Source of the DNA: an uncultured Thermoplasmatales archaeon
Lineage (GTDB): Archaea; Thermoplasmatota; E2; DHVEG-1
DNA length: 64,000 bases
Reading direction: 5' to 3'
NCBI GenBank assembly: GCA_964612945.1
Contig: CAZTFR010000005.1
Coordinates: 1,716 to 65,715, forward strand
Shown: in pieces, positions 1 to 64,000 of the stretch
Layout: each line of letters starts with the position of its first letter
How positions within the stretch are numbered: the first letter of the stretch is position 1
The notes under the pieces: model-generated
What the model was told of the DNA's origin: nothing
Databases searched by the model: none
The model's input: only the letters and a program-made list of their open reading frames with translations
Program-made: the position numbers and the translations under genes

Positions 1-63
1 CAGACCATCCTATAAGCATTGAAAACAATCAAATACTACTTCTGAATTACCACCACAAAAACC

Positions 64-1161
64 ATGACCAAACAAGATTACTACGAGATCCTTGGCGTAC
101 CCAAAGATGCAGACAAAAAACAAATTAAAAAAGCCTATAGAAAGCTTGCGCTCAAGTATCATCCAGACAAAAATCCATCAAAAGAAGCAACAGAAAAATT
201 CAAAGAAATCTCAGAAGCCTACGCGGTTTTAAGCGATGATGAAAAACGCCAGATGTATGATCAGTATGGTCATGCAGGAATCGATCAACGATACAGTACC
301 GAAGATATCTTCCGCGGCACCGATTTTCAGGACATCTTTCGAAACATGGGATTTGATTTTGGATTCGGCGTCGAAGACATCTTTGATCAATTCTTTGGAC
401 GACGAACCGGATTTCGCAGACAACCCCACCGACCACAGGGCCGCGATCTCCGCTATGACATCGAAATCAGCCTTGAAGATGCCTACCACGGCATGGAAAC
501 CGACATACGCATCCCCCGCACCGAACCCTGCGAGACCTGCAAAGGATCCGGTGCCAAACCAGGAACACAACCCAAACCCTGCCCGAAATGCAACGGCACC
601 GGACAAGCCCAGCAATCACGACGCACCGCCTTTGGCATGATGACCCAGATCACCACCTGCCCACAATGCAGAGGACAAGGAACTATCATAGACACACCCT
701 GCCCCGACTGCAAAGGACAGGGACTTATCCGCCGTACCCGAACCATCGAACTAAAAATACCACCAGGTGTCGACGAAGGATCACAACTCCGCCTCGAAGG
801 ACAAGGAGAACGACTGGGAAAACAAGGTATCGACGGCGATCTCTACATCGTCATACACATGAAAAAACACCCACAGTTCCACCGACGAGGAGACGACCTC
901 GTTCAAAAACAAACCATCACCTTTCCCCAAGCCGCACTCGGAGCACAACTCTCCATACCCACCATCACCAGCACCGAAACCATTAAAATCCCAAGCGGGA
1001 CACAACCTGGTGATCTCATCACCCTGAAAAACAAAGGAATGCCCCGCATCCAGGGCAGCAGACAGGGAAACATGTACATCGAAATTGACATCAAAACACC
1101 CACAAAACTTAATAGAAAAGCAAAAAAACTACTTGAAGAGCTCGAAAAAGAACTCTCCTAA
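64..1161 (+). CDS. dnaJ: Chaperone DnaJ (Hsp40), type I: J-domain, G/F region, four CxxCxGxG zinc-finger repeats, C-terminal domain
   Basis: N-terminus [12 protein letters not shown]...HPDKN carries the J-domain HPD motif. Four CxxCxGxG repeats follow ([32 protein letters not shown]). Length 365 aa. Coding strand is strongly C/A-rich. Confidence 0.95.
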
Positions 1162-1227
1162 CATAGACCGCAACATTTAAATAGAAGCTCTAACAAGTAT
1201 AGGGGTGACGACAAAAGGAGGCATGGC

Positions 1228-1791
1228 ATGGAGCCATTTGATAATAACAGAAATCGAAAAAGAAAAAATCCCTTCGACTTCATCTCAGACGACGAATTCG
1301 AAAAAATCTTTGATGAAATGCAAAAAATATTCGAACAAAACAACTTCAAAGACATCATAGAAGACATCATAAAAAACGGCATGGAACCAAACAAGAGGTT
1401 CATCCACGGATTCAGCATCAACCTTGGACCAGACGGCAAACCACACATCCAGGAATTTGGAAACAAACCCAAAAAAACACCCCAAGGAACCGCACGCATC
1501 TCCGACGAACAAGAACCACTCTCCGACATCATTGAAGGAGAAAGCGATGTCGCAATAACCGTCGAACTCCCCGGCGTCGAAAAAGACAACATCGATCTCA
1601 ACGTCACAGACACCATCCTCAACATCCATGTCGCCGACCCGCAGAGAAAATACCACAAAACCATTGATCTCCCCTGCGATGTGAAACCAAAAACCACCAA
1701 AGCAACCTACAAAAACGGAATCTTAGACATCGTCCTTAAGAAAAAAGACCCCGGTAAACCTGATGGCGGTTACCGCGTAACAATCGAATAA
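1228..1791 (+). CDS. hsp20: Small heat-shock protein, Hsp20/alpha-crystallin family
   Basis: C-terminal alpha-crystallin domain (ITVELPGVEKDNIDLNV...ILNIHV...GILDIVLKK). AAAGGAGG Shine-Dalgarno lies 5 nt upstream of the ATG. It is co-directional with dnaJ. Confidence 0.8.
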   Translation: MEPFDNNRNRKRKNPFDFISDDEFEKIFDEMQKIFEQNNFKDIIEDIIKNGMEPNKRFIHGFSINLGPDGKPHIQEFGNKPKKTPQGTARISDEQEPLSDIIEGESDVAITVELPGVEKDNIDLNVTDTILNIHVADPQRKYHKTIDLPCDVKPKTTKATYKNGILDIVLKKKDPGKPDGGYRVTIE

Positions 1792-1800
1792 AAAAAAAAA
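1791..1800 (-). terminator. Oligo-T tract (A-run on + strand) just downstream of the minus-strand regulator gene; candidate archaeal terminator
   Basis: A10-11 run between the convergent hsp20 and 1831..2211(-) genes. Archaeal terminators are oligo-T on the coding strand. Confidence 0.3.
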
Positions 1801-1830
1801 AGTAGAAAATAAGGGAGGGTCAACCCTTTA

Positions 1831-2211
1831 TTAATTTGTCCCTAACAATTGACGAAGCTGCGTGATATCATTTTGAACAGTTTCAACTTCTTTGAGTTTT
1901 TCCTCTTCAACAGTCTTTAAAATCTGTTTGAGATCACGTGTCGGCGAATAAATGTGCACAGGCCGGCCTTTGCCGTCTTTTTTCTGGTCACGTTTTCTTA
2001 CCCATCGTCGACGGCGTAGCTCCTGCATGGCAATACTGACTTCGGGTTGTCTAAGATTTGCAGCTTGTTCGATGTCTGAGCATTGACATTCATCAACTTG
2101 TGAGATATACATCAACGTTCTTGCCAAATTACGAGGCATCCCAAGTTTGACAAAGAGATCAATTGCCTTATCATCATTCTTATCCAAGGCGTATACTTCT
2201 TTTCGCTTCAT
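1831..2211 (-). CDS. Small winged-helix (TrmB/ArsR-like) transcriptional regulator
   Basis: 126-aa ORF. N-terminal wHTH-like segment (LARTLMYISQVDECQCSDIEQAANLRQPEVSIAMQELRRRRWV) with a basic wing. The family assignment is tentative. Confidence 0.55.
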   Translation of the reverse strand: MKRKEVYALDKNDDKAIDLFVKLGMPRNLARTLMYISQVDECQCSDIEQAANLRQPEVSIAMQELRRRRWVRKRDQKKDGKGRPVHIYSPTRDLKQILKTVEEEKLKEVETVQNDITQLRQLLGTN

Positions 2212-2491
2212 ATGATTTTTCTCCTCTTCTTCTCTTTTTTACCCCCACATCCATGAGGGTTGGTACCATGATGAAGAATGGAAGGGCCTATTTCTCTCTC
2301 AAGGGGAAAATATGAAGAAAAATGATAATCCCTTCCTTCTCTCCTCATCGCTTCCTCCAACGGATAGCGCTTGCTATCATGCAACACGTATACATTTTAG
2401 ATTTAAATTTGTTTCGAAATATTTAACGAAATTGATAGTTGTATAAAGAAAAAATTCCTAAATAAAAAAAAAAGGAGAAGAAGAGCGGTAA

Positions 2492-2731
2492 TTATTTCTT
2501 AACGCCGCCCCATTTTGAGATATAAATGATACCCAAGACACAGATAAGAGTTATCACAATTGCTACAACTACTGCGATTGCAGCACCAGCTGCATCTTGG
2601 AATTTATCCATGGTAATAACCATGTTTAACATTCCAATGATCACATCTCTCCAGATGAGAGCGATGATGAATCCAAACGCTCCCGCGATAGCAACAGCCA
2701 TGGTTGATTTTATTTCAGACATTGTTACCAT
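2492..2731 (-). CDS. Small two-TM membrane protein (hypothetical)
   Basis: 79-aa ORF with two hydrophobic helices. GGAGGAGG Shine-Dalgarno lies 9 nt upstream of the ATG on the minus strand. An oligo-T tract (A-run at 2464-2473 on +) follows the stop. Confidence 0.5.
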   Translation of the reverse strand: MVTMSEIKSTMAVAIAGAFGFIIALIWRDVIIGMLNMVITMDKFQDAAGAAIAVVVAIVITLICVLGIIYISKWGGVKK

Positions 2732-2811
2732 TTTATTATGCCTCCTCCATTTCCTACAATATGGTAGGTGGAAAAAAACGGTATGCTACTATAAATACTT
2801 AGCTACTTTTT

Positions 2812-3336
2812 TCAAAAGAGTTCTTTGAATCGTTCGATATTGGGGTTGACCATGCCACATTTTTTGACGGGGAAAATATTCTCAAGAAGTTCGATGCCAT
2901 CAATGATTTGCTGATACTCGCGCATGAGGCTTTCGCTAAAACGCTTTATTTGTTTGATATCTTTTGATGTTAAAATAAACAGCCAATCAAATGCTCCATG
3001 CAGATAGCTACTGCAGATGACATTAACCCCAAGTTCTTCTCCTTTTTTGTGGATGGTGAGCTTGACGATTTTATCTATTGCATCGCCTGCTGGTTTATTG
3101 GATCGTTTGATGAGCATGTAGAAATGTTTGAGTTCTAGTTTTTCAAAATCAGCAACGGCATAGTAGCCCCAGATAGTTTTGTTTTTTTCCAGTCGTTTGA
3201 TAATTCGCCAGACTTTTTGTCGTGAAAAACCGCATTTTTTTGCAATGTTGTCAATGCTTTCTTTTGCATTTGTTTGGAGTTCTGCAAGAATCTTTTTTTC
3301 ATCTCTATCTATTTGGGCTCGGCTTGATTTTGGCAT
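2812..3336 (-). CDS. lrp: Lrp/AsnC-family transcriptional regulator (HTH + RAM domain)
   Basis: N-terminal HTH (LDEKKILAELQTNAKESIDNIAKKCGFSRQKVWRIIKRLEKN) and a C-terminal RAM-like domain. Length 174 aa. Confidence 0.8.
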   Translation of the reverse strand: MPKSSRAQIDRDEKKILAELQTNAKESIDNIAKKCGFSRQKVWRIIKRLEKNKTIWGYYAVADFEKLELKHFYMLIKRSNKPAGDAIDKIVKLTIHKKGEELGVNVICSSYLHGAFDWLFILTSKDIKQIKRFSESLMREYQQIIDGIELLENIFPVKKCGMVNPNIERFKELF

Positions 3337-3362
3337 AATACTACCTCCCCGTTACCAAAAGA

Positions 3363-3797
3363 CTATAACATTCTTCTCTTAAATAGCTTACTCTTTGTAC
3401 CATTTATTTCATCTATAGTGATTTTTCCAAGTGTCTTCGTTGATTGTTGTGCAGAAATGAGGGTGTGGACTTGTTTGGTGTGTTCGTTTACCGTAAGAAC
3501 TCCGATGTGGTTGCCAATGAGGGTGTATTGGTGTTTTCGCAGCAGGCTGTAGATGTTCATGAGAGGAACAGCAAGGTAGACGTAGTCGGCGCCAAGTTGG
3601 TAGTTTTTGAGTTGGATGAGTGCTTTTTTCCAATCGCTGAGTTTGAGTTCTACTGCGATGACGTGGGTGTTGTTGAGAGCGATGAGATCAGCGCGGCAGT
3701 ATCCGATGCGTATTTCTGAAAATACCTGGTATCCTTGTTGTTGGAAGTAGTGAGTGACAGGCGGGCGGAGTTCATGTTCCTTTGAGAAGTGTTGCAT
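3363..3797 (-). CDS. PD-(D/E)xK nuclease, Holliday-junction resolvase Hjc-like
   Basis: EHEL...GYQVF...RADLIALNNTHVIAVELK aligns with the Hjc ERELxxLLxxxGFxVxR...DLVA...IEVK core (E, D, E-x-K). Length 144 aa. It overlaps the 3' end of the upstream polB-like gene by 26 nt. Confidence 0.6.
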   Translation of the reverse strand: MQHFSKEHELRPPVTHYFQQQGYQVFSEIRIGYCRADLIALNNTHVIAVELKLSDWKKALIQLKNYQLGADYVYLAVPLMNIYSLLRKHQYTLIGNHIGVLTVNEHTKQVHTLISAQQSTKTLGKITIDEINGTKSKLFKRRML

Positions 3798-6018
3798 AGG
3801 TTTGTTTCCTCATTTTTTTGGTGTTTAGATAGTGTTCGAATGTTTCTTTGGTGTATCCAAAGGGGGTCAGTAGGCTTTCTGCGCATTTAGCGAGGTGCCG
3901 CCGGTAGAAATCACGGTCAGGGGTGGTTGTTTCGGTGAGAAATTCTGCGATTTTAACTCGGTTTCGGGGGTCAGATGCGTGTTCGTCGGTGACCAGGTAG
4001 CGGACGGTTTGTCCGGGTTCAAAGTGGATGCCTGCATCGCGGAGTTGTATCAGTGCAGCTTTGGTAAGCGTGTTTGCTTTGTAGTCGGTGATGTCTCGGC
4101 TGATCTGGATGGTAAAGAGGAGGTCTTGTAGGGGGACTGTGCCTTCGAGAAGATGTTGGTAAAACGTGAGAGGTATTTTGAGAGCATGGGGGATCTGTTC
4201 GTAGAATTCGGTGGTAGTATGTGCCTGGGCAAGCGTGGTAAGCATTTCTTTCTGCATGACTTTAAGAAACGGTGGTGTGTTTTTTTGTCTGAGTTCGACA
4301 CCGCGGATGCGTAGTTTTCCTGCTGTGTTGAGGCCGTAGTAGCGGTTGAGAGCACCAACGTCGGTGTTTTTGCTGGGGAGAAAGACGATCCAGTGATACG
4401 TTGCTTCGATGTCGATACGTATGCCTGTGTGGGTGCTGATGTGTCTGGCGAGCTGCTCCGGGGTGAGACGGGGCGTATACGGTTGTATCCACAGGGAGTC
4501 GACGATGCCATGCAGGACGTAGTAACCGTGATGTTCGACGAGGTTGATGGTGGAAAGCAGGATGTCGCGGCTGTAGGCGGTGATGCTTTCATGGCATTCG
4601 ATGCGTCCGTAGCGGGCGTTGCGGTAGCCGGTGTAGCCGAAGCAGACGAGAAGAATCCATTTCCAGGCTTGTTGGAGTTCTTCGTATGTTTTGGTGTTGT
4701 ACTGGGGGTGTCGGGCGCGTGCTTTAAAGCAGAATCGTCTGTTGAGTATGGGCTCCAGGACTTGGGGGATGAGTCCTTTTTGTTTGGTGCAGATGGGATA
4801 CTTCAGTTGAGGAACTCGGTGTGTGGAGGTGGGGCAGCAGGAGCAGAGCAGGGTTTCCGGGCTGATATTGTGTTGGACCATGATGTGGGGGTAGAGTGAG
4901 GCGTAGTCGAGTTCGATTGCGCCTTCATGCAGGCCGATGTGTGGTTCGAGGATGAGGCCGCCGCGGTCGGCATTGAGAAGATCCCAGCTGGTTTTCCAGG
5001 ATTCCGGTTGATTTTTCTTCCAGGGGATGAGATAGTCCTGGCTCATAGCGGTGTTGACCTGTATCTGGCTGATCGCCGTGCCGGGTCCCAGGCGGGAGAG
5101 CATCTGCAGAGGGATGTTTGCACAGCGGGAGATGTCCAGAAGCCCTCGCAGACCGCTTTCGCCGTAGAGAAACGAGTTTTTCTGGTCAAGATGCACGCGT
5201 CCTTTGAGGGTATAGAAGGGTGGTCGGTAGACGATGTGGCCATAGCTGAAGTAGGATTTTCCCTGTTTTGCAGGTGCTTCATGAATGTGATCTCGTCCCA
5301 GGGTGAACTGGTGACCGATTGCGGCCTGTTTGGCACGATGGTAGAGGTAGGGCAGAAGTGTGCTGTCTCCGTCGTGGGTGTAGATGATATCTGGGTCTGT
5401 TGTTTGGAGGTGTTTCATCGCCGAAAGCAGGGTGTCTGCCTCGTTTTCTTCCTGTATTTCCATGTCATCAAGGATGAGAGCGCGGAGAGGGTCATGATGT
5501 GTTTTGATTCGTGCGGTGGTGTTTCGGGTGGCAGACAGATGCAGAGTTTTATAAGAAGGAAGAGGGTAGTCGATTGCCCACTGATCATCATGGAGATGAA
5601 AACGGCGGCCGTCCCAGCTGACCTGAGCGTTGCAGAAGAGGTGATGGTCGTTGAGGTATCTGGTGGGCAGGCGGATGTCAACGTTGTAGAGCTGGTAGTG
5701 ATGGTAGTTTCCCCAGGAGTCGATAAGGGCGGGGAGCCGGTGGAAGGCTTCCAGTGTTTTTGGGATGACCGTTAGGAAAAGCGTGGGTTTGGAGGATCCC
5801 AGTGTTGTTTTGTTGTAGGTAAAGCAGTAGTGTTTAATTTCAGGGAGCTGCCGAAGGGTGCGGGCAAGTGCGGTGAGTTTTTCATGGGATGCCTTGATGG
5901 AGACGCTGGGATGGTAGGGAGGGTGTATTTTATAGGGACGATGTCTTCCGGTAAGCCAGATCGTCATCGTGTTGTGGTGAAAGTCAGGGTAGACGTCCAG
6001 GATGTGTCCATGTATCAC
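3772..6018 (-). CDS. polB: Family B DNA polymerase homologue (archaeal PolB-like), highly divergent and probably catalytically impaired
   Basis: Collinear with archaeal PolB: an N-terminal ILDVxY start, ExoI D-x-E (LDDMEI), FTLGRD, motif A DYASLYPH, motif B KWILLVCFGYTGY, motif C HGIVDS. The ExoII Asp, ExoIII Asp, motif-B N/S and the first motif-C Asp are all substituted. Extreme H/T/P/Y/Q-rich composition. GTG start. Confidence 0.85.
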   Translation of the reverse strand: MIHGHILDVYPDFHHNTMTIWLTGRHRPYKIHPPYHPSVSIKASHEKLTALARTLRQLPEIKHYCFTYNKTTLGSSKPTLFLTVIPKTLEAFHRLPALIDSWGNYHHYQLYNVDIRLPTRYLNDHHLFCNAQVSWDGRRFHLHDDQWAIDYPLPSYKTLHLSATRNTTARIKTHHDPLRALILDDMEIQEENEADTLLSAMKHLQTTDPDIIYTHDGDSTLLPYLYHRAKQAAIGHQFTLGRDHIHEAPAKQGKSYFSYGHIVYRPPFYTLKGRVHLDQKNSFLYGESGLRGLLDISRCANIPLQMLSRLGPGTAISQIQVNTAMSQDYLIPWKKNQPESWKTSWDLLNADRGGLILEPHIGLHEGAIELDYASLYPHIMVQHNISPETLLCSCCPTSTHRVPQLKYPICTKQKGLIPQVLEPILNRRFCFKARARHPQYNTKTYEELQQAWKWILLVCFGYTGYRNARYGRIECHESITAYSRDILLSTINLVEHHGYYVLHGIVDSLWIQPYTPRLTPEQLARHISTHTGIRIDIEATYHWIVFLPSKNTDVGALNRYYGLNTAGKLRIRGVELRQKNTPPFLKVMQKEMLTTLAQAHTTTEFYEQIPHALKIPLTFYQHLLEGTVPLQDLLFTIQISRDITDYKANTLTKAALIQLRDAGIHFEPGQTVRYLVTDEHASDPRNRVKIAEFLTETTTPDRDFYRRHLAKCAESLLTPFGYTKETFEHYLNTKKMRKQTYATLLKGT

Positions 6019-6873
6019 CTACTGCGTCCCTCCCACCGAGGGCGCTATTTTTTGAAGCGGGGTGAAGTCGTCAAGGCTTTTTTGTGCGGTATGGCAGTGA
6101 TTGATGTGTGCGGTGGTGTTTTGGTTGAGAAGATGAATATGTGTGTAGTGGTGACGGGTGGTAAGAGAAACGACTTCGTGGGCATGCTGGTAAAAGAGGG
6201 GTTTGAGCGGTCGTCGTTTCCAAAAGGAGCTTTTTGAGTGATGGGTAAGCAGGGTGATGAGCCGGTAGGTGGTGGTAAGTGTGTTGAGTTTTTGCAGGGT
6301 GTAGGTGAGAAGAGCGGTAGCTTCTTTTGCAGGGACATCAGGGTCAAAAAAAAGGGTGGGAAACATGCCAATGATAAGGGTGCGCGGGGTGATCTGCTTG
6401 ATCATGGGTTCAAGGTATTCTTCAACGAGTGTGGTGAGTTGGTAGACGGTAAAGGCACGGCAGAGATAGACATGTTTGAGGAGATGGTGTTGGTTGAGAT
6501 GAAGCTTTCGAGCGTATGAGGCGAGTTGGTAGGGGTTTGCCTGCATGCCGCCGTCCAGGTAGAGGGTGGTGCTTTTGAAGGTATGGTAGGTGGATGCACA
6601 GAGGCGGTCCGGGAGATCTTTTATGAGATCGCTGGTGCCATCGATTGCGATGAGCTGCCCGGCTTTGAAGCCACCGAGGAGACGGTCCAGAGTGGTGATG
6701 CCGGAGTGGATGAACAGCTCTGGTTGGCAGCGCTGCTGAGTGAGAAGAAGAGATCGATGTTGTGGTGCGTGCGAGTGATGCACAAGTGGTATGCTCATAA
6801 GAGATGGGTGCCCCCTACAGAAAAAATCTGGTGGTACGCAGGGGCATAGGCGGGTGATGTTAAAAAGATACAA
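6019..6873 (-). CDS. RadA/RadB (RecA-superfamily) paralogue with degenerate Walker A and B motifs (predicted pseudo-ATPase)
   Basis: SGITTLDRLLGG...LKHVYLCRAFTVYQL...LIIGMFPTLFFD aligns with RadB/RadA (TGSKSLDELLGGG...LKHIYVARAF...LLIVDS). The GxxGxGKT P-loop is replaced by IDGTSDLIKD, and the Walker-B Asp by Gly. Its TAG stop is immediately followed by the polB GTG, so the two are translationally coupled. The true start may be an internal Met. Confidence 0.65.
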   Translation of the reverse strand: MYLFNITRLCPCVPPDFFCRGHPSLMSIPLVHHSHAPQHRSLLLTQQRCQPELFIHSGITTLDRLLGGFKAGQLIAIDGTSDLIKDLPDRLCASTYHTFKSTTLYLDGGMQANPYQLASYARKLHLNQHHLLKHVYLCRAFTVYQLTTLVEEYLEPMIKQITPRTLIIGMFPTLFFDPDVPAKEATALLTYTLQKLNTLTTTYRLITLLTHHSKSSFWKRRPLKPLFYQHAHEVVSLTTRHHYTHIHLLNQNTTAHINHCHTAQKSLDDFTPLQKIAPSVGGTQ

Positions 6874-6909
6874 AGGGGGTCGTCGAAAGTATCTGCAACA
6901 GATAAAAAA

Positions 6910-7467
6910 TCAGAGATGAGATTGCTTTTTCTTTTTTTTCGATTTCTTAGAAGATGCTTCTTCTGTACCGAGATGCAGTGTTCCGGTGGGAAGCGGTTTT
7001 CCTTTTTCTACATAGGATTCTGCTCGATCAGAAAGGGATTGTTGCAGCTTAGTAAGTTCTCGTTCGAGCCTTTCGACTTCTTTTGTTTTTCCTTTCTGTT
7101 TGTATTCCTGGATTTTAGCCTGGAGAATCTCAATTTCTTTTTGAATCGTTTTGATCGCCTGAGCGACCCATTCCTCGATGTTTTGCTCGGTGAGCATCTC
7201 TTTAAGGCGTTGTTCGAACTGTGATCGATCAGTATCTTTGATTTTTGTATACGAACGTCTTTTGTAGGGATCAACAGATGCTGGTGTATGCAGTGGAGAT
7301 AGAGCAGCAGTCGTGCTTCCTTCTTTTTTGATGATCTCATTAATGCCCATACGAATAACATCACTCAGCGTCATCCCGAGCCGGTCTGCTATTTGAGTGA
7401 TATGCTGATACATCCACGGGGAAAGACGGATATGCACCATCGACTGCTCAGCTGATTTGTATACCAT
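6910..7467 (-). CDS. Ribbon-helix-helix (CopG/Arc-like) DNA-binding protein with a long K/E-rich coiled-coil tail
   Basis: N-terminal VHIRLSPWMYQHITQIADRLGMTLSDVIRMGINEII is a typical RHH beta-strand plus two helices. The C-terminal ~110 aa are heptad-like and charged, ending in a poly-Lys stretch. Confidence 0.5.
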   Translation of the reverse strand: MVYKSAEQSMVHIRLSPWMYQHITQIADRLGMTLSDVIRMGINEIIKKEGSTTAALSPLHTPASVDPYKRRSYTKIKDTDRSQFEQRLKEMLTEQNIEEWVAQAIKTIQKEIEILQAKIQEYKQKGKTKEVERLERELTKLQQSLSDRAESYVEKGKPLPTGTLHLGTEEASSKKSKKKKKQSHL

Positions 7468-7668
7468 TTTGATACCTTTTGTATATTAAAATAATATACA
7501 TATTTGGTCTATTTATAGTTTTTGTGCCAAAGCGTCAAAGAAACTCTCCGCCGCATCAGAACGTATTCCCCTGTTTTTTATTCGAAGCTTTTACAATAAA
7601 CATTATAATACCCCGACACCTTTATCCTTCAAGAAAAACAGAGTTATCTGTGGGGAGTTGGCATTCAT

Positions 7669-9105
7669 ATGACACAAGTAAGCTTTTACGGCGGCGTCGA
7701 CGAAATCGGCGGAAACAAGATTCTTCTCGAAGATCAAGACACCCGCATCTTTCTTGACTTCGGACTGGGCTTTAAACGACGGGGCATGTACTTTGAGGAA
7801 TTCCTCACCCCCCGATCTGCAAACGGCATCGGCGATTTTCTTGAACTCAACCTACTCCCGGACATCCCTGGCATCTACCGAACCGATCTGCTCAGCCATC
7901 TCGGACGAACCCCTGAAGACGTCACCGTCCAAGCAGTCCTCTTAAGTCACGCCCACGCCGATCACGCCAACTACATCTCCTTTCTCCACCAAGACATACC
8001 TGTCTACTGCGGGGAGACCTCAAAATATCTCCTGCAAGCAATCGAAGAACAATGCATCAGAAGCATCGAAAACGAGGTCACAAAATACAAAGAACGACCC
8101 ATCTACCGCGGCGACTACAAAAAACCACCTATCAAACGCACCTTCAACACCTTCCGAACCGGCGACACCGTACACATCGGATCCCTGGACATCGAACCCA
8201 TCCATGTCGACCACAGCGTCCCCGGTGCCTACGGCTTTCTCATCCACACCTCAGAGGGAACCATCGTCTACACCGGCGATCTGCGCATGCATGGAAAAAA
8301 CGCACAAATGACCACCGACTTCATCCAAAAAGCACGAAAAGCAAAACCAGTCGCCCTCATCACCGAAGGAACGCGCATCGACCTCCCCCAAACCGATGAA
8401 TCCGAACAAAACGTCTACCAGCAGTCCAAACAGGAAATAGAGCAATGCAAAAAACTTTCTATCGTCGACTTTAACTTCAAAGACATCGACCGGTTCACCA
8501 CGTTTTATCAAATCGCAAAAGACCTCGGAAGAACACTGGTCATCAGCTTCAAACACGCCTGCTTTCTCGAACGATACCACCAAGACAAAAAACTACAAGC
8601 CCCCAACAGCACCGACAAGCACATCAAACTTCTCAAACCCAAACGCCTCACCGGCACCTACATCGACGAAGACTACACCGACTACTATATAAAGAAACGA
8701 CTGAATTATGAAAACATTATCACCGCCGAAGACATCACCAAAAACCCCACACAGTACATGGTCGTCCTCAACTTCTACTACTTCAACCGAATGGTCGATC
8801 TCAAACCACATCACGGCGTCTACATCCACAGCCTCTCCGAACCCTTCAACGAAGAAATGGAAATCAGCTACGAACGCATGCACAACTGGCTCACCCACTA
8901 CCACCTCAAATTTGTCCAATCACACTGCTCCGGACACATCTCCGGACCAGATCTCAAAGACCTCATCCACAAAATCAACCCAAAACACCTCTTCCCCATC
9001 CACACCGAACACCCCGAGCTCTTCCAAGACTTCCCTATGCACGTCACACGCGTACAAGAAGGAAAAACATATACCCTACCCACGCAAAAAATACTAAACC
9101 ATTAG
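7669..9105 (+). CDS. rnj: Metallo-beta-lactamase/beta-CASP ribonuclease, archaeal RNase J-like
   Basis: Starts MTQVSFYGGVDEIGGNKILLE. HAHADH (the HxHxDH motif) is present, followed by a beta-CASP region. No N-terminal KH domains, so aCPSF1 is excluded. Length 478 aa. Confidence 0.75.
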   Translation: MTQVSFYGGVDEIGGNKILLEDQDTRIFLDFGLGFKRRGMYFEEFLTPRSANGIGDFLELNLLPDIPGIYRTDLLSHLGRTPEDVTVQAVLLSHAHADHANYISFLHQDIPVYCGETSKYLLQAIEEQCIRSIENEVTKYKERPIYRGDYKKPPIKRTFNTFRTGDTVHIGSLDIEPIHVDHSVPGAYGFLIHTSEGTIVYTGDLRMHGKNAQMTTDFIQKARKAKPVALITEGTRIDLPQTDESEQNVYQQSKQEIEQCKKLSIVDFNFKDIDRFTTFYQIAKDLGRTLVISFKHACFLERYHQDKKLQAPNSTDKHIKLLKPKRLTGTYIDEDYTDYYIKKRLNYENIITAEDITKNPTQYMVVLNFYYFNRMVDLKPHHGVYIHSLSEPFNEEMEISYERMHNWLTHYHLKFVQSHCSGHISGPDLKDLIHKINPKHLFPIHTEHPELFQDFPMHVTRVQEGKTYTLPTQKILNH

Positions 9106-9119
9106 GAGAATGAAACCCT

Positions 9120-10196
9120 ATGACTGATATCTATCAGTATGATAAAAAAAACGAACAAAACCTGATAAAAGCAGACTCTGTGAAACGCAAAAAAGAACAA
9201 TACATCGAAAATCTCAGAGAGGGAGATGCAGTCGGCGACTTTTTCGCTGTCAAATCCAAACGACCTCTCCGCCCTTACAAACGAGGAACCTTCTTTGAAC
9301 TCATCGCAGGCGACAAAACCGGCGATATCAGCATCAAATACTGGGGGGGAGACAACAAAGACCGCGTCAAACGACTCTACGACAGCTTCGACATCGGAGA
9401 CGTCATACAGATACGCACCGGCGCAGTTGAAATCTTTGAAGAAAAAATGCAAATATCAGTCAACGAACAAACCGGTGGTCTTCGAAAATGCGCACCCACA
9501 GAATACGATGCCTCAGATTTTCTTGCCACACTCACCGAAGAAGAAATTAACAATCTCTACAAAATCGTCGAAACAGAAATCAAAAATCTCACCAACAAAT
9601 CACTCCAAACCCTACTTGCCGAATTCTTCAACGACGCCACCTTTGTCAAACAATTCAAAGCATCGCCCTCAGCGATGACCCATCACCATAACTACATCGG
9701 CGGAAACCTCGAACACACCGTCGGCGTCATACAGCTCACCAAAACCATCTGCACACAATATCCAGATATCAACCAGGATCTTGTGATATGCGGAGCCATC
9801 CTTCATGATGTCGGAAAACTCAAAGAATACGAATACACCGCCGCCATAGGCAAAACCGATGAAGGCAACTTCATCGGACACATCGTCATGGGCGACCGCT
9901 GGATACAGGAAAAAATCGGCATACTCCGAAACAAAGGAACAGCCTTTGCCGAACCACTTGAATTACAACTCCGCCACATGATCTTAAGCCACCATGGCCG
10001 CTACGAATACGGATCACCACGGATGCCACAAACCACCGAAGCAGTCGTCCTCCACCAAGCAGATCTAATGGATTCACAGGTCAAAAACTATCTACAGAAT
10101 GTAAAAGACGCCAGAAAAAACTCTGACTCCGACTGGGCGTTTATTTATGATCCCGATGTGGGGATGAGACGACCCATGTATTTAGGAAAAGACTAA
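9120..10196 (+). CDS. OB-fold + HD-domain phosphohydrolase, YhaM-like 3'-5' exonuclease family
   Basis: An N-terminal OB-fold segment (GDAVGDFFAVKS...GDVIQIRTGAVEIFEEKMQISV) is followed by an HD domain (HHNYIGGNLEHT...ILHDVGK...HH). The architecture matches bacterial YhaM. Confidence 0.7.
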   Translation: MTDIYQYDKKNEQNLIKADSVKRKKEQYIENLREGDAVGDFFAVKSKRPLRPYKRGTFFELIAGDKTGDISIKYWGGDNKDRVKRLYDSFDIGDVIQIRTGAVEIFEEKMQISVNEQTGGLRKCAPTEYDASDFLATLTEEEINNLYKIVETEIKNLTNKSLQTLLAEFFNDATFVKQFKASPSAMTHHHNYIGGNLEHTVGVIQLTKTICTQYPDINQDLVICGAILHDVGKLKEYEYTAAIGKTDEGNFIGHIVMGDRWIQEKIGILRNKGTAFAEPLELQLRHMILSHHGRYEYGSPRMPQTTEAVVLHQADLMDSQVKNYLQNVKDARKNSDSDWAFIYDPDVGMRRPMYLGKD

Positions 10197-10222
10197 AAAA
10201 CATACAACAGGTTGCACGCATC

Positions 10223-10396
10223 ATGAAAAAGGATTTAATAAAGATCTTATGCTGCCCGAGCTGCAAGAGCGATCTTAAGCTAAACGTTAAAAAACAAGAA
10301 AACGATGAAATAATCACAGGATCATTTATCTGCAAAAAATGCGATGTCACCTACCCCATCAAAGATGGGATCCCCGATCTTCTACCGAGAAAATAA
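10223..10396 (+). CDS. Trm112-like small zinc-ribbon protein (DUF343 family); not in the ORF track because it is under 60 aa
   Basis: 57-aa ORF MKKDLIKILCCPSCKSDLKL...FICKKCDVTYPIKDGIPDLLPRK. It has a CPxC...CxxC zinc ribbon and the conserved Y-P-I-x-D-G-I-P motif of Trm112/YcaR proteins. Confidence 0.6.
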   Translation: MKKDLIKILCCPSCKSDLKLNVKKQENDEIITGSFICKKCDVTYPIKDGIPDLLPRK

Positions 10397-10425
10397 CACC
10401 ATCCATCAGTTTATCTTTTACTATA

Positions 10426-13400
10426 TTAGGAGTATTCTTGCCAGCTTTTCACCAATAAATCATCAAGACTGCGATGAGAAATAGCCTCTACAAAACGTTT
10501 GGCAAGCTGAAGATTGGTAATAAGGGGAACATTAAAATCAACTGCTTTTCTTCGAATCAAATAATCATTGTCCAGCTCCGTTTTTTCAATATTTTTTGGA
10601 ATATTTATAACCAGATCAACTTTCTTCTGTTGAATGTAGGACAATACATTGGGCTCTTTTTGGTCAAGCGGCCAATACAATACCTTTGCCTTAAGACCAT
10701 TTTTTTTCATAAAATCTGCTGTACCCTTCGTTGCATAAAAGGTGAATCCTAACTGTTCCATCACCCGAGTGCTTTCTAGAAATTCAGCCTTATTTGATAT
10801 GGGTCCAGTGGACAATAACACGTTTTTGATGGCAAACCGAAAGCCAACAGAGATCAGACTCTTTAAGAAAGCCTCGTTAAAATCATCACCCAGACAGGCC
10901 ACCTCACCAGTGGATGACATCTCAACCCCAAGAACAGGATCTGAGCCTTTCAGACGGGTAAAAGAAAACTGGGGAGCCTTCACACCCACATAGTCAAGAT
11001 CAAAGGAGGATCGATCAATTGGTTTGAGGCGTTTGTTCATGATGATTTTGGTTGCGATATCGATAAAGTTGATGTTGAATACTTTTGATGCAAAGGGAAA
11101 ACTACGGGAGGATCGAAGGTTGAGTTCGATGACTTTGACATCGTTCTCTTTGGCGATGAATTGAATATTGAAAGGACCAGTGATCTGGAGTTCTTTTGCG
11201 ATGTTTTTAGCAATAATTTTCACCCGCCGCATGGTCTCTAGATAGGTGCGTTGCGGGGGAAGTACCAAGGTGGCATCACCGGAGTGAACGCCAGCGTTTT
11301 CCACATGCTCTGATATTGCATAGCAGTAGAGTGTTCCGTTTTTAGCAACTGCATCAAGTTCGATTTCTTTGGCACCCGTGATAAATTTACTGATTACCAC
11401 AGGGTATTTTTTACTCACCGCTGATGCCTTTTTCAGGTAAGTTTGGAGTTCTTTTTTGCTAAGAGCAATACTCATCGCAGCGCCGCTGAGGACATAGCTT
11501 GGTCGGATAAGCACGGGGTACCCAACTTGTTCTGCAAAACGTTCGGCGGCCTGCATGCTGGTTAGTTCCTTCCATTGGGGTTGATCAATCTGAAGAGTAT
11601 CCAGTAGCTTTGAGAATTTATGCCGGTCTTCTGCGTTGTCGATATGCTCTGGCGAGGTTCCAAGAATGGTGACATTCTGTTTTGAAAGTGGAAGGGCAAG
11701 AGTGTTTGGTATCTGACCGCCCATGGAGACAATAATACCAAGAGGATGTTCTTTTTCGTAGATGTCGAGAACGCGTTCGAAGGTGAGTTCTTCAAAATAG
11801 AGTTTATCGCAGATATCATAGTCAGTGCTCACCGTTTCTGGGTTGCAGTTGATCATAATGGAAGTGTACTTCATGTTCTGCAGAGACATCACGGCGTTGA
11901 CACAGCACCAGTCGAATTCAACAGATGATCCGATTCGGTAGGCGCCGCCGCCAAGAACGATGACTTGTTTTTTCTCTCTAAAAGAGAGATCATCGCTGGT
12001 GCCATGATAGGTCAGGTAGAGATAGTTGGTTTTTGTTGGGTATTCTGCGGCAAGCGTGTCTATTTGTTTAACCACGGGGGTGATTTCCTTTTTTTTTCGG
12101 AGGGTTCGAATAATATGTTCATCGGTATTGGTGAGCTGTGCGATTTGGTAATCGGAAAACCCGTTTTGTTTTGCATTCTTGAGAAGGTGAATGGGAAGCG
12201 AGGTTGCGGTGTGTTTTTGTACTTCTTTCTCAATTGCAACGATGTGTTGTATTTTATGTAAAAACCAGAAGTCCACATGCGTGAGCTGATGAATTTTTTC
12301 AATAGAATAATCCTGTCGGAAGGCTTCTGCGATGGCAAGCATGCGTTTGTCAGTAGGTTGTTTAAGCTCTCGATCGAGATTTCTAAAGGAAATGGCGTTG
12401 CAGACCAGTCCATTATACCCGATGTCCAGCATGCGGATTGCTTTTTGTAGAGATTCTTCAAAGCTACGTCCTAAGGCCATGACTTCTCCGACGGATTTCA
12501 TTTCTGATCCGATGTTAAGGCTGACTTTTTGGAATTTCTGAAGATCCCAGCGGGGGTATTTGACCACGATGTAGTCCAGAGCGGGTTCAAAGCAGGCGGA
12601 GGTTTCTTTGGTGATGATGTTGCGGATGTCGGTGAGATTTTTTCCAAGGGCAAGTTTTGCAGCGATAAAGGCGAGAGGATACCCAGTTGCCTTGGAGGCC
12701 AGGGCAGAGCTACGGCTCAACCGGGCGTTTACCTCTATGATACGATAGTCCTCGGACTTTGGATCAAGGGCGAATTGAATGTTGCATTCCCCAACAATGC
12801 CAAGATGACGGATGACCTTGATTGCTATCGATCGGAGTTTAAAATGTTCAGATGAGGAAAGCGTCTGTACGGGTGCAACAACAATGCTTTCACCGGTGTG
12901 TATCCCCATAGGATCAACATTTTCCATGGAGCAGACCACAATACAGTTATCAAACCGGTCTCGTACGACTTCATACTCAAGTTCCTTCCAGCCGCCACAG
13001 TACTCCTCAATAAGGATTTGTTTGGTATGAGAAAACGCTTTTTCTGCCAGATCCTGCAGTTGTTTTTTTGTCCGCGCGACACCTGAACCCAGACCGCCCA
13101 GGGCATAGGCGATCCGGCACATCACCGGATAGCCGATCTCATCAGCTGCTGCAAGAGCCTGCTCAACGTAGGTTACAGCGATGCTTCTGGGAACCTTCAG
13201 CCCGATTTCTTTGATTTTTTGGACAAACTCATCTCGATCTTCGGTGGCAAGAATCGACGGTATAGGGGTGCCCAGAACAGTGACATGATACTTTTGTAGA
13301 ATTCCCTGCTCATGTAGCTGCACCCCGACATTGAGCGCAGTTTGCCCACCAAAACTCAACAGTATTCCATCTGGTTTTTCTTTTTTGATAACAGATCCGA

Positions 13401-13629
13401 CAAAATGCACATCCAAGGGGAGAAAATATACTTTATCAGCAAGATACTCAGAGGTCTGAATGGTGGCAATATTAGGATTCAGCAAAATTGTTGTAATCCC
13501 TTCTTCCTTTAACGCTTTGATCGCCTGACTTCCAGAGTAATCAAACTCTCCGGCCTGCCCAATACGAATCGCACCGGAGCCAAGGATGAGCACCTTACGT
13601 ATCTTCTTTTTCATCCCCTTCTGTATCAT
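10426..13629 (-). CDS. carB: Carbamoyl-phosphate synthase large subunit
   Basis: 1067 aa with two ATP-grasp halves, an oligomerisation domain and a C-terminal MGS-like domain. The sequence is unmistakable CarB (…KVLILGSGAIRIGQAGEFDYSGSQA…). Confidence 0.95.
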   Translation of the reverse strand: MIQKGMKKKIRKVLILGSGAIRIGQAGEFDYSGSQAIKALKEEGITTILLNPNIATIQTSEYLADKVYFLPLDVHFVGSVIKKEKPDGILLSFGGQTALNVGVQLHEQGILQKYHVTVLGTPIPSILATEDRDEFVQKIKEIGLKVPRSIAVTYVEQALAAADEIGYPVMCRIAYALGGLGSGVARTKKQLQDLAEKAFSHTKQILIEEYCGGWKELEYEVVRDRFDNCIVVCSMENVDPMGIHTGESIVVAPVQTLSSSEHFKLRSIAIKVIRHLGIVGECNIQFALDPKSEDYRIIEVNARLSRSSALASKATGYPLAFIAAKLALGKNLTDIRNIITKETSACFEPALDYIVVKYPRWDLQKFQKVSLNIGSEMKSVGEVMALGRSFEESLQKAIRMLDIGYNGLVCNAISFRNLDRELKQPTDKRMLAIAEAFRQDYSIEKIHQLTHVDFWFLHKIQHIVAIEKEVQKHTATSLPIHLLKNAKQNGFSDYQIAQLTNTDEHIIRTLRKKKEITPVVKQIDTLAAEYPTKTNYLYLTYHGTSDDLSFREKKQVIVLGGGAYRIGSSVEFDWCCVNAVMSLQNMKYTSIMINCNPETVSTDYDICDKLYFEELTFERVLDIYEKEHPLGIIVSMGGQIPNTLALPLSKQNVTILGTSPEHIDNAEDRHKFSKLLDTLQIDQPQWKELTSMQAAERFAEQVGYPVLIRPSYVLSGAAMSIALSKKELQTYLKKASAVSKKYPVVISKFITGAKEIELDAVAKNGTLYCYAISEHVENAGVHSGDATLVLPPQRTYLETMRRVKIIAKNIAKELQITGPFNIQFIAKENDVKVIELNLRSSRSFPFASKVFNINFIDIATKIIMNKRLKPIDRSSFDLDYVGVKAPQFSFTRLKGSDPVLGVEMSSTGEVACLGDDFNEAFLKSLISVGFRFAIKNVLLSTGPISNKAEFLESTRVMEQLGFTFYATKGTADFMKKNGLKAKVLYWPLDQKEPNVLSYIQQKKVDLVINIPKNIEKTELDNDYLIRRKAVDFNVPLITNLQLAKRFVEAISHRSLDDLLVKSWQEYS

Positions 13630-14720
13630 CTCATCGCCCGTACAAACATGTCAAATAAAAACTCGGTATCATCAGGACCTGGTGATGCCTCAGGGTGAAA
13701 CTGTGCACCAAAAAAAGGCTTGGAAAGATGCATGATGCCTTCATTGGTGCCATCGTTATGATTACAAAACCACTCCCGCCAATCCTGCGGAAGGGTCTCT
13801 GCATCAATAGCATACCCATGATTCTGTGAGGTAATGTAACACCGGCGTGTCCCCGTCTCCATGCAGGGCTGATTATGACTGCGATGCCCATACTTCAGCT
13901 TATACGTGTTTGCCTCTGCGGCAAGACCAAGAATCTGAGAGCCCAAACAGATGCCAAGAAGCGGAATATGTTCATCCATCGCTCGGCGGACATGCTTGAT
14001 GGTCGTAGTGCATTTTTTTGGATTCCCCGGACCATTCGAGACAATCACCCCTGCGGCTTCCTCTTTGAGAAAATCATAATCCCATGGCACCCGAAGTACA
14101 GAAAACCCTCGGGAGAGAAACGCTCGAATAATGTTATGCTTGGTCCCACAGTCAACCAGCACAACCTGTTTGTCACCTACCCCATATTTGTGTGGCTCTG
14201 CGATGCTTACCTCTGATGCGAGGTTGCGTTTGTTGACATCTTCAAAATCAACATCTTCGCTGTCGTACACAATTTTTCCCGCAAGCGTTCCCTTTATTCT
14301 GATTTTTTTAGTCAACGCACGCGTATCAATCCCCGTAATGCCGGGGATATTGTATTGTTTCATCCATTTTGAAAGCGAACGGGTTGCATTCCAATGTGAA
14401 TACTGGTGTGAGTACTCTGATACCACCAAGCCCTCAACCTGGATACGATCGGACTCAAAAAAACGAAACAAACCATCCTGCTTGGTATCACCAGGAACTC
14501 CATAATTACCAATCAATGGATAGGTGAGCATCAGAATCTGACCATGATACGAAGGATCGGTAAGACCCTCAGGGTATCCCACCATCCCTGTGTTAAACAC
14601 CACCTCTCCAGAAACCGCTTTCTGAGCACCAAAACTCCATCCTACAAAACAGGATCCATCCTCAAGCACCAGCACTGCTTGTTGTTTTTTAGTATCCATC
14701 TGAAAAAGATCTCTCCCCAA
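13626..14720 (-). CDS. carA: Carbamoyl-phosphate synthase small subunit (glutamine amidotransferase)
   Basis: N-terminal CPSase small domain plus a class-I GATase with the catalytic GICLGSQ motif. It overlaps carB by 4 nt in the typical carAB operon arrangement. Confidence 0.95.
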   Translation of the reverse strand: MGRDLFQMDTKKQQAVLVLEDGSCFVGWSFGAQKAVSGEVVFNTGMVGYPEGLTDPSYHGQILMLTYPLIGNYGVPGDTKQDGLFRFFESDRIQVEGLVVSEYSHQYSHWNATRSLSKWMKQYNIPGITGIDTRALTKKIRIKGTLAGKIVYDSEDVDFEDVNKRNLASEVSIAEPHKYGVGDKQVVLVDCGTKHNIIRAFLSRGFSVLRVPWDYDFLKEEAAGVIVSNGPGNPKKCTTTIKHVRRAMDEHIPLLGICLGSQILGLAAEANTYKLKYGHRSHNQPCMETGTRRCYITSQNHGYAIDAETLPQDWREWFCNHNDGTNEGIMHLSKPFFGAQFHPEASPGPDDTEFLFDMFVRAMR

Positions 14721-14811
14721 AAGGTATTCGTTGTATAGTCACTAAAAATCTACAATCGTTTATGCTTTTAACAAGATTTCGAAATAAACAAAAAAAGAGA
14801 AACCGATGATA

Positions 14812-16788
14812 TTAGATTTTTTTGAGAAATGAATGAATATCCGAGAGAACATCAGAAGATTGCGAGAGATCATTGAGATATTTTTTGAAACGAACTGCTC
14901 GTTTATCTAAAATCAATGCAAGTCCTCGATCAGTTTCCGTGCGAATCAATCGACCAATCGATTGTTGGAGTTTTCGAGCTGTGGGGGCCTCCACGGTATA
15001 CTCCCAGCCTTTACCAAATTTGAGATCATAATATTTCTTTAGCCCACGCTGTCGAGCTGTTGGTTTAGGATAGGGAATACCTACGATGACTGCGATTTCA
15101 AGCTGTTTAGCGGGAAAATCCATCCCTTCACTGATGCGGCCACCCATCACAGACAGTAACGCTGCACCTTTGCCTTGTGATTCACCACAGGTCTTAAAAT
15201 CAGTAACTAAGTCCATGAGGTCCATCTGAGACATGGACTGTTCCTCAATGTAGAGCAGTCGTTGGATGTCATTGTATTGCTGCTGTTGTTTAAACGATGA
15301 GAGAATATTGAAACTAGGGAAAAACACAATGGTGTTCTGAGGAAAGGTGTTGCAGATCTCTTGAATATACGTCCACATTTTGGTAAGATTTTCTTCATTT
15401 CGCATGATGTCTTCATATCGTGTGGTGACATCGCGGGTGTACAAGATTTTTCGATTTTCTTTGGGAAAGGGAGAAGGATAAAAGACAAGTCCTGTATCAG
15501 TTGGGAGGTCGAGGGAGTCACGGTATTCCTCAAGTGGTTTGAGCGTGCCGGACATGTGAATGGTTGAGTGCACCTCTGAAAAAATACCGGCGCCCACGGA
15601 TGGATCCAGGCAATATGCTTCGATGCGTGGGTTTTTAGCCCGGGTGGTATCAACGACGAGTTTGATGTATTGGTCCATCTCAATGGCGGTCCAGAACTGT
15701 AAAAACACGCCGAGTTTATGCAGAAACGAGCGGGGAAGTTTTCCTTCTTTTTGCCGGTATTCCTGGATTTTTTCACCATAGGCTACAAGATCGGCGATGA
15801 TGTCTTGAAGGACTTGTGAGGTGATCTTCAGTCTGCTGAGTATCTCTGTTTCTAGTTCGTGGGAGGGGATGAGTGCGTCTTCTTTTTCATATTTTGATAC
15901 TCTTCGCAACCCGTTTTCAAGCAGACCGTAGATGTAATTATCCCGTAGTGAGTTGACAATTTCGATGAGCATTTTGCAGAATTCTGAGACCAGAATTCGT
16001 CCATCAGCAAGTGAAGGATCACCGAATTTATCTGCCTCAATAAGACAGGTTTTCAGCATGAAATAAGTGAGCTGTGCGGAATGAATATCGCGGAGATAAT
16101 CCGGGAGGTTATGTGCTTCATCGATGATGAGAATGATGTCTTCTTCTGCAATTGAGAGCCAGTCAAGAAGCATGTTGCGGATGTTTTTGTCAAAAATATA
16201 GATGTAGGGGACCACAACGAGAAGGGATTCGGCCATGAGTTGTTTGTTTACTTCATAGGGGCAGATGGTATGTTTTTTGCAGTAGCTGATCATTTCTTCT
16301 GCGGTGGGCACGTGTTGTTTGGCCCACTGAATTGTTTCTGACACAAGGTCTTTATTGTGAAGAAACGCCCGATAATACGGGCAGCCCTTACGTTTTTGGG
16401 GGTTGGTTGCCTGTTTTTTTTGGTTAGCGCAGAACCGGGAGAGTTCTTCTGAGGAGCCATTGGCAATATCTGGATCATCTCGTGCAAGAATACACATGTT
16501 TGCACGGCCCTGCATGCCCACACCATGGATCTGGTTATTTTGGGTTTTTTCTTTTATCGCCCGCAGTTCCATGATGACCTGGCGTTGTTGAGCGTTTGTA
16601 CGGGTGGTGTAGATGATTTTTTTCTCCTGCTCAAGGGAAAGAGGCAGTGCTGCAGAGAGCGTGCAGATGGTTTTTCCCGTCCCGGTCCCTGATTCGAAGA
16701 CAAAATGGGTATGAGCGTTGATTGCGTTGGTGACATCACGGATGATGTTGTCCTGATTTTTACGTGGCGTGTACGGAAAAAAGTCCAT
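14812..16788 (-). CDS. xpd: ATP-dependent DNA helicase XPD/Rad3 (DinG family, SF2) with FeS-cluster cysteines
   Basis: YTPRKNQ...FESGTGTGKT (Walker A), IIDEAHNLPDY (DEAH box). Conserved Cys residues lie between motifs I and II, consistent with a 4Fe-4S domain. Length 658 aa. Confidence 0.9.
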   Translation of the reverse strand: MDFFPYTPRKNQDNIIRDVTNAINAHTHFVFESGTGTGKTICTLSAALPLSLEQEKKIIYTTRTNAQQRQVIMELRAIKEKTQNNQIHGVGMQGRANMCILARDDPDIANGSSEELSRFCANQKKQATNPQKRKGCPYYRAFLHNKDLVSETIQWAKQHVPTAEEMISYCKKHTICPYEVNKQLMAESLLVVVPYIYIFDKNIRNMLLDWLSIAEEDIILIIDEAHNLPDYLRDIHSAQLTYFMLKTCLIEADKFGDPSLADGRILVSEFCKMLIEIVNSLRDNYIYGLLENGLRRVSKYEKEDALIPSHELETEILSRLKITSQVLQDIIADLVAYGEKIQEYRQKEGKLPRSFLHKLGVFLQFWTAIEMDQYIKLVVDTTRAKNPRIEAYCLDPSVGAGIFSEVHSTIHMSGTLKPLEEYRDSLDLPTDTGLVFYPSPFPKENRKILYTRDVTTRYEDIMRNEENLTKMWTYIQEICNTFPQNTIVFFPSFNILSSFKQQQQYNDIQRLLYIEEQSMSQMDLMDLVTDFKTCGESQGKGAALLSVMGGRISEGMDFPAKQLEIAVIVGIPYPKPTARQRGLKKYYDLKFGKGWEYTVEAPTARKLQQSIGRLIRTETDRGLALILDKRAVRFKKYLNDLSQSSDVLSDIHSFLKKI

Positions 16789-16835
16789 CCAGCAGAGGGT
16801 AAAGCGGTAGGTATTTTTAGAGTTGTTGGCTTACG

Positions 16836-17714
16836 ATGAGATTTATAGGAGGAACTGTATTGTCATCTGATATGCCAGAAACCCCCTTTGAGCAGATTCA
16901 AAAGCATGCATCAGGTTTTCTCTCGGAATCACTTGTGAAAAATCTACCGCGGAAGTGGGAAAAAATCGGTGATGTGCTTCTTCTAAAAATTCCAGAGGAG
17001 CTCAGTGGGTATGCTGAGCAGGTTGCACAACTATATGCAGACGTGTTGGACTGTAAATCCGTGTTACAGGATGTGGGAGGTATCTCTGGTGTGTATCGAG
17101 AACCACAAGTTGTTCTGCTCTATGGACTACCAGATACAGAAACTGTTCATGTGGAAAATACGGTGCGCTACAAATTAAATCCCAAAAGAGTAATGTTTTC
17201 TTCGGGTAACATGGATGAGCGGATTCGTATGGGCCGTGTTGTTTCTGATGGTGAGGTCGTCGTTGATTTATTTGCAGGAATCGGGTATTTCTCGCTTCCT
17301 ATCGCCGTGCACAGTAGTCCGCAGAGAGTTTTTTCTTGTGAGATGAATCCGGTTGCCTTTGAGTATTTGAAAGAAAATATTGTTCTGAATGATGTCACTC
17401 ATTTGATCAGACCAGTATTTGGTGATAACCGCAAGACTGCTCCACAGGGTGTTGCTGATCGGGTGATCATGGGGTATCTGAAGGATACCTGGCAGTATCT
17501 CCCTGTCGCTTTTAACTGTCTAAAAGACAACAAGGGCATTCTTCATTATCATGAAACCGGTGCAGTGGGAAATATTGTGAAGCAGTCCTGCAAGCGTCTT
17601 GATCGGTTTGCACAAAAAAAGAATAGAAAGATAACAAGGGTGAAATCACATATTATCAAGTCCTACGCCCCTGGTGTTTCACATGTCGTTCTTGATGTGA
17701 TGATCAATGAGTGA
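16836..17714 (+). CDS. trm5: tRNA (guanine37-N1)-methyltransferase, Trm5/Taw22 (Met-10+) family
   Basis: Class-I SAM methyltransferase core VVDLFAGIGYFSLPIA...CEMNPVAFEYLKENIVLNDV with NPxx. The length and domain order are typical of archaeal Trm5. Confidence 0.75.
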   Translation: MRFIGGTVLSSDMPETPFEQIQKHASGFLSESLVKNLPRKWEKIGDVLLLKIPEELSGYAEQVAQLYADVLDCKSVLQDVGGISGVYREPQVVLLYGLPDTETVHVENTVRYKLNPKRVMFSSGNMDERIRMGRVVSDGEVVVDLFAGIGYFSLPIAVHSSPQRVFSCEMNPVAFEYLKENIVLNDVTHLIRPVFGDNRKTAPQGVADRVIMGYLKDTWQYLPVAFNCLKDNKGILHYHETGAVGNIVKQSCKRLDRFAQKKNRKITRVKSHIIKSYAPGVSHVVLDVMINE

Positions 17715-18222
17715 GCAAATCAAATTATATGTGTATCATCTCAACGATGATGACCCTAAAAAATGTAGTGCAAAAAAGATGCAACGATTTGATCTAGCAA
17801 ACGTGGTCCATCAGATCAGGTGTCTCCCTCGAGGGGCAATAGTGTTGCATCCCTATGCAGAACAAAGTCTTTCTCCTGCAGATAGTAATCTGGCTGAAAA
17901 AAGAGGGATTATTGCTGTTGACTGCTCATGGAAACATGCCGAAGAGGTTTTTAAAAAATTATCAACATATGGAGTCTCTCGGGCGCTTCCATTTCTAGTG
18001 GCAGTAAATCCAGTTAACTATGGAAAACCATTTAAACTTACCACGTTGGAGGCGTTTGCTGGATCACTTTCTATTCTTGGAAAAGCAGATCAAGCTCAGA
18101 AAATTCTTCAAATATACAAGTGGGCACCGCAGTTTATGAAGTTGAATAGAGAACCTCTTGAAGAATACCAAAAAGCTAAAAATAGCGCTGAAGTTATTTC
18201 TATTATGAAGCAATATATTTAG
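17707..18222 (+). CDS. tsr3: Tsr3 (DUF367), 18S/16S rRNA aminocarboxypropyltransferase
   Basis: DDPKKCSAKKMQRFDLA and VDCSW motifs match Tsr3. Length 171 aa. It overlaps the trm5 stop by 8 nt. Confidence 0.7.
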   Translation: MSEQIKLYVYHLNDDDPKKCSAKKMQRFDLANVVHQIRCLPRGAIVLHPYAEQSLSPADSNLAEKRGIIAVDCSWKHAEEVFKKLSTYGVSRALPFLVAVNPVNYGKPFKLTTLEAFAGSLSILGKADQAQKILQIYKWAPQFMKLNREPLEEYQKAKNSAEVISIMKQYI

Positions 18223-18302
18223 ATATATAAATATATATCTTTTTCACTAGGTTTAAGTAATACCATCTGATGTCCAGCATATATATTTGATTTCTCGGTG
18301 AA

Positions 18303-19697
18303 ATGAGCATGAAAAAATCCAATCTCGACTCCTTTTTCAAACCAAAAAGCATCGCTGTCGTTGGTGCATCAAACACCAGCACCAAAATCGGTCATTCCGC
18401 CCTAAAAAATATTCTCATCTCAGATTATGACTGCGATATTTACCCCATTAATCCAAATGAAGAAGAAATCCTCAGACTGAAATGCTACCCAAAACTCACG
18501 GATGTTCCAAAAAAAATCGATCTTGCCATTATTGCCGTACCCGCACCGATTGTCAAATCAATCATCAAGGACTGTGTTAAAAAAGACATCAAATGGGCCA
18601 TTATCATCTCCTCAGGTTTCGGCGAAGTTGGAAGAGAAGACATGGAACACGAAATCGCATCCCTCATCAAAGGAACCAATCTGCACATCCTCGGACCAAA
18701 CACGATGGGATACAAGAACGCATCAGATGATCTGGATGCCTCCTTTGTGTTTGGTATGCCTCGAAAGGGAAACCTTGCGCTAATCAGCCAAAGCGGAGCA
18801 CTTGGAATGGGCATGATTTATCTGGCAAACAACGAGTTTGTCGGTCTTTCAAAAATCGTCGGAGTCGGAAACAAACTCGACCTTGACGATGATGATCTCA
18901 TCGATTATTTTGCAGAGGACGATGAAACCAAAGTCATCGGACTCTACATCGAAGCACTCAAAGACGGACGCCAATTTATGAACAGCATCAAAGCATGCAA
19001 AAAACCAGTCCTGGTCGTCAAGGCAGGACGAAGTCAGGCAGGAGCACGAGCAACCGCATCACACACCGGATCCATGGCGGGAAGTGACAAAATCTACGGC
19101 GCTGCCATCAGACAAGCCGGAGGCATCCGCTGCCGAGATGTCGTCGAACTCTTTGACATGGCACGCGCCCTTGCAGGACAACCCAACGCACAAGGCAACC
19201 GCATCGGCATCATCACCAACGGCGGCGGCCTGGGAATTCTACTTACCGACGCATGCGAAGCAAACGGCCTAGTCATCCCCAAGCTTTCGAAAAAAACATA
19301 TAAGAAAATCGATGACATCCTCCCGGATCTCATCCATCCAAACAACCCGGTAGACCTTGTTGCTGATGCTGGATTTGAACGCTACGAAGCAGCCACACGA
19401 GCACTCCTCGAAGATCCTAATATCGATGGTATCATTGTCGCATCGGTGCATGCAGGTTATGCTCGACCTCGGGAATATACCGGAGCGATTTTAAAAATGG
19501 TGCGAGAACGAAGACTGCATGAAGAATTTAAAAAACCTATACTGGGCTGCTGGGTAGGCGGCAAAGAATTCGAAGATATGGTCCTCGATCTCAAAGCCGC
19601 AGGCGTCCCCATATTTCCTTCATCCTGGAGAACCGCTCGAGCCATGCTCGCACTCTCTTTGGAGGGTGAACGAATCAAGCGTGAAAAAAAAGAGTAA
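18303..19697 (+). CDS. acdA: Acetyl-CoA synthetase (ADP-forming)/NDP-forming acyl-CoA ligase, alpha subunit (CoA-binding + CoA-ligase domains)
   Basis: N-terminal CoA-binding Rossmann segment (PKSIAVVGASNTSTKIGHSALKNI) followed by a succinyl-CoA-synthetase-like domain. Length 464 aa. Confidence 0.8.
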   Translation: MSMKKSNLDSFFKPKSIAVVGASNTSTKIGHSALKNILISDYDCDIYPINPNEEEILRLKCYPKLTDVPKKIDLAIIAVPAPIVKSIIKDCVKKDIKWAIIISSGFGEVGREDMEHEIASLIKGTNLHILGPNTMGYKNASDDLDASFVFGMPRKGNLALISQSGALGMGMIYLANNEFVGLSKIVGVGNKLDLDDDDLIDYFAEDDETKVIGLYIEALKDGRQFMNSIKACKKPVLVVKAGRSQAGARATASHTGSMAGSDKIYGAAIRQAGGIRCRDVVELFDMARALAGQPNAQGNRIGIITNGGGLGILLTDACEANGLVIPKLSKKTYKKIDDILPDLIHPNNPVDLVADAGFERYEAATRALLEDPNIDGIIVASVHAGYARPREYTGAILKMVRERRLHEEFKKPILGCWVGGKEFEDMVLDLKAAGVPIFPSSWRTARAMLALSLEGERIKREKKE

Positions 19698-20048
19698 TTA
19701 TTCCACCCAATCGACACCCAGTTCTTCCTTCCAATCGGGGTTTTTATTTTTCCATTTCTCCGCAATATCAGGTGAAAGACATTTCTCACATAACCCAACA
19801 AGATGATAATAACAAGAGGTACACACGGTTCGGCCACATTTAATACAGGTTGTAGCCGCAGGATTCTCTCCACAGATTTCACATTTCCCCTTTATCTTTT
19901 TCTTTTTCGCAGATGTCTTTTTGCCATCGGACTGCCTCTTTTTTTCTCCCTTCAACCATTTTTTTAAATCTTCGTTCATTTCCTGCTTGTTTTGTTTCGA
20001 GGTGTTTTTTGCAGATAAATTATGTGTGGTTTTTTTCATGTCTTTCAT
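19698..20048 (-). CDS. Lys-rich protein with a C-terminal C4+C4 zinc-ribbon (hypothetical)
   Basis: CEICGENPAATTCIKCGRTVCTSCYYHLVGLCEKC carries CxxC pairs. The N-terminal half is a K/E-rich low-complexity tail. Confidence 0.45.
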   Translation of the reverse strand: MKDMKKTTHNLSAKNTSKQNKQEMNEDLKKWLKGEKKRQSDGKKTSAKKKKIKGKCEICGENPAATTCIKCGRTVCTSCYYHLVGLCEKCLSPDIAEKWKNKNPDWKEELGVDWVE

Positions 20049-20091
20049 CGCTCAAAAGAAATGGTATCAGCACATAGATACTGGATGGTTT

Positions 20092-20688
20092 TTATGTTTT
20101 TGCCTGCTGTTGTTTTTTATGACCAAAGAGCACATTTCCAAGGATATGAATAAAAGGAGTTACAAGAAGCAGAACCACAGTCTGCCAGGGAAAAAGATGC
20201 TGAAGGAACCAATTATAATCAGTAACGCCACTAGCTTCAAGCATAGTGCTCATTAAGAAACAAAAGAACAAGGCACCAACGATAAAATCGAGTTGATCAA
20301 AGACCCGCCAGTCCTGACCGCGGTCTTTTCCAATTCTTCGTTTAAAAAAGCTTTCAATAATGTCACCAAGGAGTGCACCGAAGCAGAGGGAAAAGAGAAG
20401 AGGGATCATGAGGGGAAATCCTTCAAAATCGGTAAGATTAAGAAAGGAGTAGTCGGTCTGTTGCAGAAAGCGGGCGGCAATAACCAGGCCAAAGCCAAGA
20501 GTCATGCCAAGAAAGGTCCCTGAGAACAGGCCCCTCCAGGTTTTTCCATCCCCAAGGATCCGTCGGTTATCTCGCCAGATCTTTCCAAAATCAATGGGGA
20601 TGCCACCGCCCACGAGAACCGCGCTTGCATTGGTCATACAGATAGGGATGACGATCCAGAGGGCTTGGGCAACGACAATGTAGTCCAT
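20092..20688 (-). CDS. carS: CDP-archaeol synthase (CDP-2,3-bis-O-geranylgeranyl-sn-glycerol synthase)
   Basis: ALWIVIPICMTNASAVLVGGGIPIDFGK...ILGDGKTWRG matches the CarS/DUF46 signature. Multi-TM protein of 198 aa. Confidence 0.75.
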   Translation of the reverse strand: MDYIVVAQALWIVIPICMTNASAVLVGGGIPIDFGKIWRDNRRILGDGKTWRGLFSGTFLGMTLGFGLVIAARFLQQTDYSFLNLTDFEGFPLMIPLLFSLCFGALLGDIIESFFKRRIGKDRGQDWRVFDQLDFIVGALFFCFLMSTMLEASGVTDYNWFLQHLFPWQTVVLLLVTPFIHILGNVLFGHKKQQQAKT

Positions 20689-20741
20689 TTACAAGCTGTA
20701 TCTTTCAGTTCTTTAAAAATACAACGGGGAAAAAACAGAGT

Positions 20742-21251
20742 TTATTTTCGTGTAATCTTTAGACCCGTGTAGTTAAATTTATTGGATCGTTTCACCAGCG
20801 CCTTGAGTGCGGTATTTGAAATGTTAAAGGTTTCAGAGACCTTGTTTCCGAAGGTTCCATTTTCGCCGATAAAATCATAGATTTCTTCCTCTAGTTCTGA
20901 GAAATTCTGTTCATCAAGAACCGATATGTTAAAGATCTCGCTAATCTCATTGACCGGACAGGAGATGTTGATGTTGAAAAGGGAATAAAACGAGCGGTAC
21001 ATCTTTTGTGGTTTCCCATTGATTCCTTCATTAGGTGTCGTCCATTTGGTCTCAGCAAGTTTCATTTTCTCAAAGTATTCAACCGCGTCTCTTCCTTCAT
21101 CTCCATATTCATGAATGATAACGCTGGTGGGGGTCCAATCATCGGAAATACGGAGAAACACCTCTTTTTTAATGGATGAATCAAAGGCTCTGATAATAGA
21201 GACTAAATCTGCAGAATCATTGATGACTTTTGTGCGAATCATAAAAACCAC
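20742..21251 (-). CDS. Hypothetical cytoplasmic protein
   Basis: 169-aa ORF. It has a clean intergenic context with AT-rich promoter regions on both sides. No recognisable motif. Confidence 0.4.
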   Translation of the reverse strand: MVFMIRTKVINDSADLVSIIRAFDSSIKKEVFLRISDDWTPTSVIIHEYGDEGRDAVEYFEKMKLAETKWTTPNEGINGKPQKMYRSFYSLFNINISCPVNEISEIFNISVLDEQNFSELEEEIYDFIGENGTFGNKVSETFNISNTALKALVKRSNKFNYTGLKITRK

Positions 21252-21420
21252 TAATTTTTTATAGTAGCAATCTGAAAACAGTATTTTGCCTATTTAAACT
21301 TTTTGTATAAAAATTATTATATTAAAATATTACATCAAAAAATACTATTCAAAAGTAAATCAGCAATACCCGCTATGCAGTCATCTAAAGGAGCATTTCG
21401 ATATCGTTACACGATATAAT

Positions 21421-23838
21421 TTAGCTGATTACAAACGGACCTAAAGACAACGCAAAGGAAGTAAGATTTTCACGTCCAACAGAGACACAGATTTGAATTC
21501 TACCAAGCCCAAACTGAGCAGTCTCTACCGAACCAATATCTCCACAGTTCAAATCATACAAGGCAATCGTTTTTGGATGACGAGGATACAAAAGAATACC
21601 CTCTAAAGCAGTAACCGTAAGTGTAATATTCATCTCAGAAACAGCAAAATCACCCATATTAATAACTTCACCAAAGAGTTTTATCGGAGCTGTTTTCGTC
21701 CGCAACAAAAGACTGGTGACGGTGACCTGTTTAGCCGGAGACCAGTCACTTTGCACCCCATACGAATCACGAGCTTTTACTCGAACAAGATAGCTGCCTT
21801 GTTCTTTCCATAGATGAAAGGATTTCGGTTCAGAACGCCATCCACTTGTTGTTCCATCACCCCAATCAAAAAGATAAAACACCTCATCACCCTCCGGATC
21901 AGAAACCGCTGAGGTAAAAAACGTATGATTCCTATTAACAGAGAGACCTCCTGGCCCCGCAGGGGCGCCTGGAGTTTCAGGTGGCGCACTGAGTTCTATG
22001 ATCAGGGTGGGATCTCCAAAAAGATTTAACCCATAGTAGACCCATCGCATACATCCTTCATTAATTCGATAGAGGTTATCCTCCTTGGAATCCTGATTTG
22101 CCTGACCAAGCGAAGTAAAACTTTCTTCAAATATGGCATCATAAAACTCCCGATGAAACCGCTGTGAAGGACCATCTGTTGTTCCTTGTGCACCCCAGCC
22201 ATACCGCGCATTCCAAATCCCTGCAAATGCCGCATGAGCCGTTTTCACCGTAAACGATTCTGCAATACAATCTACACCAGTAGGATTATCAAATCCACCA
22301 GCCATACAACCCTGTGAATACATAAAAGCGGGATACTCATTTGTAAGCTCTTGTTCTACATCAAGGATAGAAAGTTTCATATTTGTTTGATAAAACGCAT
22401 GTCCATCATGATTAATTAAACCGACATTCTGATTTATCCGGTCGATGAGTTCGGATTTCGGCCAATTATTATCAGACCAGTTTCTATCATACAGCTTATC
22501 GATTGCATACACGCCAGAGGGGATACCCATAGTAGTATACCAATACTTGTCACACTGATCGATCAAGTCATCCATCGAATTTCCACCCCATCGTGCCACT
22601 CCAGTAAAACCAAGATCCTCCCCAACCATCAACGCCGTACTAAGACAGGGATCTTCAACGGTGAGATAGGTACAGGTTTTTTCAACAAAATTCTCGACCT
22701 CACTGAGCGTATCAACACAGGCACGTCCCACATAGACTTCAGCAATAAGATCAACATCGCCACCTTCATCGCCATCATCTGGTTCACCCCATTTATCATC
22801 ATTATCATAGTTAAACGTTCCATCCAGGCATCCATAGTAAAAATCCGAAGGCATCTCCATGACGTCTCCACCAGACCATGCCTCAACCCAAAGTTGCTGA
22901 GCAGGGACCTGCTCCGTATCCCCACCGAGTAACACATAATCTACGCCTTGATCAAGATACTCCGTTGAGATATATTCTCGAATCGCTTGGGGTGTTGTCC
23001 TATTTATTTCTTCTATTGTAACAATAGATGTCTGTAAGCCTTGCTCTTCATGGACAGATTTCAAGGGCAAAAATCCCTCCTTCAGTTGTTCTGTAGTAAT
23101 AATGAGAAGATGATGAGGTGAAAACCCCGTAGTTCGTGGCTGATCTGCGGAGAGCGGATAACTTTGAAGTTGCTCAGGGTTATCAACTCTGTTTTGTACA
23201 GCAAGATAGTCCCCATAGCTGTCTCGATACAGAGGTGAAAGGTTTTTATCTGTCGAAGATGTCTGTATGGTAAGCTGAATATTAGAGGAAAAGCAAAGTG
23301 ACTGATCAGAAGAATCATATACTATGGGTTTCAACTGAAGAACTAGCAGTTGATAGCCCCTGAAGTAATAGGTGCCAATAACCCTATACGAGCTACTATC
23401 AGACGGTGACGGCTCTGAAATAGCTGGTATAACTCGATTCTTAACAGTGCAAAAAGGTACAGGATATTCTGCATTTTTCAGACGAAATCCACTTCCTAAC
23501 GATATTGTTTCATCTGAAGAACACCTGATATCTTCTAGCTGCGAGTTTGCCGGAAGCAAAATGATTGCTGATTGAATAGGTAGTAGGGGATGTTCGGGAT
23601 TTGCTGACTGACTTATACCCGGTATCTGCACGAAATCATAGGGTTGATCATCAATTATCTTTTGGGTGAGGATGGGGTCTGAAAATATATACTCAAGCTG
23701 TATCGAATTTGGTGGCAATTGAGATTTTTTTAGACCACTGATGGATATCGATGAACCAATGAAGAGGAAGATTAAAAAAGTAGCAAGAAGGAGACTGAGA
23801 AAACAGCCCTGTTTTCTCATGTCCTGCCACCAAGGCAT
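21421..23838 (-). CDS. Secreted peptidase C25 (gingipain-like cysteine protease) with a PKD domain and a C-terminal type-A module
   Basis: Signal peptide present. YVLLGGDTEQVPAQ, SDFYYG and VYVGRACVDTLSEV match the gingipain YVLLIGD..IPAK / IGRFSCES motifs. Catalytic His (INHDGHAF) and Cys (SQGCMAGGFD) are retained. PKD motif FDWGDGTTSGW. C-terminus ...FGLGRIQI...SLGPFVIS. Confidence 0.75.
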   Translation of the reverse strand: MPWWQDMRKQGCFLSLLLATFLIFLFIGSSISISGLKKSQLPPNSIQLEYIFSDPILTQKIIDDQPYDFVQIPGISQSANPEHPLLPIQSAIILLPANSQLEDIRCSSDETISLGSGFRLKNAEYPVPFCTVKNRVIPAISEPSPSDSSSYRVIGTYYFRGYQLLVLQLKPIVYDSSDQSLCFSSNIQLTIQTSSTDKNLSPLYRDSYGDYLAVQNRVDNPEQLQSYPLSADQPRTTGFSPHHLLIITTEQLKEGFLPLKSVHEEQGLQTSIVTIEEINRTTPQAIREYISTEYLDQGVDYVLLGGDTEQVPAQQLWVEAWSGGDVMEMPSDFYYGCLDGTFNYDNDDKWGEPDDGDEGGDVDLIAEVYVGRACVDTLSEVENFVEKTCTYLTVEDPCLSTALMVGEDLGFTGVARWGGNSMDDLIDQCDKYWYTTMGIPSGVYAIDKLYDRNWSDNNWPKSELIDRINQNVGLINHDGHAFYQTNMKLSILDVEQELTNEYPAFMYSQGCMAGGFDNPTGVDCIAESFTVKTAHAAFAGIWNARYGWGAQGTTDGPSQRFHREFYDAIFEESFTSLGQANQDSKEDNLYRINEGCMRWVYYGLNLFGDPTLIIELSAPPETPGAPAGPGGLSVNRNHTFFTSAVSDPEGDEVFYLFDWGDGTTSGWRSEPKSFHLWKEQGSYLVRVKARDSYGVQSDWSPAKQVTVTSLLLRTKTAPIKLFGEVINMGDFAVSEMNITLTVTALEGILLYPRHPKTIALYDLNCGDIGSVETAQFGLGRIQICVSVGRENLTSFALSLGPFVIS

Positions 23839-26357
23839 ATCAGATTTTGAATTCGTTGAAGCATAGTACTAGCCCACTGAAAAAACGGCGTAAGAAATGT
23901 CTCGAAGCGCTGGATAATTCGATTAAATATTGGAAACATCGGATGGGAGTTTTGATGTGATGTGGAAAGGGTGACTGGTACTGAACAGAAATCAGATATG
24001 TTATGTGAATTTTCTATAACAATTTCCCCAGTGAAATTTGATTGTTTTTCATCAGGTGCTGTGACAACGACAAAAACGCTGAATTCTTGACCGTCTGCTT
24101 GAAGGTCTTCACCATGTTCTGGGAAAAACTGCCAAGTTCCCCAATCGGGAGTCTCAATGATTTCCCAATCAAGACGAGAACCAGTTTCGCCTATATTTTT
24201 AACGACAAAACTCCCTGTTTCAGCAGTTCCAGCGACCATGGTTTCAAACACAAGGTTTCCTTCGCAGCTGAGATCAGATCGCGGTTGCCGGGTGGTAAAC
24301 CGCCAAACAGGGCTTTGCATAAATCTGTTTGAATCATCCCAAATTACAACCCGCCAATAGTATTCTGATGAATACGCAAGAGCTCCTACTTGATATGAAG
24401 ATTCCTCTTGTGCTATGGATACCACCGGTGGTGGATTAGTGGTTCCAAAGTAGACATCATAGGTAAGCCGCTCCTCAGGATCAGGATCACTACCGATCCA
24501 TTGGAGAACAGGGTTGATTGTATGGATATGTGCTCCATCTGCAGGACGCGGGTCAGTGGGTTGATGTGGTGGAAGATTAATTCTAAAGTGTTGCTCGGGC
24601 GTTGTCGTAAGTTTTCCTCTTTTATTTTTGTAGCAAATACTCCAACTAACAACAGTGCCTTGTGCAATCGTTGGATTCGACCAGGTAAAATTTGTCCATA
24701 CCCACGTGTCCAGAAGAGTGAAAATCATAGTGGGGGAACCATATTTCCGTCCACTTTTATGTTCGTTTTCTTCCTCTTCGCCATAGGTTGCAATATTATG
24801 AAAACCATGACGATAGAAGTTGTTTCGTTCTGTTTGAATCCATGCATCACTGCGCGCGTCATTAAAGACGTGGAATTCATCAAAATTGCCAGAGAAGAAT
24901 TTTGTTTTATTAGCATTTGCTCCTATGAATAATCCGTTGGTACTGGCGCTGAGAGGTTGAGTTAGATTCACCTCATTTTCTAGTATTCCATCGACAAAAA
25001 TGGACATTTTGTGTTGAAGGGTATCAACTCGCATAACCACATGTGTATCATATGATATAGTGCGATTCTCTGAGGCCACTGATTCGGTAGTAGTATCTTC
25101 ATAGGTGACTGTTGCAAGGTATTTTCCAGAATAGTCTCCCTGATTGGGTACGTCCATAGCTGGATTTTGTGATCCATTAGAAGAGAATATAGGACGACCA
25201 CTATACTCCACGCCCAGATTTAGCGTAATGGTATATGATTTATCTCTAGGAATGGTGAAGTTATTTATTTCTTTGAAATTATATCCACTAGTATCAGCAT
25301 CCCAACCGTTGCCAGTACTATCTGTGTCATCTATCATATGATGAACCATGAGGTAATCATCATTCCAGACACCTGCTGGATTTTCCTGACTCTCGCATTC
25401 AAGATTACCATAGTACATGTAAAGTTCTGTATCATCTGTTGAGCTGAGATATGGAACCCGTACCCAGGCGTTGAGTGATTTTCGATTAAAGGTTTCAATT
25501 TCATGATCATAGCGTATACTATTTGTCATATCGGTGAAGACAAAATCATCAGCATCTGCTTGTGCCTTGTAGAAATCAATGGAGGTACATCGTATTCGAA
25601 TGGGAAAATCTTCAAAATCATCAAGTACTTCAGTATGATCAATGGTAATCTTTTTTCTATATTTCCATGCTGGATCCCACCATTCTCCATCGAGATGATA
25701 CCAGGTGCCATCCTCATTGACATTTAAGACAGCCTCTTGCAGACCATACTCATCTTTTCCTTGTGCAGAAAGTACGACAAAATTCTCCGGGTTGATCTTT
25801 GATTTTGATTGCTGTACATTTTGATACTGTGGCGGTTTATTCAAAATAGTAATCGTTGCATTATACGTGTCTGGTTCAAGAAAATCTCCAGAAGTTGCTC
25901 CATACCTTGTGACTGGGACAAATGAAAGGTTATGTTCTCCATCGGTGGACTCCTGAAAGACTCGGACAATAATTGTGCAGAGCTGCCCTTGTCCAAGGGG
26001 CAGACCTTCGCCGGGTGTACCCTCTGATTCTGAAAACCAGATTTTAATACGCCGACCACCCGAAGGGGGTGTTTTTATGATATAATTATATGGGTCTTCA
26101 TCTACACAGTTATCAAATTTCAGATCATACATATCTATTTCAGATTCATTAAACACGATATGCATGTTTACCCAGTCAACTTCCTGACTCCAGTTACCAA
26201 ACAACGGGATTTCATGATCAATAACACCTGCACGAGCCGTGGTGTGTTGAATGCGGACACTATCCGCTTCAGGTTCAAATTCTGCGCTTCCAAGAACATT
26301 AGAAAATACAAGAACAATCATCAATATCCCGATAAAGAAACTCTTTGCTTTTTTCAT
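23817..26357 (-). CDS. Secreted surface protein: DUF2341 + LamG/concanavalin-like + FN3-like domain + C-terminal type-B module
   Basis: Signal peptide MKKAKSFFIGILMIVLVFSNVLGSA. WWDPAWKYRKKITIDHTEVLDDFEDFPIRI is the DUF2341 signature. LamG-like segment (…LFIGANANKTKFFSGNFDEFHVFN). FN3-like segment (YYWRVVIWD...PVWRFTT). The C-terminus contains FVVKNIGE. Confidence 0.7.
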   Translation of the reverse strand: MKKAKSFFIGILMIVLVFSNVLGSAEFEPEADSVRIQHTTARAGVIDHEIPLFGNWSQEVDWVNMHIVFNESEIDMYDLKFDNCVDEDPYNYIIKTPPSGGRRIKIWFSESEGTPGEGLPLGQGQLCTIIVRVFQESTDGEHNLSFVPVTRYGATSGDFLEPDTYNATITILNKPPQYQNVQQSKSKINPENFVVLSAQGKDEYGLQEAVLNVNEDGTWYHLDGEWWDPAWKYRKKITIDHTEVLDDFEDFPIRIRCTSIDFYKAQADADDFVFTDMTNSIRYDHEIETFNRKSLNAWVRVPYLSSTDDTELYMYYGNLECESQENPAGVWNDDYLMVHHMIDDTDSTGNGWDADTSGYNFKEINNFTIPRDKSYTITLNLGVEYSGRPIFSSNGSQNPAMDVPNQGDYSGKYLATVTYEDTTTESVASENRTISYDTHVVMRVDTLQHKMSIFVDGILENEVNLTQPLSASTNGLFIGANANKTKFFSGNFDEFHVFNDARSDAWIQTERNNFYRHGFHNIATYGEEEENEHKSGRKYGSPTMIFTLLDTWVWTNFTWSNPTIAQGTVVSWSICYKNKRGKLTTTPEQHFRINLPPHQPTDPRPADGAHIHTINPVLQWIGSDPDPEERLTYDVYFGTTNPPPVVSIAQEESSYQVGALAYSSEYYWRVVIWDDSNRFMQSPVWRFTTRQPRSDLSCEGNLVFETMVAGTAETGSFVVKNIGETGSRLDWEIIETPDWGTWQFFPEHGEDLQADGQEFSVFVVVTAPDEKQSNFTGEIVIENSHNISDFCSVPVTLSTSHQNSHPMFPIFNRIIQRFETFLTPFFQWASTMLQRIQNLICLGGRT

Positions 26358-29300
26358 TTAATGTAACCCCTCCCAATTGAACAGAGTGAAAGTGCGATCG
26401 ATAAGACGTTCGAAAAAGAGTTGAAAAATGGGGAAATCTTGAAGATGAGTATGAACCCATTGAAGAAGAGGATGAGTAGGTGTGAATTGACTTGAAGGGA
26501 CACTAATAGAAATTGGGATATCACAGAAATCATCGGGGTCTTCTACATTTCGTACTCGTAAGGTTTCTTCATAAAGTACATTTGGTCTAAGCGGTAGTTC
26601 AACAATAACGTTCACCTTGCTTTCATCAAGGGTAGATGTGTATCCATTTTTTGGAAGAATTGTCCAGTTTCCCCAGGTTGGTATGTTTTCGGTTTCCCAG
26701 GCCAGAAGCGATAGTGGTTCACCAATATTCTTAACTACAAATTCTCCCGTTATGGTAGCGCCTGGTTGAATATCAGAAAATTCCAGATCGCCTTCACACT
26801 GTAAATCAGAGAGCCGTGGGATCAACTTTGGCTCCAACAGAATATCAACGTCATTGTCTATCTTCACAGATGCCACAGCTTGAAGACCAAAATCAGTAAT
26901 CGAGCTGGATCGATACTCAAAGGGAACGTTATCGACGAGCTCTTCTGGTGTGGACCATGTCTCGCCGCCATCATGAGTCACAGAAGAGTAAAGGATATTG
27001 TCTCTCATAAAGGTACAGACAAAGGTGGTTCCATCGACATGACGGACATCAGGAAATGATTCATCAAGAAGACTCGTTGCAATAGGGGTAACTTCAAGAT
27101 GATTAACATTGCCATGATAGCAGATAATGTCATCATTGTCCTTTTCAGTGGTCACCGCAAGGATCACAAGTTTTCCATTATCTGCAGCAATCGAAGGATA
27201 GCTGAGATTTCCCTCGCCTTCGATAAAGTAGAGTTCTCCATGAAGCGAAAAATCAGCGAAATAGTCCTGTCGAAGGATCAGTCGCCATCCATCTATTTTA
27301 GTCCATGTATCATAGATACTCCATACATCATGCCAGCTATGATCGATGTCTACATCAGTATGGTAACACTGATCATAATGGTAATGGTTCTGATATTCTT
27401 GATACGTGCTTACTACGATTTCATCTGGCCCGGTTTGGTAAATCAAGGAGGGTAAATTAACACCAGAATTATAGTATCCCGGTTCATTTACCCCGTTTTT
27501 ATCAGAGATAAACGAAGCAACACCAAAACGCCAATTCTCCTGTGTGTTGTCGCATGCAATCTCGATATCTCGGATGGAATGGTAACCAAGTGTATTAAGA
27601 GGATACCTTGAAATATCATATGATTCGTAATCCGTTGGATCGTCTGTTTCAAGAAGATAAAATGTTCCAGCATTTCCATCGGAAATAGATGGAATAAGTG
27701 TTGCAAAGAAACGGTTGGTATCCCATCGTTCAATAGCTGGATAATCTTCACCAGTAGTACCTTCAATAACACTGCCGTCATCGTATGTTCTTCCATCATC
27801 GGTAGAATATGTCCATACGGTTTTATTAGACTCTTCATCTCGATAGGCAAATAGATGTACACCGGATAACGATCTGCCAAGTGCAGGATGTAATTGATCA
27901 CCTGCAAGAAGCGGCTGAGGTATGCTGCCTTCTTTCACCAAGGGAGAGACTGCTGCATTGTGTGCAACAGATAGTTTTTCGGTGACTGGCTCCCAGTCAA
28001 TCCTTTCTACAGACACATCAGCATACTCAGTGTTTGGATCATGAGATACCGGCAGGGTAACGGAAAATGTCGCCCATGTACTTTCAACCTTGTAGCTATC
28101 CTGAGCTTTCGCACGGACTACATACTCACCTTTCTCAGACCAGCTATGAGAACGAGCTGCCTGTTGTCCTGAATTAAAGGGGCCGAAAAACTCAACATCT
28201 GAACCATCACCCCAGTCAACATAATACGAAATATTCTCATTTTCCGGATCTGTTGCCTCAAAGGTAAACTCATGCTCAACGTTGATTTTACCCTCAGAAG
28301 AACCTCTAATAATTGGTGAAGTTGGTCGAAGACTATAGATTTTTTCACCAGCAATATCACGATTCTCATTTTCCACCTGAAAGAGAGCTCTGACCCCCGC
28401 ATCACAGATATCTGCAGTCTTATATTCAGAAACAATAGTTTCTTCACCAGAAAACGATGCCTCTTCACTCCAGGTGCGACCGTTATCATATGAAAGTGAT
28501 TTATATAACACACCGTCTTTTTCAAAAGAGCAGATAAATACAGAATGCTCAACATGACGTAAATCAGGATATTGCTCATCACTTGAAGAGAAAGCAATGT
28601 CTACTCGTTTGAGCTTATTTGCATACGAGCCGTTCCCATAGAAGCAGACAATATCATTGTTGCCCTGTTCATCAGTCTCAGCTACAATAACGATAGAATC
28701 ATCATAGGCTGAAATAACAGGGTTTTTGATATTTCCTTCTGCGTTTTCAACTGTATAAATAGATCCTTGATGGGAAAGATCATTAAAGTTGTCTTTACGA
28801 TATACAAGTTTTATAGTCCCTTCATCATCCCAGTCATAGACTGCCCAACTATCCTCTGTGATAGCATCAATATCTGCATCAGTATGCATACATCCCATGA
28901 AATCGTCGTAGACATTAAGATGCATCAGATCAGGATCACTTTTATCTTTGTAGGCAATGTAGGGCCCATCGAATACATCCGGATATCCACAGCAGCGATA
29001 TTGACTGATGACAAGGGAAATGATACCAAATTCATGATCGTTTTGAGAGTTATCACAAGCGATCTCGGAATCAACCATGTTGAAAAAACCGCCCTTACTT
29101 AGATCCCAACGAGAGAGATCATATGTTCCATACTCCACGGGATCTGTTGTTTTAAAAAGATATAAAGCTGCACCTTCTGCATCATTTTCATCTGGCACCA
29201 TGGTTCCATAAAAGCAGGAGTCCGCCCAATGTTGAATGGATGGATAATCTGCTCCTGATCCTCCAGCAAGATACCGTCCTACACCAAAGGTTTCTCCGTC

Positions 29301-29642
29301 ATCTTCTGAATAGGTCCAAATGACCTGATCGAAATCATCTTCTTGATGTCTATAGGCTACCATTTGAATTCCTCCCTCAAGACGGCCGATTGCAGGATGA
29401 GTTTGATTTCCAGGTCCATTAACTGATCGGTCGGTGGATATAAAGGAGAGGGATCCCTCATTAGAAGATAACTGGACCGTGAATTGATTAGGCATGATAT
29501 CATTAATTTCTTTAATTGTAAACTGTTGTTTAGTTTGTCTATTGCTTTGAATGTGTGTTGCAGTAGCAAAGCTTGTCATTAGAAGACAGAGTGTAACGGC
29601 AAGCAGTACTCCTTTTTTAAACATGATATTGTTTTTTCTCAT
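26358..29642 (-). CDS. Secreted BNR/Asp-box repeat protein (sialidase-like beta-propeller) with internal duplication, a PKD domain and a C-terminal type-B module
   Basis: Asp-box repeats SEDDGETF, SYDNGRTWS, STDDGRTY, THDGGETWS. The two halves are clearly homologous. PKD motif YYVDWGDGS. The start is chosen at the Met preceded by GGAGG (9-nt spacing). The track ORF extends to 29678. Confidence 0.7.
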   Translation of the reverse strand: MRKNNIMFKKGVLLAVTLCLLMTSFATATHIQSNRQTKQQFTIKEINDIMPNQFTVQLSSNEGSLSFISTDRSVNGPGNQTHPAIGRLEGGIQMVAYRHQEDDFDQVIWTYSEDDGETFGVGRYLAGGSGADYPSIQHWADSCFYGTMVPDENDAEGAALYLFKTTDPVEYGTYDLSRWDLSKGGFFNMVDSEIACDNSQNDHEFGIISLVISQYRCCGYPDVFDGPYIAYKDKSDPDLMHLNVYDDFMGCMHTDADIDAITEDSWAVYDWDDEGTIKLVYRKDNFNDLSHQGSIYTVENAEGNIKNPVISAYDDSIVIVAETDEQGNNDIVCFYGNGSYANKLKRVDIAFSSSDEQYPDLRHVEHSVFICSFEKDGVLYKSLSYDNGRTWSEEASFSGEETIVSEYKTADICDAGVRALFQVENENRDIAGEKIYSLRPTSPIIRGSSEGKINVEHEFTFEATDPENENISYYVDWGDGSDVEFFGPFNSGQQAARSHSWSEKGEYVVRAKAQDSYKVESTWATFSVTLPVSHDPNTEYADVSVERIDWEPVTEKLSVAHNAAVSPLVKEGSIPQPLLAGDQLHPALGRSLSGVHLFAYRDEESNKTVWTYSTDDGRTYDDGSVIEGTTGEDYPAIERWDTNRFFATLIPSISDGNAGTFYLLETDDPTDYESYDISRYPLNTLGYHSIRDIEIACDNTQENWRFGVASFISDKNGVNEPGYYNSGVNLPSLIYQTGPDEIVVSTYQEYQNHYHYDQCYHTDVDIDHSWHDVWSIYDTWTKIDGWRLILRQDYFADFSLHGELYFIEGEGNLSYPSIAADNGKLVILAVTTEKDNDDIICYHGNVNHLEVTPIATSLLDESFPDVRHVDGTTFVCTFMRDNILYSSVTHDGGETWSTPEELVDNVPFEYRSSSITDFGLQAVASVKIDNDVDILLEPKLIPRLSDLQCEGDLEFSDIQPGATITGEFVVKNIGEPLSLLAWETENIPTWGNWTILPKNGYTSTLDESKVNVIVELPLRPNVLYEETLRVRNVEDPDDFCDIPISISVPSSQFTPTHPLLQWVHTHLQDFPIFQLFFERLIDRTFTLFNWEGLH

Positions 29643-29646
29643 ATCT

Positions 29647-32600
29647 TCAATCCTCCTGTAATAAGGGAATACCCTCAATGGTTACATCATCAATTTCAAC
29701 GACGTCTCCAACACCATATCCAACATTTTTTGCAGCAATTTTTAATTTAAAATCATCAATTAAGAATTCATCGGAGAGATCAATGGAAGCAAAATGCCAT
29801 TCATCATCATCACCTTGATTGTTGGTCCAGTGGAAAATCTCTCGATAGTTGGTTCCATTCCAACCATACACTTTCAAGTATTCGTAGGAGTGTCTATCGT
29901 CAACAAATCGCCAAAGACTTAATTGTGCCTGATAACAATTACTGAGATTGACTGTATGATTCATAAGTAGTGGTACTTCACCGTATTTTCCTATTTGTTT
30001 GGTACAGGTTGCAACTTGATTTGATGAGGGTTTATCTGGTAGGTCTTCAACTGTTTCATTTCCAATGACCCAATCGTCTGATTCATCTAGTGTCCAATTG
30101 ATAAACTGCCCGCTTTCAAAATCATCAAAGAAATATATTGTTGGCTCAGGGGGGGCAACTATTGTAACATTCATAGTATCCGTTGAGCGCGTTCCATCAG
30201 AATCGGTGACCCGTATGACTGCGGTATAATTTCCAGGGGTGGTATAGCTATGGTTTAGCCAGGCGGAATCGACTGACCACTCATCGTAGATACCGTCGTT
30301 TTCATAGTCCCATTCATAGAGACGAATGTCTCCATCGGGATCATAACTTGCTGTAGCATTGAAATGAATGGATTGACCAACATAGGCAAGATAGGGTCCA
30401 TTCCCATCGGCGATCGGTGCAACATTATCTGGATCATTGCTTTTTACTGAGATTGGTTTTTGAATAGATGAGACGGCCTCCTTGTTATCTGCAACAGAGA
30501 GGGTTATCACGTAGGTATCGCTCTCTTCATAGTGATAGGTTGGATTTTGTTCATGGGATATTGATCCATCACCAAACTCCCAATACCAGTTTTCTACCGT
30601 GCCGTCTGAGTCTGTGGAAAGATCAGTAAACGATACACGCTCAGAGATGCTGGGTTGCTCTGGTGTAAAGCTGAAATTCGGTTGTGGTAAGGAGTTGTTA
30701 CCTTCTTTTGGAATTCCGGTCAATAAGATGTCATCGGTATGGATGTTTTTATGGAGATTACTTGAAAGAACCCAGAATCGTAATTTGAATTGTGAAGTAC
30801 AGAATTTTTCTGGAAGTTTCCATTTCTCAATATGGTACCATCTGTTAAGAATATTTGGAATCACTGAGGTTACACTCCAGTATCCATGCCAACTAGACCC
30901 ATCATATACCTCACAATGCAGTCCTTCCCATTTTCCATCAACTTCTCGGCTGACATAAAACCACATATCAAAATAGACGGTTTCATAACTGCTTAAATCA
31001 AGTGGTTTTTTCATTTCAAGTTCACACCATCCAGGTTCACTATGCGTGGTGTGAATCTCAGAATAGCGATTATATTCAACATCATGACCGGGTACATTAC
31101 TCCACCAGTCATGACCTTTGGTAGTCCACCATTGAGCCCCTCGGTTTATCCAGGTTTCTGTATCGATTTTTCCCCCATTGAAATCCTCCAAAAATATTTG
31201 ATTGGGTAGTGGAGGATCAACTTTTACGAGATAGGTAACATTTGCGGCCGTTTGGTTGCTTGTTACAAAGAGGGTGACATTATAATGACCATACCAATCG
31301 TATTCATGAGAAATAATCTGACCGGTTCCGGTTGTTCCATCGCCGAAATCCCATGTATACGATTTGATAGGATCATTTGGATCATAGCTTGTGGATGCAT
31401 TAAACTCAACGACGAGACTTTTTTCTTTATAGGTGAAATTTGCAACAGGATCCATAGATGGTTTCCATGGTACTATGAGTGGATAGCGATCCTGACTGAA
31501 AAAAGTGGTTGAATACGGATTGGTGATATTGTAGGGATTTAATCCACCGGTTTCATTGTCACGATCAACAATGCCATCTGAACCCAAAATATTTTGAGAT
31601 TCACCTGTAAAATTGTCAAATGCACCTTCATCTTGTTCGTCGAAATCATTCCAATAATTTCCACCACCCGGGTAGTCTACATTCCAGAAATTATAACCAC
31701 TGGAGTCAAGGAAATCAACGGCTTGATCTGGTGTATTTGAGATAAAGTTATTATGATCAATATAATTTGCCATTGAATGCTCGAGGTAAATTGCTGCTTC
31801 CTTGTTTCTTACAAAGGTGTTTCTTTGGATTTTATTCAGCAATCCTTTGTAACTATAGATTCCTCTATTGTTTTCAATAAAGGAGTTTCCATTGATTTTT
31901 ATACCCCACGCAAGCCAATCCAATTTGATACCAACTTCATTTCCAATAAATGTATTATCATTGATATCTTGGACTTCAAAATAGAAATCCTTTTTTTCAG
32001 GACGATGAACACCAAAGGTAAGATTTGTGAAGATATTATCTTCAATATGATTATAGTTCATTTTCAAGAAGATCCCTGTTGTTGCATGCGTTGGTGGATT
32101 TGTTTTGCTTGTGGTAAAGATATTATTTTTTATGACATCATGCCAGCACCAGACACCAACTCCCATCTCACAACCGTCTTGAAGTAAGAAAGTGAAGTTA
32201 CTGACAGTAAGATGGGGTGATCCCCTCCCAATGGCAAAGAGTTTGTCCCCATCAAAAGAATCCGAGTTTGTGACTATTGTAGTATGCTTGTCTTCTCCGA
32301 TGATTGTTCCTCTATACCGATAATTACGGATTGCATCACCATGTGTCCCACTGTTGTCTCCAAAGAGACATACGGCTCGATCAACAGGGTAGATACCTTG
32401 ACTTACGATAACGGTGTGATCATCTTGCATTTCATATTGATAGACTGCGTCATTGAGAGTGTAGTAGTACTTATCCTTTTGAACATTGTAAATACTGCGA
32501 ACTATAATGTGTTGTTCACACGTATAATTTGTGTCAACTGCATCGGTGACAGTTAATGTAAGCGTATACTTTCCAGGATTCGAATAGACATGGACTGCAT

Positions 32601-35592
32601 CCTTTGTTTCAGCTGTTGTTCCATCACCAAAATCCCAAGACCAAGTGTATGGTACAAATCCACCAGATGCATCTGCAGAGACTTGGGCTACTTCTGCAAA
32701 TTCGACACCAAACATCGGTGAATTACTGTCAGATATCTGAGCAGAGACTTGTTCGTTTTCTGCAAGGGTAACCGTGATAGTATCCGAGCTTGTGTGTCCT
32801 TCCCGGTCAGTAACCGTTACTTTTTCAGTGAAAATACCTGCTTGGTTGTATGTTTTTGTCGGATTTTGAAAAGTGGAGATGGTTCCATCAGAAAACATCC
32901 ATTTCCAGCTCATTTCCCCAAGACCACCAATTACTGAGGGATTGAAAATGAGAGATTCTCCAGTGAAATTGAACCTGTTGGTTCCTGCATCTACGGTTGG
33001 TAAAAAAGATGATATAAGTGGCAGTTGATCTGCGGGGTTTTGAGAATCAGAAGGTATTTGATATGGTGTATCACCGATGCCGTCGTTGTTGTTGTCTCCG
33101 CCTGTGTAATCGCTCCAGTAGTTTCCATTAGTTGTAGTATTCCAGGTTGTTTCTCCATTGTCATAGGCTTGATATTCTTGATTGTCGATGAAATCATTTC
33201 CGACTACAACGTTCTGAGTGCTATCTGAGTTGATACGAATTCCTATGGTATTGTTTTTAATAATATTATTCTGAATGGTGCCCTCTGATATGGCGGAAAA
33301 TAATAGTCCACCACCGTCATTTCGAGATTGCATATGTTGTGTCTGACTATCAGGTATTGAGCGCGTGGTTAGTGATAGATCTTGTTTGAGTTTCAGTTGT
33401 CGTTGTATTTGAGATTCTTCCTGCTTAAGTTGCTGGATTTGTATGTTTTTTGTAAAGATATTATCAACGATGTGTATGGTATTTGAATTACCCTCTGCAA
33501 TCAGTCCCCAGTTGCAGCGTGATATCCTGCTGTTTTGTATGGTGATATCCTGTGAGGAATCGATTTGCACACCTGTTTGGGCATTGTCAATAGAACAATC
33601 ATTGACTAGTATGTCATTTGAATTTCTAATTGATAGGCCAACTATTCCTTCAGCTATGAAGAGGTCTTGTATTTTGACATCTGCTGCATCGGTGACACGG
33701 ATAACCGTATCTGCAGATGACTTGGCGGTAATTGTTGTTTGTTCACTTCCAATTCCTTTAAGAGAGATACTTTTTGAAATAGCGATGTTTTCTTTAAAAG
33801 TGCCTCCGGGGATTAAGATGGTATCCTCATCGTGTGCTTCATCTATTGCGCTTTGAATTGAGGTGTATTGTTTGTGTGTTCGAATGTTTTCAACAACCGG
33901 GTCACCAACTGACAGTGTGGTTTCAAAGGGGATGAAATTGTGTGCTGTGACCGTAACAGTGATATCTGTTTTTGATTGAGGGGTAACGCTAAAGTGTGCA
34001 TCTCCAAGTTCGTTTGTTTGACACACTTCAAATAGGTCATCGTCGTTTTGTAAACAGACGGTGGCATCAGCAACACTGCCTCCAGTTAATTTTTCGACAT
34101 GAATTGTGAGTTCTTTTGGTTGGCCAAGGGTAAGATCAGTATCTCTGGTTGCTCTCATATATTGGGGTATATCTGTCCAGATGGTCATGGCGGGATCGCC
34201 AAGTAAAAGAAACATTGCAGCTGCTGCTTCTCCTTCTTTGTCATATTGGTCGATAATGGTGTGTTTGGCCTCGTTGAGAAGATCACCTAGAACGTAATTT
34301 TCTTCCTTAAATAATTGTCTGTAGATTTCAGTATCAAAAGTGTTAAAAGGAATGCCATAAAAGGAATCACTAAAACCGTAGGTATAGTCCCATTCGAAGA
34401 AATATTCTGTTCCACCGATCGATGCCACGGCACCTCCAGGATATTTATTCATGAGTGCCTCACCAAGGCTGTCGGTTTCATAATCGATATCATTTAACCA
34501 ATAAACAATGTTGAAAAAGACAGGTGTGCGATTGAAATTATAGAGATGCTGGACATGTGGCCAATCCATCCAAGCTTCGTATTCACCAGGTCCACCGATG
34601 ATCCATGCTAGTCCATTGGGGAGTGCTTGTCCTCGGTAGTTGACAATACCCCGTCCCTCATCGATAGCCAGTGAGACATAACGGCTGGTTCCATTTTCAC
34701 CTTTGAGATATGCTCGGTCGCATGTAAATCCTGCAGGTTCTAAATATTCAGAGATAATAGCATCTTCTGTTTGACCGAATAAATCACCATTTCCTGCTAT
34801 CATCAGATTTTTCTTCAGCCAGTTATCTCGTGGTGGATTTTTTTCATAGGCAAGTATTTTTTGGATCTGATGTTCGGCTTGTTCTTCTGTTTGAACAGAA
34901 AGTCGGCCAATTGCTACATCGGCATAGGGATCAATTAAACCGTAGGTTGGATGTTCCATACAACTATACCAGTAATCGCTGAGAACGCCATTGTCTGTAT
35001 GATATAGCCACTCTGGAAATTTATAATGCTCCCAATATTTTGCAGGGATATATTGAACATCACCGATGAAAAGAACGTATTCGAGATTACCTTGCAAATA
35101 TCGTTCGGTGATGATATCTTTTATATCTTGTGGGTTGAACGTATCAATGGGGACGATTTCTGTTTTTTTGCCTGTTTTTTGGCGCCATGTTGCAAGTGTG
35201 AGAGCTTGGTTTTGAAAGTCTGGATGGGTAATAATAAGATAGGTGCATCCTTGTACATTTACAAATCGATGAAGGATATCTATGTTTTTGGTCTGATAAA
35301 AAGTACCGTTTTTATGATAGATGTGCGCTGATTCCTTTTTACCTGTATTTGATAAAACGGGTATTTGAGTCTGCAAATTTGTATATCGTGTGGTCGGATG
35401 AGTGGTTTCAGAATCTAAATGTACGGTTACTTGATTTTTTTCCTGAACATCCCCTGTATCTGTAGGAATACTTGTTGTAGGTTGAGTTATTGGTTCATCA
35501 GCCATACTAGGCGATAATGAAAGACTTGATACAATCAAGACCAGCATTAGTAAAAATACGGATATTTTTCCAGAAGCATGATGGTTCATCAT
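29647..35592 (-). CDS. Giant (1981 aa) secreted protein: degenerate C25-like domain + parallel beta-helix (PbH1/NosD) repeats + at least four PKD domains
   Basis: Signal peptide present. YVLFIGDVQYIPAK and AIGRLSVQTEEQAEHQI match gingipain motifs, but catalytic His and Cys are substituted. PbH1 repeats (…NDCSIDNAQTGVQIDSSQDITIQNSRIS…). PKD motifs WDFGDGTT (twice), WEFGDGS and YEWDYENDG. Confidence 0.8.
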   Translation of the reverse strand: MMNHHASGKISVFLLMLVLIVSSLSLSPSMADEPITQPTTSIPTDTGDVQEKNQVTVHLDSETTHPTTRYTNLQTQIPVLSNTGKKESAHIYHKNGTFYQTKNIDILHRFVNVQGCTYLIITHPDFQNQALTLATWRQKTGKKTEIVPIDTFNPQDIKDIITERYLQGNLEYVLFIGDVQYIPAKYWEHYKFPEWLYHTDNGVLSDYWYSCMEHPTYGLIDPYADVAIGRLSVQTEEQAEHQIQKILAYEKNPPRDNWLKKNLMIAGNGDLFGQTEDAIISEYLEPAGFTCDRAYLKGENGTSRYVSLAIDEGRGIVNYRGQALPNGLAWIIGGPGEYEAWMDWPHVQHLYNFNRTPVFFNIVYWLNDIDYETDSLGEALMNKYPGGAVASIGGTEYFFEWDYTYGFSDSFYGIPFNTFDTEIYRQLFKEENYVLGDLLNEAKHTIIDQYDKEGEAAAAMFLLLGDPAMTIWTDIPQYMRATRDTDLTLGQPKELTIHVEKLTGGSVADATVCLQNDDDLFEVCQTNELGDAHFSVTPQSKTDITVTVTAHNFIPFETTLSVGDPVVENIRTHKQYTSIQSAIDEAHDEDTILIPGGTFKENIAISKSISLKGIGSEQTTITAKSSADTVIRVTDAADVKIQDLFIAEGIVGLSIRNSNDILVNDCSIDNAQTGVQIDSSQDITIQNSRISRCNWGLIAEGNSNTIHIVDNIFTKNIQIQQLKQEESQIQRQLKLKQDLSLTTRSIPDSQTQHMQSRNDGGGLLFSAISEGTIQNNIIKNNTIGIRINSDSTQNVVVGNDFIDNQEYQAYDNGETTWNTTTNGNYWSDYTGGDNNNDGIGDTPYQIPSDSQNPADQLPLISSFLPTVDAGTNRFNFTGESLIFNPSVIGGLGEMSWKWMFSDGTISTFQNPTKTYNQAGIFTEKVTVTDREGHTSSDTITVTLAENEQVSAQISDSNSPMFGVEFAEVAQVSADASGGFVPYTWSWDFGDGTTAETKDAVHVYSNPGKYTLTLTVTDAVDTNYTCEQHIIVRSIYNVQKDKYYYTLNDAVYQYEMQDDHTVIVSQGIYPVDRAVCLFGDNSGTHGDAIRNYRYRGTIIGEDKHTTIVTNSDSFDGDKLFAIGRGSPHLTVSNFTFLLQDGCEMGVGVWCWHDVIKNNIFTTSKTNPPTHATTGIFLKMNYNHIEDNIFTNLTFGVHRPEKKDFYFEVQDINDNTFIGNEVGIKLDWLAWGIKINGNSFIENNRGIYSYKGLLNKIQRNTFVRNKEAAIYLEHSMANYIDHNNFISNTPDQAVDFLDSSGYNFWNVDYPGGGNYWNDFDEQDEGAFDNFTGESQNILGSDGIVDRDNETGGLNPYNITNPYSTTFFSQDRYPLIVPWKPSMDPVANFTYKEKSLVVEFNASTSYDPNDPIKSYTWDFGDGTTGTGQIISHEYDWYGHYNVTLFVTSNQTAANVTYLVKVDPPLPNQIFLEDFNGGKIDTETWINRGAQWWTTKGHDWWSNVPGHDVEYNRYSEIHTTHSEPGWCELEMKKPLDLSSYETVYFDMWFYVSREVDGKWEGLHCEVYDGSSWHGYWSVTSVIPNILNRWYHIEKWKLPEKFCTSQFKLRFWVLSSNLHKNIHTDDILLTGIPKEGNNSLPQPNFSFTPEQPSISERVSFTDLSTDSDGTVENWYWEFGDGSISHEQNPTYHYEESDTYVITLSVADNKEAVSSIQKPISVKSNDPDNVAPIADGNGPYLAYVGQSIHFNATASYDPDGDIRLYEWDYENDGIYDEWSVDSAWLNHSYTTPGNYTAVIRVTDSDGTRSTDTMNVTIVAPPEPTIYFFDDFESGQFINWTLDESDDWVIGNETVEDLPDKPSSNQVATCTKQIGKYGEVPLLMNHTVNLSNCYQAQLSLWRFVDDRHSYEYLKVYGWNGTNYREIFHWTNNQGDDDEWHFASIDLSDEFLIDDFKLKIAAKNVGYGVGDVVEIDDVTIEGIPLLQED

Positions 35593-35740
35593 ATTTATCC
35601 CCTTACTTCTATTGTTTAGACGACTATTTTATATATAGTTTATTTGGAATTCATCGAATTAATTATGAATATAATATAAAAATGATGATATGTATTATAA
35701 CTCTTTGTTAGGATACGAAAAAAAGAGAGGAGATATGATG

Positions 35741-38700
35741 TTACCCTATCTCTAGTTGAGGATTAACAACAAAAGGGAAGAACACAAAGGCAGTTGCTGT
35801 TTTTTGAATCGTTGTTGAATCAGTTGTGGCTTGCAGAGTTATTGTGACTCTTCCAAGACCGAATAAGAAAATTCGGACGTTAACAGATTCATCCGGTTCT
35901 AAGTTTTGAATGTGCCCTGTTTTCTGACGTCCAAGCGGTAAGAGCAGAAGTCCATTGTTTATTTCACATGACCAGTTAATGTCATGTATTGTGTCTTCGC
36001 CAGTATTGCTGATCGAGAGGGAAAGCCCTATTCCGCCGGTGATATTTGATATGTTGAGTTGCTCAGGTTTATATTGTGCGGGTGTAACAAACTGCCAGAG
36101 ATTGCTTTCGTTTTGTTGTCCCATACTATCTTTTGAGACAACCTTCCAATAGTAGGTTGTTGCTTCTTTAAGGTTATTTGTTTGATAGAAGGGTGTATCG
36201 ATATTATCAACAACTTTTGATGGAGTCGTGGTTGTTCCGAAGAAGACATCATATGTTGTGCTATCATCAGGATCTGGATCTCCTCCAATCCAGCTGAGAA
36301 GAGGACTATTGAGTGAAGAGATGGCTTCATCTTCTGGTATGGGTTTGTTGGGTTGATTTGGTGGATTATTACTCCACGTTATAGGATTGATAAGTGGATA
36401 ATGATCGTGGTCGTTTTCGGAGGGTTTATAGTATCCTTCAACTTCATAGGGTGTATCTCCTATGCCGTCACTTCCGGTCTCATTTTGTCCCGGGCCTGAA
36501 TAGTTATCTGACCCGTTGTAATCATCCCAATAGTTTCCGCCGAGAGGATACTCTTCATTCCAAAGATTATGGTCACGTGACCAAGCATTGCATTGATTGT
36601 TAATGAAGTTGTTATAATGGACTTTGTTCTTGTAGGTATCCCAGTCTGTTTCCACTCCGACATCATTGTTTTGGATGATATTTTCTGTTACCTCGCATCT
36701 GGAGGTAAAACAGTCGGCATCTGTGGTGGTGTAAAACATGACGCCGATACCGTTGTCTTCTATTTTATTATGAATAATTGGATTATATGCGGTGTCGATA
36801 TACCAGATACCATATTCGAGGTTGTTTCGTATAAGATTTTTAGATAGAGTATTGTTATGTTTGTTTTCCCAATCGTTTTCACATTCTATTGCCAGGCCAT
36901 ATTTTTGATTATTATCAACGATATTTTCTGTGATAATATTATGACACGATTGCTCATATGCCCACAAACCACCTCGTGAGTTATTGACAAATTTGTTTTG
37001 AACTACGACGTTACGTTCTGAGTTGAGCAGGGTAATCCCACGATAGTTTTGGTAGAAGGTATTACCAGAGAAGATGTTGTAATCAGAGGCGTATGCAAAT
37101 ACACCCATATAAAAAATCGGGCCGATTACATTTCGCGTTATAACATTGTAGTTACTTCGTTCCCGATCATTTCGATGATGTCCAGATAAGGAGATACCAA
37201 CTCGAGCGTTCTGAATATGGTTATGAGCAATAAAGGTATTATGTGCTGCACAGTAGATAGCTGCTAATTCGGTTATGTCATCACCACAATTCATCCGAGT
37301 CCCGGTGTTTTGAATCGTCAGACCCATAATTGAGACATTTTCTGCAATAATATAAAGAATTGAGTCCTTATCCCACCCATCAACAATCGTTGTATCTCTA
37401 TCTTCGCCTACAATAGTAATTGTCTTCCATATTGGCGAGTTGACCTCATGATAATACCCTGGTTTTACAACAATGGTGCCACCGTTTTTCACAGAGACAA
37501 TGGCGTCATGGATGGCTTCATATTTATCATATCCAAATCCAGGTGTTGTTTGGTCAAAATCATCATCAACAATTACTCTCTGAGGTACTATGGTTGGATC
37601 CTTTTTTGAGCTTATAAGTGGTTTTTTATCCTCTGCATTGCTTCCACTGATCTGATAGGGCGTATCTCCGATGCAATCACCATCCTTATCTTCTCCATCG
37701 TAGTCATCCCAGAAATTACCACCCTGTTGAGTATACCATTGAGTATTAAGGCCCTGATCATCTACGTTTTGATCATTGTATTTTATGTTATTGTTGGTTA
37801 CAAGAACGTCTGACACTGCATTTACATAGACTCCTTTTTGTCCGTTTTGTATGCCAAATCCGGTAACTGTTACTTTGTCGCAATATACACCAACAGCGTG
37901 ACCTTTAGTCATTCCATCGATGATTGTTGAGGTTCGGTTTTCACCGATTAATTCTATCTCTTTATCAATAGTAATGCTTTCCCTATAGATGCCATCTCGA
38001 ACAAAAATCCGATAGCCATCACTTGCATTGTCAATGGCATCTTGAATGGAGGTATAATCAACAAGGTAGTTTATTGGTTGACTATCCACAATAAATTGTT
38101 CGTATCCTCCGATGAGAACTATTTCTTTGTCACTATAGAGATATTTTTGAGTCTTAACTTTAAGATATACCTCGTATTTTGCCGATGATAAAACGCTTGT
38201 ATCAAAAGTGCATAATACTCCATCGATGACAGTTTCTGTAGAATTTACAAGTTCTATCCACTCCGAAACTCCACGTTTTGTATAACTGACGGTGTAATAT
38301 TCAAAGTCTTCAGACCAAGCCGATCCTGTGATATCAACAATGGGATCGCTTTCAATCACGATTTTATCAAGATTGGCAATTACGGGGTCTCGAATGATAG
38401 CATCATACGCATTAATTCGACCTCTACCAATCGGAACGGATGAAGATACCTCATCACAGGCATGTTTCAAAATCGTTTTTATCATATCAGGTTTTAAGGC
38501 TGGATTATTTGCAAGTAGCAGAGCAACGAGTCCTGCAGCATGCGGACAGGCCATACTTGTTCCACTTGCAACAGTATAATTCTCTCCGACATCAAGTCCC
38601 ATCGAGGTTCCTTCTGCCTCGAGTGAAAGAATACTTACGCCTGGTGCAGCAACGTCAACTAATTCACCCCAATTAGAAAATGATGCTTTTTTATCATTAT

Positions 38701-39850
38701 AATCGGTTGCAGCAATAACAATTGTTTCATCCATGTTTTGAGGAGTATAATACGATACATCATCATTTGCATTTCCAGCGGCAAAAACAACAACACATCC
38801 TTTGTTATGGACATATCGCACTGCAGATTCAATTACTGGAACGGATTCGACTCTACTGGAATAACTCCAGCTATTACTGACCACCTGTGCGCCATTATCT
38901 ACTGCCCATCGGAGACATTTAGCCAATGTATCAGTATAAGCAGATCCGCTACTGCTAAACCCTTTGACTCCCATAATCTGTGCATGCCAGTTGACACCTA
39001 CGACGCCCACAGAGTTGTTTCCCATACCTGCGATTGTTCCAGAGCAATGTGTTCCATGACCATGATCATCTTTAGGATCACCGTTGTTATACGCATAATT
39101 TGCGCCATAGATATTATCTACAAATCCATCATTATCTGTATCAGTGCCATCAAGTACTTCATCTTCATTAATCCATATGTTATCAACGATATCCTCATGG
39201 GTGTAATCGATACCGGTGTCAATAACGCCTACTACAACATCATGACTTCCCGTGCAAATATCCCATGCTTTGGCAGTATCGATGTTATGCATCCCATATA
39301 GGTCTTTGTAATTTTGATTCCAACTCCCAGATGTGTGATAATAGGGATCATTGGGTTCAAGGCAAAGCGTCGCAATATAATTAGGTTGAGCTAGTTCTAT
39401 CTCTGGTAATTGTTCCCATTCTCGTACTTCATTTTCAACATTAAAAGTGTCAGTATGGATCTTCACCCATCTATCAAGCCCATAGCAAGAGTTATCCGAT
39501 ATTTTCAACTGCGTCGTTTCGAATATGAAAGAAACATTTTCAACTGAAGAAAGATCTGGATTTTTGTTTTGTAATGCTTCAAGAAATATCTGTGTTTTAT
39601 CGTGTGTTGAAATATCAATATCCGATTGAATTTTTGCTAGGATTACACCGGGTTCACACAAGTTCTTATTCTCTTTTAAACGTTTGATACTATTGGTTTG
39701 GATTTTTTTATCAATATATGATTTTTGATAGATGGTCCGTTTTGAGTTATGCGGTGCTATCGATTCAAAAGAATTTGTTTCTATTGCGACAACAGAGGTA
39801 GCGGTTAATATCAGCATACAAATAGTTACTACTACAAGTTTTTCTTTCAC
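35741..39850 (-). CDS. Secreted subtilisin-like serine protease (peptidase S8) with PbH1/NosD repeats, an FN3-like domain and a C-terminal type-A module
   Basis: Signal peptide present. D/H/S triad motifs VGVIDTGID, HGHGTHCSGTIAG and GTSMACPHAAG. PbH1 repeats and an FN3-like segment (YYWKVVSKD...WQFVT). C-terminus …FGLGRVTI…FVFFPFVV. Length 1369 aa. Confidence 0.9.
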   Translation of the reverse strand: MKEKLVVVTICMLILTATSVVAIETNSFESIAPHNSKRTIYQKSYIDKKIQTNSIKRLKENKNLCEPGVILAKIQSDIDISTHDKTQIFLEALQNKNPDLSSVENVSFIFETTQLKISDNSCYGLDRWVKIHTDTFNVENEVREWEQLPEIELAQPNYIATLCLEPNDPYYHTSGSWNQNYKDLYGMHNIDTAKAWDICTGSHDVVVGVIDTGIDYTHEDIVDNIWINEDEVLDGTDTDNDGFVDNIYGANYAYNNGDPKDDHGHGTHCSGTIAGMGNNSVGVVGVNWHAQIMGVKGFSSSGSAYTDTLAKCLRWAVDNGAQVVSNSWSYSSRVESVPVIESAVRYVHNKGCVVVFAAGNANDDVSYYTPQNMDETIVIAATDYNDKKASFSNWGELVDVAAPGVSILSLEAEGTSMGLDVGENYTVASGTSMACPHAAGLVALLLANNPALKPDMIKTILKHACDEVSSSVPIGRGRINAYDAIIRDPVIANLDKIVIESDPIVDITGSAWSEDFEYYTVSYTKRGVSEWIELVNSTETVIDGVLCTFDTSVLSSAKYEVYLKVKTQKYLYSDKEIVLIGGYEQFIVDSQPINYLVDYTSIQDAIDNASDGYRIFVRDGIYRESITIDKEIELIGENRTSTIIDGMTKGHAVGVYCDKVTVTGFGIQNGQKGVYVNAVSDVLVTNNNIKYNDQNVDDQGLNTQWYTQQGGNFWDDYDGEDKDGDCIGDTPYQISGSNAEDKKPLISSKKDPTIVPQRVIVDDDFDQTTPGFGYDKYEAIHDAIVSVKNGGTIVVKPGYYHEVNSPIWKTITIVGEDRDTTIVDGWDKDSILYIIAENVSIMGLTIQNTGTRMNCGDDITELAAIYCAAHNTFIAHNHIQNARVGISLSGHHRNDRERSNYNVITRNVIGPIFYMGVFAYASDYNIFSGNTFYQNYRGITLLNSERNVVVQNKFVNNSRGGLWAYEQSCHNIITENIVDNNQKYGLAIECENDWENKHNNTLSKNLIRNNLEYGIWYIDTAYNPIIHNKIEDNGIGVMFYTTTDADCFTSRCEVTENIIQNNDVGVETDWDTYKNKVHYNNFINNQCNAWSRDHNLWNEEYPLGGNYWDDYNGSDNYSGPGQNETGSDGIGDTPYEVEGYYKPSENDHDHYPLINPITWSNNPPNQPNKPIPEDEAISSLNSPLLSWIGGDPDPDDSTTYDVFFGTTTTPSKVVDNIDTPFYQTNNLKEATTYYWKVVSKDSMGQQNESNLWQFVTPAQYKPEQLNISNITGGIGLSLSISNTGEDTIHDINWSCEINNGLLLLPLGRQKTGHIQNLEPDESVNVRIFLFGLGRVTITLQATTDSTTIQKTATAFVFFPFVVNPQLEIG

Positions 39851-40062
39851 GTGTCTTACGCCCCGTACAGATGTAGTGTTTTTTAGTTGCTCATCAATAT
39901 GAATAATGAGCAGTAGAGAAAATATATATAAGTTATATATATAAATTTTATTAAATGTTCACATTCTAATGTTCTTGTTTAAAAAAAGTTTACATAAATT
40001 ATATAAATGATTAAATTTACATTATAGTGGGAATAGACAAAATAACCTTCACCGTGGTAATT

Positions 40063-41703
40063 ATGAGAATGAATACAAAATTGAAAGTACTAATAAGCAT
40101 ACTGCTGTGCATATCTTTTTTTGCATCGAGTGCAACAGCAATAATACCAGAGATACCAGCTGATACAGAGCCCGTACCTTCACTTTTCGGTACGATTGGA
40201 GCATCTGAGCAGATGAGTCTCCCAGTTGGACCTCGGGGTGAACCTCCGGATGTATTGTGGAACAATACATTTGGAACATCGTTTCATGACGAGAAAGCAA
40301 GAGATATTAAAAAAACCAATGATGGTGGATATATTGTAACGGGGTATGCCCAGCCAGTTGGAGCAGATGCGGATGCATGGCTCTTAAAAGTTGATGCTGA
40401 GGGTAATAAACTCTGGAATACCACCTTCGGTGGCTGTGGATCTGAAATTGCCTATGCAGTATTGCAAACCGACGACAGCGGATATATTCTAACCGGAGAA
40501 TCACGTTCTACAGATACAAGCGGAGATGGTTTTGTCATTAAAACCGATAGCTTGGGCAACATGCTCTGGAATTTCTCCTTTGGAGTACCTGGGGGAGAAG
40601 ATTTTGGATATAAACTAATAGAATCATCAGATAACAACTACATTGTCGTAGGGACCACGAATCTATTAGCGACGCAAGAGATGTTAATAGGCAATGCAAC
40701 TCTTCTGAAAATTGATCAACAGGGTTCACTGATATGGCAAAAAACATATGGTGGAGAAACGATAGATGCAGGATTCTCCGTTGATCAAACCGATGATTAT
40801 GGATTCATCATCAGCGGATTTACCTACTCGTATGCGACAGGTGAGGCCTATGTTGATGCATGGCTGTTAAAAACAGATGCGCAAGGAAACGAACTGTGGA
40901 ATCTCTCTATTGGATATGAATATGCTGCTGAAGTTACCTATGATGTAATACAAACTAATGATGGAAGCTATGCACTGACCGGGTACAGCAGCACAAATGG
41001 CGATATGGATGTCCTTCTAATCAAAACAGATGGAAAAGATTCGCATGAAATCTTTACCTACGATCGATCAAAATTGGATGTGGGGCAGAGTTTTGATCAA
41101 ACCGACGATGAAGGGTTTATCATCGTTGGAACTACGATGAATTGGTATGATAACGAAGGTGGATGTGTTCCAGGCTGGGATCATATTGATTTTTGGATAT
41201 TCAAAACAGATAAAAGCGGAAAGCTTGAGTGGGACACATACTATGGAGGGAAATATGCTGACACCGCATATGCAGTTCAACAGACATCAGATGATGGATT
41301 TATTGTTGCAGGATATTGTATCAAACTTGTAGACGGTAATCAGTATACACGAGACGCATGGCTGATGAATTTTGGAACAAAAGAAGAACCCGAAGTGACG
41401 ATACAAGACGTGAAACCAGGTATCGGATCACTAAACATAACCTTTGAAAATACAGGTGCAGTGTTATGTGGTTGTGCGTGGAATATCAGTGTTCAGGGCG
41501 GCATTCTAAAAAACATTAATGTTTCAGAAAAAGGTGCAGTCTATGGTCTACCAGCCGGAGAGTCTGTATCTGTGGATACAGAAAAACCAATCTTTGGTCT
41601 AGGAAAAATTTCAGTTGAGATTACAGCCTCCTATGCCCGTCCCTGGTCAGGATCAGCATTTGTCATTGGGCCATTTATACTTCATATTCAATCCACCAGT
41701 TAA
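40063..41703 (+). CDS. Secreted beta-propeller protein (SBBP-type repeats: DGGYIxxGYt...DAWLxKxDxxGNxLWNxxFGG) with a C-terminal type-A module
   Basis: Signal peptide MRMNTKLKVLISILLCISFFASSATA. At least seven copies of the DGGYI-TG-...-DAWLLK-D-G-LWN-FGG repeat. C-terminus …ENTGA…IFGLGKISV…FVIGPFILHIQSTS. The start is chosen at the ATG; the track ORF begins at an upstream GTG (40027). Confidence 0.7.
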   Translation: MRMNTKLKVLISILLCISFFASSATAIIPEIPADTEPVPSLFGTIGASEQMSLPVGPRGEPPDVLWNNTFGTSFHDEKARDIKKTNDGGYIVTGYAQPVGADADAWLLKVDAEGNKLWNTTFGGCGSEIAYAVLQTDDSGYILTGESRSTDTSGDGFVIKTDSLGNMLWNFSFGVPGGEDFGYKLIESSDNNYIVVGTTNLLATQEMLIGNATLLKIDQQGSLIWQKTYGGETIDAGFSVDQTDDYGFIISGFTYSYATGEAYVDAWLLKTDAQGNELWNLSIGYEYAAEVTYDVIQTNDGSYALTGYSSTNGDMDVLLIKTDGKDSHEIFTYDRSKLDVGQSFDQTDDEGFIIVGTTMNWYDNEGGCVPGWDHIDFWIFKTDKSGKLEWDTYYGGKYADTAYAVQQTSDDGFIVAGYCIKLVDGNQYTRDAWLMNFGTKEEPEVTIQDVKPGIGSLNITFENTGAVLCGCAWNISVQGGILKNINVSEKGAVYGLPAGESVSVDTEKPIFGLGKISVEITASYARPWSGSAFVIGPFILHIQSTS

Positions 41704-41748
41704 TAAAAAAAAAAGAGGAAAAGAAAAGAATTGATAACATTGAATATT

Positions 41749-42168
41749 CTATCGATGAAGCCAATCACGAGCGATCCGATTGATCCTCATGTCCTCTACA
41801 AATCCTGATGCTAACAGTTTCTTTTTAATTTCTTCGATAGAAAGTGTGCTCTTTGAAATATCTGCTATAATATCCCATCGTGCTTTTGTGCCCCGTTGAT
41901 AACTTTTCGATTCGGTCATCACAAGATCAACGCGTAATGCTGCTAGCTCTGCAGCAATCTTTGCAAGACATCCCGGGGTGTCTCCGAAGTCAAGTTGTAT
42001 TTGAATGAGATCTTTGTGATCTGCGTAGATAGGACTGATGATAAGGGTATTGGTTTTTTTATCAAGACTGAGAAGAATTTCGTCTCCTTCTTTTAAATCC
42101 AAGGTTTCCCTATATTCAGTTGGAATAACCAGTCGACCACGAGTGTCAAGACGAATTACTGAGTTCAT
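41749..42168 (-). CDS. AbrB/MazE-type (SpoVT/AbrB swapped-hairpin) DNA-binding domain fused to an ACT-like domain
   Basis: N-terminal VIRLDTRGRLVIPTEYRETLDLKEGDEILL is the SpoVT/AbrB beta-barrel signature. The C-terminal GCLAKIAAELAALRVDLVM is ACT-like. An oligo-T tract (A-run at 41705-41714 on +) follows the stop. Confidence 0.55.
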   Translation of the reverse strand: MNSVIRLDTRGRLVIPTEYRETLDLKEGDEILLSLDKKTNTLIISPIYADHKDLIQIQLDFGDTPGCLAKIAAELAALRVDLVMTESKSYQRGTKARWDIIADISKSTLSIEEIKKKLLASGFVEDMRINRIARDWLHR

Positions 42169-42482
42169 AATACTCTACCTGTGGGAAATTCGTGGGTATA
42201 TGTATATTGTAGTATTTAAAAATTTCTATTGTACATACCTCCATAGCTCACATATTTAGAACTAATCGGAGAAACAAAAAATTGGTACAACAGACACCTC
42301 ACAAAAATACCTCAAACAAAAACCCAGCCACCACAAAAACACACATCGAATTTGCAGAAGAATACTACCGACAAGAACCCAAAGACTGTTTTTTACACGC
42401 ACTCCGAAAACATAAAAAAGGGTGAAATCAAGAGATGGAAAAAATAGGCTCTCTCACCAATATTCTCTGCTGTAGACAAGTA

Positions 42483-42554
42483 TGGACTCGTCGGGATTTG
42501 AACCCGAGGCCTCTTCCATGCCAAGGAAGCGATCTTCCGCTGATCTACGAGCCC
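42483..42554 (-). tRNA. tRNA-Ala (anticodon GGC)
   Basis: Cloverleaf folds by hand: acceptor GGGCUCG/CGAGUCC with a G3:U70 wobble pair (the Ala identity element), D-stem GAUC, anticodon stem CUUCC/GGAAG with loop UUGGCAU, T-arm UCGGG-UUCAAAU-CCCGA, discriminator A. CCA is not encoded. Length 72 nt. Confidence 0.85.
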
Positions 42555-42647
42555 ACAAGAATCGGAGCCTGAAAAAGAATTCAGGCACATAAAGCTTATG
42601 GATAACAAAAATTTAACTAACGGCTTGCAAATCAACATGCTGCATCA

Positions 42648-43256
42648 ATGAAACAAAAACAGCTCGAAATATTCTTACAAAAAGTACCCCTACCACAGGA
42701 TCCAAAACCAGAATGGGAACAATACATTACCCCCGCACCAATTGCAGCAGATATCATCTATGCAGCCCATCACTTTGACGATATCTACGACAAGACAGTT
42801 CTTGACCTTGGCTGTGGCACAGGTATTTTTGCAATAGGTGCAGCACTCACAGGTGCACAAAACGTCATCGGAATCGATATAGATACAAGACTCATCAGCC
42901 AAGCACAACACTTCGCTCAGCAAGAAAATATTTCGGTAACCTACAAAACCCAAAACATTACAACAGTCACAACACAAGCAGACACCGTGTTTATGAACCC
43001 GCCTTTTGGCGCACAAAAAGCACATCTGCATGCCGATCGACGATTCCTTGAAAAAGCATGTGAAATCAGCACTACCATCTACTCACTACATCTCAACAAA
43101 ACACTTCCCTTCATTGAAACAATGATTAAAGCACTACGAGCAGAGATCACTTGGGAAAAACAATACGCGCATACCATCCCCCATCAGTTTTCCTTTCATA
43201 CTAAACCACAAAAAAAATTTACAGTATCCGCCCTCAGAATACAAACAGATAAATAA
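42648..43256 (+). CDS. SAM-dependent methyltransferase with NPPF motif (METTL5/HemK-like putative N6-adenine or N5-Gln methylase)
   Basis: DLGCGTGIFAIGAAL (motif I) and FMNPPFG (the NPPF/Y catalytic motif). Length 202 aa. Confidence 0.65.
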   Translation: MKQKQLEIFLQKVPLPQDPKPEWEQYITPAPIAADIIYAAHHFDDIYDKTVLDLGCGTGIFAIGAALTGAQNVIGIDIDTRLISQAQHFAQQENISVTYKTQNITTVTTQADTVFMNPPFGAQKAHLHADRRFLEKACEISTTIYSLHLNKTLPFIETMIKALRAEITWEKQYAHTIPHQFSFHTKPQKKFTVSALRIQTDK

Positions 43257-43357
43257 GACTTAGACGAACAGAGTTACTTTTTAAGCATTATCCGAAAGTA
43301 TAATAATATACTACTTTATCTGCTTTCGATTCAGAACACCTAAAAAATATCAGGATA

Positions 43358-43765
43358 GTGAATACTTTGGCACGGAAAAAAACCAAGAAATTCAGAGGAT
43401 CAATGACACACGGCCGAGGAAAAAAAGCAGGCCGTGGATCAGGATTACGAGGCGGACGAGGAAACGCAGGGATGCTTAAACATCGCTATATGTATATGAC
43501 AAAAAATATGCCCGATCATTTTGGAAGGCATGGTTTTAAAAGACATAAAAGCCTTACGAAACAAGAGACTATCATAAACGTTGGTCGCCTTGAGGAGAGA
43601 TACCCCGGGAAAAAAGAAATCAATCTCACCAAAGAGGGAGTTGATAAACTTCTTGGTGGAGGAACCGTAAAAAACAAATTAAAAATAACAGTTAATAAAG
43701 CCTCTCAGAAAGCCGTTGAAAAAATAAAAGAACAAGGCGGCGACATCATCACACCAGAAACATAA
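43358..43765 (+). CDS. rpl15: 50S ribosomal protein L15 (uL15)
   Basis: ARKKTKKFRGSMTHGRGKKAGRGSGLRGGRGNAG matches the archaeal L15P N-terminus. It sits directly upstream of secY as in the conserved cluster. Non-ATG start per the ORF track. By my base count the A-run near the start appears one base out of register with the track translation, so the start coordinate may be off by ±1. Confidence 0.85.
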   Translation: MNTLARKKTKKFRGSMTHGRGKKAGRGSGLRGGRGNAGMLKHRYMYMTKNMPDHFGRHGFKRHKSLTKQETIINVGRLEERYPGKKEINLTKEGVDKLLGGGTVKNKLKITVNKASQKAVEKIKEQGGDIITPET

Positions 43766-43776
43766 AGGGTTTCACC

Positions 43777-45351
43777 ATGGCAGAAGAAAAACAAAGCAGA
43801 CTATACGCCCTTAAACCTATAATTGAACGATGGCCAGCCGTTACCAAACCGGAGGGCCACATCACCTTCAGAACAAAAATGTTCTGGACGATTTTGTGTC
43901 TGATTTTGTATTTCATTCTGACAAATATTACGATTTACGGACTCACTGGCCGTGCGATTGATATTTTTGCAAGCTTCCGTACAATTATGGCTGGAGCCTC
44001 CGGTTCGATTATGCACCTTGGTATTGGACCGATTGTTACTGCATCGATTATATTGCAGCTCTTTGTTGGTGCAAAAATTATCAATCTTGATTTGCAGAAA
44101 AAAGAAGACAAAGCAATTTATCAGGGGACGCAAAAGGTTCTTGTTATTGTTATGATCCTTGTGGAAGCAATTCCTCAAGTATTCGGATATTTAGTCCCAA
44201 ATGATGTATTGGTAAGTCAAGTAGATCTCGCTGGTGCTCGTCTAATTATCATAGGCCAACTATTCATAGGAGCATTTCTTGTATTTCTGATGGATGAACT
44301 GATTTCGAAATGGGGTATTGGTTCAGGTATTTCGCTTTTTATTGCAGCAGGTGTTTCACAGTCGATTTTTACGGGATTGTTTAACTGGCTACCAAGATCT
44401 GCTGGAGAATTATCGCCATTAAACCCTCCTGTTGGTTTCATTCCTGGGACAGCGTTTTTGCTATCTGATTTATCTTTAAGTGAAATTATTAGTGGAAGTG
44501 CTCGAACTGGCGGATTGGGGGGATTTGAAATTCTTTTTATTGGAAGAGGGATATTCCCTAACGCCATTGTCCCCTTAATAGGTACTATCGCAATATTTCT
44601 GATTGTAGTCTATGCAGAGTCATCTCGTATTGAACTACCTCTCGCTCATGGCCGAGTTCGTGGTGCACGAGGTCGTTATCCAATTCGGCTAATTTATGCA
44701 TCAAATATCCCCGTCATTTTGATGGCAGCATTGCTCGCAAATGTAAACATGTTTGCATTATTGTTTTATACCCACCCAACACTCAGTCGATTACCCTTTA
44801 TTGGTAAACAATGGTGGATTGGATATTATGACACATCTGCGTTAAACCAGAATCCATCCTCTCCCTTGTATGGGGGTGCGTGGTATGTTTCAGGTTTAAA
44901 TGGAATCGAGGGGTGGTTACTCCCCATATTGCAAGGAGGCGATGGAACACATGAACCATTTCAGTTTGCCATCAAAGTAATAATCTACCTATCGGTGATG
45001 ATTTTTGGCTCTATTCTCTTTGCAAAGTTCTGGATTGAGACAACAAATATGGGTCCACGAGCGGTAGCTCGGCAAATTCAAAGTTCAGGTATGCAGATAC
45101 CAGGTTTCCGTCGTGATCCCCGGGTTTTAGGCCGGGTACTCGAACGTTACATCCCTGTCGTCACAGTTATTGGTGGTGCTGCAGTTGGTGCACTTGCGGG
45201 AATCTCCGATGCGATTGGTACTATTGGAAATGCAAGTGGAACAGGACTATTGTTAACAGTTGGTATTATGATTAATCTCTATGAACAAATTGCAAAAGAG
45301 CAGGCAATGGAGATGCATCCTGTGCTGCGAGGGTTCTTTGGAAATGAATAA
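43777..45351 (+). CDS. secY: Preprotein translocase subunit SecY
   Basis: Ten-TM topology with the conserved SecY segments. It lies between rpl15 and adk as in archaeal ribosomal superoperons. Confidence 0.9.
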   Translation: MAEEKQSRLYALKPIIERWPAVTKPEGHITFRTKMFWTILCLILYFILTNITIYGLTGRAIDIFASFRTIMAGASGSIMHLGIGPIVTASIILQLFVGAKIINLDLQKKEDKAIYQGTQKVLVIVMILVEAIPQVFGYLVPNDVLVSQVDLAGARLIIIGQLFIGAFLVFLMDELISKWGIGSGISLFIAAGVSQSIFTGLFNWLPRSAGELSPLNPPVGFIPGTAFLLSDLSLSEIISGSARTGGLGGFEILFIGRGIFPNAIVPLIGTIAIFLIVVYAESSRIELPLAHGRVRGARGRYPIRLIYASNIPVILMAALLANVNMFALLFYTHPTLSRLPFIGKQWWIGYYDTSALNQNPSSPLYGGAWYVSGLNGIEGWLLPILQGGDGTHEPFQFAIKVIIYLSVMIFGSILFAKFWIETTNMGPRAVARQIQSSGMQIPGFRRDPRVLGRVLERYIPVVTVIGGAAVGALAGISDAIGTIGNASGTGLLLTVGIMINLYEQIAKEQAMEMHPVLRGFFGNE

Positions 45352-45910
45352 CGATCTCGGGGTAATTGTAGTCACCGGCATTCCGGGTGTCGGAAAAACA
45401 ACAGTGATGAAGCAGGCAGCTGAAGGAATGGATATTCAATTTGTGACATTCGGAACCGTTATGTTTGACATTGCAAAAGAAATGAACCTTGTCAAAGATC
45501 GAGACGATATGCGTAAGCTTACGCTTGTGCAACAAAAAGAGTTACAGATTAAATCTGCTGAACGCGTCAGTAACATGGGTTCTGTTATCTTAGATACTCA
45601 TTGCACGGTGAAAACTCCTAAGGGATATATGCCTGGTCTTCCAGAATGGGTGATCAAAAAGCTTGATCCAAGAGCAATCGTAGTTGTCGAAGCAGACCCT
45701 GAGGAGATTTATCAACGCCGACAGAATGATACCTCCCGAAATCGTGATCCTGACTCTACGGAAAAAATACATGAACATCAGATGATAAACCGCGCCGCAG
45801 CAATGTCATATGCAGCTCTATCTGGCGCAACCGTAAAAATTGTCTTCAACCACAATCATGCCATTGATCAAGCAGTAAAACAGGTCGAACCTGTTTTAAA
45901 AGAAGAGTAA
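45344..45910 (+). CDS. adkA: Archaeal-type adenylate kinase
   Basis: MNNDLGVIVVTGIPGVGKTT P-loop. The ATG overlaps the secY stop (ATGAATAA). The track ORF extends upstream into secY (45281). Confidence 0.85.
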   Translation: MNNDLGVIVVTGIPGVGKTTVMKQAAEGMDIQFVTFGTVMFDIAKEMNLVKDRDDMRKLTLVQQKELQIKSAERVSNMGSVILDTHCTVKTPKGYMPGLPEWVIKKLDPRAIVVVEADPEEIYQRRQNDTSRNRDPDSTEKIHEHQMINRAAAMSYAALSGATVKIVFNHNHAIDQAVKQVEPVLKEE

Positions 45911-45922
45911 AGGAAAATAGAT

Positions 45923-46600
45923 ATGAATCAAAAAGGGCAAGCAAGTCAACTGTTACTTCTTATGCTCGTGATGCTTATTGTCATCGTTGTCTTCGGAGAT
46001 CAAGGAATCCGATCGAGTATTGCAATCGGGCTCAACTCCGTCTTCTATCCGCTCATAGGATTTAACGGTCAATACCCCGTACTCACCATTATTCTTGCCG
46101 GCATCATTGTCGTCTTTCTTTCCTCGTTTTTTACCAATCTTTTCATGGACTGGACCGCTATGGGAAAAGCCCAAGAGGTCAGCCGAGCGTTTAACAAAGA
46201 ACTCAGCAAGGCCCGGCGAGAGGGAAACACGAATCAAGTGCAGAAACTGATGAAAAAACAAGGAGACATTATGAAGATGACCACTGAGTCACAGAGCGGC
46301 ATGATGAAACCCATGTTTTTTCTGTTTATTTTTATTGCACCGATTTTTATTTGGTTGCTATATTTCTTAGGGAACGTACAATATCAATTTTTCACGGTCC
46401 CCTGGGCAAGCAGAGTTTTTTTATTTTTTAGAGTACCTATCATTGGCAGCCTTATAACCATCTCAAGCTGGTTTTTATTATATCTCATATTTTCCATTGT
46501 AGTCGGCCAACTGATACGACAAGGGTTCAAATGGATCGGCTGGTCAGAATGGTGGAAAAACATGCGAAAAAATATTTTTCCCTCTGCTCGTTCACGGTAA
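45923..46600 (+). CDS. DUF106-family membrane protein (archaeal YidC/Oxa1/EMC3-like insertase homologue)
   Basis: Three-TM protein with a coiled-coil cytoplasmic loop. It occupies the conserved position between adk and cmk seen across archaea. Confidence 0.7.
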   Translation: MNQKGQASQLLLLMLVMLIVIVVFGDQGIRSSIAIGLNSVFYPLIGFNGQYPVLTIILAGIIVVFLSSFFTNLFMDWTAMGKAQEVSRAFNKELSKARREGNTNQVQKLMKKQGDIMKMTTESQSGMMKPMFFLFIFIAPIFIWLLYFLGNVQYQFFTVPWASRVFLFFRVPIIGSLITISSWFLLYLIFSIVVGQLIRQGFKWIGWSEWWKNMRKNIFPSARSR

Positions 46601-46601
46601 T

Positions 46602-47129
46602 ATGCATCCTATCACAATAAGCGGGCTTCCAGGTACCGGCACCACTACCATCGCTCAACTTTTAAAAAAAGAATTAAACCGTCCGTATGTCTACACTGGT
46701 GATCTATTTCGAACACTGGCAAAAAAACACAACATGAGTCTGGAGGAGTTTGGAATCTACAGCGAAACACATAGAGAAGTTGATGAGCAATTGGATAAAA
46801 AACAGCTTGAACTTCTTCAAACTGATGAAGTCATTTTAGAAGGGCGAATCGCGGGATGGATAGCCTATAAAAATAAGATTCCTGCCTTTAAAATTCTTCT
46901 CACCGCAGATCTCACAACGCGGGCACAGCGTCTTGTTAAACGAGAAGGTGGCTCAGTTGAACAACGAAAACAAGAAATTCTGGAACGGGAACGCAGTGAA
47001 AAAATGCGGTACAAACAATACTATGATATTGATCTTGAAGAACAATCTATTTACGATGTCGTCATCGATTCATCTGATAAACCTCCAGAGAAGATCGTGC
47101 AGATTATTCTGTCGCGTTTGAAAAACTAA
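46602..47129 (+). CDS. cmk: Cytidylate kinase (archaeal type)
   Basis: ITISGLPGTGTTTIAQLL P-loop. Length 175 aa. Confidence 0.85.
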   Translation: MHPITISGLPGTGTTTIAQLLKKELNRPYVYTGDLFRTLAKKHNMSLEEFGIYSETHREVDEQLDKKQLELLQTDEVILEGRIAGWIAYKNKIPAFKILLTADLTTRAQRLVKREGGSVEQRKQEILERERSEKMRYKQYYDIDLEEQSIYDVVIDSSDKPPEKIVQIILSRLKN

Positions 47130-47167
47130 TGCTTTTATAGCACATAGTAGCTCACCCCCTTAATAGA

Positions 47168-48169
47168 ATGCCTAAGAAAAAACCGCTCCTTCCTTCAGAT
47201 GTCGGGCGAAAACGGTTGATTAAAGTGTCTTCGAAAACCAACCCACATTATGGGAAGATACCAACTGAGAGGAGTATCGAAGAACTACTTGATTGTGGAA
47301 TGATTATCCTTGACAAACCCAGTGGGCCTACCTCTCATCAAGTTGTCTCCTGGGTTCGAGAGATATGTTCTCTTGAAAAGGCAGGGCATGGAGGAACACT
47401 TGACCCTCATGTTACGGGGGTACTTCCCCTTGGTTTGGGAACAGCAACACGAGCGTTATATGCTCTTTTGTTTGCAGGAAAGGAATATATTGCCGTAATG
47501 AAACTGCATAAAAAAATATCTGAAGAGAAAATAAGAAAGGTATGTGCAGATTTTGTAGGAGATATCGTTCAGCTGCCACCTGTTCGCTCGGCAGTAAAAC
47601 GGGTGCGAAGAAAGCGACATATATACTATCTTGAACTTCTTGAAATCAAAGATACAGAAGTTCTTTTTCTGGTGGGATGCGAAGCAGGAACATACATCAG
47701 AACGCTCTGTGTTGATATAGGAAAAAAACTAAAATGCGGAGCGCATCTTGCACAACTGAGAAGAACACGAGTAGGACACCTGCACGAAGAAAACGCGGTT
47801 CATTTACAGGATATAAAGGATGCTTACCTATTTTATAAAGAAGAACAAGAAGAGAAAGATATCAAAGCGGTGCTTCACCCCATGGAAATGCTGCTGCAAC
47901 ATCTTCCCGCCCTACTTATTCGTGATTCAGCAGTAGATGCGCTATGTCATGGTGCACAACTCGCCTTACCTGGATTGGTTGAGGTGGATACTGATATCAA
48001 AAAAAATGATACGGTAGCAGTATTTACCTTAAAAGGTGAAGGAGTTGCATTAGCTCGTGCATTGATGTCAACAGAAGAAATGGTGCAGAAAGATGCCGGT
48101 GTATGTGCGGATCTCCATCGTGTTCTGATGAAAAAAGGAACGTATCCGTCTTTTTGGAAAAAATCATAA
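47168..48169 (+). CDS. cbf5: H/ACA RNP pseudouridine synthase Cbf5 (TruB family) with a PUA domain
   Basis: ILDKPSGPTSHQVV...GHGGTLDPHVTGVLPLGLG carries the TruB catalytic Asp motif. C-terminal PUA-like region. Conserved cmk-cbf5 neighbourhood. Confidence 0.85.
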   Translation: MPKKKPLLPSDVGRKRLIKVSSKTNPHYGKIPTERSIEELLDCGMIILDKPSGPTSHQVVSWVREICSLEKAGHGGTLDPHVTGVLPLGLGTATRALYALLFAGKEYIAVMKLHKKISEEKIRKVCADFVGDIVQLPPVRSAVKRVRRKRHIYYLELLEIKDTEVLFLVGCEAGTYIRTLCVDIGKKLKCGAHLAQLRRTRVGHLHEENAVHLQDIKDAYLFYKEEQEEKDIKAVLHPMEMLLQHLPALLIRDSAVDALCHGAQLALPGLVEVDTDIKKNDTVAVFTLKGEGVALARALMSTEEMVQKDAGVCADLHRVLMKKGTYPSFWKKS

Positions 48170-48206
48170 AAAACAGCAGGATATACCACCCTCTTGATGT
48201 ATTCAT

Positions 48207-48292
48207 GCCGAGGTGGCCCAGCCCGGTACGGCGCGAGCCTGGAGAGCTCGTGGGGACTTGTCCCCTCGGGAGTTCAAATCTCCCCCTCGGCG
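48207..48292 (+). tRNA. tRNA-Ser (anticodon GGA)
   Basis: Acceptor GCCGAGG/CCUCGGC, anticodon stem CGAGC/GCUCG with loop CUGGAGA, long variable arm (UGGGGACUUGUCCCCUC), T-arm GGGAG-UUCAAAU-CUCCC, discriminator G73. CCA is not encoded. Length 86 nt. Confidence 0.85.
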
Positions 48293-48378
48293 TATTCTTT
48301 TTGTAAAAATCAAGAGATAGTACTTTATTGGAGGGGGCGATTAGCTTTTAAGATATAAGAGTGATACTTGTATGAAAC

Positions 48379-48834
48379 ATGAAAGTCTGTGTTGGTGGCA
48401 CATTTAATATCTTTCATAAAGGTCATAAAATACTTCTTGAAAAAGCACTTGTAAAAGCAGGTAAGACTGGCCGTGTCGATATTGGTGTAACAAAAGGAAA
48501 ACTTCTCGAAGGAAAAGAGTTTGTGAGACCTTACTCCAAGAGAGTGCAATCTCTTCAAACATTTATTGAAAAGAAAGAAGTCTCTATGAGAATTCGTATA
48601 ATCCCCATCGCTCATCCGTACGGTCTCGCCGTTGAGAAGTCGTATGATGCTATTGTGGTGTCTCCAGAGACTCGTGACACGGCAAATAAGATTAACTCAG
48701 AACGAATCAAAAGAGGAAAAAAAGCGTTAGATATCGTTGAGATTTCTTATGTCTTGGCTGAGGATGATAAACCTATTAGCTCCACTCGGATTCATCAAGG
48801 TATTATTGATAGTGAAGGACATCTTCTACGGTAA
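48379..48834 (+). CDS. Archaeal phosphopantetheine adenylyltransferase (cytidylyltransferase-like nucleotidyltransferase)
   Basis: VCVGGTFNIFHKGH carries the (H/T)xGH nucleotidyltransferase motif. C-terminal ISSTRI. Length 151 aa, typical of archaeal PPAT. Confidence 0.7.
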   Translation: MKVCVGGTFNIFHKGHKILLEKALVKAGKTGRVDIGVTKGKLLEGKEFVRPYSKRVQSLQTFIEKKEVSMRIRIIPIAHPYGLAVEKSYDAIVVSPETRDTANKINSERIKRGKKALDIVEISYVLAEDDKPISSTRIHQGIIDSEGHLLR

Positions 48835-48889
48835 AGTTTCTTTGATAAAGTAATATCTATAAATGTATGGTGAACTTGTTTTATGAGAG

Positions 48890-49789
48890 TCAGGGTGTTT
48901 CTATTTTTACAGGTATTTCTTTTTGTCGCTCTTTTAAGAGTTGTATACCTTTTTCGGTGATTTTAATTTCGTCCATGCTGATATGTCTGAGAATTTCATG
49001 TCGCAGGAGTCGCTGGACCATATGGCTAAACTCTGCTTCGGTCATTCGAAGAAGGAAGATCGCAGAGTCTACATCAAGATCGCGTGCGTACAGCATTTGG
49101 AGGAATTCGTATTGTTTATCTGTGAGCTGGAGTTCGTTCATCTTTTTTACATCTTTTCCGAAATCAGTGAGTGTTCGCACGTAGTATTCAATGATTTTAT
49201 TCAAATGAAGTTTGTCGAGTAGTCTGCCGTTTTTATCGTAGAGAAAACAGACATTGTTCCGATATTTAAATGATGCAACTGCATCCCAGGTATATTCAAG
49301 GATGTGGTCCTCAAGATCTTCTCGATAGTCGTCATCATCATGATTGAGCAGTGATTTTCTTCGCTCGAGTTGTTCGTGGAGGTGCCGCTGTTCAAGTTTG
49401 AGGAGTTCAATGTCGACTCCCCGGTTTTTGAGTTCGACGAGATCGTTTTCTCCCATGCGGTCTTTGAGTTCTTTGAGAAAGAAGAGACCGCTTTCTTCTT
49501 CGAGATCCATACAGAGAATTCGGATGATGGATTCGATTGCTTCGCCTATTTCTGATTTTGAAACTTTTTCTATATTTGTCTTGATAACGATAGCGTTTTT
49601 GGGGACTCCTTCAAAATAGGTCAGATCTTTTATCGTGACATGTGTGAGAAAGGAGTATTTTTCTTGAAGTGTTTGAATGATTGCGTCCATGAATGCGCAG
49701 GCGATTGTTTTGGAGGATCGTCTACCGGTGATGAGAATCAAGGTAAGGATAACGTGTTTGAAGAGATTGGCATTGGTTATTTTTTTCAT
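48890..49789 (-). CDS. Hypothetical protein with a C-terminal winged-helix-like segment
   Basis: 299-aa ORF. The C-terminal LTDKQYEFLQMLYARDLDVDSAIFLLRMTEAEFSHMVQRLLRHEIL resembles a MarR/wHTH segment. An acidic linker DDDDYREDLED is present. No enzyme motifs. Confidence 0.45.
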   Translation of the reverse strand: MKKITNANLFKHVILTLILITGRRSSKTIACAFMDAIIQTLQEKYSFLTHVTIKDLTYFEGVPKNAIVIKTNIEKVSKSEIGEAIESIIRILCMDLEEESGLFFLKELKDRMGENDLVELKNRGVDIELLKLEQRHLHEQLERRKSLLNHDDDDYREDLEDHILEYTWDAVASFKYRNNVCFLYDKNGRLLDKLHLNKIIEYYVRTLTDFGKDVKKMNELQLTDKQYEFLQMLYARDLDVDSAIFLLRMTEAEFSHMVQRLLRHEILRHISMDEIKITEKGIQLLKERQKEIPVKIETP

Positions 49790-50069
49790 GTTCCTCCATA
49801 GCCTTTTAGGAGCGTGAAGCGAGGGGTATGAATAGTATTAGTGTCGTAAGTATGTTTTGTTGTAGGTACAGGATGACGTTCAATGCTCCTTTTTTATAAT
49901 TATGTTATACTTTGCAATTTTTTATATATAAATATTATCCATTTGAATGTCAAAATGTAATACTATCATAAAAAAGACATATAAAAATATATATAAATTA
50001 GTGTAATAACAGAGCCGATCAACGTAGTACCCTTAAATAGCAGAACCATGTTTTCCCAAAAGCAATTCC

Positions 50070-50771
50070 ATGGAAGAAATTATCATCCCCCAGGCGAGTC
50101 TCTTTCTCGGCATCATCCCTGCTCTAATACTTCTTTATTTTACCCTTGACAAATTTGAAGGAACTTTTCAACATAAAATCGGATTTCTCATGTTTTTTAT
50201 CGGCATCGTCTTTGGATTCATCACTGCACTGGTACAATCTGCGTTTGAACTGTTTTTTATCGTCTATATTTTTCTTATCGTCATCGTCGGTCAACTTCTC
50301 AAAACAATTGTACTAAATCTCCCCAGATTTCATGAAAAGCCAGAAACTCTTATCTATGGTCTCACTCTGGGTCTAGGCTTTGGATCTACCTTTACCCCGT
50401 TTCTCCTTATCGCAGTCAGCACCTACATCTCCTCAAATCTTACCATACTTGTACTGATCGGCATTGCCTCGTTTGGTCAGATTTTCATCCATGGTGCAAG
50501 CGGTGCGTATATCGGATATGGCGTGTATAAAAATCATGTCTTTCGTAATCTCCTCTTCGCTATTCTCTTTGTTATTCCCTTCAATATCCTCACCGATCTT
50601 CTTATCATCTTATCAAATGAAGCAAACATTACAACACTTGTAGTTCTTGTCTGCATTCTGCTGCTCTACAGCATATTTATCTATGCATACTTTTTAAGAA
50701 AAATGCTAACCAGCCTCAAAACAACAGATGCAAAACGAAAACGAGCACTGAAAAATGTAAAAAATCAATAA
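50070..50771 (+). CDS. Polytopic membrane protein (hypothetical)
   Basis: 233 aa with about seven hydrophobic helices. An AT-rich promoter region lies upstream. Confidence 0.5.
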   Translation: MEEIIIPQASLFLGIIPALILLYFTLDKFEGTFQHKIGFLMFFIGIVFGFITALVQSAFELFFIVYIFLIVIVGQLLKTIVLNLPRFHEKPETLIYGLTLGLGFGSTFTPFLLIAVSTYISSNLTILVLIGIASFGQIFIHGASGAYIGYGVYKNHVFRNLLFAILFVIPFNILTDLLIILSNEANITTLVVLVCILLLYSIFIYAYFLRKMLTSLKTTDAKRKRALKNVKNQ

Positions 50772-50917
50772 ATACATAGAAGATCTACCTTTTTCTCACT
50801 CATTTACTATTTGGTTTTACAAATAAATAAGAAAAAACGATTTCTAATACGGCAACATTTCTTTTAAAAAAAACAAAAGATTCTCTTCTGTAGCAAACGT
50901 TAAATAGGTTCATAAAG

Positions 50918-51871
50918 ATGCATCTTATCATGAGTGGAGAGGATATTGATATTGGATATGTGATTAAAACATCATTCACCTCAGTTTTTCATGACCCCGG
51001 GTATATTCTTCTCTATGCTCTTCCAACGCTTGTCTTTTCGGTTTTTTTTGTGATACTATGGTATCTCTTTGGGTATAACATGATGAGTTTTACTGATCAA
51101 ACTCAAATGCAATCAATCATAAATGACAATATCATACTCGTTATAGGCTTAGGTCTCACATTTATTATTTTACTGATCGTTATTCATGTAAGTGTCATAG
51201 CAGCAGTAGTAAAAAAAGTGGATGCCCAACAGAAGGGGGGAAAGCTTGGCATCCGAGATGCATTACAGCAGGGATTTCAACTTGTTCCCCGCTTATTTGC
51301 TTCCATGATTCTTTTTTTCATTATTATCGCACTACCAATTATTGCACTTGTTGGCCTTATGATAGCAGGTACAATATCTGGTCTCTTCGCACTTATCTGT
51401 CTTTCAGCAGGGCTGTTAGTTATCCTTATTATTCCTCTGATTTATTTTTCCCTACGACTGAATTTGTTTAAACAATCATGTGTACTTGAAAATAAAGGCC
51501 CTCTTGATAGCTTGAAACATAGCTGGACGATAACCAAAGGAAATGTGCTGTATATCTTTGTAATATTGCTGATTATCGGAATTATCGGATTTGTTATTTT
51601 CCTACCGTTTATGCTGCTAAATATCTATTTTACGTTCAGTACTCTTTTCTCTGAAGGATTCATAACTTCAAATTCCTCCAGTTTTAACCAAACCGGTCTC
51701 GCTTTTCAAGGATTTTCTGCTATGTCATTTATCCCCTTAATAGGACAGATCATTGTCCAGCTTATTATAGCCCCAGTAACGGAAATCGCACTCACCCTGA
51801 TTTTCCTAAAGTTAACAAAAAAAACAGAAACATCTACCAAACCATTAGAAGTCAGCGAATGGCCAGAGTAG
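50918..51871 (+). CDS. Polytopic membrane protein (hypothetical)
   Basis: 317 aa with about six to seven TM helices. No recognisable motif. Confidence 0.5.
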   Translation: MHLIMSGEDIDIGYVIKTSFTSVFHDPGYILLYALPTLVFSVFFVILWYLFGYNMMSFTDQTQMQSIINDNIILVIGLGLTFIILLIVIHVSVIAAVVKKVDAQQKGGKLGIRDALQQGFQLVPRLFASMILFFIIIALPIIALVGLMIAGTISGLFALICLSAGLLVILIIPLIYFSLRLNLFKQSCVLENKGPLDSLKHSWTITKGNVLYIFVILLIIGIIGFVIFLPFMLLNIYFTFSTLFSEGFITSNSSSFNQTGLAFQGFSAMSFIPLIGQIIVQLIIAPVTEIALTLIFLKLTKKTETSTKPLEVSEWPE

Positions 51872-51877
51872 CCTCTT

Positions 51878-52447
51878 TTATTTACCCGTATCGAGAATCG
51901 TTCGGTTCTGTTTTCGAAAACACACTAATTCATCAAAAATGACTCCAATACTTACTCCAGTAATCCCACCCGCAAGAAGACCAGTGATAACTCGGACAAG
52001 ATTAGAGCTCTCCCAGAGACCAATAACCTGCCCAAATCCATCCACAGCAATGGGAGATAAACAGAGCAATAGAAACAGAAGAAATTTTTCATCTAAAGTA
52101 ACTCGATAAAACACAGTAAAACCAATGCCTATGACTACCCCAAGCCAGATCGCTGTACACCGACTGCAAAAAGGCATAGAATTTTCATTGAACATAAATG
52201 ATCGTTCGATTCGTTGATGACACATCACATCTCCGATCATATACACTTGACCCCAAGGGAATCCAAGATGAGAAAAATCATTTTCGTTATCTATTAAAAA
52301 AACAACCCCCGAACAATCGGTAAGTGTATTATTTGGTACGACAAATGGTGCCGCAAACAAAAGGACAACCCACAGTAAAAAAACAAGGAATATAAAAAAA
52401 AGAGGTGATCTAAAACACTTTCCCTTGCGTTCCATTCTCAAATTCAT
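51878..52447 (-). CDS. DUF2085-family membrane protein
   Basis: CHQRIERSF...CSRCTAIWLG matches the DUF2085 CHQRxxRSF...CxRCxG signature. The start may be the internal Met at 52435. Confidence 0.6.
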   Translation of the reverse strand: MNLRMERKGKCFRSPLFFIFLVFLLWVVLLFAAPFVVPNNTLTDCSGVVFLIDNENDFSHLGFPWGQVYMIGDVMCHQRIERSFMFNENSMPFCSRCTAIWLGVVIGIGFTVFYRVTLDEKFLLFLLLCLSPIAVDGFGQVIGLWESSNLVRVITGLLAGGITGVSIGVIFDELVCFRKQNRTILDTGK

Positions 52448-52988
52448 CCCGCGCAGAAATAATTAATCCTAATGCAATCAACGACAGAATAATACCAACA
52501 AACAGTCCAATAGAAAATACACCAAGAACGGCACATAACAAGGAAATACAAAAGAAACGTCTTTGAAATGAGGTGAGTGCACCAATAAAAGCGAAACAAG
52601 AGAACACAAGCAAGAACACGGCGACAAGCACATTATTGGTCACCGGACCGGGGAGATTGGAAATAAGTCCTTCAAGCTCCGGAAAAAGAATATGTTCACT
52701 TGACCAATAGACAACAGAAGTAAAAAGCCCTAAAATACCTACAGCAAGTAGAAAAAACGATGCAAACATCGGTTTGTTGCTATTATGTTTTAATGAGGAA
52801 AGAATCGTCTTCCGTGGCTCACCATGCTCCTCCCACCCACAGTCCTTTTTCTCCTCATCTTTACAGATCCGCTTGATCGTAAAGGTCTGTTTACACTTAG
52901 GACATGTCACGATATGAGTATCCTTACCCTCAGGGATATCTGCGACAAACTCCACAGAACACTTAGGACATATCGTTTTTCCTTTCAT
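52410..52988 (-). CDS. Membrane protein with an N-terminal double zinc-ribbon
   Basis: CPKCSVEF...CPKCKQTF zinc ribbon, followed by four hydrophobic helices. Length 192 aa. Confidence 0.5.
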   Translation of the reverse strand: MKGKTICPKCSVEFVADIPEGKDTHIVTCPKCKQTFTIKRICKDEEKKDCGWEEHGEPRKTILSSLKHNSNKPMFASFFLLAVGILGLFTSVVYWSSEHILFPELEGLISNLPGPVTNNVLVAVFLLVFSCFAFIGALTSFQRRFFCISLLCAVLGVFSIGLFVGIILSLIALGLIISARDEFENGTQGKVF

Positions 52989-53226
52989 AATCAGAAACCG
53001 GGATAGGTGTTCCTCGTTAAAGAATATTTCTGTCTTTTTAAAAAGTCACCCCCTCCATGATATAAATATCATGGCTTCCCCCTCAAGGGGGATAAAGCGC
53101 CTTTCGGCGTTTTAGGTTAAACAGTCCGGGCGATACATCCCAACGCTAAAGCATTGGGTTTTCTCGCTCGGTTTCCATAACAAAAAAAACTATCACACAA
53201 CGTACCATCGCCTCTTCTGACAGCAT

Positions 53227-53234
53227 CTTTAAAT
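53227..53234 (+). promoter_or_regulatory. TATA-box-like element (TTTAAATA) upstream of rpl40e
   Basis: Match to the archaeal TATA consensus about 42 nt upstream of the rpl40e ATG. Two stable hairpins lie further upstream (53079-53092 and 53096-53118). Confidence 0.3.
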
Positions 53235-53275
53235 AGCACCTGCATATTCCTCGTACACCAGAAAGGCGATAGCAC

Positions 53276-53425
53276 ATGGCACGCTTTCCAGAATCAGAAA
53301 AACGATTACTCATCAAAAAAATTTGCATGAAATGTGGCGCAAGCAATGCACCAAAAGCAGATCGGTGTAGACACTGCCGATCAAAAGAACTGCGCTTTAA
53401 AGCAAAGGAAGGACGAGGAACCTAA
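53276..53425 (+). CDS. rpl40e: 50S ribosomal protein L40e; missed by the ORF track (49 aa)
   Basis: [49 protein letters not shown] matches the L40e MARFPEAE...KKICxxCxARN...RCRKCG pattern, including the C4 zinc ribbon. Confidence 0.85.
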
Positions 53426-53506
53426 AGTAGGATACGATAAACTGGAAAAAACAGGTATCTTTTTAAAAACACATTCCATTTTTTAGTGTGAGCAGTTGGA
53501 GCATAT

Positions 53507-54925
53507 ATGCCTGAAACCAAAACAAAAAAAAGCGACGATTTCAACGAATGGTACAATGAAATCGTCGAGCTCGCTGATCTCTGCGATAAACGATACCCCA
53601 TCAAAGGCATGAATGTCTGGAAACCCTATGGCTGGACATTAATGACCAATGTCGATCGGCTTATCCGCACTCACATGAATCGCACTCACCATCAAGAAGT
53701 CTACTTCCCGCTTCTCATCCCAGAATCCTTTTTTAAAAAAGAAGAAGAACACATCGAAGGATTTGGAAGTGAAGTCTTTTGGATCACCCATGCTGGTGCA
53801 AACAAACTCGAGGAACGATGGCTTCTTAGACCAACATCTGAAACCGCGATGTATCCCATTTTTTCACTCTGGATTCGCGCGCATACCGATCTCCCCCTAA
53901 AGACCTTTCAAATCGTCAACACCTTTCGCTATGAGACCAAACAAACACGAGCCTTCATCCGAGTTCGAGAGATCCATTTTTTTGAAGCACACACCTGTCA
54001 CAAAGATGAAGAAGACGCAGAACGACAAATCAAGGAAGACAAAGAAATCGCTAACCAGTTTCTCAACCAACTCAGTCTCCCCTATCTTTTAAGCATTAGA
54101 CCAGACTGGGATAAATTCGCAGGAGCAGTGTATACGGTCAGCATTGATGTTCTCATGCCGTCTCTTCGCACCCTTCAGATTGGATCAATTCACCAATACC
54201 ATGAAAACTTCGCAAAACCCTATGAGATCACCTATGAAACCGAGCAAGGAACCCATAAACCAGTTCATCAAACCACCTATGGCATGAGCGAGCGGCTCTT
54301 GGGCGCAGTCGTTGGCGTTCATGGGGACAACAAAGGCCTTATTCTCCCGCCAGAAGTCGCACCCATACAAGTTGTGATCATCCCTATCATCTTCAAAGGA
54401 AAAGAAAAAGAGGTACTTTCGGCCTGTTCTATGCTTGAAGAGAGCCTACACAAACAGCAGATAAGAACGCATCTAGACAACCGAGATAGTACCCCCGGAA
54501 ACAAATATTACGAATGGGAGCTCAAAGGAGTGCCCTTGAGAGTAGAAATTGGACCGCGGGATATCAAAGAAAAGAAAATGGTTCTTGTCCGACGAGACAA
54601 GACAGAAAAAACAAGTATACCGCTTGATACTGCAGAAAAAGAAATTCAAAAAACACTCCAAGACATCAAAGAATCACTCTTTCAAAACGCACATACATTA
54701 CTCGAAAACAATATGCATCGGGTGAGCACCCTTCAAGAGGCGACCAGATTTTCAGGAATCATAGAACTCCCCTGGTGTGGCAATGAAAAATGTGCTCTTG
54801 AAATCGAAAACATTTTAGAGGGAAATACGATTGGGAAACCAGTAGATACGCAGGAGTGCCCGCACCCCTGCCCTATCTGCAACAAACCAGGAGTTACCTG
54901 GATGAGATACGCAAAATCATACTAA
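53507..54925 (+). CDS. proS: Prolyl-tRNA synthetase (archaeal/eukaryotic-type class II)
   Basis: FNEWYNEIVELADL...YPIKGMNVWKPYG N-terminus, class-II motifs, and a C-terminal zinc-binding CxxC...CxxC segment. Length 472 aa. Confidence 0.9.
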   Translation: MPETKTKKSDDFNEWYNEIVELADLCDKRYPIKGMNVWKPYGWTLMTNVDRLIRTHMNRTHHQEVYFPLLIPESFFKKEEEHIEGFGSEVFWITHAGANKLEERWLLRPTSETAMYPIFSLWIRAHTDLPLKTFQIVNTFRYETKQTRAFIRVREIHFFEAHTCHKDEEDAERQIKEDKEIANQFLNQLSLPYLLSIRPDWDKFAGAVYTVSIDVLMPSLRTLQIGSIHQYHENFAKPYEITYETEQGTHKPVHQTTYGMSERLLGAVVGVHGDNKGLILPPEVAPIQVVIIPIIFKGKEKEVLSACSMLEESLHKQQIRTHLDNRDSTPGNKYYEWELKGVPLRVEIGPRDIKEKKMVLVRRDKTEKTSIPLDTAEKEIQKTLQDIKESLFQNAHTLLENNMHRVSTLQEATRFSGIIELPWCGNEKCALEIENILEGNTIGKPVDTQECPHPCPICNKPGVTWMRYAKSY

Positions 54926-54945
54926 AAGGAGGGAAAAGAAACACA

Positions 54946-55320
54946 ATGGCAGGAAGAATTACCCGCATGCTACGAGAGTATATCATCATGTTTAGTATAC
55001 TTGTCTTAATTATCGGCGGGATACTTTTTATCATGGGATTTCTCTGGTTGTTCTTTGTGGATACAGTCAAAGATACCTTCATCAATGAACTGGGATATGC
55101 AAATATATATATGATAGTAGCAGGTCTAATCCTCATGGTCACCGGTGCCTATTACCTCTATAGTTTTTATCGAAAAAGAAAGTTTGTCCTTGAAGAAATC
55201 CAAACCAAAAAACGATCCGAATTTCTGAAAAAACATAAAGAACTCAAATCCACCGTGAAACATCTTCCCACAAAATACCAACAGATGGTCAAAGACAAAG
55301 AAGCAGAACTCAAAATATAA
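54946..55320 (+). CDS. Small two-TM membrane protein (hypothetical)
   Basis: ATG preceded by AAAGGAGGG about 10 nt upstream. Two hydrophobic helices and a basic C-terminal tail. The track ORF extends upstream into proS. Confidence 0.45.
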   Translation: MAGRITRMLREYIIMFSILVLIIGGILFIMGFLWLFFVDTVKDTFINELGYANIYMIVAGLILMVTGAYYLYSFYRKRKFVLEEIQTKKRSEFLKKHKELKSTVKHLPTKYQQMVKDKEAELKI

Positions 55321-55355
55321 AAAACATCTTCTCCTTTTCAAAAAGATGTCACACT

Positions 55356-56081
55356 ATGACTTCGAAAACATCAAAGTACATTGTTGTCCTTGTTGAACCA
55401 AAATATGGCGGCAACATCGGCGCTGTTGCACGAGCCATGATGAACTTTGATTTTCCTACTCTTTATCTTGTTAATCCCTGCGAATTTGACACAGAATGCT
55501 ACGCTCGCGCCATGCACGCACGCTCACTTCTTGACAACGCCAAAATCTTCAAAAGCTTCAAAGAAGCACAAAAACAACTCGATTACTGTATTGCAACCTC
55601 ATCAATCACCACAACATCAGAAAAAAAACATCTTCGCAAACCAATCACCCTACACACGCTCACGCAACAACTCCCCCAGGTCACCGGAACCATCGGTCTT
55701 ATCTTCGGCAGAGAAGACTACGGACTCTACAACGCTGAACTCGCCGCCTGCGATGTGATGTTACATATACCAACCAGCAACTCATATCTCTCCCTGAATC
55801 TCTCCCATGCCGTTACCATCGTTTTATACGAACTATACACCTATCAACATGACACAACCAACCCAAAACGAGAGTTAGGAAACATTGAAAAAGAAAAACT
55901 TCACGACTACTTTTCCCTTCTGCTTGACAAAATTAACTACCCGGATCATAAAAAAGAAAAAACAAAAATCATGTTCAGACGGATCATGGGACGAGCCATG
56001 CCCTCCACCTGGGAGTACCATACCTTGATGGGCGTGTTTACCAAACTCCTCGAAAAAGAAAGAAAAAATAAAAAAAAATAA
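55356..56081 (+). CDS. trmJ: SPOUT-class RNA methyltransferase, TrmJ-like (tRNA 2'-O-methyltransferase)
   Basis: VVLVEPKYGGNIGAVARAMMNFDF (SpoU motif 1), IFGREDYGL (motif 2), LNLSHAVTIVLYE (motif 3). Confidence 0.7.
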   Translation: MTSKTSKYIVVLVEPKYGGNIGAVARAMMNFDFPTLYLVNPCEFDTECYARAMHARSLLDNAKIFKSFKEAQKQLDYCIATSSITTTSEKKHLRKPITLHTLTQQLPQVTGTIGLIFGREDYGLYNAELAACDVMLHIPTSNSYLSLNLSHAVTIVLYELYTYQHDTTNPKRELGNIEKEKLHDYFSLLLDKINYPDHKKEKTKIMFRRIMGRAMPSTWEYHTLMGVFTKLLEKERKNKKK

Positions 56082-56091
56082 CACCACCAAG

Positions 56092-56316
56092 CTAAATGGT
56101 TTCAATTTTAAAATACACATGACACTTTTTTAAGGCAGCTTGCACACGATCAGCAAAAAAAATTAGTTCATTAATATCCGCACGCTCATTCCCCCAATCA
56201 TACACAAAATCATAGTTCCCCTGAGCTGCCTTAAATCCAAGATTCAACAGACTATTTTTTACCTCAGAGGGAAGCGCACCTTCACTATCGAACATGATCT
56301 GAAGATAGGTTTTCAA
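56092..56316 (-). CDS. Hypothetical small protein
   Basis: 74-aa ORF filling the gap between trmJ and the M50 protease. No motif. Weak call. Confidence 0.3.
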   Translation of the reverse strand: MKTYLQIMFDSEGALPSEVKNSLLNLGFKAAQGNYDFVYDWGNERADINELIFFADRVQAALKKCHVYFKIETI

Positions 56317-56384
56317 AAAACCACCTCACCACAGATAAGAATTCAGTACATAATAATAAAGATTACCCTCTAAAATCTACACAT

Positions 56385-57521
56385 CTATAGCAACTGTATT
56401 GGATACGGAATAAAACAGACAACAAGAATTGCTAAAGCTACAAAAAACAATGCCTTTCGTTTCATATCAAGGGAGGATGCATCATTTAAAGGAGGCGGAT
56501 GTAACATTCCAATAAAAAATACAATGATCAACGCAAAAAACCACCATCCTGTAAAGATCATGATAAAAACTGCAATCCAACCCGCATACTTTTGCTTCTC
56601 ACCCAGAAACGCACGAAAGATATGCCCACCATCAAGCTGACCAGCAGGTAATAGATTAATCGAGGTGATTAAAAGCCCGACCCAGCCTGCAAACGCAATC
56701 AGATTAAGATTTGCCGCATATCCCACAGGGATATCTAAAAAGAGCTGCCCAAGAAAATAAAACAAAAGAGAGCTTCCCAATATCGGCTGACCTTCCGGGA
56801 TTCCAGACAGAGCCACAATCTCAGAGGTCGCAATACCAATCACAGACACCGGTAGTGCAACAACAAATCCTGCAAGAGGACCCGCGATACCTACATCAAA
56901 CAATGCCTTTTTATTCGGCATAGGATCATGACTGGAAATCAACGCACCAAATGTCCCAATATTAAACGCGGGAACAATCGGTGGAATAGGCATAAAAAAT
57001 GGAAGGGAGGTCTCCATGCCATGACGTTTAGATACAAAATAATGACCCATCTCATGAATTAACAAAATGCTCAGTAAAGGAAACGCAAAAAACACAATCC
57101 CTTCAAATAATGGCTGAAACGAAAACACCTCGATCGGATTAGGAACAGACCACAGATCAAAATACTCCAATGAAAGCAACGCACCCGTTACCGAAGTCGT
57201 AATAAACGTGGCAATAAGAAGCACCACATTAATCAAAACCGACCGCTTCTTGCCTTTCTTTTTATGCATCACATAAATAACATGCTCTCCACCCTGATAT
57301 TTCAACAGAGGAAGATACCCTCGTTCAGAAAGCACCCGACGTAACGCATTAAAATTCTCTTCCAAACGCTGCTCATCAATCCGACAAAAAAATGCAATAC
57401 CATTCACATTCTGCTTCATGTCATAAAAAGGAAACCGCTGACCCACCTCACGTTTGATTAACTCCACATCAAAATTACTCTCAGAGGACGAGAAGGAAAA
57501 ACTTTTCCACGAATCAGCCAT
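56385..57521 (-). CDS. Site-2 protease (peptidase M50 family) intramembrane metalloprotease
   Basis: HEMGHYFVSKRHG (HExxH) and AGQLDGGHIF (LDG motif) within a polytopic membrane protein. Confidence 0.8.
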   Translation of the reverse strand: MADSWKSFSFSSSESNFDVELIKREVGQRFPFYDMKQNVNGIAFFCRIDEQRLEENFNALRRVLSERGYLPLLKYQGGEHVIYVMHKKKGKKRSVLINVVLLIATFITTSVTGALLSLEYFDLWSVPNPIEVFSFQPLFEGIVFFAFPLLSILLIHEMGHYFVSKRHGMETSLPFFMPIPPIVPAFNIGTFGALISSHDPMPNKKALFDVGIAGPLAGFVVALPVSVIGIATSEIVALSGIPEGQPILGSSLLFYFLGQLFLDIPVGYAANLNLIAFAGWVGLLITSINLLPAGQLDGGHIFRAFLGEKQKYAGWIAVFIMIFTGWWFFALIIVFFIGMLHPPPLNDASSLDMKRKALFFVALAILVVCFIPYPIQLL

Positions 57522-57607
57522 GCGACCAGTCGATAGAAACTCTCTCTTATAAACTCTTCGACAACAGAAGAAAAAAATTCATAACACCCTTCTAAATACC
57601 TACCCCC

Positions 57608-59551
<1,944 letters not shown>

Positions 59552-59552
59552 T

Positions 59553-59693
59553 CTATTTAACCTTTATCCGTTTTGCAATGGTAGGACGTTCTTTATAAAA
59601 TACTTTACTTCCGCAGTATGGGCATTGCATGCCAATATTTTTTACATCAAACTGTACTGTTTTTTTACATAATCCACATTTATACCCCGTCAT
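59553..59693 (-). CDS. rpoP: DNA-directed RNA polymerase subunit P (Rpo12/RpoP); missed by the ORF track (46 aa)
   Basis: MTGYKCGLCKKTVQFDVKNIGMQCPYCGSKVFYKERPTIAKRIKVK has a C4 zinc ribbon and the YxCxxCg...vrCpyCGsrilyKeRp pattern. It lies between rpl37ae and pcc1. Confidence 0.8.
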   Translation of the reverse strand: MTGYKCGLCKKTVQFDVKNIGMQCPYCGSKVFYKERPTIAKRIKVK

Positions 59694-59698
59694 ATCTA

Positions 59699-59983
59699 TC
59701 ACTCTGATGTAGTTGAAGGTTGAACTTGGCCCTTTAGTACTTTTTCAACATCGGATCCATGGGCGGTTTTTGGTAGATATGCACCACCCGCGAAGACAAG
59801 ACCACATTTTTTACAGGCCCAGATACCGGTTCCGGTTCGTTTCACAGCGAGTTGACCGCATTCTGGGCAGGGATGTTTCTTTTTTTGTTGCATTTCAAGA
59901 TCGCGTACCCGGGTTCGGGCTCGAACGCCGTAACGAGCTTGATATCGGCCAGCTGAGCTTACTTTTTTTGTTCGTTTGGACAT
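59699..59983 (-). CDS. rpl37ae: 50S ribosomal protein L37Ae (eL43)
   Basis: MSKRTKKVSSAGRYQARYGVRARTRV...CPECGQLAVKRTGTGIWACKKCG matches L37Ae, including the zinc ribbon. Confidence 0.9.
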   Translation of the reverse strand: MSKRTKKVSSAGRYQARYGVRARTRVRDLEMQQKKKHPCPECGQLAVKRTGTGIWACKKCGLVFAGGAYLPKTAHGSDVEKVLKGQVQPSTTSE

Positions 59984-59984
59984 A

Positions 59985-60845
59985 TTATTTCCCTATACTT
60001 TTATATAATTGCTTGCGGATGTTTCGCCCGGTATCAAGAGATACTTTTATAACTTTTTGTATCTCTTCTTTAGTAAAACTGCCGCTGAGCCCTTTTTGCA
60101 TGGCTCTAATATCACCCTTATTATCTGTTGCAACGGTAAGTCGCGCGTCAGCGACTTCTTCTTCGTCTAAACCGGGGTCGATAACTACAACATTTCCAAG
60201 TTTTGTTGAGGTGCAAGAGATCGGTGGTTCTTTGATTGGAAGATCGTAATTCTTTGTATGATCCTTTAGATATTTTTGAATCGCAGATGCTTGCTCTTTA
60301 TCATCCTTCATTTTTTCCAAAGTTCGCTCAAGTTTTGGTTGGAATCGTTCGATAGGTACCTTTGTGGTTGATAGGGCAGCTAGTGCAGCAAGACTTGCAG
60401 TATCAAATAAGTTTCCATCATAATCAAGCACATGTATATCGATAAATACAATCCATACCATGTTTTCGGGAAGGATACAAAGTTTATTGAGATCGATGAT
60501 TTCTGATTCGCGAATTCCCCGGTCAACGACACGTGCAAGCTCTATTGCGTCCTCGCGAGGTGGTCCGGATTCAAAATCAGGTGAGGCCAGAGGGATAAGT
60601 TCTGCTGCGGTAGTTATCACACCGGTATCAGGGGTATCGGGGTAGGGCACACCCAAATCCATTTTTATTCCGGCAAGCACCTGGGTGTTGCCAATAGAGA
60701 CTCGTGCGGAGCCTTCGGCTCGCTTTACAACATCTGTCTCAATTTTTATAGGTCGATACTCTTCAAATTTTCGTCCGTCAAATCTCTTACCCTGTGCAGC
60801 TAATTTGTAGATATATTCTTTTTTGATTAATGGAACAAGTGTCAT
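59985..60845 (-). CDS. rrp42: Exosome complex component Rrp42 (RNase PH-like, non-catalytic)
   Basis: RNase PH-like domain (GRKFEEYRPIKIETDVVKRAEGSARVSIGNTQVLAGIK). The start is set at the ATG 1 nt after the rrp41 stop, with GGAGGT 8 nt upstream. The track ORF extends to 60881. Confidence 0.8.
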   Translation of the reverse strand: MTLVPLIKKEYIYKLAAQGKRFDGRKFEEYRPIKIETDVVKRAEGSARVSIGNTQVLAGIKMDLGVPYPDTPDTGVITTAAELIPLASPDFESGPPREDAIELARVVDRGIRESEIIDLNKLCILPENMVWIVFIDIHVLDYDGNLFDTASLAALAALSTTKVPIERFQPKLERTLEKMKDDKEQASAIQKYLKDHTKNYDLPIKEPPISCTSTKLGNVVVIDPGLDEEEVADARLTVATDNKGDIRAMQKGLSGSFTKEEIQKVIKVSLDTGRNIRKQLYKSIGK

Positions 60846-60846
60846 T

Positions 60847-61578
60847 TTAGACGACCTCCTGTATGGATTGATATTTTTCAAGTAACGCCTTTTTCTGAAT
60901 TTCAGAGACGGTGTAGCAGCCTTTCATGGCAAGGTCCAGTGCCTTATTGAACTCCTCTATGGAAAGGTGCCCATCCATTTGTAGAAGTAATATCTCTCCA
61001 GTCCGTGGGGATATGGCAATAGGTAAATCTGCGTCACCATAGTTGTCTTCTTCCTTTGCAAGATCAAGCACGACCTGGTTTTCTATTTTGCCGGCGGCAC
61101 ATCCAACAGGGATATCTTTCATGGGTATACCTGCGTCTGCAAGAGCCACTCCTGCTGCAGTGAGACCTGCAACACGGGTACCTGCTTCAGCATCGAGAAC
61201 CTCAATTGCTACTTCGATTGCGGATCGGGGGAACTGTTCGGTAAGCACCACTTTCTCGAGTGCTTCGGAGATAACTTTTGATATCTCTCTGCTTCGTCGA
61301 TCCGGACCGGGTCGTTTTCGATCTCCAACACTAAAGGCAGCCATATTGTATTTTGCATTTACAATTGCTTTCAGAGGATCTTGGGTGTGTCGAGGAATGG
61401 CCTCTCGTGGACCATAGACCGCTGCGATGACTTTATTTCCACCCCATTCGAGGTAACATGAGCCATCTGCTCGGTGGAGTACTCCAGCTTCAATTTTAAC
61501 CGTGCGGAGCTCTTCTGCGGTTCGTCCATCGAGACGTTTTCCATTTTTATCAATGAGTTTAATATCATCTGATTTCAT
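60847..61578 (-). CDS. rrp41: Exosome complex exonuclease Rrp41 (RNase PH catalytic subunit)
   Basis: [45 protein letters not shown] matches the Rrp41 N-terminus. Length 243 aa. It overlaps rrp4 by 4 nt. Confidence 0.85.
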
Positions 61579-62261
61579 GTTCTACCTTCCTTTTTTGTTT
61601 CATTTTTTAACATTGTTTCAATGCGATTGGTTAATCCATAGGTGATTGCTTCGTTTTCTATTTTTGTTATGACACGGATGACCTTGTCAATGTCCTCAGT
61701 TTCTCCATCTATCCAGATGCGTCCATTTTGGCCAACAAAGATCCGGACCCGTATGTAATTTTTTATCAACGCGAGCATGGATCCTTTTTTTCCAATAATC
61801 CGTGGGACGCGTGCAGGTTCCACGTTTATGATAAGTCCCCCTTTGATTTTGTAGAGGTTTCGATCATTGAGGGTGATCTGCATTTTTCGTTGTTCATCAA
61901 CGGAGAGAATTTTGGCCATGATGGCATCGCCATGATTTAAATATTTGCTCGTTTCTCCGAATTGGATTTTCCAAGGTGTTTCGTTTTGATGAAGTAGTGC
62001 GGGAGAGGATGCTTTGATGTCAACCAGCCATCCTGAGGAAAGAGATTGTTCAACAACTCCGATGACAAATTCACCCTCAATAGGATCATACACTCCTTTC
62101 AGAGAGGTGACTTGTATTTGGTTGTGCTGTTCGCTTAAAATACCGAGGCGTTGTGAGTAAATCTTTCCTTTTTCAACATAGGTGCCGTGTCCTGCTTTTT
62201 TTGATCTGATGTCACCTATCTGCTGGCTAGGAAATACAATCGTTCGTTTTTGTTCTGCCAT
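61575..62261 (-). CDS. rrp4: Exosome RNA-binding subunit Rrp4 (S1 + KH domains)
   Basis: N-terminal domain, central S1 ([21 protein letters not shown]), and a C-terminal KH with GxxG (IIGKKGSML). Length 228 aa. Confidence 0.8.
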
Positions 62262-62280
62262 AAAATGTTCATCCTTAATG

Positions 62281-62976
62281 CTATTTTATTATTCGTGTTT
62301 CAACATTTCCTTTAGTTGCATCATTTAATCTATCATAAAATTCAGTTTGCATGCCCGCAGGAAGTTTAATAACACCCATCCAGGATCCATCAGACTGCCA
62401 GTCTTCGCGTTCAAGCATCCCAAAGTTTCGAACAATTCCATATGCTTTTCCTATATTTTCTGCAGGGATTTTAACAGAGATTTTTATCTGATCCATGGAG
62501 AGCGGAAGAAGCGGTCTGATTGCTTCAACGACCTGTTTTACTTGTTGGTCGACAGGTTTGAAAGGATCGATATGGATATTTGCTTCTTTTATGGAGAGCT
62601 CAATTCTTTGTCTTGGATGAGGCATTTTTGTTTGGGGATCCATTGCGTTTCTTGCGATGGTATCGACAATACGTTTTCGTTTCCTCTCCTGCATCTCATG
62701 TCGTTGTTCTGTAGTGAGTTGAATATCACCTTTGCAGATTATTTCTTTTGCAATTTCTTCTATGTTATCGGTGTTGAAATGTCGTTGCAAGGCTTCTTGA
62801 GGTGCATGTGTTCCTTTTTTTGCATTAATAAACACTGCGTCGATGGCAAGATTAGCTAAAATATCGACTTCTTTGCCCTCAATAAGTTGTTCCGCGGCAT
62901 GCGGATCAACAAGGATTTCGAAATGATCTTCTTGTTTTTTTAACCGTGCAATGACACAATCATCCAGACTTACCAC
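62281..62976 (-). CDS. sbds: Ribosome maturation protein SBDS/Sdo1
   Basis: 231 aa. The N-terminal FYSH-like domain and C-terminal ferredoxin-like fold order is consistent with SBDS. Canonical position between psmA and rrp4 in the exosome superoperon. Confidence 0.75.
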   Translation of the reverse strand: MVSLDDCVIARLKKQEDHFEILVDPHAAEQLIEGKEVDILANLAIDAVFINAKKGTHAPQEALQRHFNTDNIEEIAKEIICKGDIQLTTEQRHEMQERKRKRIVDTIARNAMDPQTKMPHPRQRIELSIKEANIHIDPFKPVDQQVKQVVEAIRPLLPLSMDQIKISVKIPAENIGKAYGIVRNFGMLEREDWQSDGSWMGVIKLPAGMQTEFYDRLNDATKGNVETRIIK

Positions 62977-62978
62977 TA

Positions 62979-63701
62979 CTACTTACCTCCGATTGCTTTG
63001 GACACATATGCCTTGGTATCCTCCGCGGAGATTATATGAAACATAACATCCTTTCGGACAAGTCCTGCCTCGATGGCATCAGGGTTGAGTTTTCCTTCAG
63101 TTCCTTTATGTAAGGCTTTAATTCCCATGAGAATGGCATCTTCCATACCAAATTCTGCATTGTAGTTTTCTTCAAAGTACGCCATCGCACCAGTTCTTCC
63201 TGCACCCTCACTGCTGGCTTTATATTCCATAAGAGCACCAGAGGGATCGGTGGAGAAGAGACGCGGACCGGTTTCATCAACACCCGCGATGAGAAGAGCA
63301 GTTCCAAAGGGGCGTACACCACCATACTGGGTGTAGGTTTGTTTAAAATCACAGATGCGTTTCACCAGGCTTTGCACCTGGATTTTTTCGCTATATGTGA
63401 TTTCGTTTATCTGTGCATCTAGACGAGCGCGATCAATTAACGCTCGAGCATCCGCCACTAGTCCAGAAGTTGCACAGCCGATGTGATCATCAATCACAAA
63501 GATTTTTTCAATGGATGCTGGCTCAATGAGACGAGATGCGATGCGTTTATCAACAATTAACACCACGCCGTCTTTAAATTTAATACCAACAGTAGTAGTC
63601 CCACGTTTTACAGCCTCCCGAGCATATTCCACTTGAAACAGTCGTCCGTCGGGAGAGAACACTGTAATTGCTCTATCATATGCCATGTTCGATGGTTGCA
63701 T
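62979..63701 (-). CDS. psmA: Proteasome subunit alpha
   Basis: MAYDRAITVFSPDGRLFQVEYAREAVKRGTTTVGIK is the hallmark alpha-subunit N-terminus. Length 240 aa. Confidence 0.9.
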   Translation of the reverse strand: MQPSNMAYDRAITVFSPDGRLFQVEYAREAVKRGTTTVGIKFKDGVVLIVDKRIASRLIEPASIEKIFVIDDHIGCATSGLVADARALIDRARLDAQINEITYSEKIQVQSLVKRICDFKQTYTQYGGVRPFGTALLIAGVDETGPRLFSTDPSGALMEYKASSEGAGRTGAMAYFEENYNAEFGMEDAILMGIKALHKGTEGKLNPDAIEAGLVRKDVMFHIISAEDTKAYVSKAIGGK

Positions 63702-64000
63702 ATTTTTCTTTCACCTCACTCAATTTATTATAACCTTCAAGCAAAGAGCCTCAGTATAAGTTATGTTGAATGTTCAACCAAGAATACACTTTTACTGTAT
63801 ATACTTTGTGCATTCCCTACGGCAGAAAAAAATAATTCTATACTCCAGGTTTATCCCCCCAGATGATTTTATGAAGTTGCATGCCGAGACGAACAGGCAA
63901 CCCATCACGCAAAATCCATGCTGCCAGGGACTGCATACTAGTGCCCCATACTGGCTGGAAAAAAATATCGCAACAAACATGATGCGTCTCTATCAGATTC

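Follow-up and report, generated by a model that had tools for sequence, protein, structure and literature searches.

The window, by which we mean the whole stretch of 64,000 nucleotides that was analysed, harbors a chromosomal island of about 21 kb situated upstream of the L15-SecY cluster and close to it (Table 1). The island encodes six acidic, multi-domain proteins, P1 to P6, whose coordinates and sizes (558-1981 aa) in the preliminary description of this DNA agree exactly with the ORF listing. The variable segment is wider than these six genes. Since related loci lack a counterpart of the AbrB/MazE-type ORF beyond P6 at this site, we count this ORF as part of the segment, which extends up to the tRNA-Ala gene. 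No peptide or amino-acid transporter was found within or adjoining the island. The host is an uncultured sediment archaeon of the Thermoplasmatota, probably from the Thermoprofundales (MBG-D) or a close relative. Its SecY has 68-79% identity to that of many Thermoplasmatota MAGs, including Thermoprofundales SM1-50, M9B1D, M11B2D, and 3300003432D, and the flanks of the window have a synteny like that of Thermoprofundales. The gene order kept in the relatives is XPD-Trm5-Tsr3-ACD-CarS-ArsR on one side of the site and tRNA-Ala-MTase-L15-SecY-Adk-EMC3-Cmk-Cbf5 on the other.

Table 1. Features of the island and its borders (positions in the window; export is predicted).
Feature	Position	Strand	Remarks
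ArsR-like (PF09824) regulator gene	20742..21251	-	Kept left border of the hot spot, with or without island
P1, exported C25 (gingipain-family) cysteine peptidase	21421..23838	-	805 aa
P2, exported non-catalytic protein	23817..26357	-	846 aa
P3, exported protein	26358..29642	-	1094 aa from ATG 29642 (1106 aa from TTG 29678)
P4, exported giant protein	29647..35592	-	1981 aa
P5, exported S8 subtilase	35741..39850	-	1369 aa
Divergent P5/P6 intergenic region	39851..40026		176 nt, 77.8% AT, TATA-like boxes on both strands
P6, exported beta-propeller protein	40027..41703	+	558 aa
AbrB/MazE-type small DNA-binding protein	41749..42168	-	139 aa
tRNA-Ala(GGC)	42482..42555	-	Kept landmark of the hot spot; island adjoins its 3' side

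The genes make up two or three transcription units, with P5 either alone or together with the operon P4-P3-P2-P1, and P6 divergent. The overlapping or coupled starts previously reported for the minus strand hold for the latter operon: the stop of P4 (TGA) is followed after 4 nt by the ATG of P3, with GGAGG upstream; the TAA of P3 abuts the ATG of P2; and P2 and P1 overlap by ATGA or by 22 nt. Sites of the GGAGG type precede the coupled starts. They do not hold for P5 and P4, because these are separated by a spacer of 148 nt with 76% AT. The start of P3 is probably the ATG and not the upstream TTG, and P6 may start at the ATG at 40063, giving 546 aa. Only 0.2% of windows of equal size are as AT-rich as the spacer between P5 and P6, so that the AT-rich region expected there is present, and its TATA-like boxes would be the divergent promoters. 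Signal peptides were judged by hydropathy alone. Each of the six proteins has exactly one hydrophobic segment, which is N-terminal, preceded by K/R, and signal-like as previously claimed, and all six products look exported. None of them has a C-terminal transmembrane or PGF-CTERM anchor.

Two of the proteins are predicted to be working endopeptidases, and they belong to different clans. P1 has a signal-like segment (residues 9-33) followed by a propeptide-like N-domain, a C25 domain at residues 245-612 (DNA 22003-23106; Peptidase_C25 in Pfam, 8e-50) with an intact His480/Cys511 dyad, a PKD domain (residues 630-705, DNA 21724-21951), and a C-terminal CARDB-like domain that we call type A (residues 712-805, DNA 21424-21705). 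At E<=1e-5 we found 889 homologues, of which the best has 47% identity to P1; those with a name are Thermoplasmatota C25 peptidases. P5 has an S8 domain at residues 203-465 (Peptidase_S8 in Pfam, 4.5e-55), in which the Asp211/His265/Ser432 triad is intact and Asn326 is also present. Beyond the S8 domain lie two regions of the NosD/beta-helix kind, one FN3-like module, and, at the C-terminus, a type A domain (residues 1262-1369). Both family calls of the preliminary description are thus upheld. Among solved structures, the best relative of P5 is deseasin MCP-01 (3vv3, E 1e-53), a multi-domain collagenolytic S8 subtilase with a PKD domain from a deep-sea sediment bacterium. Its Asp, His, Asn, and Ser motifs are identical to those of P5, and both are secreted-type, multi-domain S8 proteins from sediment organisms, but P5 is archaeal and has a different set of accessory modules, including the beta-helices and the CARDB-like domain.

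P4 appears to be a catalytically dead C25 paralogue with an ancestry separate from that of P1, to which it has 24% identity. Its C25-fold domain (residues 118-470, Peptidase_C25 6e-51) has no propeptide, and Gln322 and Tyr364 replace the catalytic His and Cys; in the alignment with RgpB of Porphyromonas gingivalis (1cvr) they stand at His211 and Cys244. Among 169 C25 sequences, no other lacks both residues, which bears out the earlier designation of P4 as a pseudo-C25 protein. The rest of the giant consists of two NosD/parallel beta-helix regions, at least five PKD domains, and two modules of about 170 aa without assignment, and we recognised no C-terminal anchor on it. The alignment of P4 with RgpB (1cvr, 4ief; E 3e-14) spans the catalytic C25 domain together with the Ig-like domain behind it, and the nearest relatives of the C25 domain of P4 include T9SS Por_Secre_tail proteins and one named Planctomycetota. 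The model of PorU, the T9SS sortase, also recognises P1 and P4 by its C25 part, but with scores of 46-84 bits, far under the cut-off of 420. Unlike in the RgpB and PorU systems, the host is archaeal and P4 lacks His and Cys, and the T9SS C-terminal domain (PF18962) was not found in any protein of the window.

The remaining three proteins are non-catalytic. P2 carries the two domains previously assigned to it, DUF2341 (residues 270-348, 1e-5) and LamG_3 (364-508; Laminin_G_3 2e-12), both found with Pfam. They are followed by an FN3-like module (594-689) in common with P5 at 43% identity, and by an Ig-like 'choice-of-anchor-D-like' module with an amphipathic FP-containing tail (694-846). P3 (35% identity) and the C25 protein of M9B1D have the same terminal module. 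P3 consists of two tandem Asp-box (BNR-like) modules of about 365 aa (37% mutual identity, E 7e-83) with a PKD domain between them, and ends with the Ig-like module and tail. The BNR label stands, with a BNR_2 match (33.3 bits for a cut-off of 31.4) and four Asp-boxes, and Pfam also finds the PKD domain; a propeller fold is predicted, the AF2 model of a single module having a pLDDT of 35. P6 has no match in Pfam. Its propeller (about residues 75-447, followed by a type A domain at 455-558) is recognised from three stretches of homology with the beta-propeller of CylK (7fh8/7ron, E 4e-11), whereas the SBBP label given to it previously finds a match in the NCBIfam model Lepto_SBBP_lipo (E 1.9e-9) that is far under the model cut-off.

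Four of the six proteins thus lack a catalytic domain, which speaks against a kit for proteolysis, and carbohydrate-binding or carbohydrate-active proteins are at least as typical a setting for beta-helix, BNR, and LamG modules as partners in proteolysis. One could imagine that these modules, pectate-lyase-like in the case of the beta-helices (NosD/Beta_helix in P4 and P5), sialidase-like in that of the Asp-boxes of P3, and joined by the LamG of P2, act on glycans or glycoproteins and that the peptidases are accessory. We regard this as very unlikely: neither Pfam nor NCBIfam gives a glycoside hydrolase or lyase family, the model of the P3 module provides no basis for a fold or for catalytic residues, and beta-helices of the NosD type often occur as non-catalytic appendages on the surface proteins of archaea.

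The less ordinary part of the finding is the C-terminal modules. The type A domain is on P1, P5, and P6, and the Ig-like module with the FP tail is on P2 and P3. We found the type A domain in 3,213 clusters, as a single copy and almost always terminal, at 0-8 residues from the C-terminus in about 143 of the 150 top cluster representatives. Its carriers are exported proteins with very diverse passenger domains, and it is typical of the archaeal lineage of the host. Its model is an 8-strand beta-sandwich (pLDDT 88.9) that matches only generic Ig-like sandwiches; matches to CARDB (PF07705) are marginal or occasional, and we found no curated family model that covers it. The domain resembles the sorting signals of T9SS (CTD) and of archaeosortases in being single-copy, C-terminal, and attached to diverse exported passengers, but unlike archaeosortase signals it has no transmembrane helix or basic tail. 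To judge by these features, the type A domain, and likewise the short "ERFPxL" tail, may be an exchangeable module for anchoring or sorting that has not been described before; we infer the sorting role of type A from its position alone, and we know of no partner sorting enzyme.

Such common C-terminal modules suggest a single surface destination, and four non-catalytic proteins made of PKD, FN3-like, beta-helix, LamG, and propeller modules could form an adhesion or envelope locus in which the giant repeat proteins are structural or adhesive, the peptidases only mature or shed them, and contact with prey or host is possible. At the same site, another genome (locus L001) has a cadherin/Big_9/PKD adhesin-like protein. 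We nevertheless consider this unlikely, as most relatives lack the block, which cannot be a core envelope component, S-layer or archaeosortase-type signals are absent, peptidase cargo recurs at the site in other genomes, and the literature describes the lineage as degrading protein outside the cell. The link to the S-layer proposed earlier found no backing either in S-layer families, in C-terminal transmembrane or PGF-CTERM anchors, or in conservation of the block, and we saw no pointer to the suggested predation toolkit.

In 16 relatives, the ArsR-like gene and the MTase gene lie 0.25-0.84 kb apart; a further 11 have 3-6 kb with unrelated cargo between these genes. Secreted peptidases are often among this cargo: M9B1D has a C25 and a C13/C14-like protein, as well as a P6-like propeller, locus L006 has two M28, and the complete chromosome CP070836 has a C25. 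In locus L070, an S8/NosD/PKD protein with 41% identity to P5 lies just upstream of L15-SecY; matches to ArsR and MTase were not found there. Because the block is absent from the site in the 16 relatives, and P2, P4, and P5 each remain alone in their cluster when about 15 billion proteins are grouped at 90% identity, the block is, on these comparisons, accessory, lineage-specific, and strain-variable, and not a core S-layer operon. The preliminary description had named a conserved core block, or lost catalytic residues or signal peptides, as grounds against it, and we observed neither.

The site resembles tRNA-adjacent genomic islands in its tRNA neighbor, presence/absence pattern, variable cargo, and mild composition shift (GC3 of 0.33 in the island vs 0.43 in the core; RSCU correlation of 0.74 between island and core vs 0.90 within the core), but it lacks an integrase, att-type direct repeats, and mobility genes. 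The low GC3 may also mean weak expression. It would be possible to see the island as the decayed remains of an integrative element that targets tRNA genes, with incidental and partly bacterial cargo that forms no functional unit, given its composition, its place at the 3' side of tRNA-Ala(GGC), the insertions on either side of the tRNA in relatives, the orphan AbrB/MazE-like gene at the tRNA end, and the T9SS-type and Planctomycetota relatives of P4. However, no integrase or direct repeats were found, nor a tRNA fragment at the far end, the ORFs are all intact and very long, and four genes are translationally coupled. The lineage-typical domain on P1, P5, and P6 argues for assembly within the lineage by domain shuffling. 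We give such a remnant little credence; moreover, it concerns origin and is compatible with the function that we favor. The modest difference in composition from the flanks and the singleton proteins might also betray foreign DNA joined to an archaeal contig during assembly or binning. This has a negligible probability, since archaeal synteny is kept on both sides within one contig, the best P1 homologues are from Thermoplasmatota, the type A domain ties three proteins to the lineage, and other MAGs, as well as a closed chromosome, have related cargo at this site.

We favor, with a probability of roughly 0.7, a lineage-specific accessory block at a tRNA-Ala hot spot that lets the host bind and digest detrital protein or glycoprotein outside the cell. 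The segment from the ArsR-like gene to tRNA-Ala(GGC) is a recurrent insertion hot spot in which the block sits, and the six proteins would leave the cell by Sec export. P5 and P1 would then cut these substrates, P2, P3, P4, and P6, built of binding-type modules, may co-operate with them as substrate- or surface-binding partners, and the common C-terminal modules would hold all but P4 at the cell surface. The six-gene combination was not found elsewhere: 80 metagenomic C25 loci have only sporadic S8-like, P3-like, or P6-like neighbors. Hence, co-location may mirror the landing site of the genes and not a common function.

The locus makes a good example but no surprise, as it fits the protein-degrading lifestyle of a lineage for which numerous C25 and other extracellular peptidases, both encoded and expressed, are already on record (PMC6461988, PMC6752024, PMC9585477). 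The preliminary description missed this context. Extracellular C25 peptidases of sediment archaea were described by Lloyd et al. 2013 (cited within PMC6461988), and Thermoprofundales encode and express extracellular C25, C1A, M09B, and S8 peptidases (PMC6461988). In White Oak River sediment, C25 account for 41-45% of the peptidase genes with signal peptides, and substrates of Arg-specific endopeptidases show the fastest hydrolysis (PMC6752024). Predicted plasmids carry C25 genes in 27 Thermoprofundales genomes (PMC9585477). P1 resembles the C25 of Thermoprofundales/MBG-D in its signal peptide, propeptide-like domain, His/Cys dyad, and PKD, and hundreds of its homologues in Thermoplasmatota have 40-47% identity. 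It differs in lacking a close orthologue, and its gene is the last of a four-gene operon that also holds the dead P4. The site homologous to the present island in M9B1D, scaffold_412 (our locus L037), is the same hot spot, and its C25 gene M9B1D_scaffold_412_9 is listed as 'C25, extracellular, TPM 14,720' (PMC6461988), i.e., as extracellular and highly transcribed.

The ORF listing of the window returned the six giant exported ORFs of the preliminary description exactly where it had placed them, between 21421 and 41703. Five of them (P5, P4, P3, P2, P1, in the order of transcription) lie head-to-tail on the minus strand, and P6, on the plus strand, is transcribed away from P5. We find that this block is an accessory filling of a recurrent chromosomal hot spot, and neither a core operon nor an obvious integrative element. 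As a gene cluster it is a further example and brings no new principle. Its parts of most worth are the pseudo-C25 giant (P4), the hot spot beside a tRNA-Ala gene, and C-terminal modules that are described in no database and are shared by exported proteins of the island. The coordinates of the features, the domains of the proteins, and the contents of related loci are collected in the table.

The flanks of the island are made of archaeal housekeeping genes (carAB, XPD, Trm5, CDP-archaeol synthase, L15, SecY, Adk, Cbf5, exosome, and proteasome). A scan with SecY across a sample of one genome per species returned only MAGs of Thermoplasmatota, at 79% identity or less, including SM1-50, M9B1D, M11B2D, and 3300003432D, which are listed as Thermoprofundales/MBG-D by Zhou et al. 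(PMC6461988). Gene order around the hot spot is conserved in about 35 loci, and the interval from the ArsR-like gene to the methyltransferase gene contains a tRNA-Ala(GGC) in all 26 loci scanned for it. The gap between these two genes measures 0.25-0.84 kb in 16 loci, where the tRNA is its sole content. It measures 3-6 kb in 11 other loci, where unrelated cargo was inserted on one or other side of the tRNA. In the window, the segment from the ArsR-like gene to the tRNA spans 21.2 kb. Membrane proteins are also apparent among the ORF translations of the cargo of other loci.

The proteins and their composition point in the same direction as the variable gap. At 90% identity, each of P2, P4, and P5 forms a cluster of its own among some 15 billion proteins, and the best homologue of P1 is only 47% identical. 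The GC content at third codon positions (GC3) is 0.33 in the island and 0.43 in the core, and codon usage correlates at 0.74 between island and core, against 0.90 within the core. The comparison with related genomes thus shows a block that is neither core nor conserved at the site, and the accessory status claimed earlier holds, given an empty site in 16 relatives, other cargo in 11, and three singleton proteins. The same counts led us to reject a core S-layer or envelope operon, and the suggested S-layer association is left without support, as the block is not conserved in related genomes. A classic integrative element was considered as well, since the island is adjacent to a tRNA and absent from relatives. 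However, we found no integrase or recombinase domain in the seven ORFs, no word of at least 11 nt shared between the two junctions of the island that could represent direct repeats, and no tRNA fragment of at least 13 nt elsewhere, including the far end of the island, and we rejected it. An assembly artefact was also discarded, because synteny continues past either end of the island and its proteins have C-terminal domains typical of the lineage. The variable segment further comprises an AbrB/MazE-type ORF of 139 aa, between the island and the tRNA, which matches NCBIfam PRK08577 with an E-value of 1.6e-32, below the cut-off. It has no partner toxin gene and no counterpart at the site in related loci.

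Table. Features of the island, of its hot spot, and of related loci (positions in the window refer to its forward strand)
Feature	Protein or locus	Position	Basis or detail
Peptidase_C25 (PF01364); PKD	P1	C25: residues 245-612	Pfam; C25 170.5 bits, cut-off 23
DUF2341; Laminin_G_3	P2		Pfam
BNR_2; PKD	P3		Pfam; BNR_2 33.3 bits, just above cut-off 31.4
Peptidase_C25 (PF01364); NosD/Beta_helix; five PKD	P4	C25: residues 118-470	Pfam; C25 174.2 bits
Peptidase_S8 (PF00082); NosD/Beta_helix	P5		Pfam; S8 187.4 bits
Type A domain	P1	21424-21705	
Type A domain	P5	35744-36067	
Type A domain	P6	41389-41700	
Type A domain	L006	5219-6892 (-)	outside window
Type A domain	L006	7092-8726 (-)	outside window
FP tail	P2	23820-23960	
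FP tail	P3	26361-26500	
FP tail	L037	4650-4745; 8370-8451	outside window
FP tail	L041	2955-3030	outside window
AbrB/MazE-type ORF	window	41749-42168 (-)	
tRNA-Ala(GGC)	window	42482-42555	
P6-like propeller, C13/C14-like peptidase, C25 peptidase	M9B1D		cargo; Pfam
Two M28 peptidases	L006		cargo; Pfam
C25 peptidase	closed chromosome CP070836		cargo; Pfam
Cadherin/PKD protein	L001		cargo; Pfam
S8/NosD/PKD protein	L070	just upstream of L15-SecY	41% identical to P5; no ArsR or methyltransferase match in locus
Restriction-enzyme-like	L034, L049		cargo; appearance of ORF translations only
Histidine kinases	L043, L044		cargo; appearance of ORF translations only
DNA-related genes	L008		cargo; appearance of ORF translations only
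P5-like S8/beta-helix protein	L090		neighbour of P1-family gene; 34% over ~1090 residues
P6-like propeller	L101		neighbour of P1-family gene
P3-like tandem protein	L112		neighbour of P1-family gene

The layout of the stops and starts indicates that P4, P3, P2, and P1 form a translationally coupled operon. At the junction between P4 and P3, 4 nt separate the TGA stop from an ATG with GGAGG upstream, and for these reasons P3 probably starts at this ATG (29642) rather than at the TTG at 29678. The TAA stop of P3 directly abuts the ATG of P2, and the TGA stop of P2 overlaps the start of P1. The latter may alternatively lie at Met7 (23820 instead of 23838), in which case it would overlap the stop of P2 as ATGA. 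Similarly, P6 could start at the ATG at 40063 (MRMNTKLK...) instead of 40027. The spacer between P5 and P4 has 148 nt and is 76% AT. The one between P5 and P6 is 77.8% AT, among the top 0.2% of windows of the same size, and TATA-like boxes occur on each of its strands. Scans for sigma-70 promoters and intrinsic terminators gave background levels only, with models that are not applicable to an archaeon. All six proteins are acidic and hydropathy analysis identified in each a single strongly hydrophobic segment, located N-terminally after Lys/Arg, in line with the signal peptides that had been proposed. Beyond the N-terminus, 19-residue windows revealed no hydrophobic segment in any of them.

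Most of the domains assigned earlier to the six ORFs were recovered by Pfam. P1 has an intact catalytic dyad, His480 and Cys511, in the columns of His211 and Cys244 of RgpB, and the domain score and the dyad place it in family C25 as a predicted active peptidase. In P5, Asp211, His265, the oxyanion Asn326, and Ser432 are all present and sit in the same motifs as in deseasin MCP-01 (3vv3, E-value 1e-53), which together with the domain score places P5 in family S8 as a predicted active enzyme. Hence, the proposal of two proteases from different clans agrees with predicted catalytic residues that are intact in both proteins. P3 consists of two tandem modules of 365 residues that are 37% identical (E-value 7e-83), with a PKD domain between them, and has four Asp-boxes (S-x-D-x-G-x-T-W), at residues 124, 396, 625, and 901, two per module. 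Outside the PKD domain it matches no PDB sequence, and no relative turned up when metagenomes were scanned with P3 as the only query. Since the AF2 model of the module, built from a two-row alignment with its tandem twin only, is unusable (pLDDT 35), we infer the propeller fold of P3 from the sequence. The PKD domains of P3 (28056-28316) and P1 (21724-21951) match PDB 4xed, with E-values of 3e-25 and 3e-11. This is the PKD domain of an M14 carboxypeptidase, which we take to come from an MBG-D single-cell genome.

P6 had been described as an SBBP propeller. The propeller part of this description is supported by homology and repeats, and the SBBP part is not, since the match with the NCBIfam model Lepto_SBBP_lipo (36.7 bits) is well below the cut-off of 400. 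There is no match with Pfam even at E-values up to 10. A phmmer search matched P6 to CylK (7fh8, 7ron) with an E-value of 4e-11 across three stretches, in a region that is presumably the propeller of CylK, and about seven repeats of the type D-x-G-[YF]-I-[IV]-x-G are visible. P6 is thus a predicted beta-propeller of about seven repeats.

The most unusual protein of the island is P4. It aligns with RgpB over the C25 domain (E-value 3e-14) and carries Gln322 and Tyr364 at the positions of the catalytic His211 and Cys244 of RgpB, with an insertion of 13 residues after the His position, as expected from its earlier description as a pseudo-C25 protein. We aligned P4 and P1 with 47 P4-like and 120 P1-like homologues. 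In the 169 sequences, the His column has a His in 168 and the Cys column a Cys in 167, and P4 is the only one lacking both. The propeptide PF08126 is present in 42 of the 47 listed homologues of P4; P4 itself has no Pfam match to it and the corresponding columns of the alignment are empty. Given the replacement of both catalytic residues and the lack of propeptide in an intact ORF of 1981 codons, we class P4 as a genuine pseudo-peptidase, with a C25 fold but outside the active members of the family. Its C25 domain shares no more than 24% identity with P1. The nearest relatives (36-39% identity) include active enzymes with T9SS tails, one named Planctomycetota, and archaeal-type proteins with PKD and the CARDB-like C-terminal domain that we call type A. 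This identity and the make-up of these relatives argue for an ancestry separate from that of P1, which may have included transfer from bacteria. P4 also has two modules of about 170 residues, at residues ~1460-1640 and ~1830-1981 (30103-31230 and 29650-30100), that begin with F(L/F)(E/D)DF(N/E)(G/S)G and end with DD(I/V)...G. They match nothing in Pfam or NCBIfam, and we presume that they resemble MAM or CBM modules.

The six-gene arrangement was in none of the 80 metagenomic loci drawn with the alignment of the P1 family as a query, and few of these loci had neighbours from other families of the island (L090, L101, and L112). Two long contigs with P1 homologues had unrelated neighbours, with C1, M28, C15, and M29 peptidases nearby in one of them. 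These results suggest that the six families belong to a shared exoproteome toolkit, loosely and variably clustered. Thermoprofundales are known to encode many extracellular peptidases, and genes of the C25, C1A, M09B, and S8 families are transcribed in situ (PMC6461988). The same work gives M9B1D_scaffold_412_9 as "C25, extracellular, TPM 14,720", and we found that the gene lies on the scaffold of L037, at the same hot spot as the island. In White Oak River sediment, C25 accounts for 41-45% of the peptidase genes with signal peptides and the fastest hydrolysis was that of gingipain-type substrates (PMC6752024). The predicted plasmids of 27 Thermoprofundales genomes carry C25 genes (PMC9585477), in line with an accessory behavior at the hot spot.

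Considering this documented lifestyle, the island is probably a lineage-specific kit by which detrital protein or glycoprotein would be captured and hydrolyzed outside the cell, with two predicted working endopeptidases and four binding-type partners. The substrates, the co-operation of the six proteins, and their retention at the surface are what we infer from it. The initial interpretation hence stands for the accessory status and, as a predicted function, for extracellular proteolysis; it finds no support for predation, nor for the S-layer. The kit would be relevant because Thermoprofundales and their benthic relatives among the archaea are regarded as playing a large part in the recycling of detrital protein in marine sediment, where C25-type enzymes dominate the pool of exported peptidase genes. 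The genes of such exported peptidases sit here in a fast-turning hot spot beside a tRNA-Ala, and domain shuffling produces new combinations, one of which joins a catalytically dead C25 to binding modules.

P1, P5, and P6 share a homologous C-terminal domain of about 100 residues, the type A domain, which ends in a hydrophobic strand (e.g., AFVLLFFI). No curated model of Pfam or NCBIfam covers it, and its one match there, with CARDB, is marginal (E-value 0.07). Its AF2 model, from 43 sequences, is an eight-stranded beta-sandwich (pLDDT 88.9). Foldseek searches of the PDB with this model returned only generic Ig, MG, and transglutaminase-barrel folds with E-values of at least 6e-3, and no specific link to the CTD of T9SS. 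In a word-indexed search for homologues, the type A profile retrieved mostly short fragments. A more informative, exhaustive profile search gave 3,213 clusters at 50% identity, 1,730 of them with an E-value of 1e-10 or lower. Among the top 150 clusters, about 143 have the domain in a single copy whose end is 0-8 residues away from the C-terminus. Its passengers are diverse (PKD, PQQ-type and BNR propellers, FG-GAP, beta-helix, S8, LamG, and M28), and 77 of 84 full-length carriers have a signal-like N-terminus. P2 and P3 share instead an Ig-like module, whose counterpart in the M9B1D C25 protein has a marginal match with choice-of-anchor D (E-value 0.012), and an amphipathic tail (FP tail) with a consensus near LLERFPxxFPILRxLL. 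The tail is degenerate in P2 and P3, clear in many homologues, and matches no NCBIfam or Pfam model.

Type A is found within 2 residues of the end in 31 of the 120 best P1 homologues, and 48 of the 89 without it have an FP-containing tail. In 162 related loci, a biased sample of which half was chosen through C25, about 245 proteins bear a signal and lack internal TM segments; 73 of them end in type A, 34 in an FP tail, and only 8 in a TM-like segment. Homologous passengers may differ in the element they carry, as do P6 and its M9B1D homologue, or P1 and the M9B1D C25 protein. None of the six proteins has a Por_Secre_tail (PF18962/TIGR04183), and the host is an archaeon; archaeosortase signals (PGF-CTERM and similar) are also missing, with no NCBIfam CTERM match and no C-terminal TM helix. 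The terminal position, the diverse cargo, the mutual exclusivity within one family of orthologous C25 proteins, and the exchange of elements between homologous passengers raise the possibility, to which we give about one chance in five, that type A and the FP tail can replace each other as signals for anchoring or sorting, in a route of cell-surface attachment not yet described in Archaea. They would then be functional analogues of the CTD of T9SS or of archaeosortase signals, and provide a simple sequence rule to predict which exported proteins are surface-bound in a large group of uncultured archaea. A bolder extension, in which a C25-family enzyme would process these signals, by analogy with PorU of the T9SS, and the dead C25 of P4 would be a binding adaptor, seems very improbable.

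Apart from the island, the region 3000-7500 of the window has a GC content of 0.50-0.54, a GC3 of 0.58, and a GC skew of up to +0.41, for a GC content of ~0.42 elsewhere. It encodes a family-B DNA polymerase (3772-6018) that scores under the cut-offs of NCBIfam, a ribbon-helix-helix/ORF56-like protein (6910-7467), a sce7726-family protein (3363-3797), and an unannotated ORF (6019-6873). This block may be an integrated element.

Follow-up and report, generated by a model that had tools for sequence, protein, structure and literature searches.

Three secreted proteins with a common C-terminal domain

The window, by which we mean the whole 64-kb stretch of DNA analyzed, has archaeal genes (CDP-archaeol synthase, Sec61-type SecY, PolB, exosome and proteasome) and contains three ORFs, present as listed in a preliminary description of this DNA, whose products all start with a signal-like hydrophobic segment and end in a related domain (hereafter the tail). 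The C25 peptidase ORF (21421-23838, minus strand) encodes a signal- or anchor-like N-terminus, Peptidase_C25 (residues 245-612) and PKD (residues 630-705) domains matched in Pfam and, downstream of these, the tail (21424-21720, minus strand; residues ~707-805 of 805). The S8 subtilase ORF (35741-39850, minus strand) encodes a signal peptide, a Peptidase_S8 domain (residues 203-465), NosD/right-handed β-helix repeats, an FN3-like region and the tail (35744-36067, minus strand; residues 1262-1369 of 1369), as indicated by Pfam and NCBIfam. The third ORF (40027-41703, plus strand, with a probable start at the ATG at 40063) is transcribed divergently from the S8 gene and encodes a β-propeller-like repeat protein, in whose translation a signal peptide, SBBP-like repeats and the tail (41386-41700, plus strand; residues ~454-558) could be recognized. 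Its earlier designation as an SBBP propeller is backed by weak NCBIfam matches to SBBP and delta-60 repeats, but a Pfam search with this protein returned no match. The sequence is identical to P0002 (546 aa), an exact look-up retrieved no record, and a full-length tail-bearing homologue was found in another locus (L006; 35.5% identity over 470 aa). The C25 protein has a full-length homologue of identical architecture in a Thermoplasmatota MAG (L017; 41% identity over 789 aa) and similar full-length homologues in Thermoplasmatota MAG loci L008, L015 and L019. A second C25 gene of the window (29647-35592), part of the same operon-like array, lacks the tail.

The three tails represent a single homologous C-terminal module of about 100 residues. 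Pairwise BLASTP comparisons gave E-values of 1e-8 (S8 and propeller tails), 8e-6 (propeller and C25 tails) and 4e-5 (S8 and C25 tails), and the three-way alignment has 15 invariant columns, including those of the N-x-G, F-G-L-G and P-F motifs. An independent profile, made without the window sequences from 142 members of the family found elsewhere, was searched against the six-frame translation of the window and matched the three tails alone, with E-values of 6e-31 (S8), 3e-24 (propeller) and 2.7e-8 (C25), the next match having E=1.8. With the A3 profile, the C25 tail (E=2e-16) ended 0 residues and the propeller tail (E=3.4e-26) 3 residues before the stop codon. The most divergent tail is that of C25, which has lost the GG motif and carries NMGD in place of NTGx. 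The C-terminal pattern previously noted on all three proteins is thus genuinely shared, although the module is longer than the ~85 residues first estimated. A chance resemblance, due to generic β-sandwich propensities without true homology, would be favored by the low pairwise identity of the tails (26-38%) and by nothing else, and is refuted by the pairwise E-values, by an independent profile that finds nothing in the rest of the window below E=1.8 and by the 1400 relatives described below; we give it practically no credence.

Predicted fold and kinship to CARDB

The proposed check of the tail fold with AlphaFold2 yielded one confidently predicted eight-strand β-sandwich for two tails, namely that of S8 (pLDDT 95.9) and that of C25 (pLDDT 92.6, strands in matching order, from an alignment without locus-derived sequences). 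In these models the tail is a folded module with turns at the N-x-G, GG and FG(L)G motifs, and its hydrophobic (A/G)F-V-L-G-P-F-V-L ending is predicted to form the last, kinked strand pair of the sandwich. The terminal hydrophobic patch highlighted in the preliminary description is present but is not a separate element, and since it corresponds to the last two of the eight modeled strands it is neither a helix in the membrane nor a short peptide signal to be cleaved off. Likewise, the proteins lack any transmembrane helix or basic tail, as stated before, and end 0-5 residues past an 8-residue hydrophobic strand.

The motifs originally singled out in the three tails are also those conserved across the family. 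In the CARDB-like N-x-G strand, N21 is conserved in 100% and G23 in 96% of members, each of the two glycines of the FG(L/F/I)G motif in 99%, and the G-P-F positions in 73-83%. The conserved positions are nearly all glycines, together with one asparagine, one tryptophan and core hydrophobic residues, and they do not outline any evident conserved polar ligand site. Three segments (positions 40-44, 67-69 and 94-101) have consecutive hydrophobic residues, in contrast to the alternation in the other strands, and this hints at an additional interaction surface. The first positions of the domain vary and so reveal no conserved cleavage motif at the N-terminal edge, in a check that covered the domain's own positions.

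No Pfam or NCBIfam model covers the tail. Weak matches to CARDB (PF07705) were obtained for 32 of 50 family members (best E=7.9e-6), which identifies the tail as a divergent CARDB-like Ig domain. The S8 tail scored 13.8 bits (E=0.067), below the gathering cut-off of 22.7, no CARDB match was found for the C25 or propeller tails, and none appeared in the three full-length window proteins at E≤0.1. The possibility, raised beforehand, that the tails belong to a known Pfam domain is thus borne out weakly, at the level of superfamily kinship to CARDB, as supported by the Ig-like sandwich, the N-x-G turn and the recurrent weak matches: the tail is a distant relative of CARDB without a database model of its own. 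Searching the PDB by sequence gave a single match (2L0D, E=1.1), and Foldseek with the tail model returned generic Ig-like domains. PKD models (PF00801/PF18911) matched none of 50 tail sequences. The PPC domain (PF04151) was discarded, with no match in the full proteins and none at E≤1 in 50 domain sequences. A word-indexed protein search retrieved nothing with the three tails and nine proteins with the 50-member alignment, and our literature search found nothing published on this domain. To our knowledge, CARDB itself has no established function.

Distribution, cargo and genomic context

The search for relatives recovered 1400 cluster representatives at 50% identity (E≤1e-3). At most 5 residues separate the end of the domain from the C-terminus in 140 of the top 150 matches and in 51 of 55 domains from genome loci. 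As had been suggested from the window, it is shared by unrelated secreted cargo: among 91 proteins we counted PKD (32), β-propellers (16), BNR (7), C25 (3) and S8 (2) architectures, in addition to M28 and GH25, and PQQ-like propellers also occur. The tail is usually preceded by a PKD or FN3 stalk, but copies standing alone behind a signal peptide exist, as do tandem and internal copies. A signal-peptide-like N-terminus was found in 75 of 129 matches beginning with M, and those inspected among the remainder look like truncated gene calls. The tail-bearing proteins have no other anchor, and none of 45 complete ones encoded in the loci had a C-terminal transmembrane-like segment.

All 35 genome loci recovered derive from Thermoplasmatota MAGs (GTDB taxonomy). 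The scan used five closer members as query, which makes the taxonomic result pattern-limited, so that restriction to Thermoplasmatota appears to hold for every locus with a named organism within that scope. A tblastn search of plasmids with the family consensus gave no match and a scan of viral contigs detected no relative of the domain, providing no hint of its use by mobile elements or viruses. Within the loci, tail genes are clustered with further genes for secreted proteins. C25 is the cargo of 7 of 52 tail genes, and C25 genes, some of them tail-less, occur in 11 of 36 loci; in one (L036) a C25 gene without a tail and a gene for a stand-alone tail are 1.4 kb apart. C25 orthologues retain the tail even where the PKD domain has been lost (L013), and the tail diverges more rapidly between them than their catalytic domain (24-31% versus 53-55% identity).

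NCBIfam sorting-signal models matched none of the three window proteins (E≤0.1) and none of 50 family members (E≤1). Two canonical signals excluded in the preliminary description remain so: the tripartite PGF-CTERM signal is lacking, the protein end being modeled as a β-strand at pLDDT >90 and none of the 45 complete tail-bearing proteins having a C-terminal transmembrane-like segment, and the LPXTG motif, with its transmembrane helix and basic tail, is absent from the three translations. The T9SS CTD models TIGR04183 and TIGR04131 were also rejected, at the same two thresholds. The proposed check for a sortase-like partner was negative: none of the larger ORFs in the 64-kb window encodes a sortase, archaeosortase, exosortase or rhomboid, and no archaeosortase or exosortase recurs near tail genes in 35 other loci. 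Nor did any non-tail gene family accompany tail genes in more than 5 of these 35 loci, the families that recur being housekeeping ones. Together with the stand-alone, tandem and internal copies, this leaves a single pathway dedicated to export or attachment without support from the tests made. Tail-less secreted proteins of the same clusters carry a different C-terminal motif, mutually exclusive with the tail, and this alternative "type B" ending is short and helical. Such mutual exclusion suggests that the site behind the PKD stalk is set aside for a terminal element that targets or anchors the protein.

Possible roles and comparison with known systems

With the same ending found on unrelated exported cargo that lacks another anchor, surface retention or adhesion is its most likely role, and from position and cargo we tentatively favor a folded, non-covalent module of this kind, an anchoring or docking function being plausible on these grounds. 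The cargo, exported via Sec, is usually followed by a PKD or FN3 stalk and then by the CARDB-related Ig-like terminal domain, which would bind non-covalently and so keep the protein on the cell or attached to its substrate. The conserved residues, with no evident polar ligand site, and the faster evolution of the tail relative to the C25 catalytic domain speak against retention, as does the frequency of Ig-like end domains in secreted proteins, where they can be purely structural. The first two observations fit a passive Ig-like cap or spacer that stabilizes or solubilizes exported multidomain proteins and has no targeting or binding role, with the conserved residues acting as fold determinants, as do the generic Ig-like nature of the Foldseek neighbors and the kinship to CARDB, a very common filler in archaeal surface proteins. 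Such a filler would be expected anywhere and in tandem, as PKD is, whereas the tail is terminal in ~93% of cases and almost always single; stand-alone secreted copies and the consecutive hydrophobic segments hinting at an extra interaction surface are also at odds with a cap, which we regard as a possible but less probable explanation.

Processing of the tail would be required by two further readings. Bacterial PPC domains and C-terminal extensions of subtilases are precedents for pro-domains removed after export, and a cleavable pro-domain for folding, secretion or enzyme latency would suit a tail found on several peptidase families (C25, S8 and M28), C25 being a frequent cargo. The cargo is, however, mostly non-peptidase (PKD-only proteins, PQQ-like and other propellers, BNR, GH25), stand-alone tails have nothing to mature and no conserved cleavage motif is apparent at the N-terminal edge of the domain, making a pro-domain unlikely. 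More doubtful still is the analogy with the T9SS CTD, by which the tail would be the recognition domain of a surface-attachment pathway specific to Thermoplasmatota in a single-membrane archaeon, and a dedicated enzyme would remove it and link the cargo by a covalent bond to a glycolipid of the surface or a component of the S-layer. A co-clustered tail-less C25 protein, if PorU-like, might cleave the tail and join the cargo to a lipoglycan or a component of the S-layer, and the short helical "type B" ending might be a second, parallel signal. An Ig-like domain of ~100 residues at the very end of varied secreted proteins, gingipain-family peptidases included, the C25 genes in the loci, the proximity of stand-alone tail and tail-less C25 genes in L036 and the tail-less C25 gene within the array of the window would all agree with it. 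Against this, none of 50 members matched a sorting model at E≤1, the C25 proteins scored 46 and 84 bits relative to a PorU cut-off of 420, the archaeal host has no outer membrane to cross, no neighboring gene is conserved across loci, tandem, internal and stand-alone copies exist, and the variable N-terminal edge shows no conserved cleavage site.

Uncultured Thermoplasmatota such as the sediment Thermoprofundales are thought to consume detrital protein by means of extracellular peptidases, of C25 and other families, whose expression in situ is high (PMC6461988). Being lineage-restricted in all loci with a named organism, C-terminal, present in more than 1000 secreted families and without a database model, the tail is a candidate retention device for exoenzymes. 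It is also a useful marker to define the surface proteome of Thermoplasmatota, and a dedicated profile would improve annotation, because most members are now labeled "hypothetical". If it proved to be a structural cap, it would represent a routine new domain subfamily. What is new is a variant of the known CARDB-like fold that databases do not model.

Among known systems, PGF-CTERM/archaeosortase A, LPXTG and PEP-CTERM signals share the C-terminal position, in the case of PGF-CTERM on secreted archaeal surface proteins. The G-P-F tripeptide of the tail superficially resembles P-G-F, but it is predicted to lie inside a β-strand of a folded domain lacking both helix and basic tail. The bacterial PPC domain (PF04151) is likewise a β-sandwich at the C-terminus of secreted peptidases, from which the tail differs in having no match to this Pfam model and mostly non-peptidase cargo. 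The T9SS CTD of Bacteroidota is similar in being a folded, lineage-restricted Ig-like C-terminal domain on diverse cargo including C25, but it shows no sequence match at E≤1, was absent among the 50 Foldseek PDB matches listed for the tail model and belongs to hosts unlike this archaeon, which has no outer membrane or T9SS. CARDB (PF07705), exemplified by the domain of Methanosarcina acetivora MA_4588 (PDB 2L0D), is also an Ig-like sandwich of ~100 residues in prokaryotic cell-surface proteins; both domains have an N-x-G turn following the second strand, and this Methanosarcina surface-protein domain also appeared in the Foldseek list. The second half of the tail, with the FG(L)G turn and the GF-V-L-G-P-F-V-L ending, is not CARDB-like, and CARDB forms tandem arrays at any position, whereas the tail is single and terminal in ~93% of cases.

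The shared C-terminal domain and its genomic setting

The last ~100 residues of the C25+PKD, S8 and beta-propeller proteins of the window matched one another in BLASTP comparisons (E = 1e-8, 4e-5 and 8e-6), and their alignment contained 15 invariant columns, including N-x-G, F-G-L-G and P-F. An independent profile, built from 142 family members from elsewhere and no window sequence, was run on the six-frame translation of the window and matched exactly these three tails (type A), with E-values of 6e-31 (S8), 3e-24 (propeller) and 2.7e-8 (C25, the most divergent copy); the next match had E = 1.8 and no fourth copy was found in this search. The selection of exactly three window tails by such a profile shows real homology rather than generic beta propensity. 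The ending that the preliminary description had proposed for these proteins is therefore upheld by both searches, and the objection it had anticipated, a similarity limited to generic beta-sandwich propensities with no conserved columns, fails on the invariant columns and the profile scores. The module measures ~100 aa and not the ~85 aa originally estimated, with corrected coordinates of 21424-21720(-) for the C25 tail, 35744-36067(-) for the S8 tail and 41386-41700(+) for the propeller tail.

ORF calls and Pfam/NCBIfam searches placed the three genes in an island of six large exported-protein genes (21.4-41.7 kb), flanked on one side by housekeeping genes for an ArsR-type regulator and CDP-archaeol synthase (20.1-21.2 kb) and on the other by a MazE-like gene, tRNA-Ala, ribosomal protein L15 and a Sec61-type SecY (41.7-45.3 kb). 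Four overlapping or abutting minus-strand genes form an operon-like array, encoding a 1981-aa C25 protein (29647-35592), a PKD+BNR protein (26358-29678), a LamG+DUF2341 protein (23817-26357) and, last, the tailed C25+PKD protein (21421-23838). The tailed S8/NosD gene (35741-39850(-)) lies directly upstream on the same strand, and the tailed beta-propeller-like gene (40027-41703(+)) is divergently transcribed. The 1981-aa protein, product of the first gene of the array, contains NosD/beta-helix repeats and at least five PKD domains and has neither a type A nor a type B ending (the latter described below). The window is archaeal in content, since it carries CDP-archaeol synthase, SecY with a Sec61 plug, a family B polymerase, exosome subunits and a proteasome alpha subunit. 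The small MazE/AbrB-like antitoxin-fold gene (41749-42168(-)) lies at the island edge, between the propeller gene and tRNA-Ala. An EMC3/TMCO1-like gene (archaeal YidC/Oxa1-type insertase; 45923-46600(+)), of relevance to export, is found in the conserved SecY-adenylate kinase cluster adjoining the island, a position that is ordinary archaeal synteny.

Full-length homologues of like architecture were found for the C25-PKD-tail protein (41% identity over 789 aa), and tailed full-length homologues also exist for the propeller protein. Identity to the window C25 protein was 53-55% in the catalytic part, 32-41% in PKD and 24-31% in the tail; in the C25 homologue of locus L013 the PKD domain is absent and the tail is kept. 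These homologies suggest that the window itself derives from a Thermoplasmatota genome.

Distribution, cargo and predicted fold

Searching 1.84 billion cluster representatives with the three-tail profile retrieved 1400 proteins at E <= 1e-3, 103 of them at E <= 1e-10. Among the best 150 of the 1400, the domain ended within 5 residues of the C-terminus in 140 and farther away in ten, by more than 15 residues in six. Two related proteins of this set, P0003 (residues 218-428) and P0017 (residues 87-297), carry divergent tandem copies in which (R/F)GFG replaces FGLG and the GPF ending is lost, an exception to the single terminal copy; in P0003 they are preceded by a thioredoxin domain, the sole Pfam family reported for that protein. 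The cargo upstream of the tail (n = 91 proteins) comprised PKD (32), PQQ-like and other beta-propellers (16), CARDB (8), BNR (7), Y_Y_Y (6), C25 (3) and S8 (2), with single cases of GH25, M28, NosD and others. A signal-peptide-like N-terminus was present in 75 of the 129 tail proteins starting with M, and those inspected that had none resembled truncated gene calls. Eight small proteins (P0014, P0099, P0101, P0149, P0152-P0154 and P0157) have nothing but the domain behind a signal peptide.

One genome per GTDB species was scanned with two peptide patterns drawn from five typical members, and this pattern-limited scan yielded 35 loci, every one in a MAG assigned to Thermoplasmatota or Thermoplasmata and recovered from a cold seep, soil, wetland or sediment; neither plasmid records nor viral contigs contained a relative. 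Counted over these loci and the window, the domain stops no more than 5 residues short of the stop codon in 51 of 55 instances, and tail genes are clustered, with up to four per 12 kb.

No Pfam or NCBIfam model covers any of the three tails, and NCBIfam sorting-signal models had no match to 50 family members at E <= 1. The S8 tail scanned alone scored 13.8 bits against CARDB, below the cut-off of 22.7; weak matches to CARDB occurred in 32 of the 50 members (best E = 7.9e-6) and to DUF11 in six. AlphaFold2, given a 50-sequence alignment, modelled the S8 tail as all-beta with eight strands (mean pLDDT 95.9, pTM 0.85), and the C25 tail with the same strand order (pLDDT 92.6). The hydrophobic ends (FVFFPFVV, LSLGPFVIS), described earlier as a terminal hydrophobic patch, form the last two strands of the predicted sandwich with a G-P kink between them, and the patch is on this account predicted to be integral to the fold. 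Foldseek matches listed from the PDB were generic Ig-like domains alone (E >= 3e-3, TM 0.5-0.6), including complement C3 MG domains, transglutaminase 2 C-terminal barrels, ASF1, TRAP-beta and the Methanosarcina CARDB domain 2L0D, which was also the sole match of a PDB sequence search (E = 1.1). Together with the weak CARDB matches and the all-beta model, these matches identify the tail as a divergent branch of the CARDB/E-set Ig-like superfamily without a database model, its kinship to CARDB lying at superfamily level only.

Type B endings and neighbouring genes

Two ORFs between the tailed genes of the window end alike and differently from type A (23817-24350(-) and 26358-26900(-); BLASTP E = 4e-25, 36% identity). 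These type B endings comprise an x-N-I-G-E beta-sandwich-like region and, at the extreme C-terminus, a helical-looking motif of ~30 residues, roughly L..L.ERFP.AFPILR.LLG(Y/L), covered by no Pfam or NCBIfam model. The motif also occurs, directly after a PKD-like domain, on tail-less exported proteins with varied cargo in five other Thermoplasmatota loci: L001 (1508-3541(-)), L005 (7388-8164(+)), L013 (1142-2944(+)), L016 (1227-2927(-)) and L021 (945-2462(+) and 5268-7556(-)). Because it was never found together with a type A tail (0 of 52), secreted proteins in these clusters end in either of two elements that exclude each other, which modestly supports a targeting or anchoring role for the C-terminal position. 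The type B ending may act as a short signal for sorting or anchoring.

The co-occurring sortase-like gene envisaged in the preliminary description was not found among the larger ORFs of the window by Pfam scans, the only membrane protease there being an M50 site-2 protease (56385-57521). When all ORFs from the 35 loci were clustered, no non-tail family was shared by more than five of these loci, and the families that did recur were housekeeping ones (IF-2B, aldolase, PHP, urocanase, KaiC-like ATPase and ABC ATPase). C25 genes occurred in 11 of 36 regions (35 loci and the window), 7 of 12 being tailed, an association that is suggestive and not systematic. On one JGI metagenome contig (L036), a tail-less C25 gene (469 aa, 5143-6552(+)) is followed 1.4 kb downstream, across a 100-aa ORF, by the gene of the stand-alone protein P0153 (131 aa, 8001-8396(+)), a single case.

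Possible role and comparison with known systems

The tail is a nearly always terminal and single domain with a predicted Ig-like fold, lineage-restricted in the loci recovered and borne by Sec-exported proteins, and none of 45 complete tail-bearing proteins has a C-terminal membrane segment. No polar ligand site stands out, as the conserved positions are mainly turn glycines, N21, W32 and core hydrophobics. In most strands hydrophobic residues take turns with polar ones; consecutive hydrophobic positions (40-44, 67-69 and 94-101, F-V-L-G-P-F-V-L) may form an extra packing or interaction surface. The mean net charge of the domain is -4.

The earlier interpretation holds in part, as to a single homologous module. 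Since unrelated exoenzymes end in the tail, which as a rule follows a PKD or FN3 stalk, and have no other anchor, the most likely role, which we propose tentatively, is retention or adhesion: the domain would hold the exported protein non-covalently at the cell surface or on its substrate. A purely structural cap ranks next and seems rather unlikely. Cleavage of the tail as a pro-domain, in the manner of the bacterial PPC domain, is improbable given the stand-alone copies and the many cargo proteins that are not peptidases. We consider even less probable a true CTD-type sorting signal with a dedicated processing enzyme, analogous to T9SS, against which it counts that no model matches, no partner gene is conserved and no cleavage motif is apparent. 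Chance resemblance is refuted.

The literature searched contained no description of the domain. Extracellular C25 and other peptidases are encoded and highly expressed by Thermoprofundales (MBG-D) (PMC6461988). The tail is an un-modelled form of a known fold that is unusually strict both in its terminal position and in its confinement to one lineage among the loci recovered. Defining features of T9SS CTD, PGF-CTERM, LPXTG, PPC and PKD were checked and are absent from the tail, so membership in each was rejected, in agreement with the preliminary description as regards PGF-CTERM and LPXTG. The tail resembles the T9SS CTD in position and would be closest in mode of working to a terminal CARDB/Ig adhesion domain.
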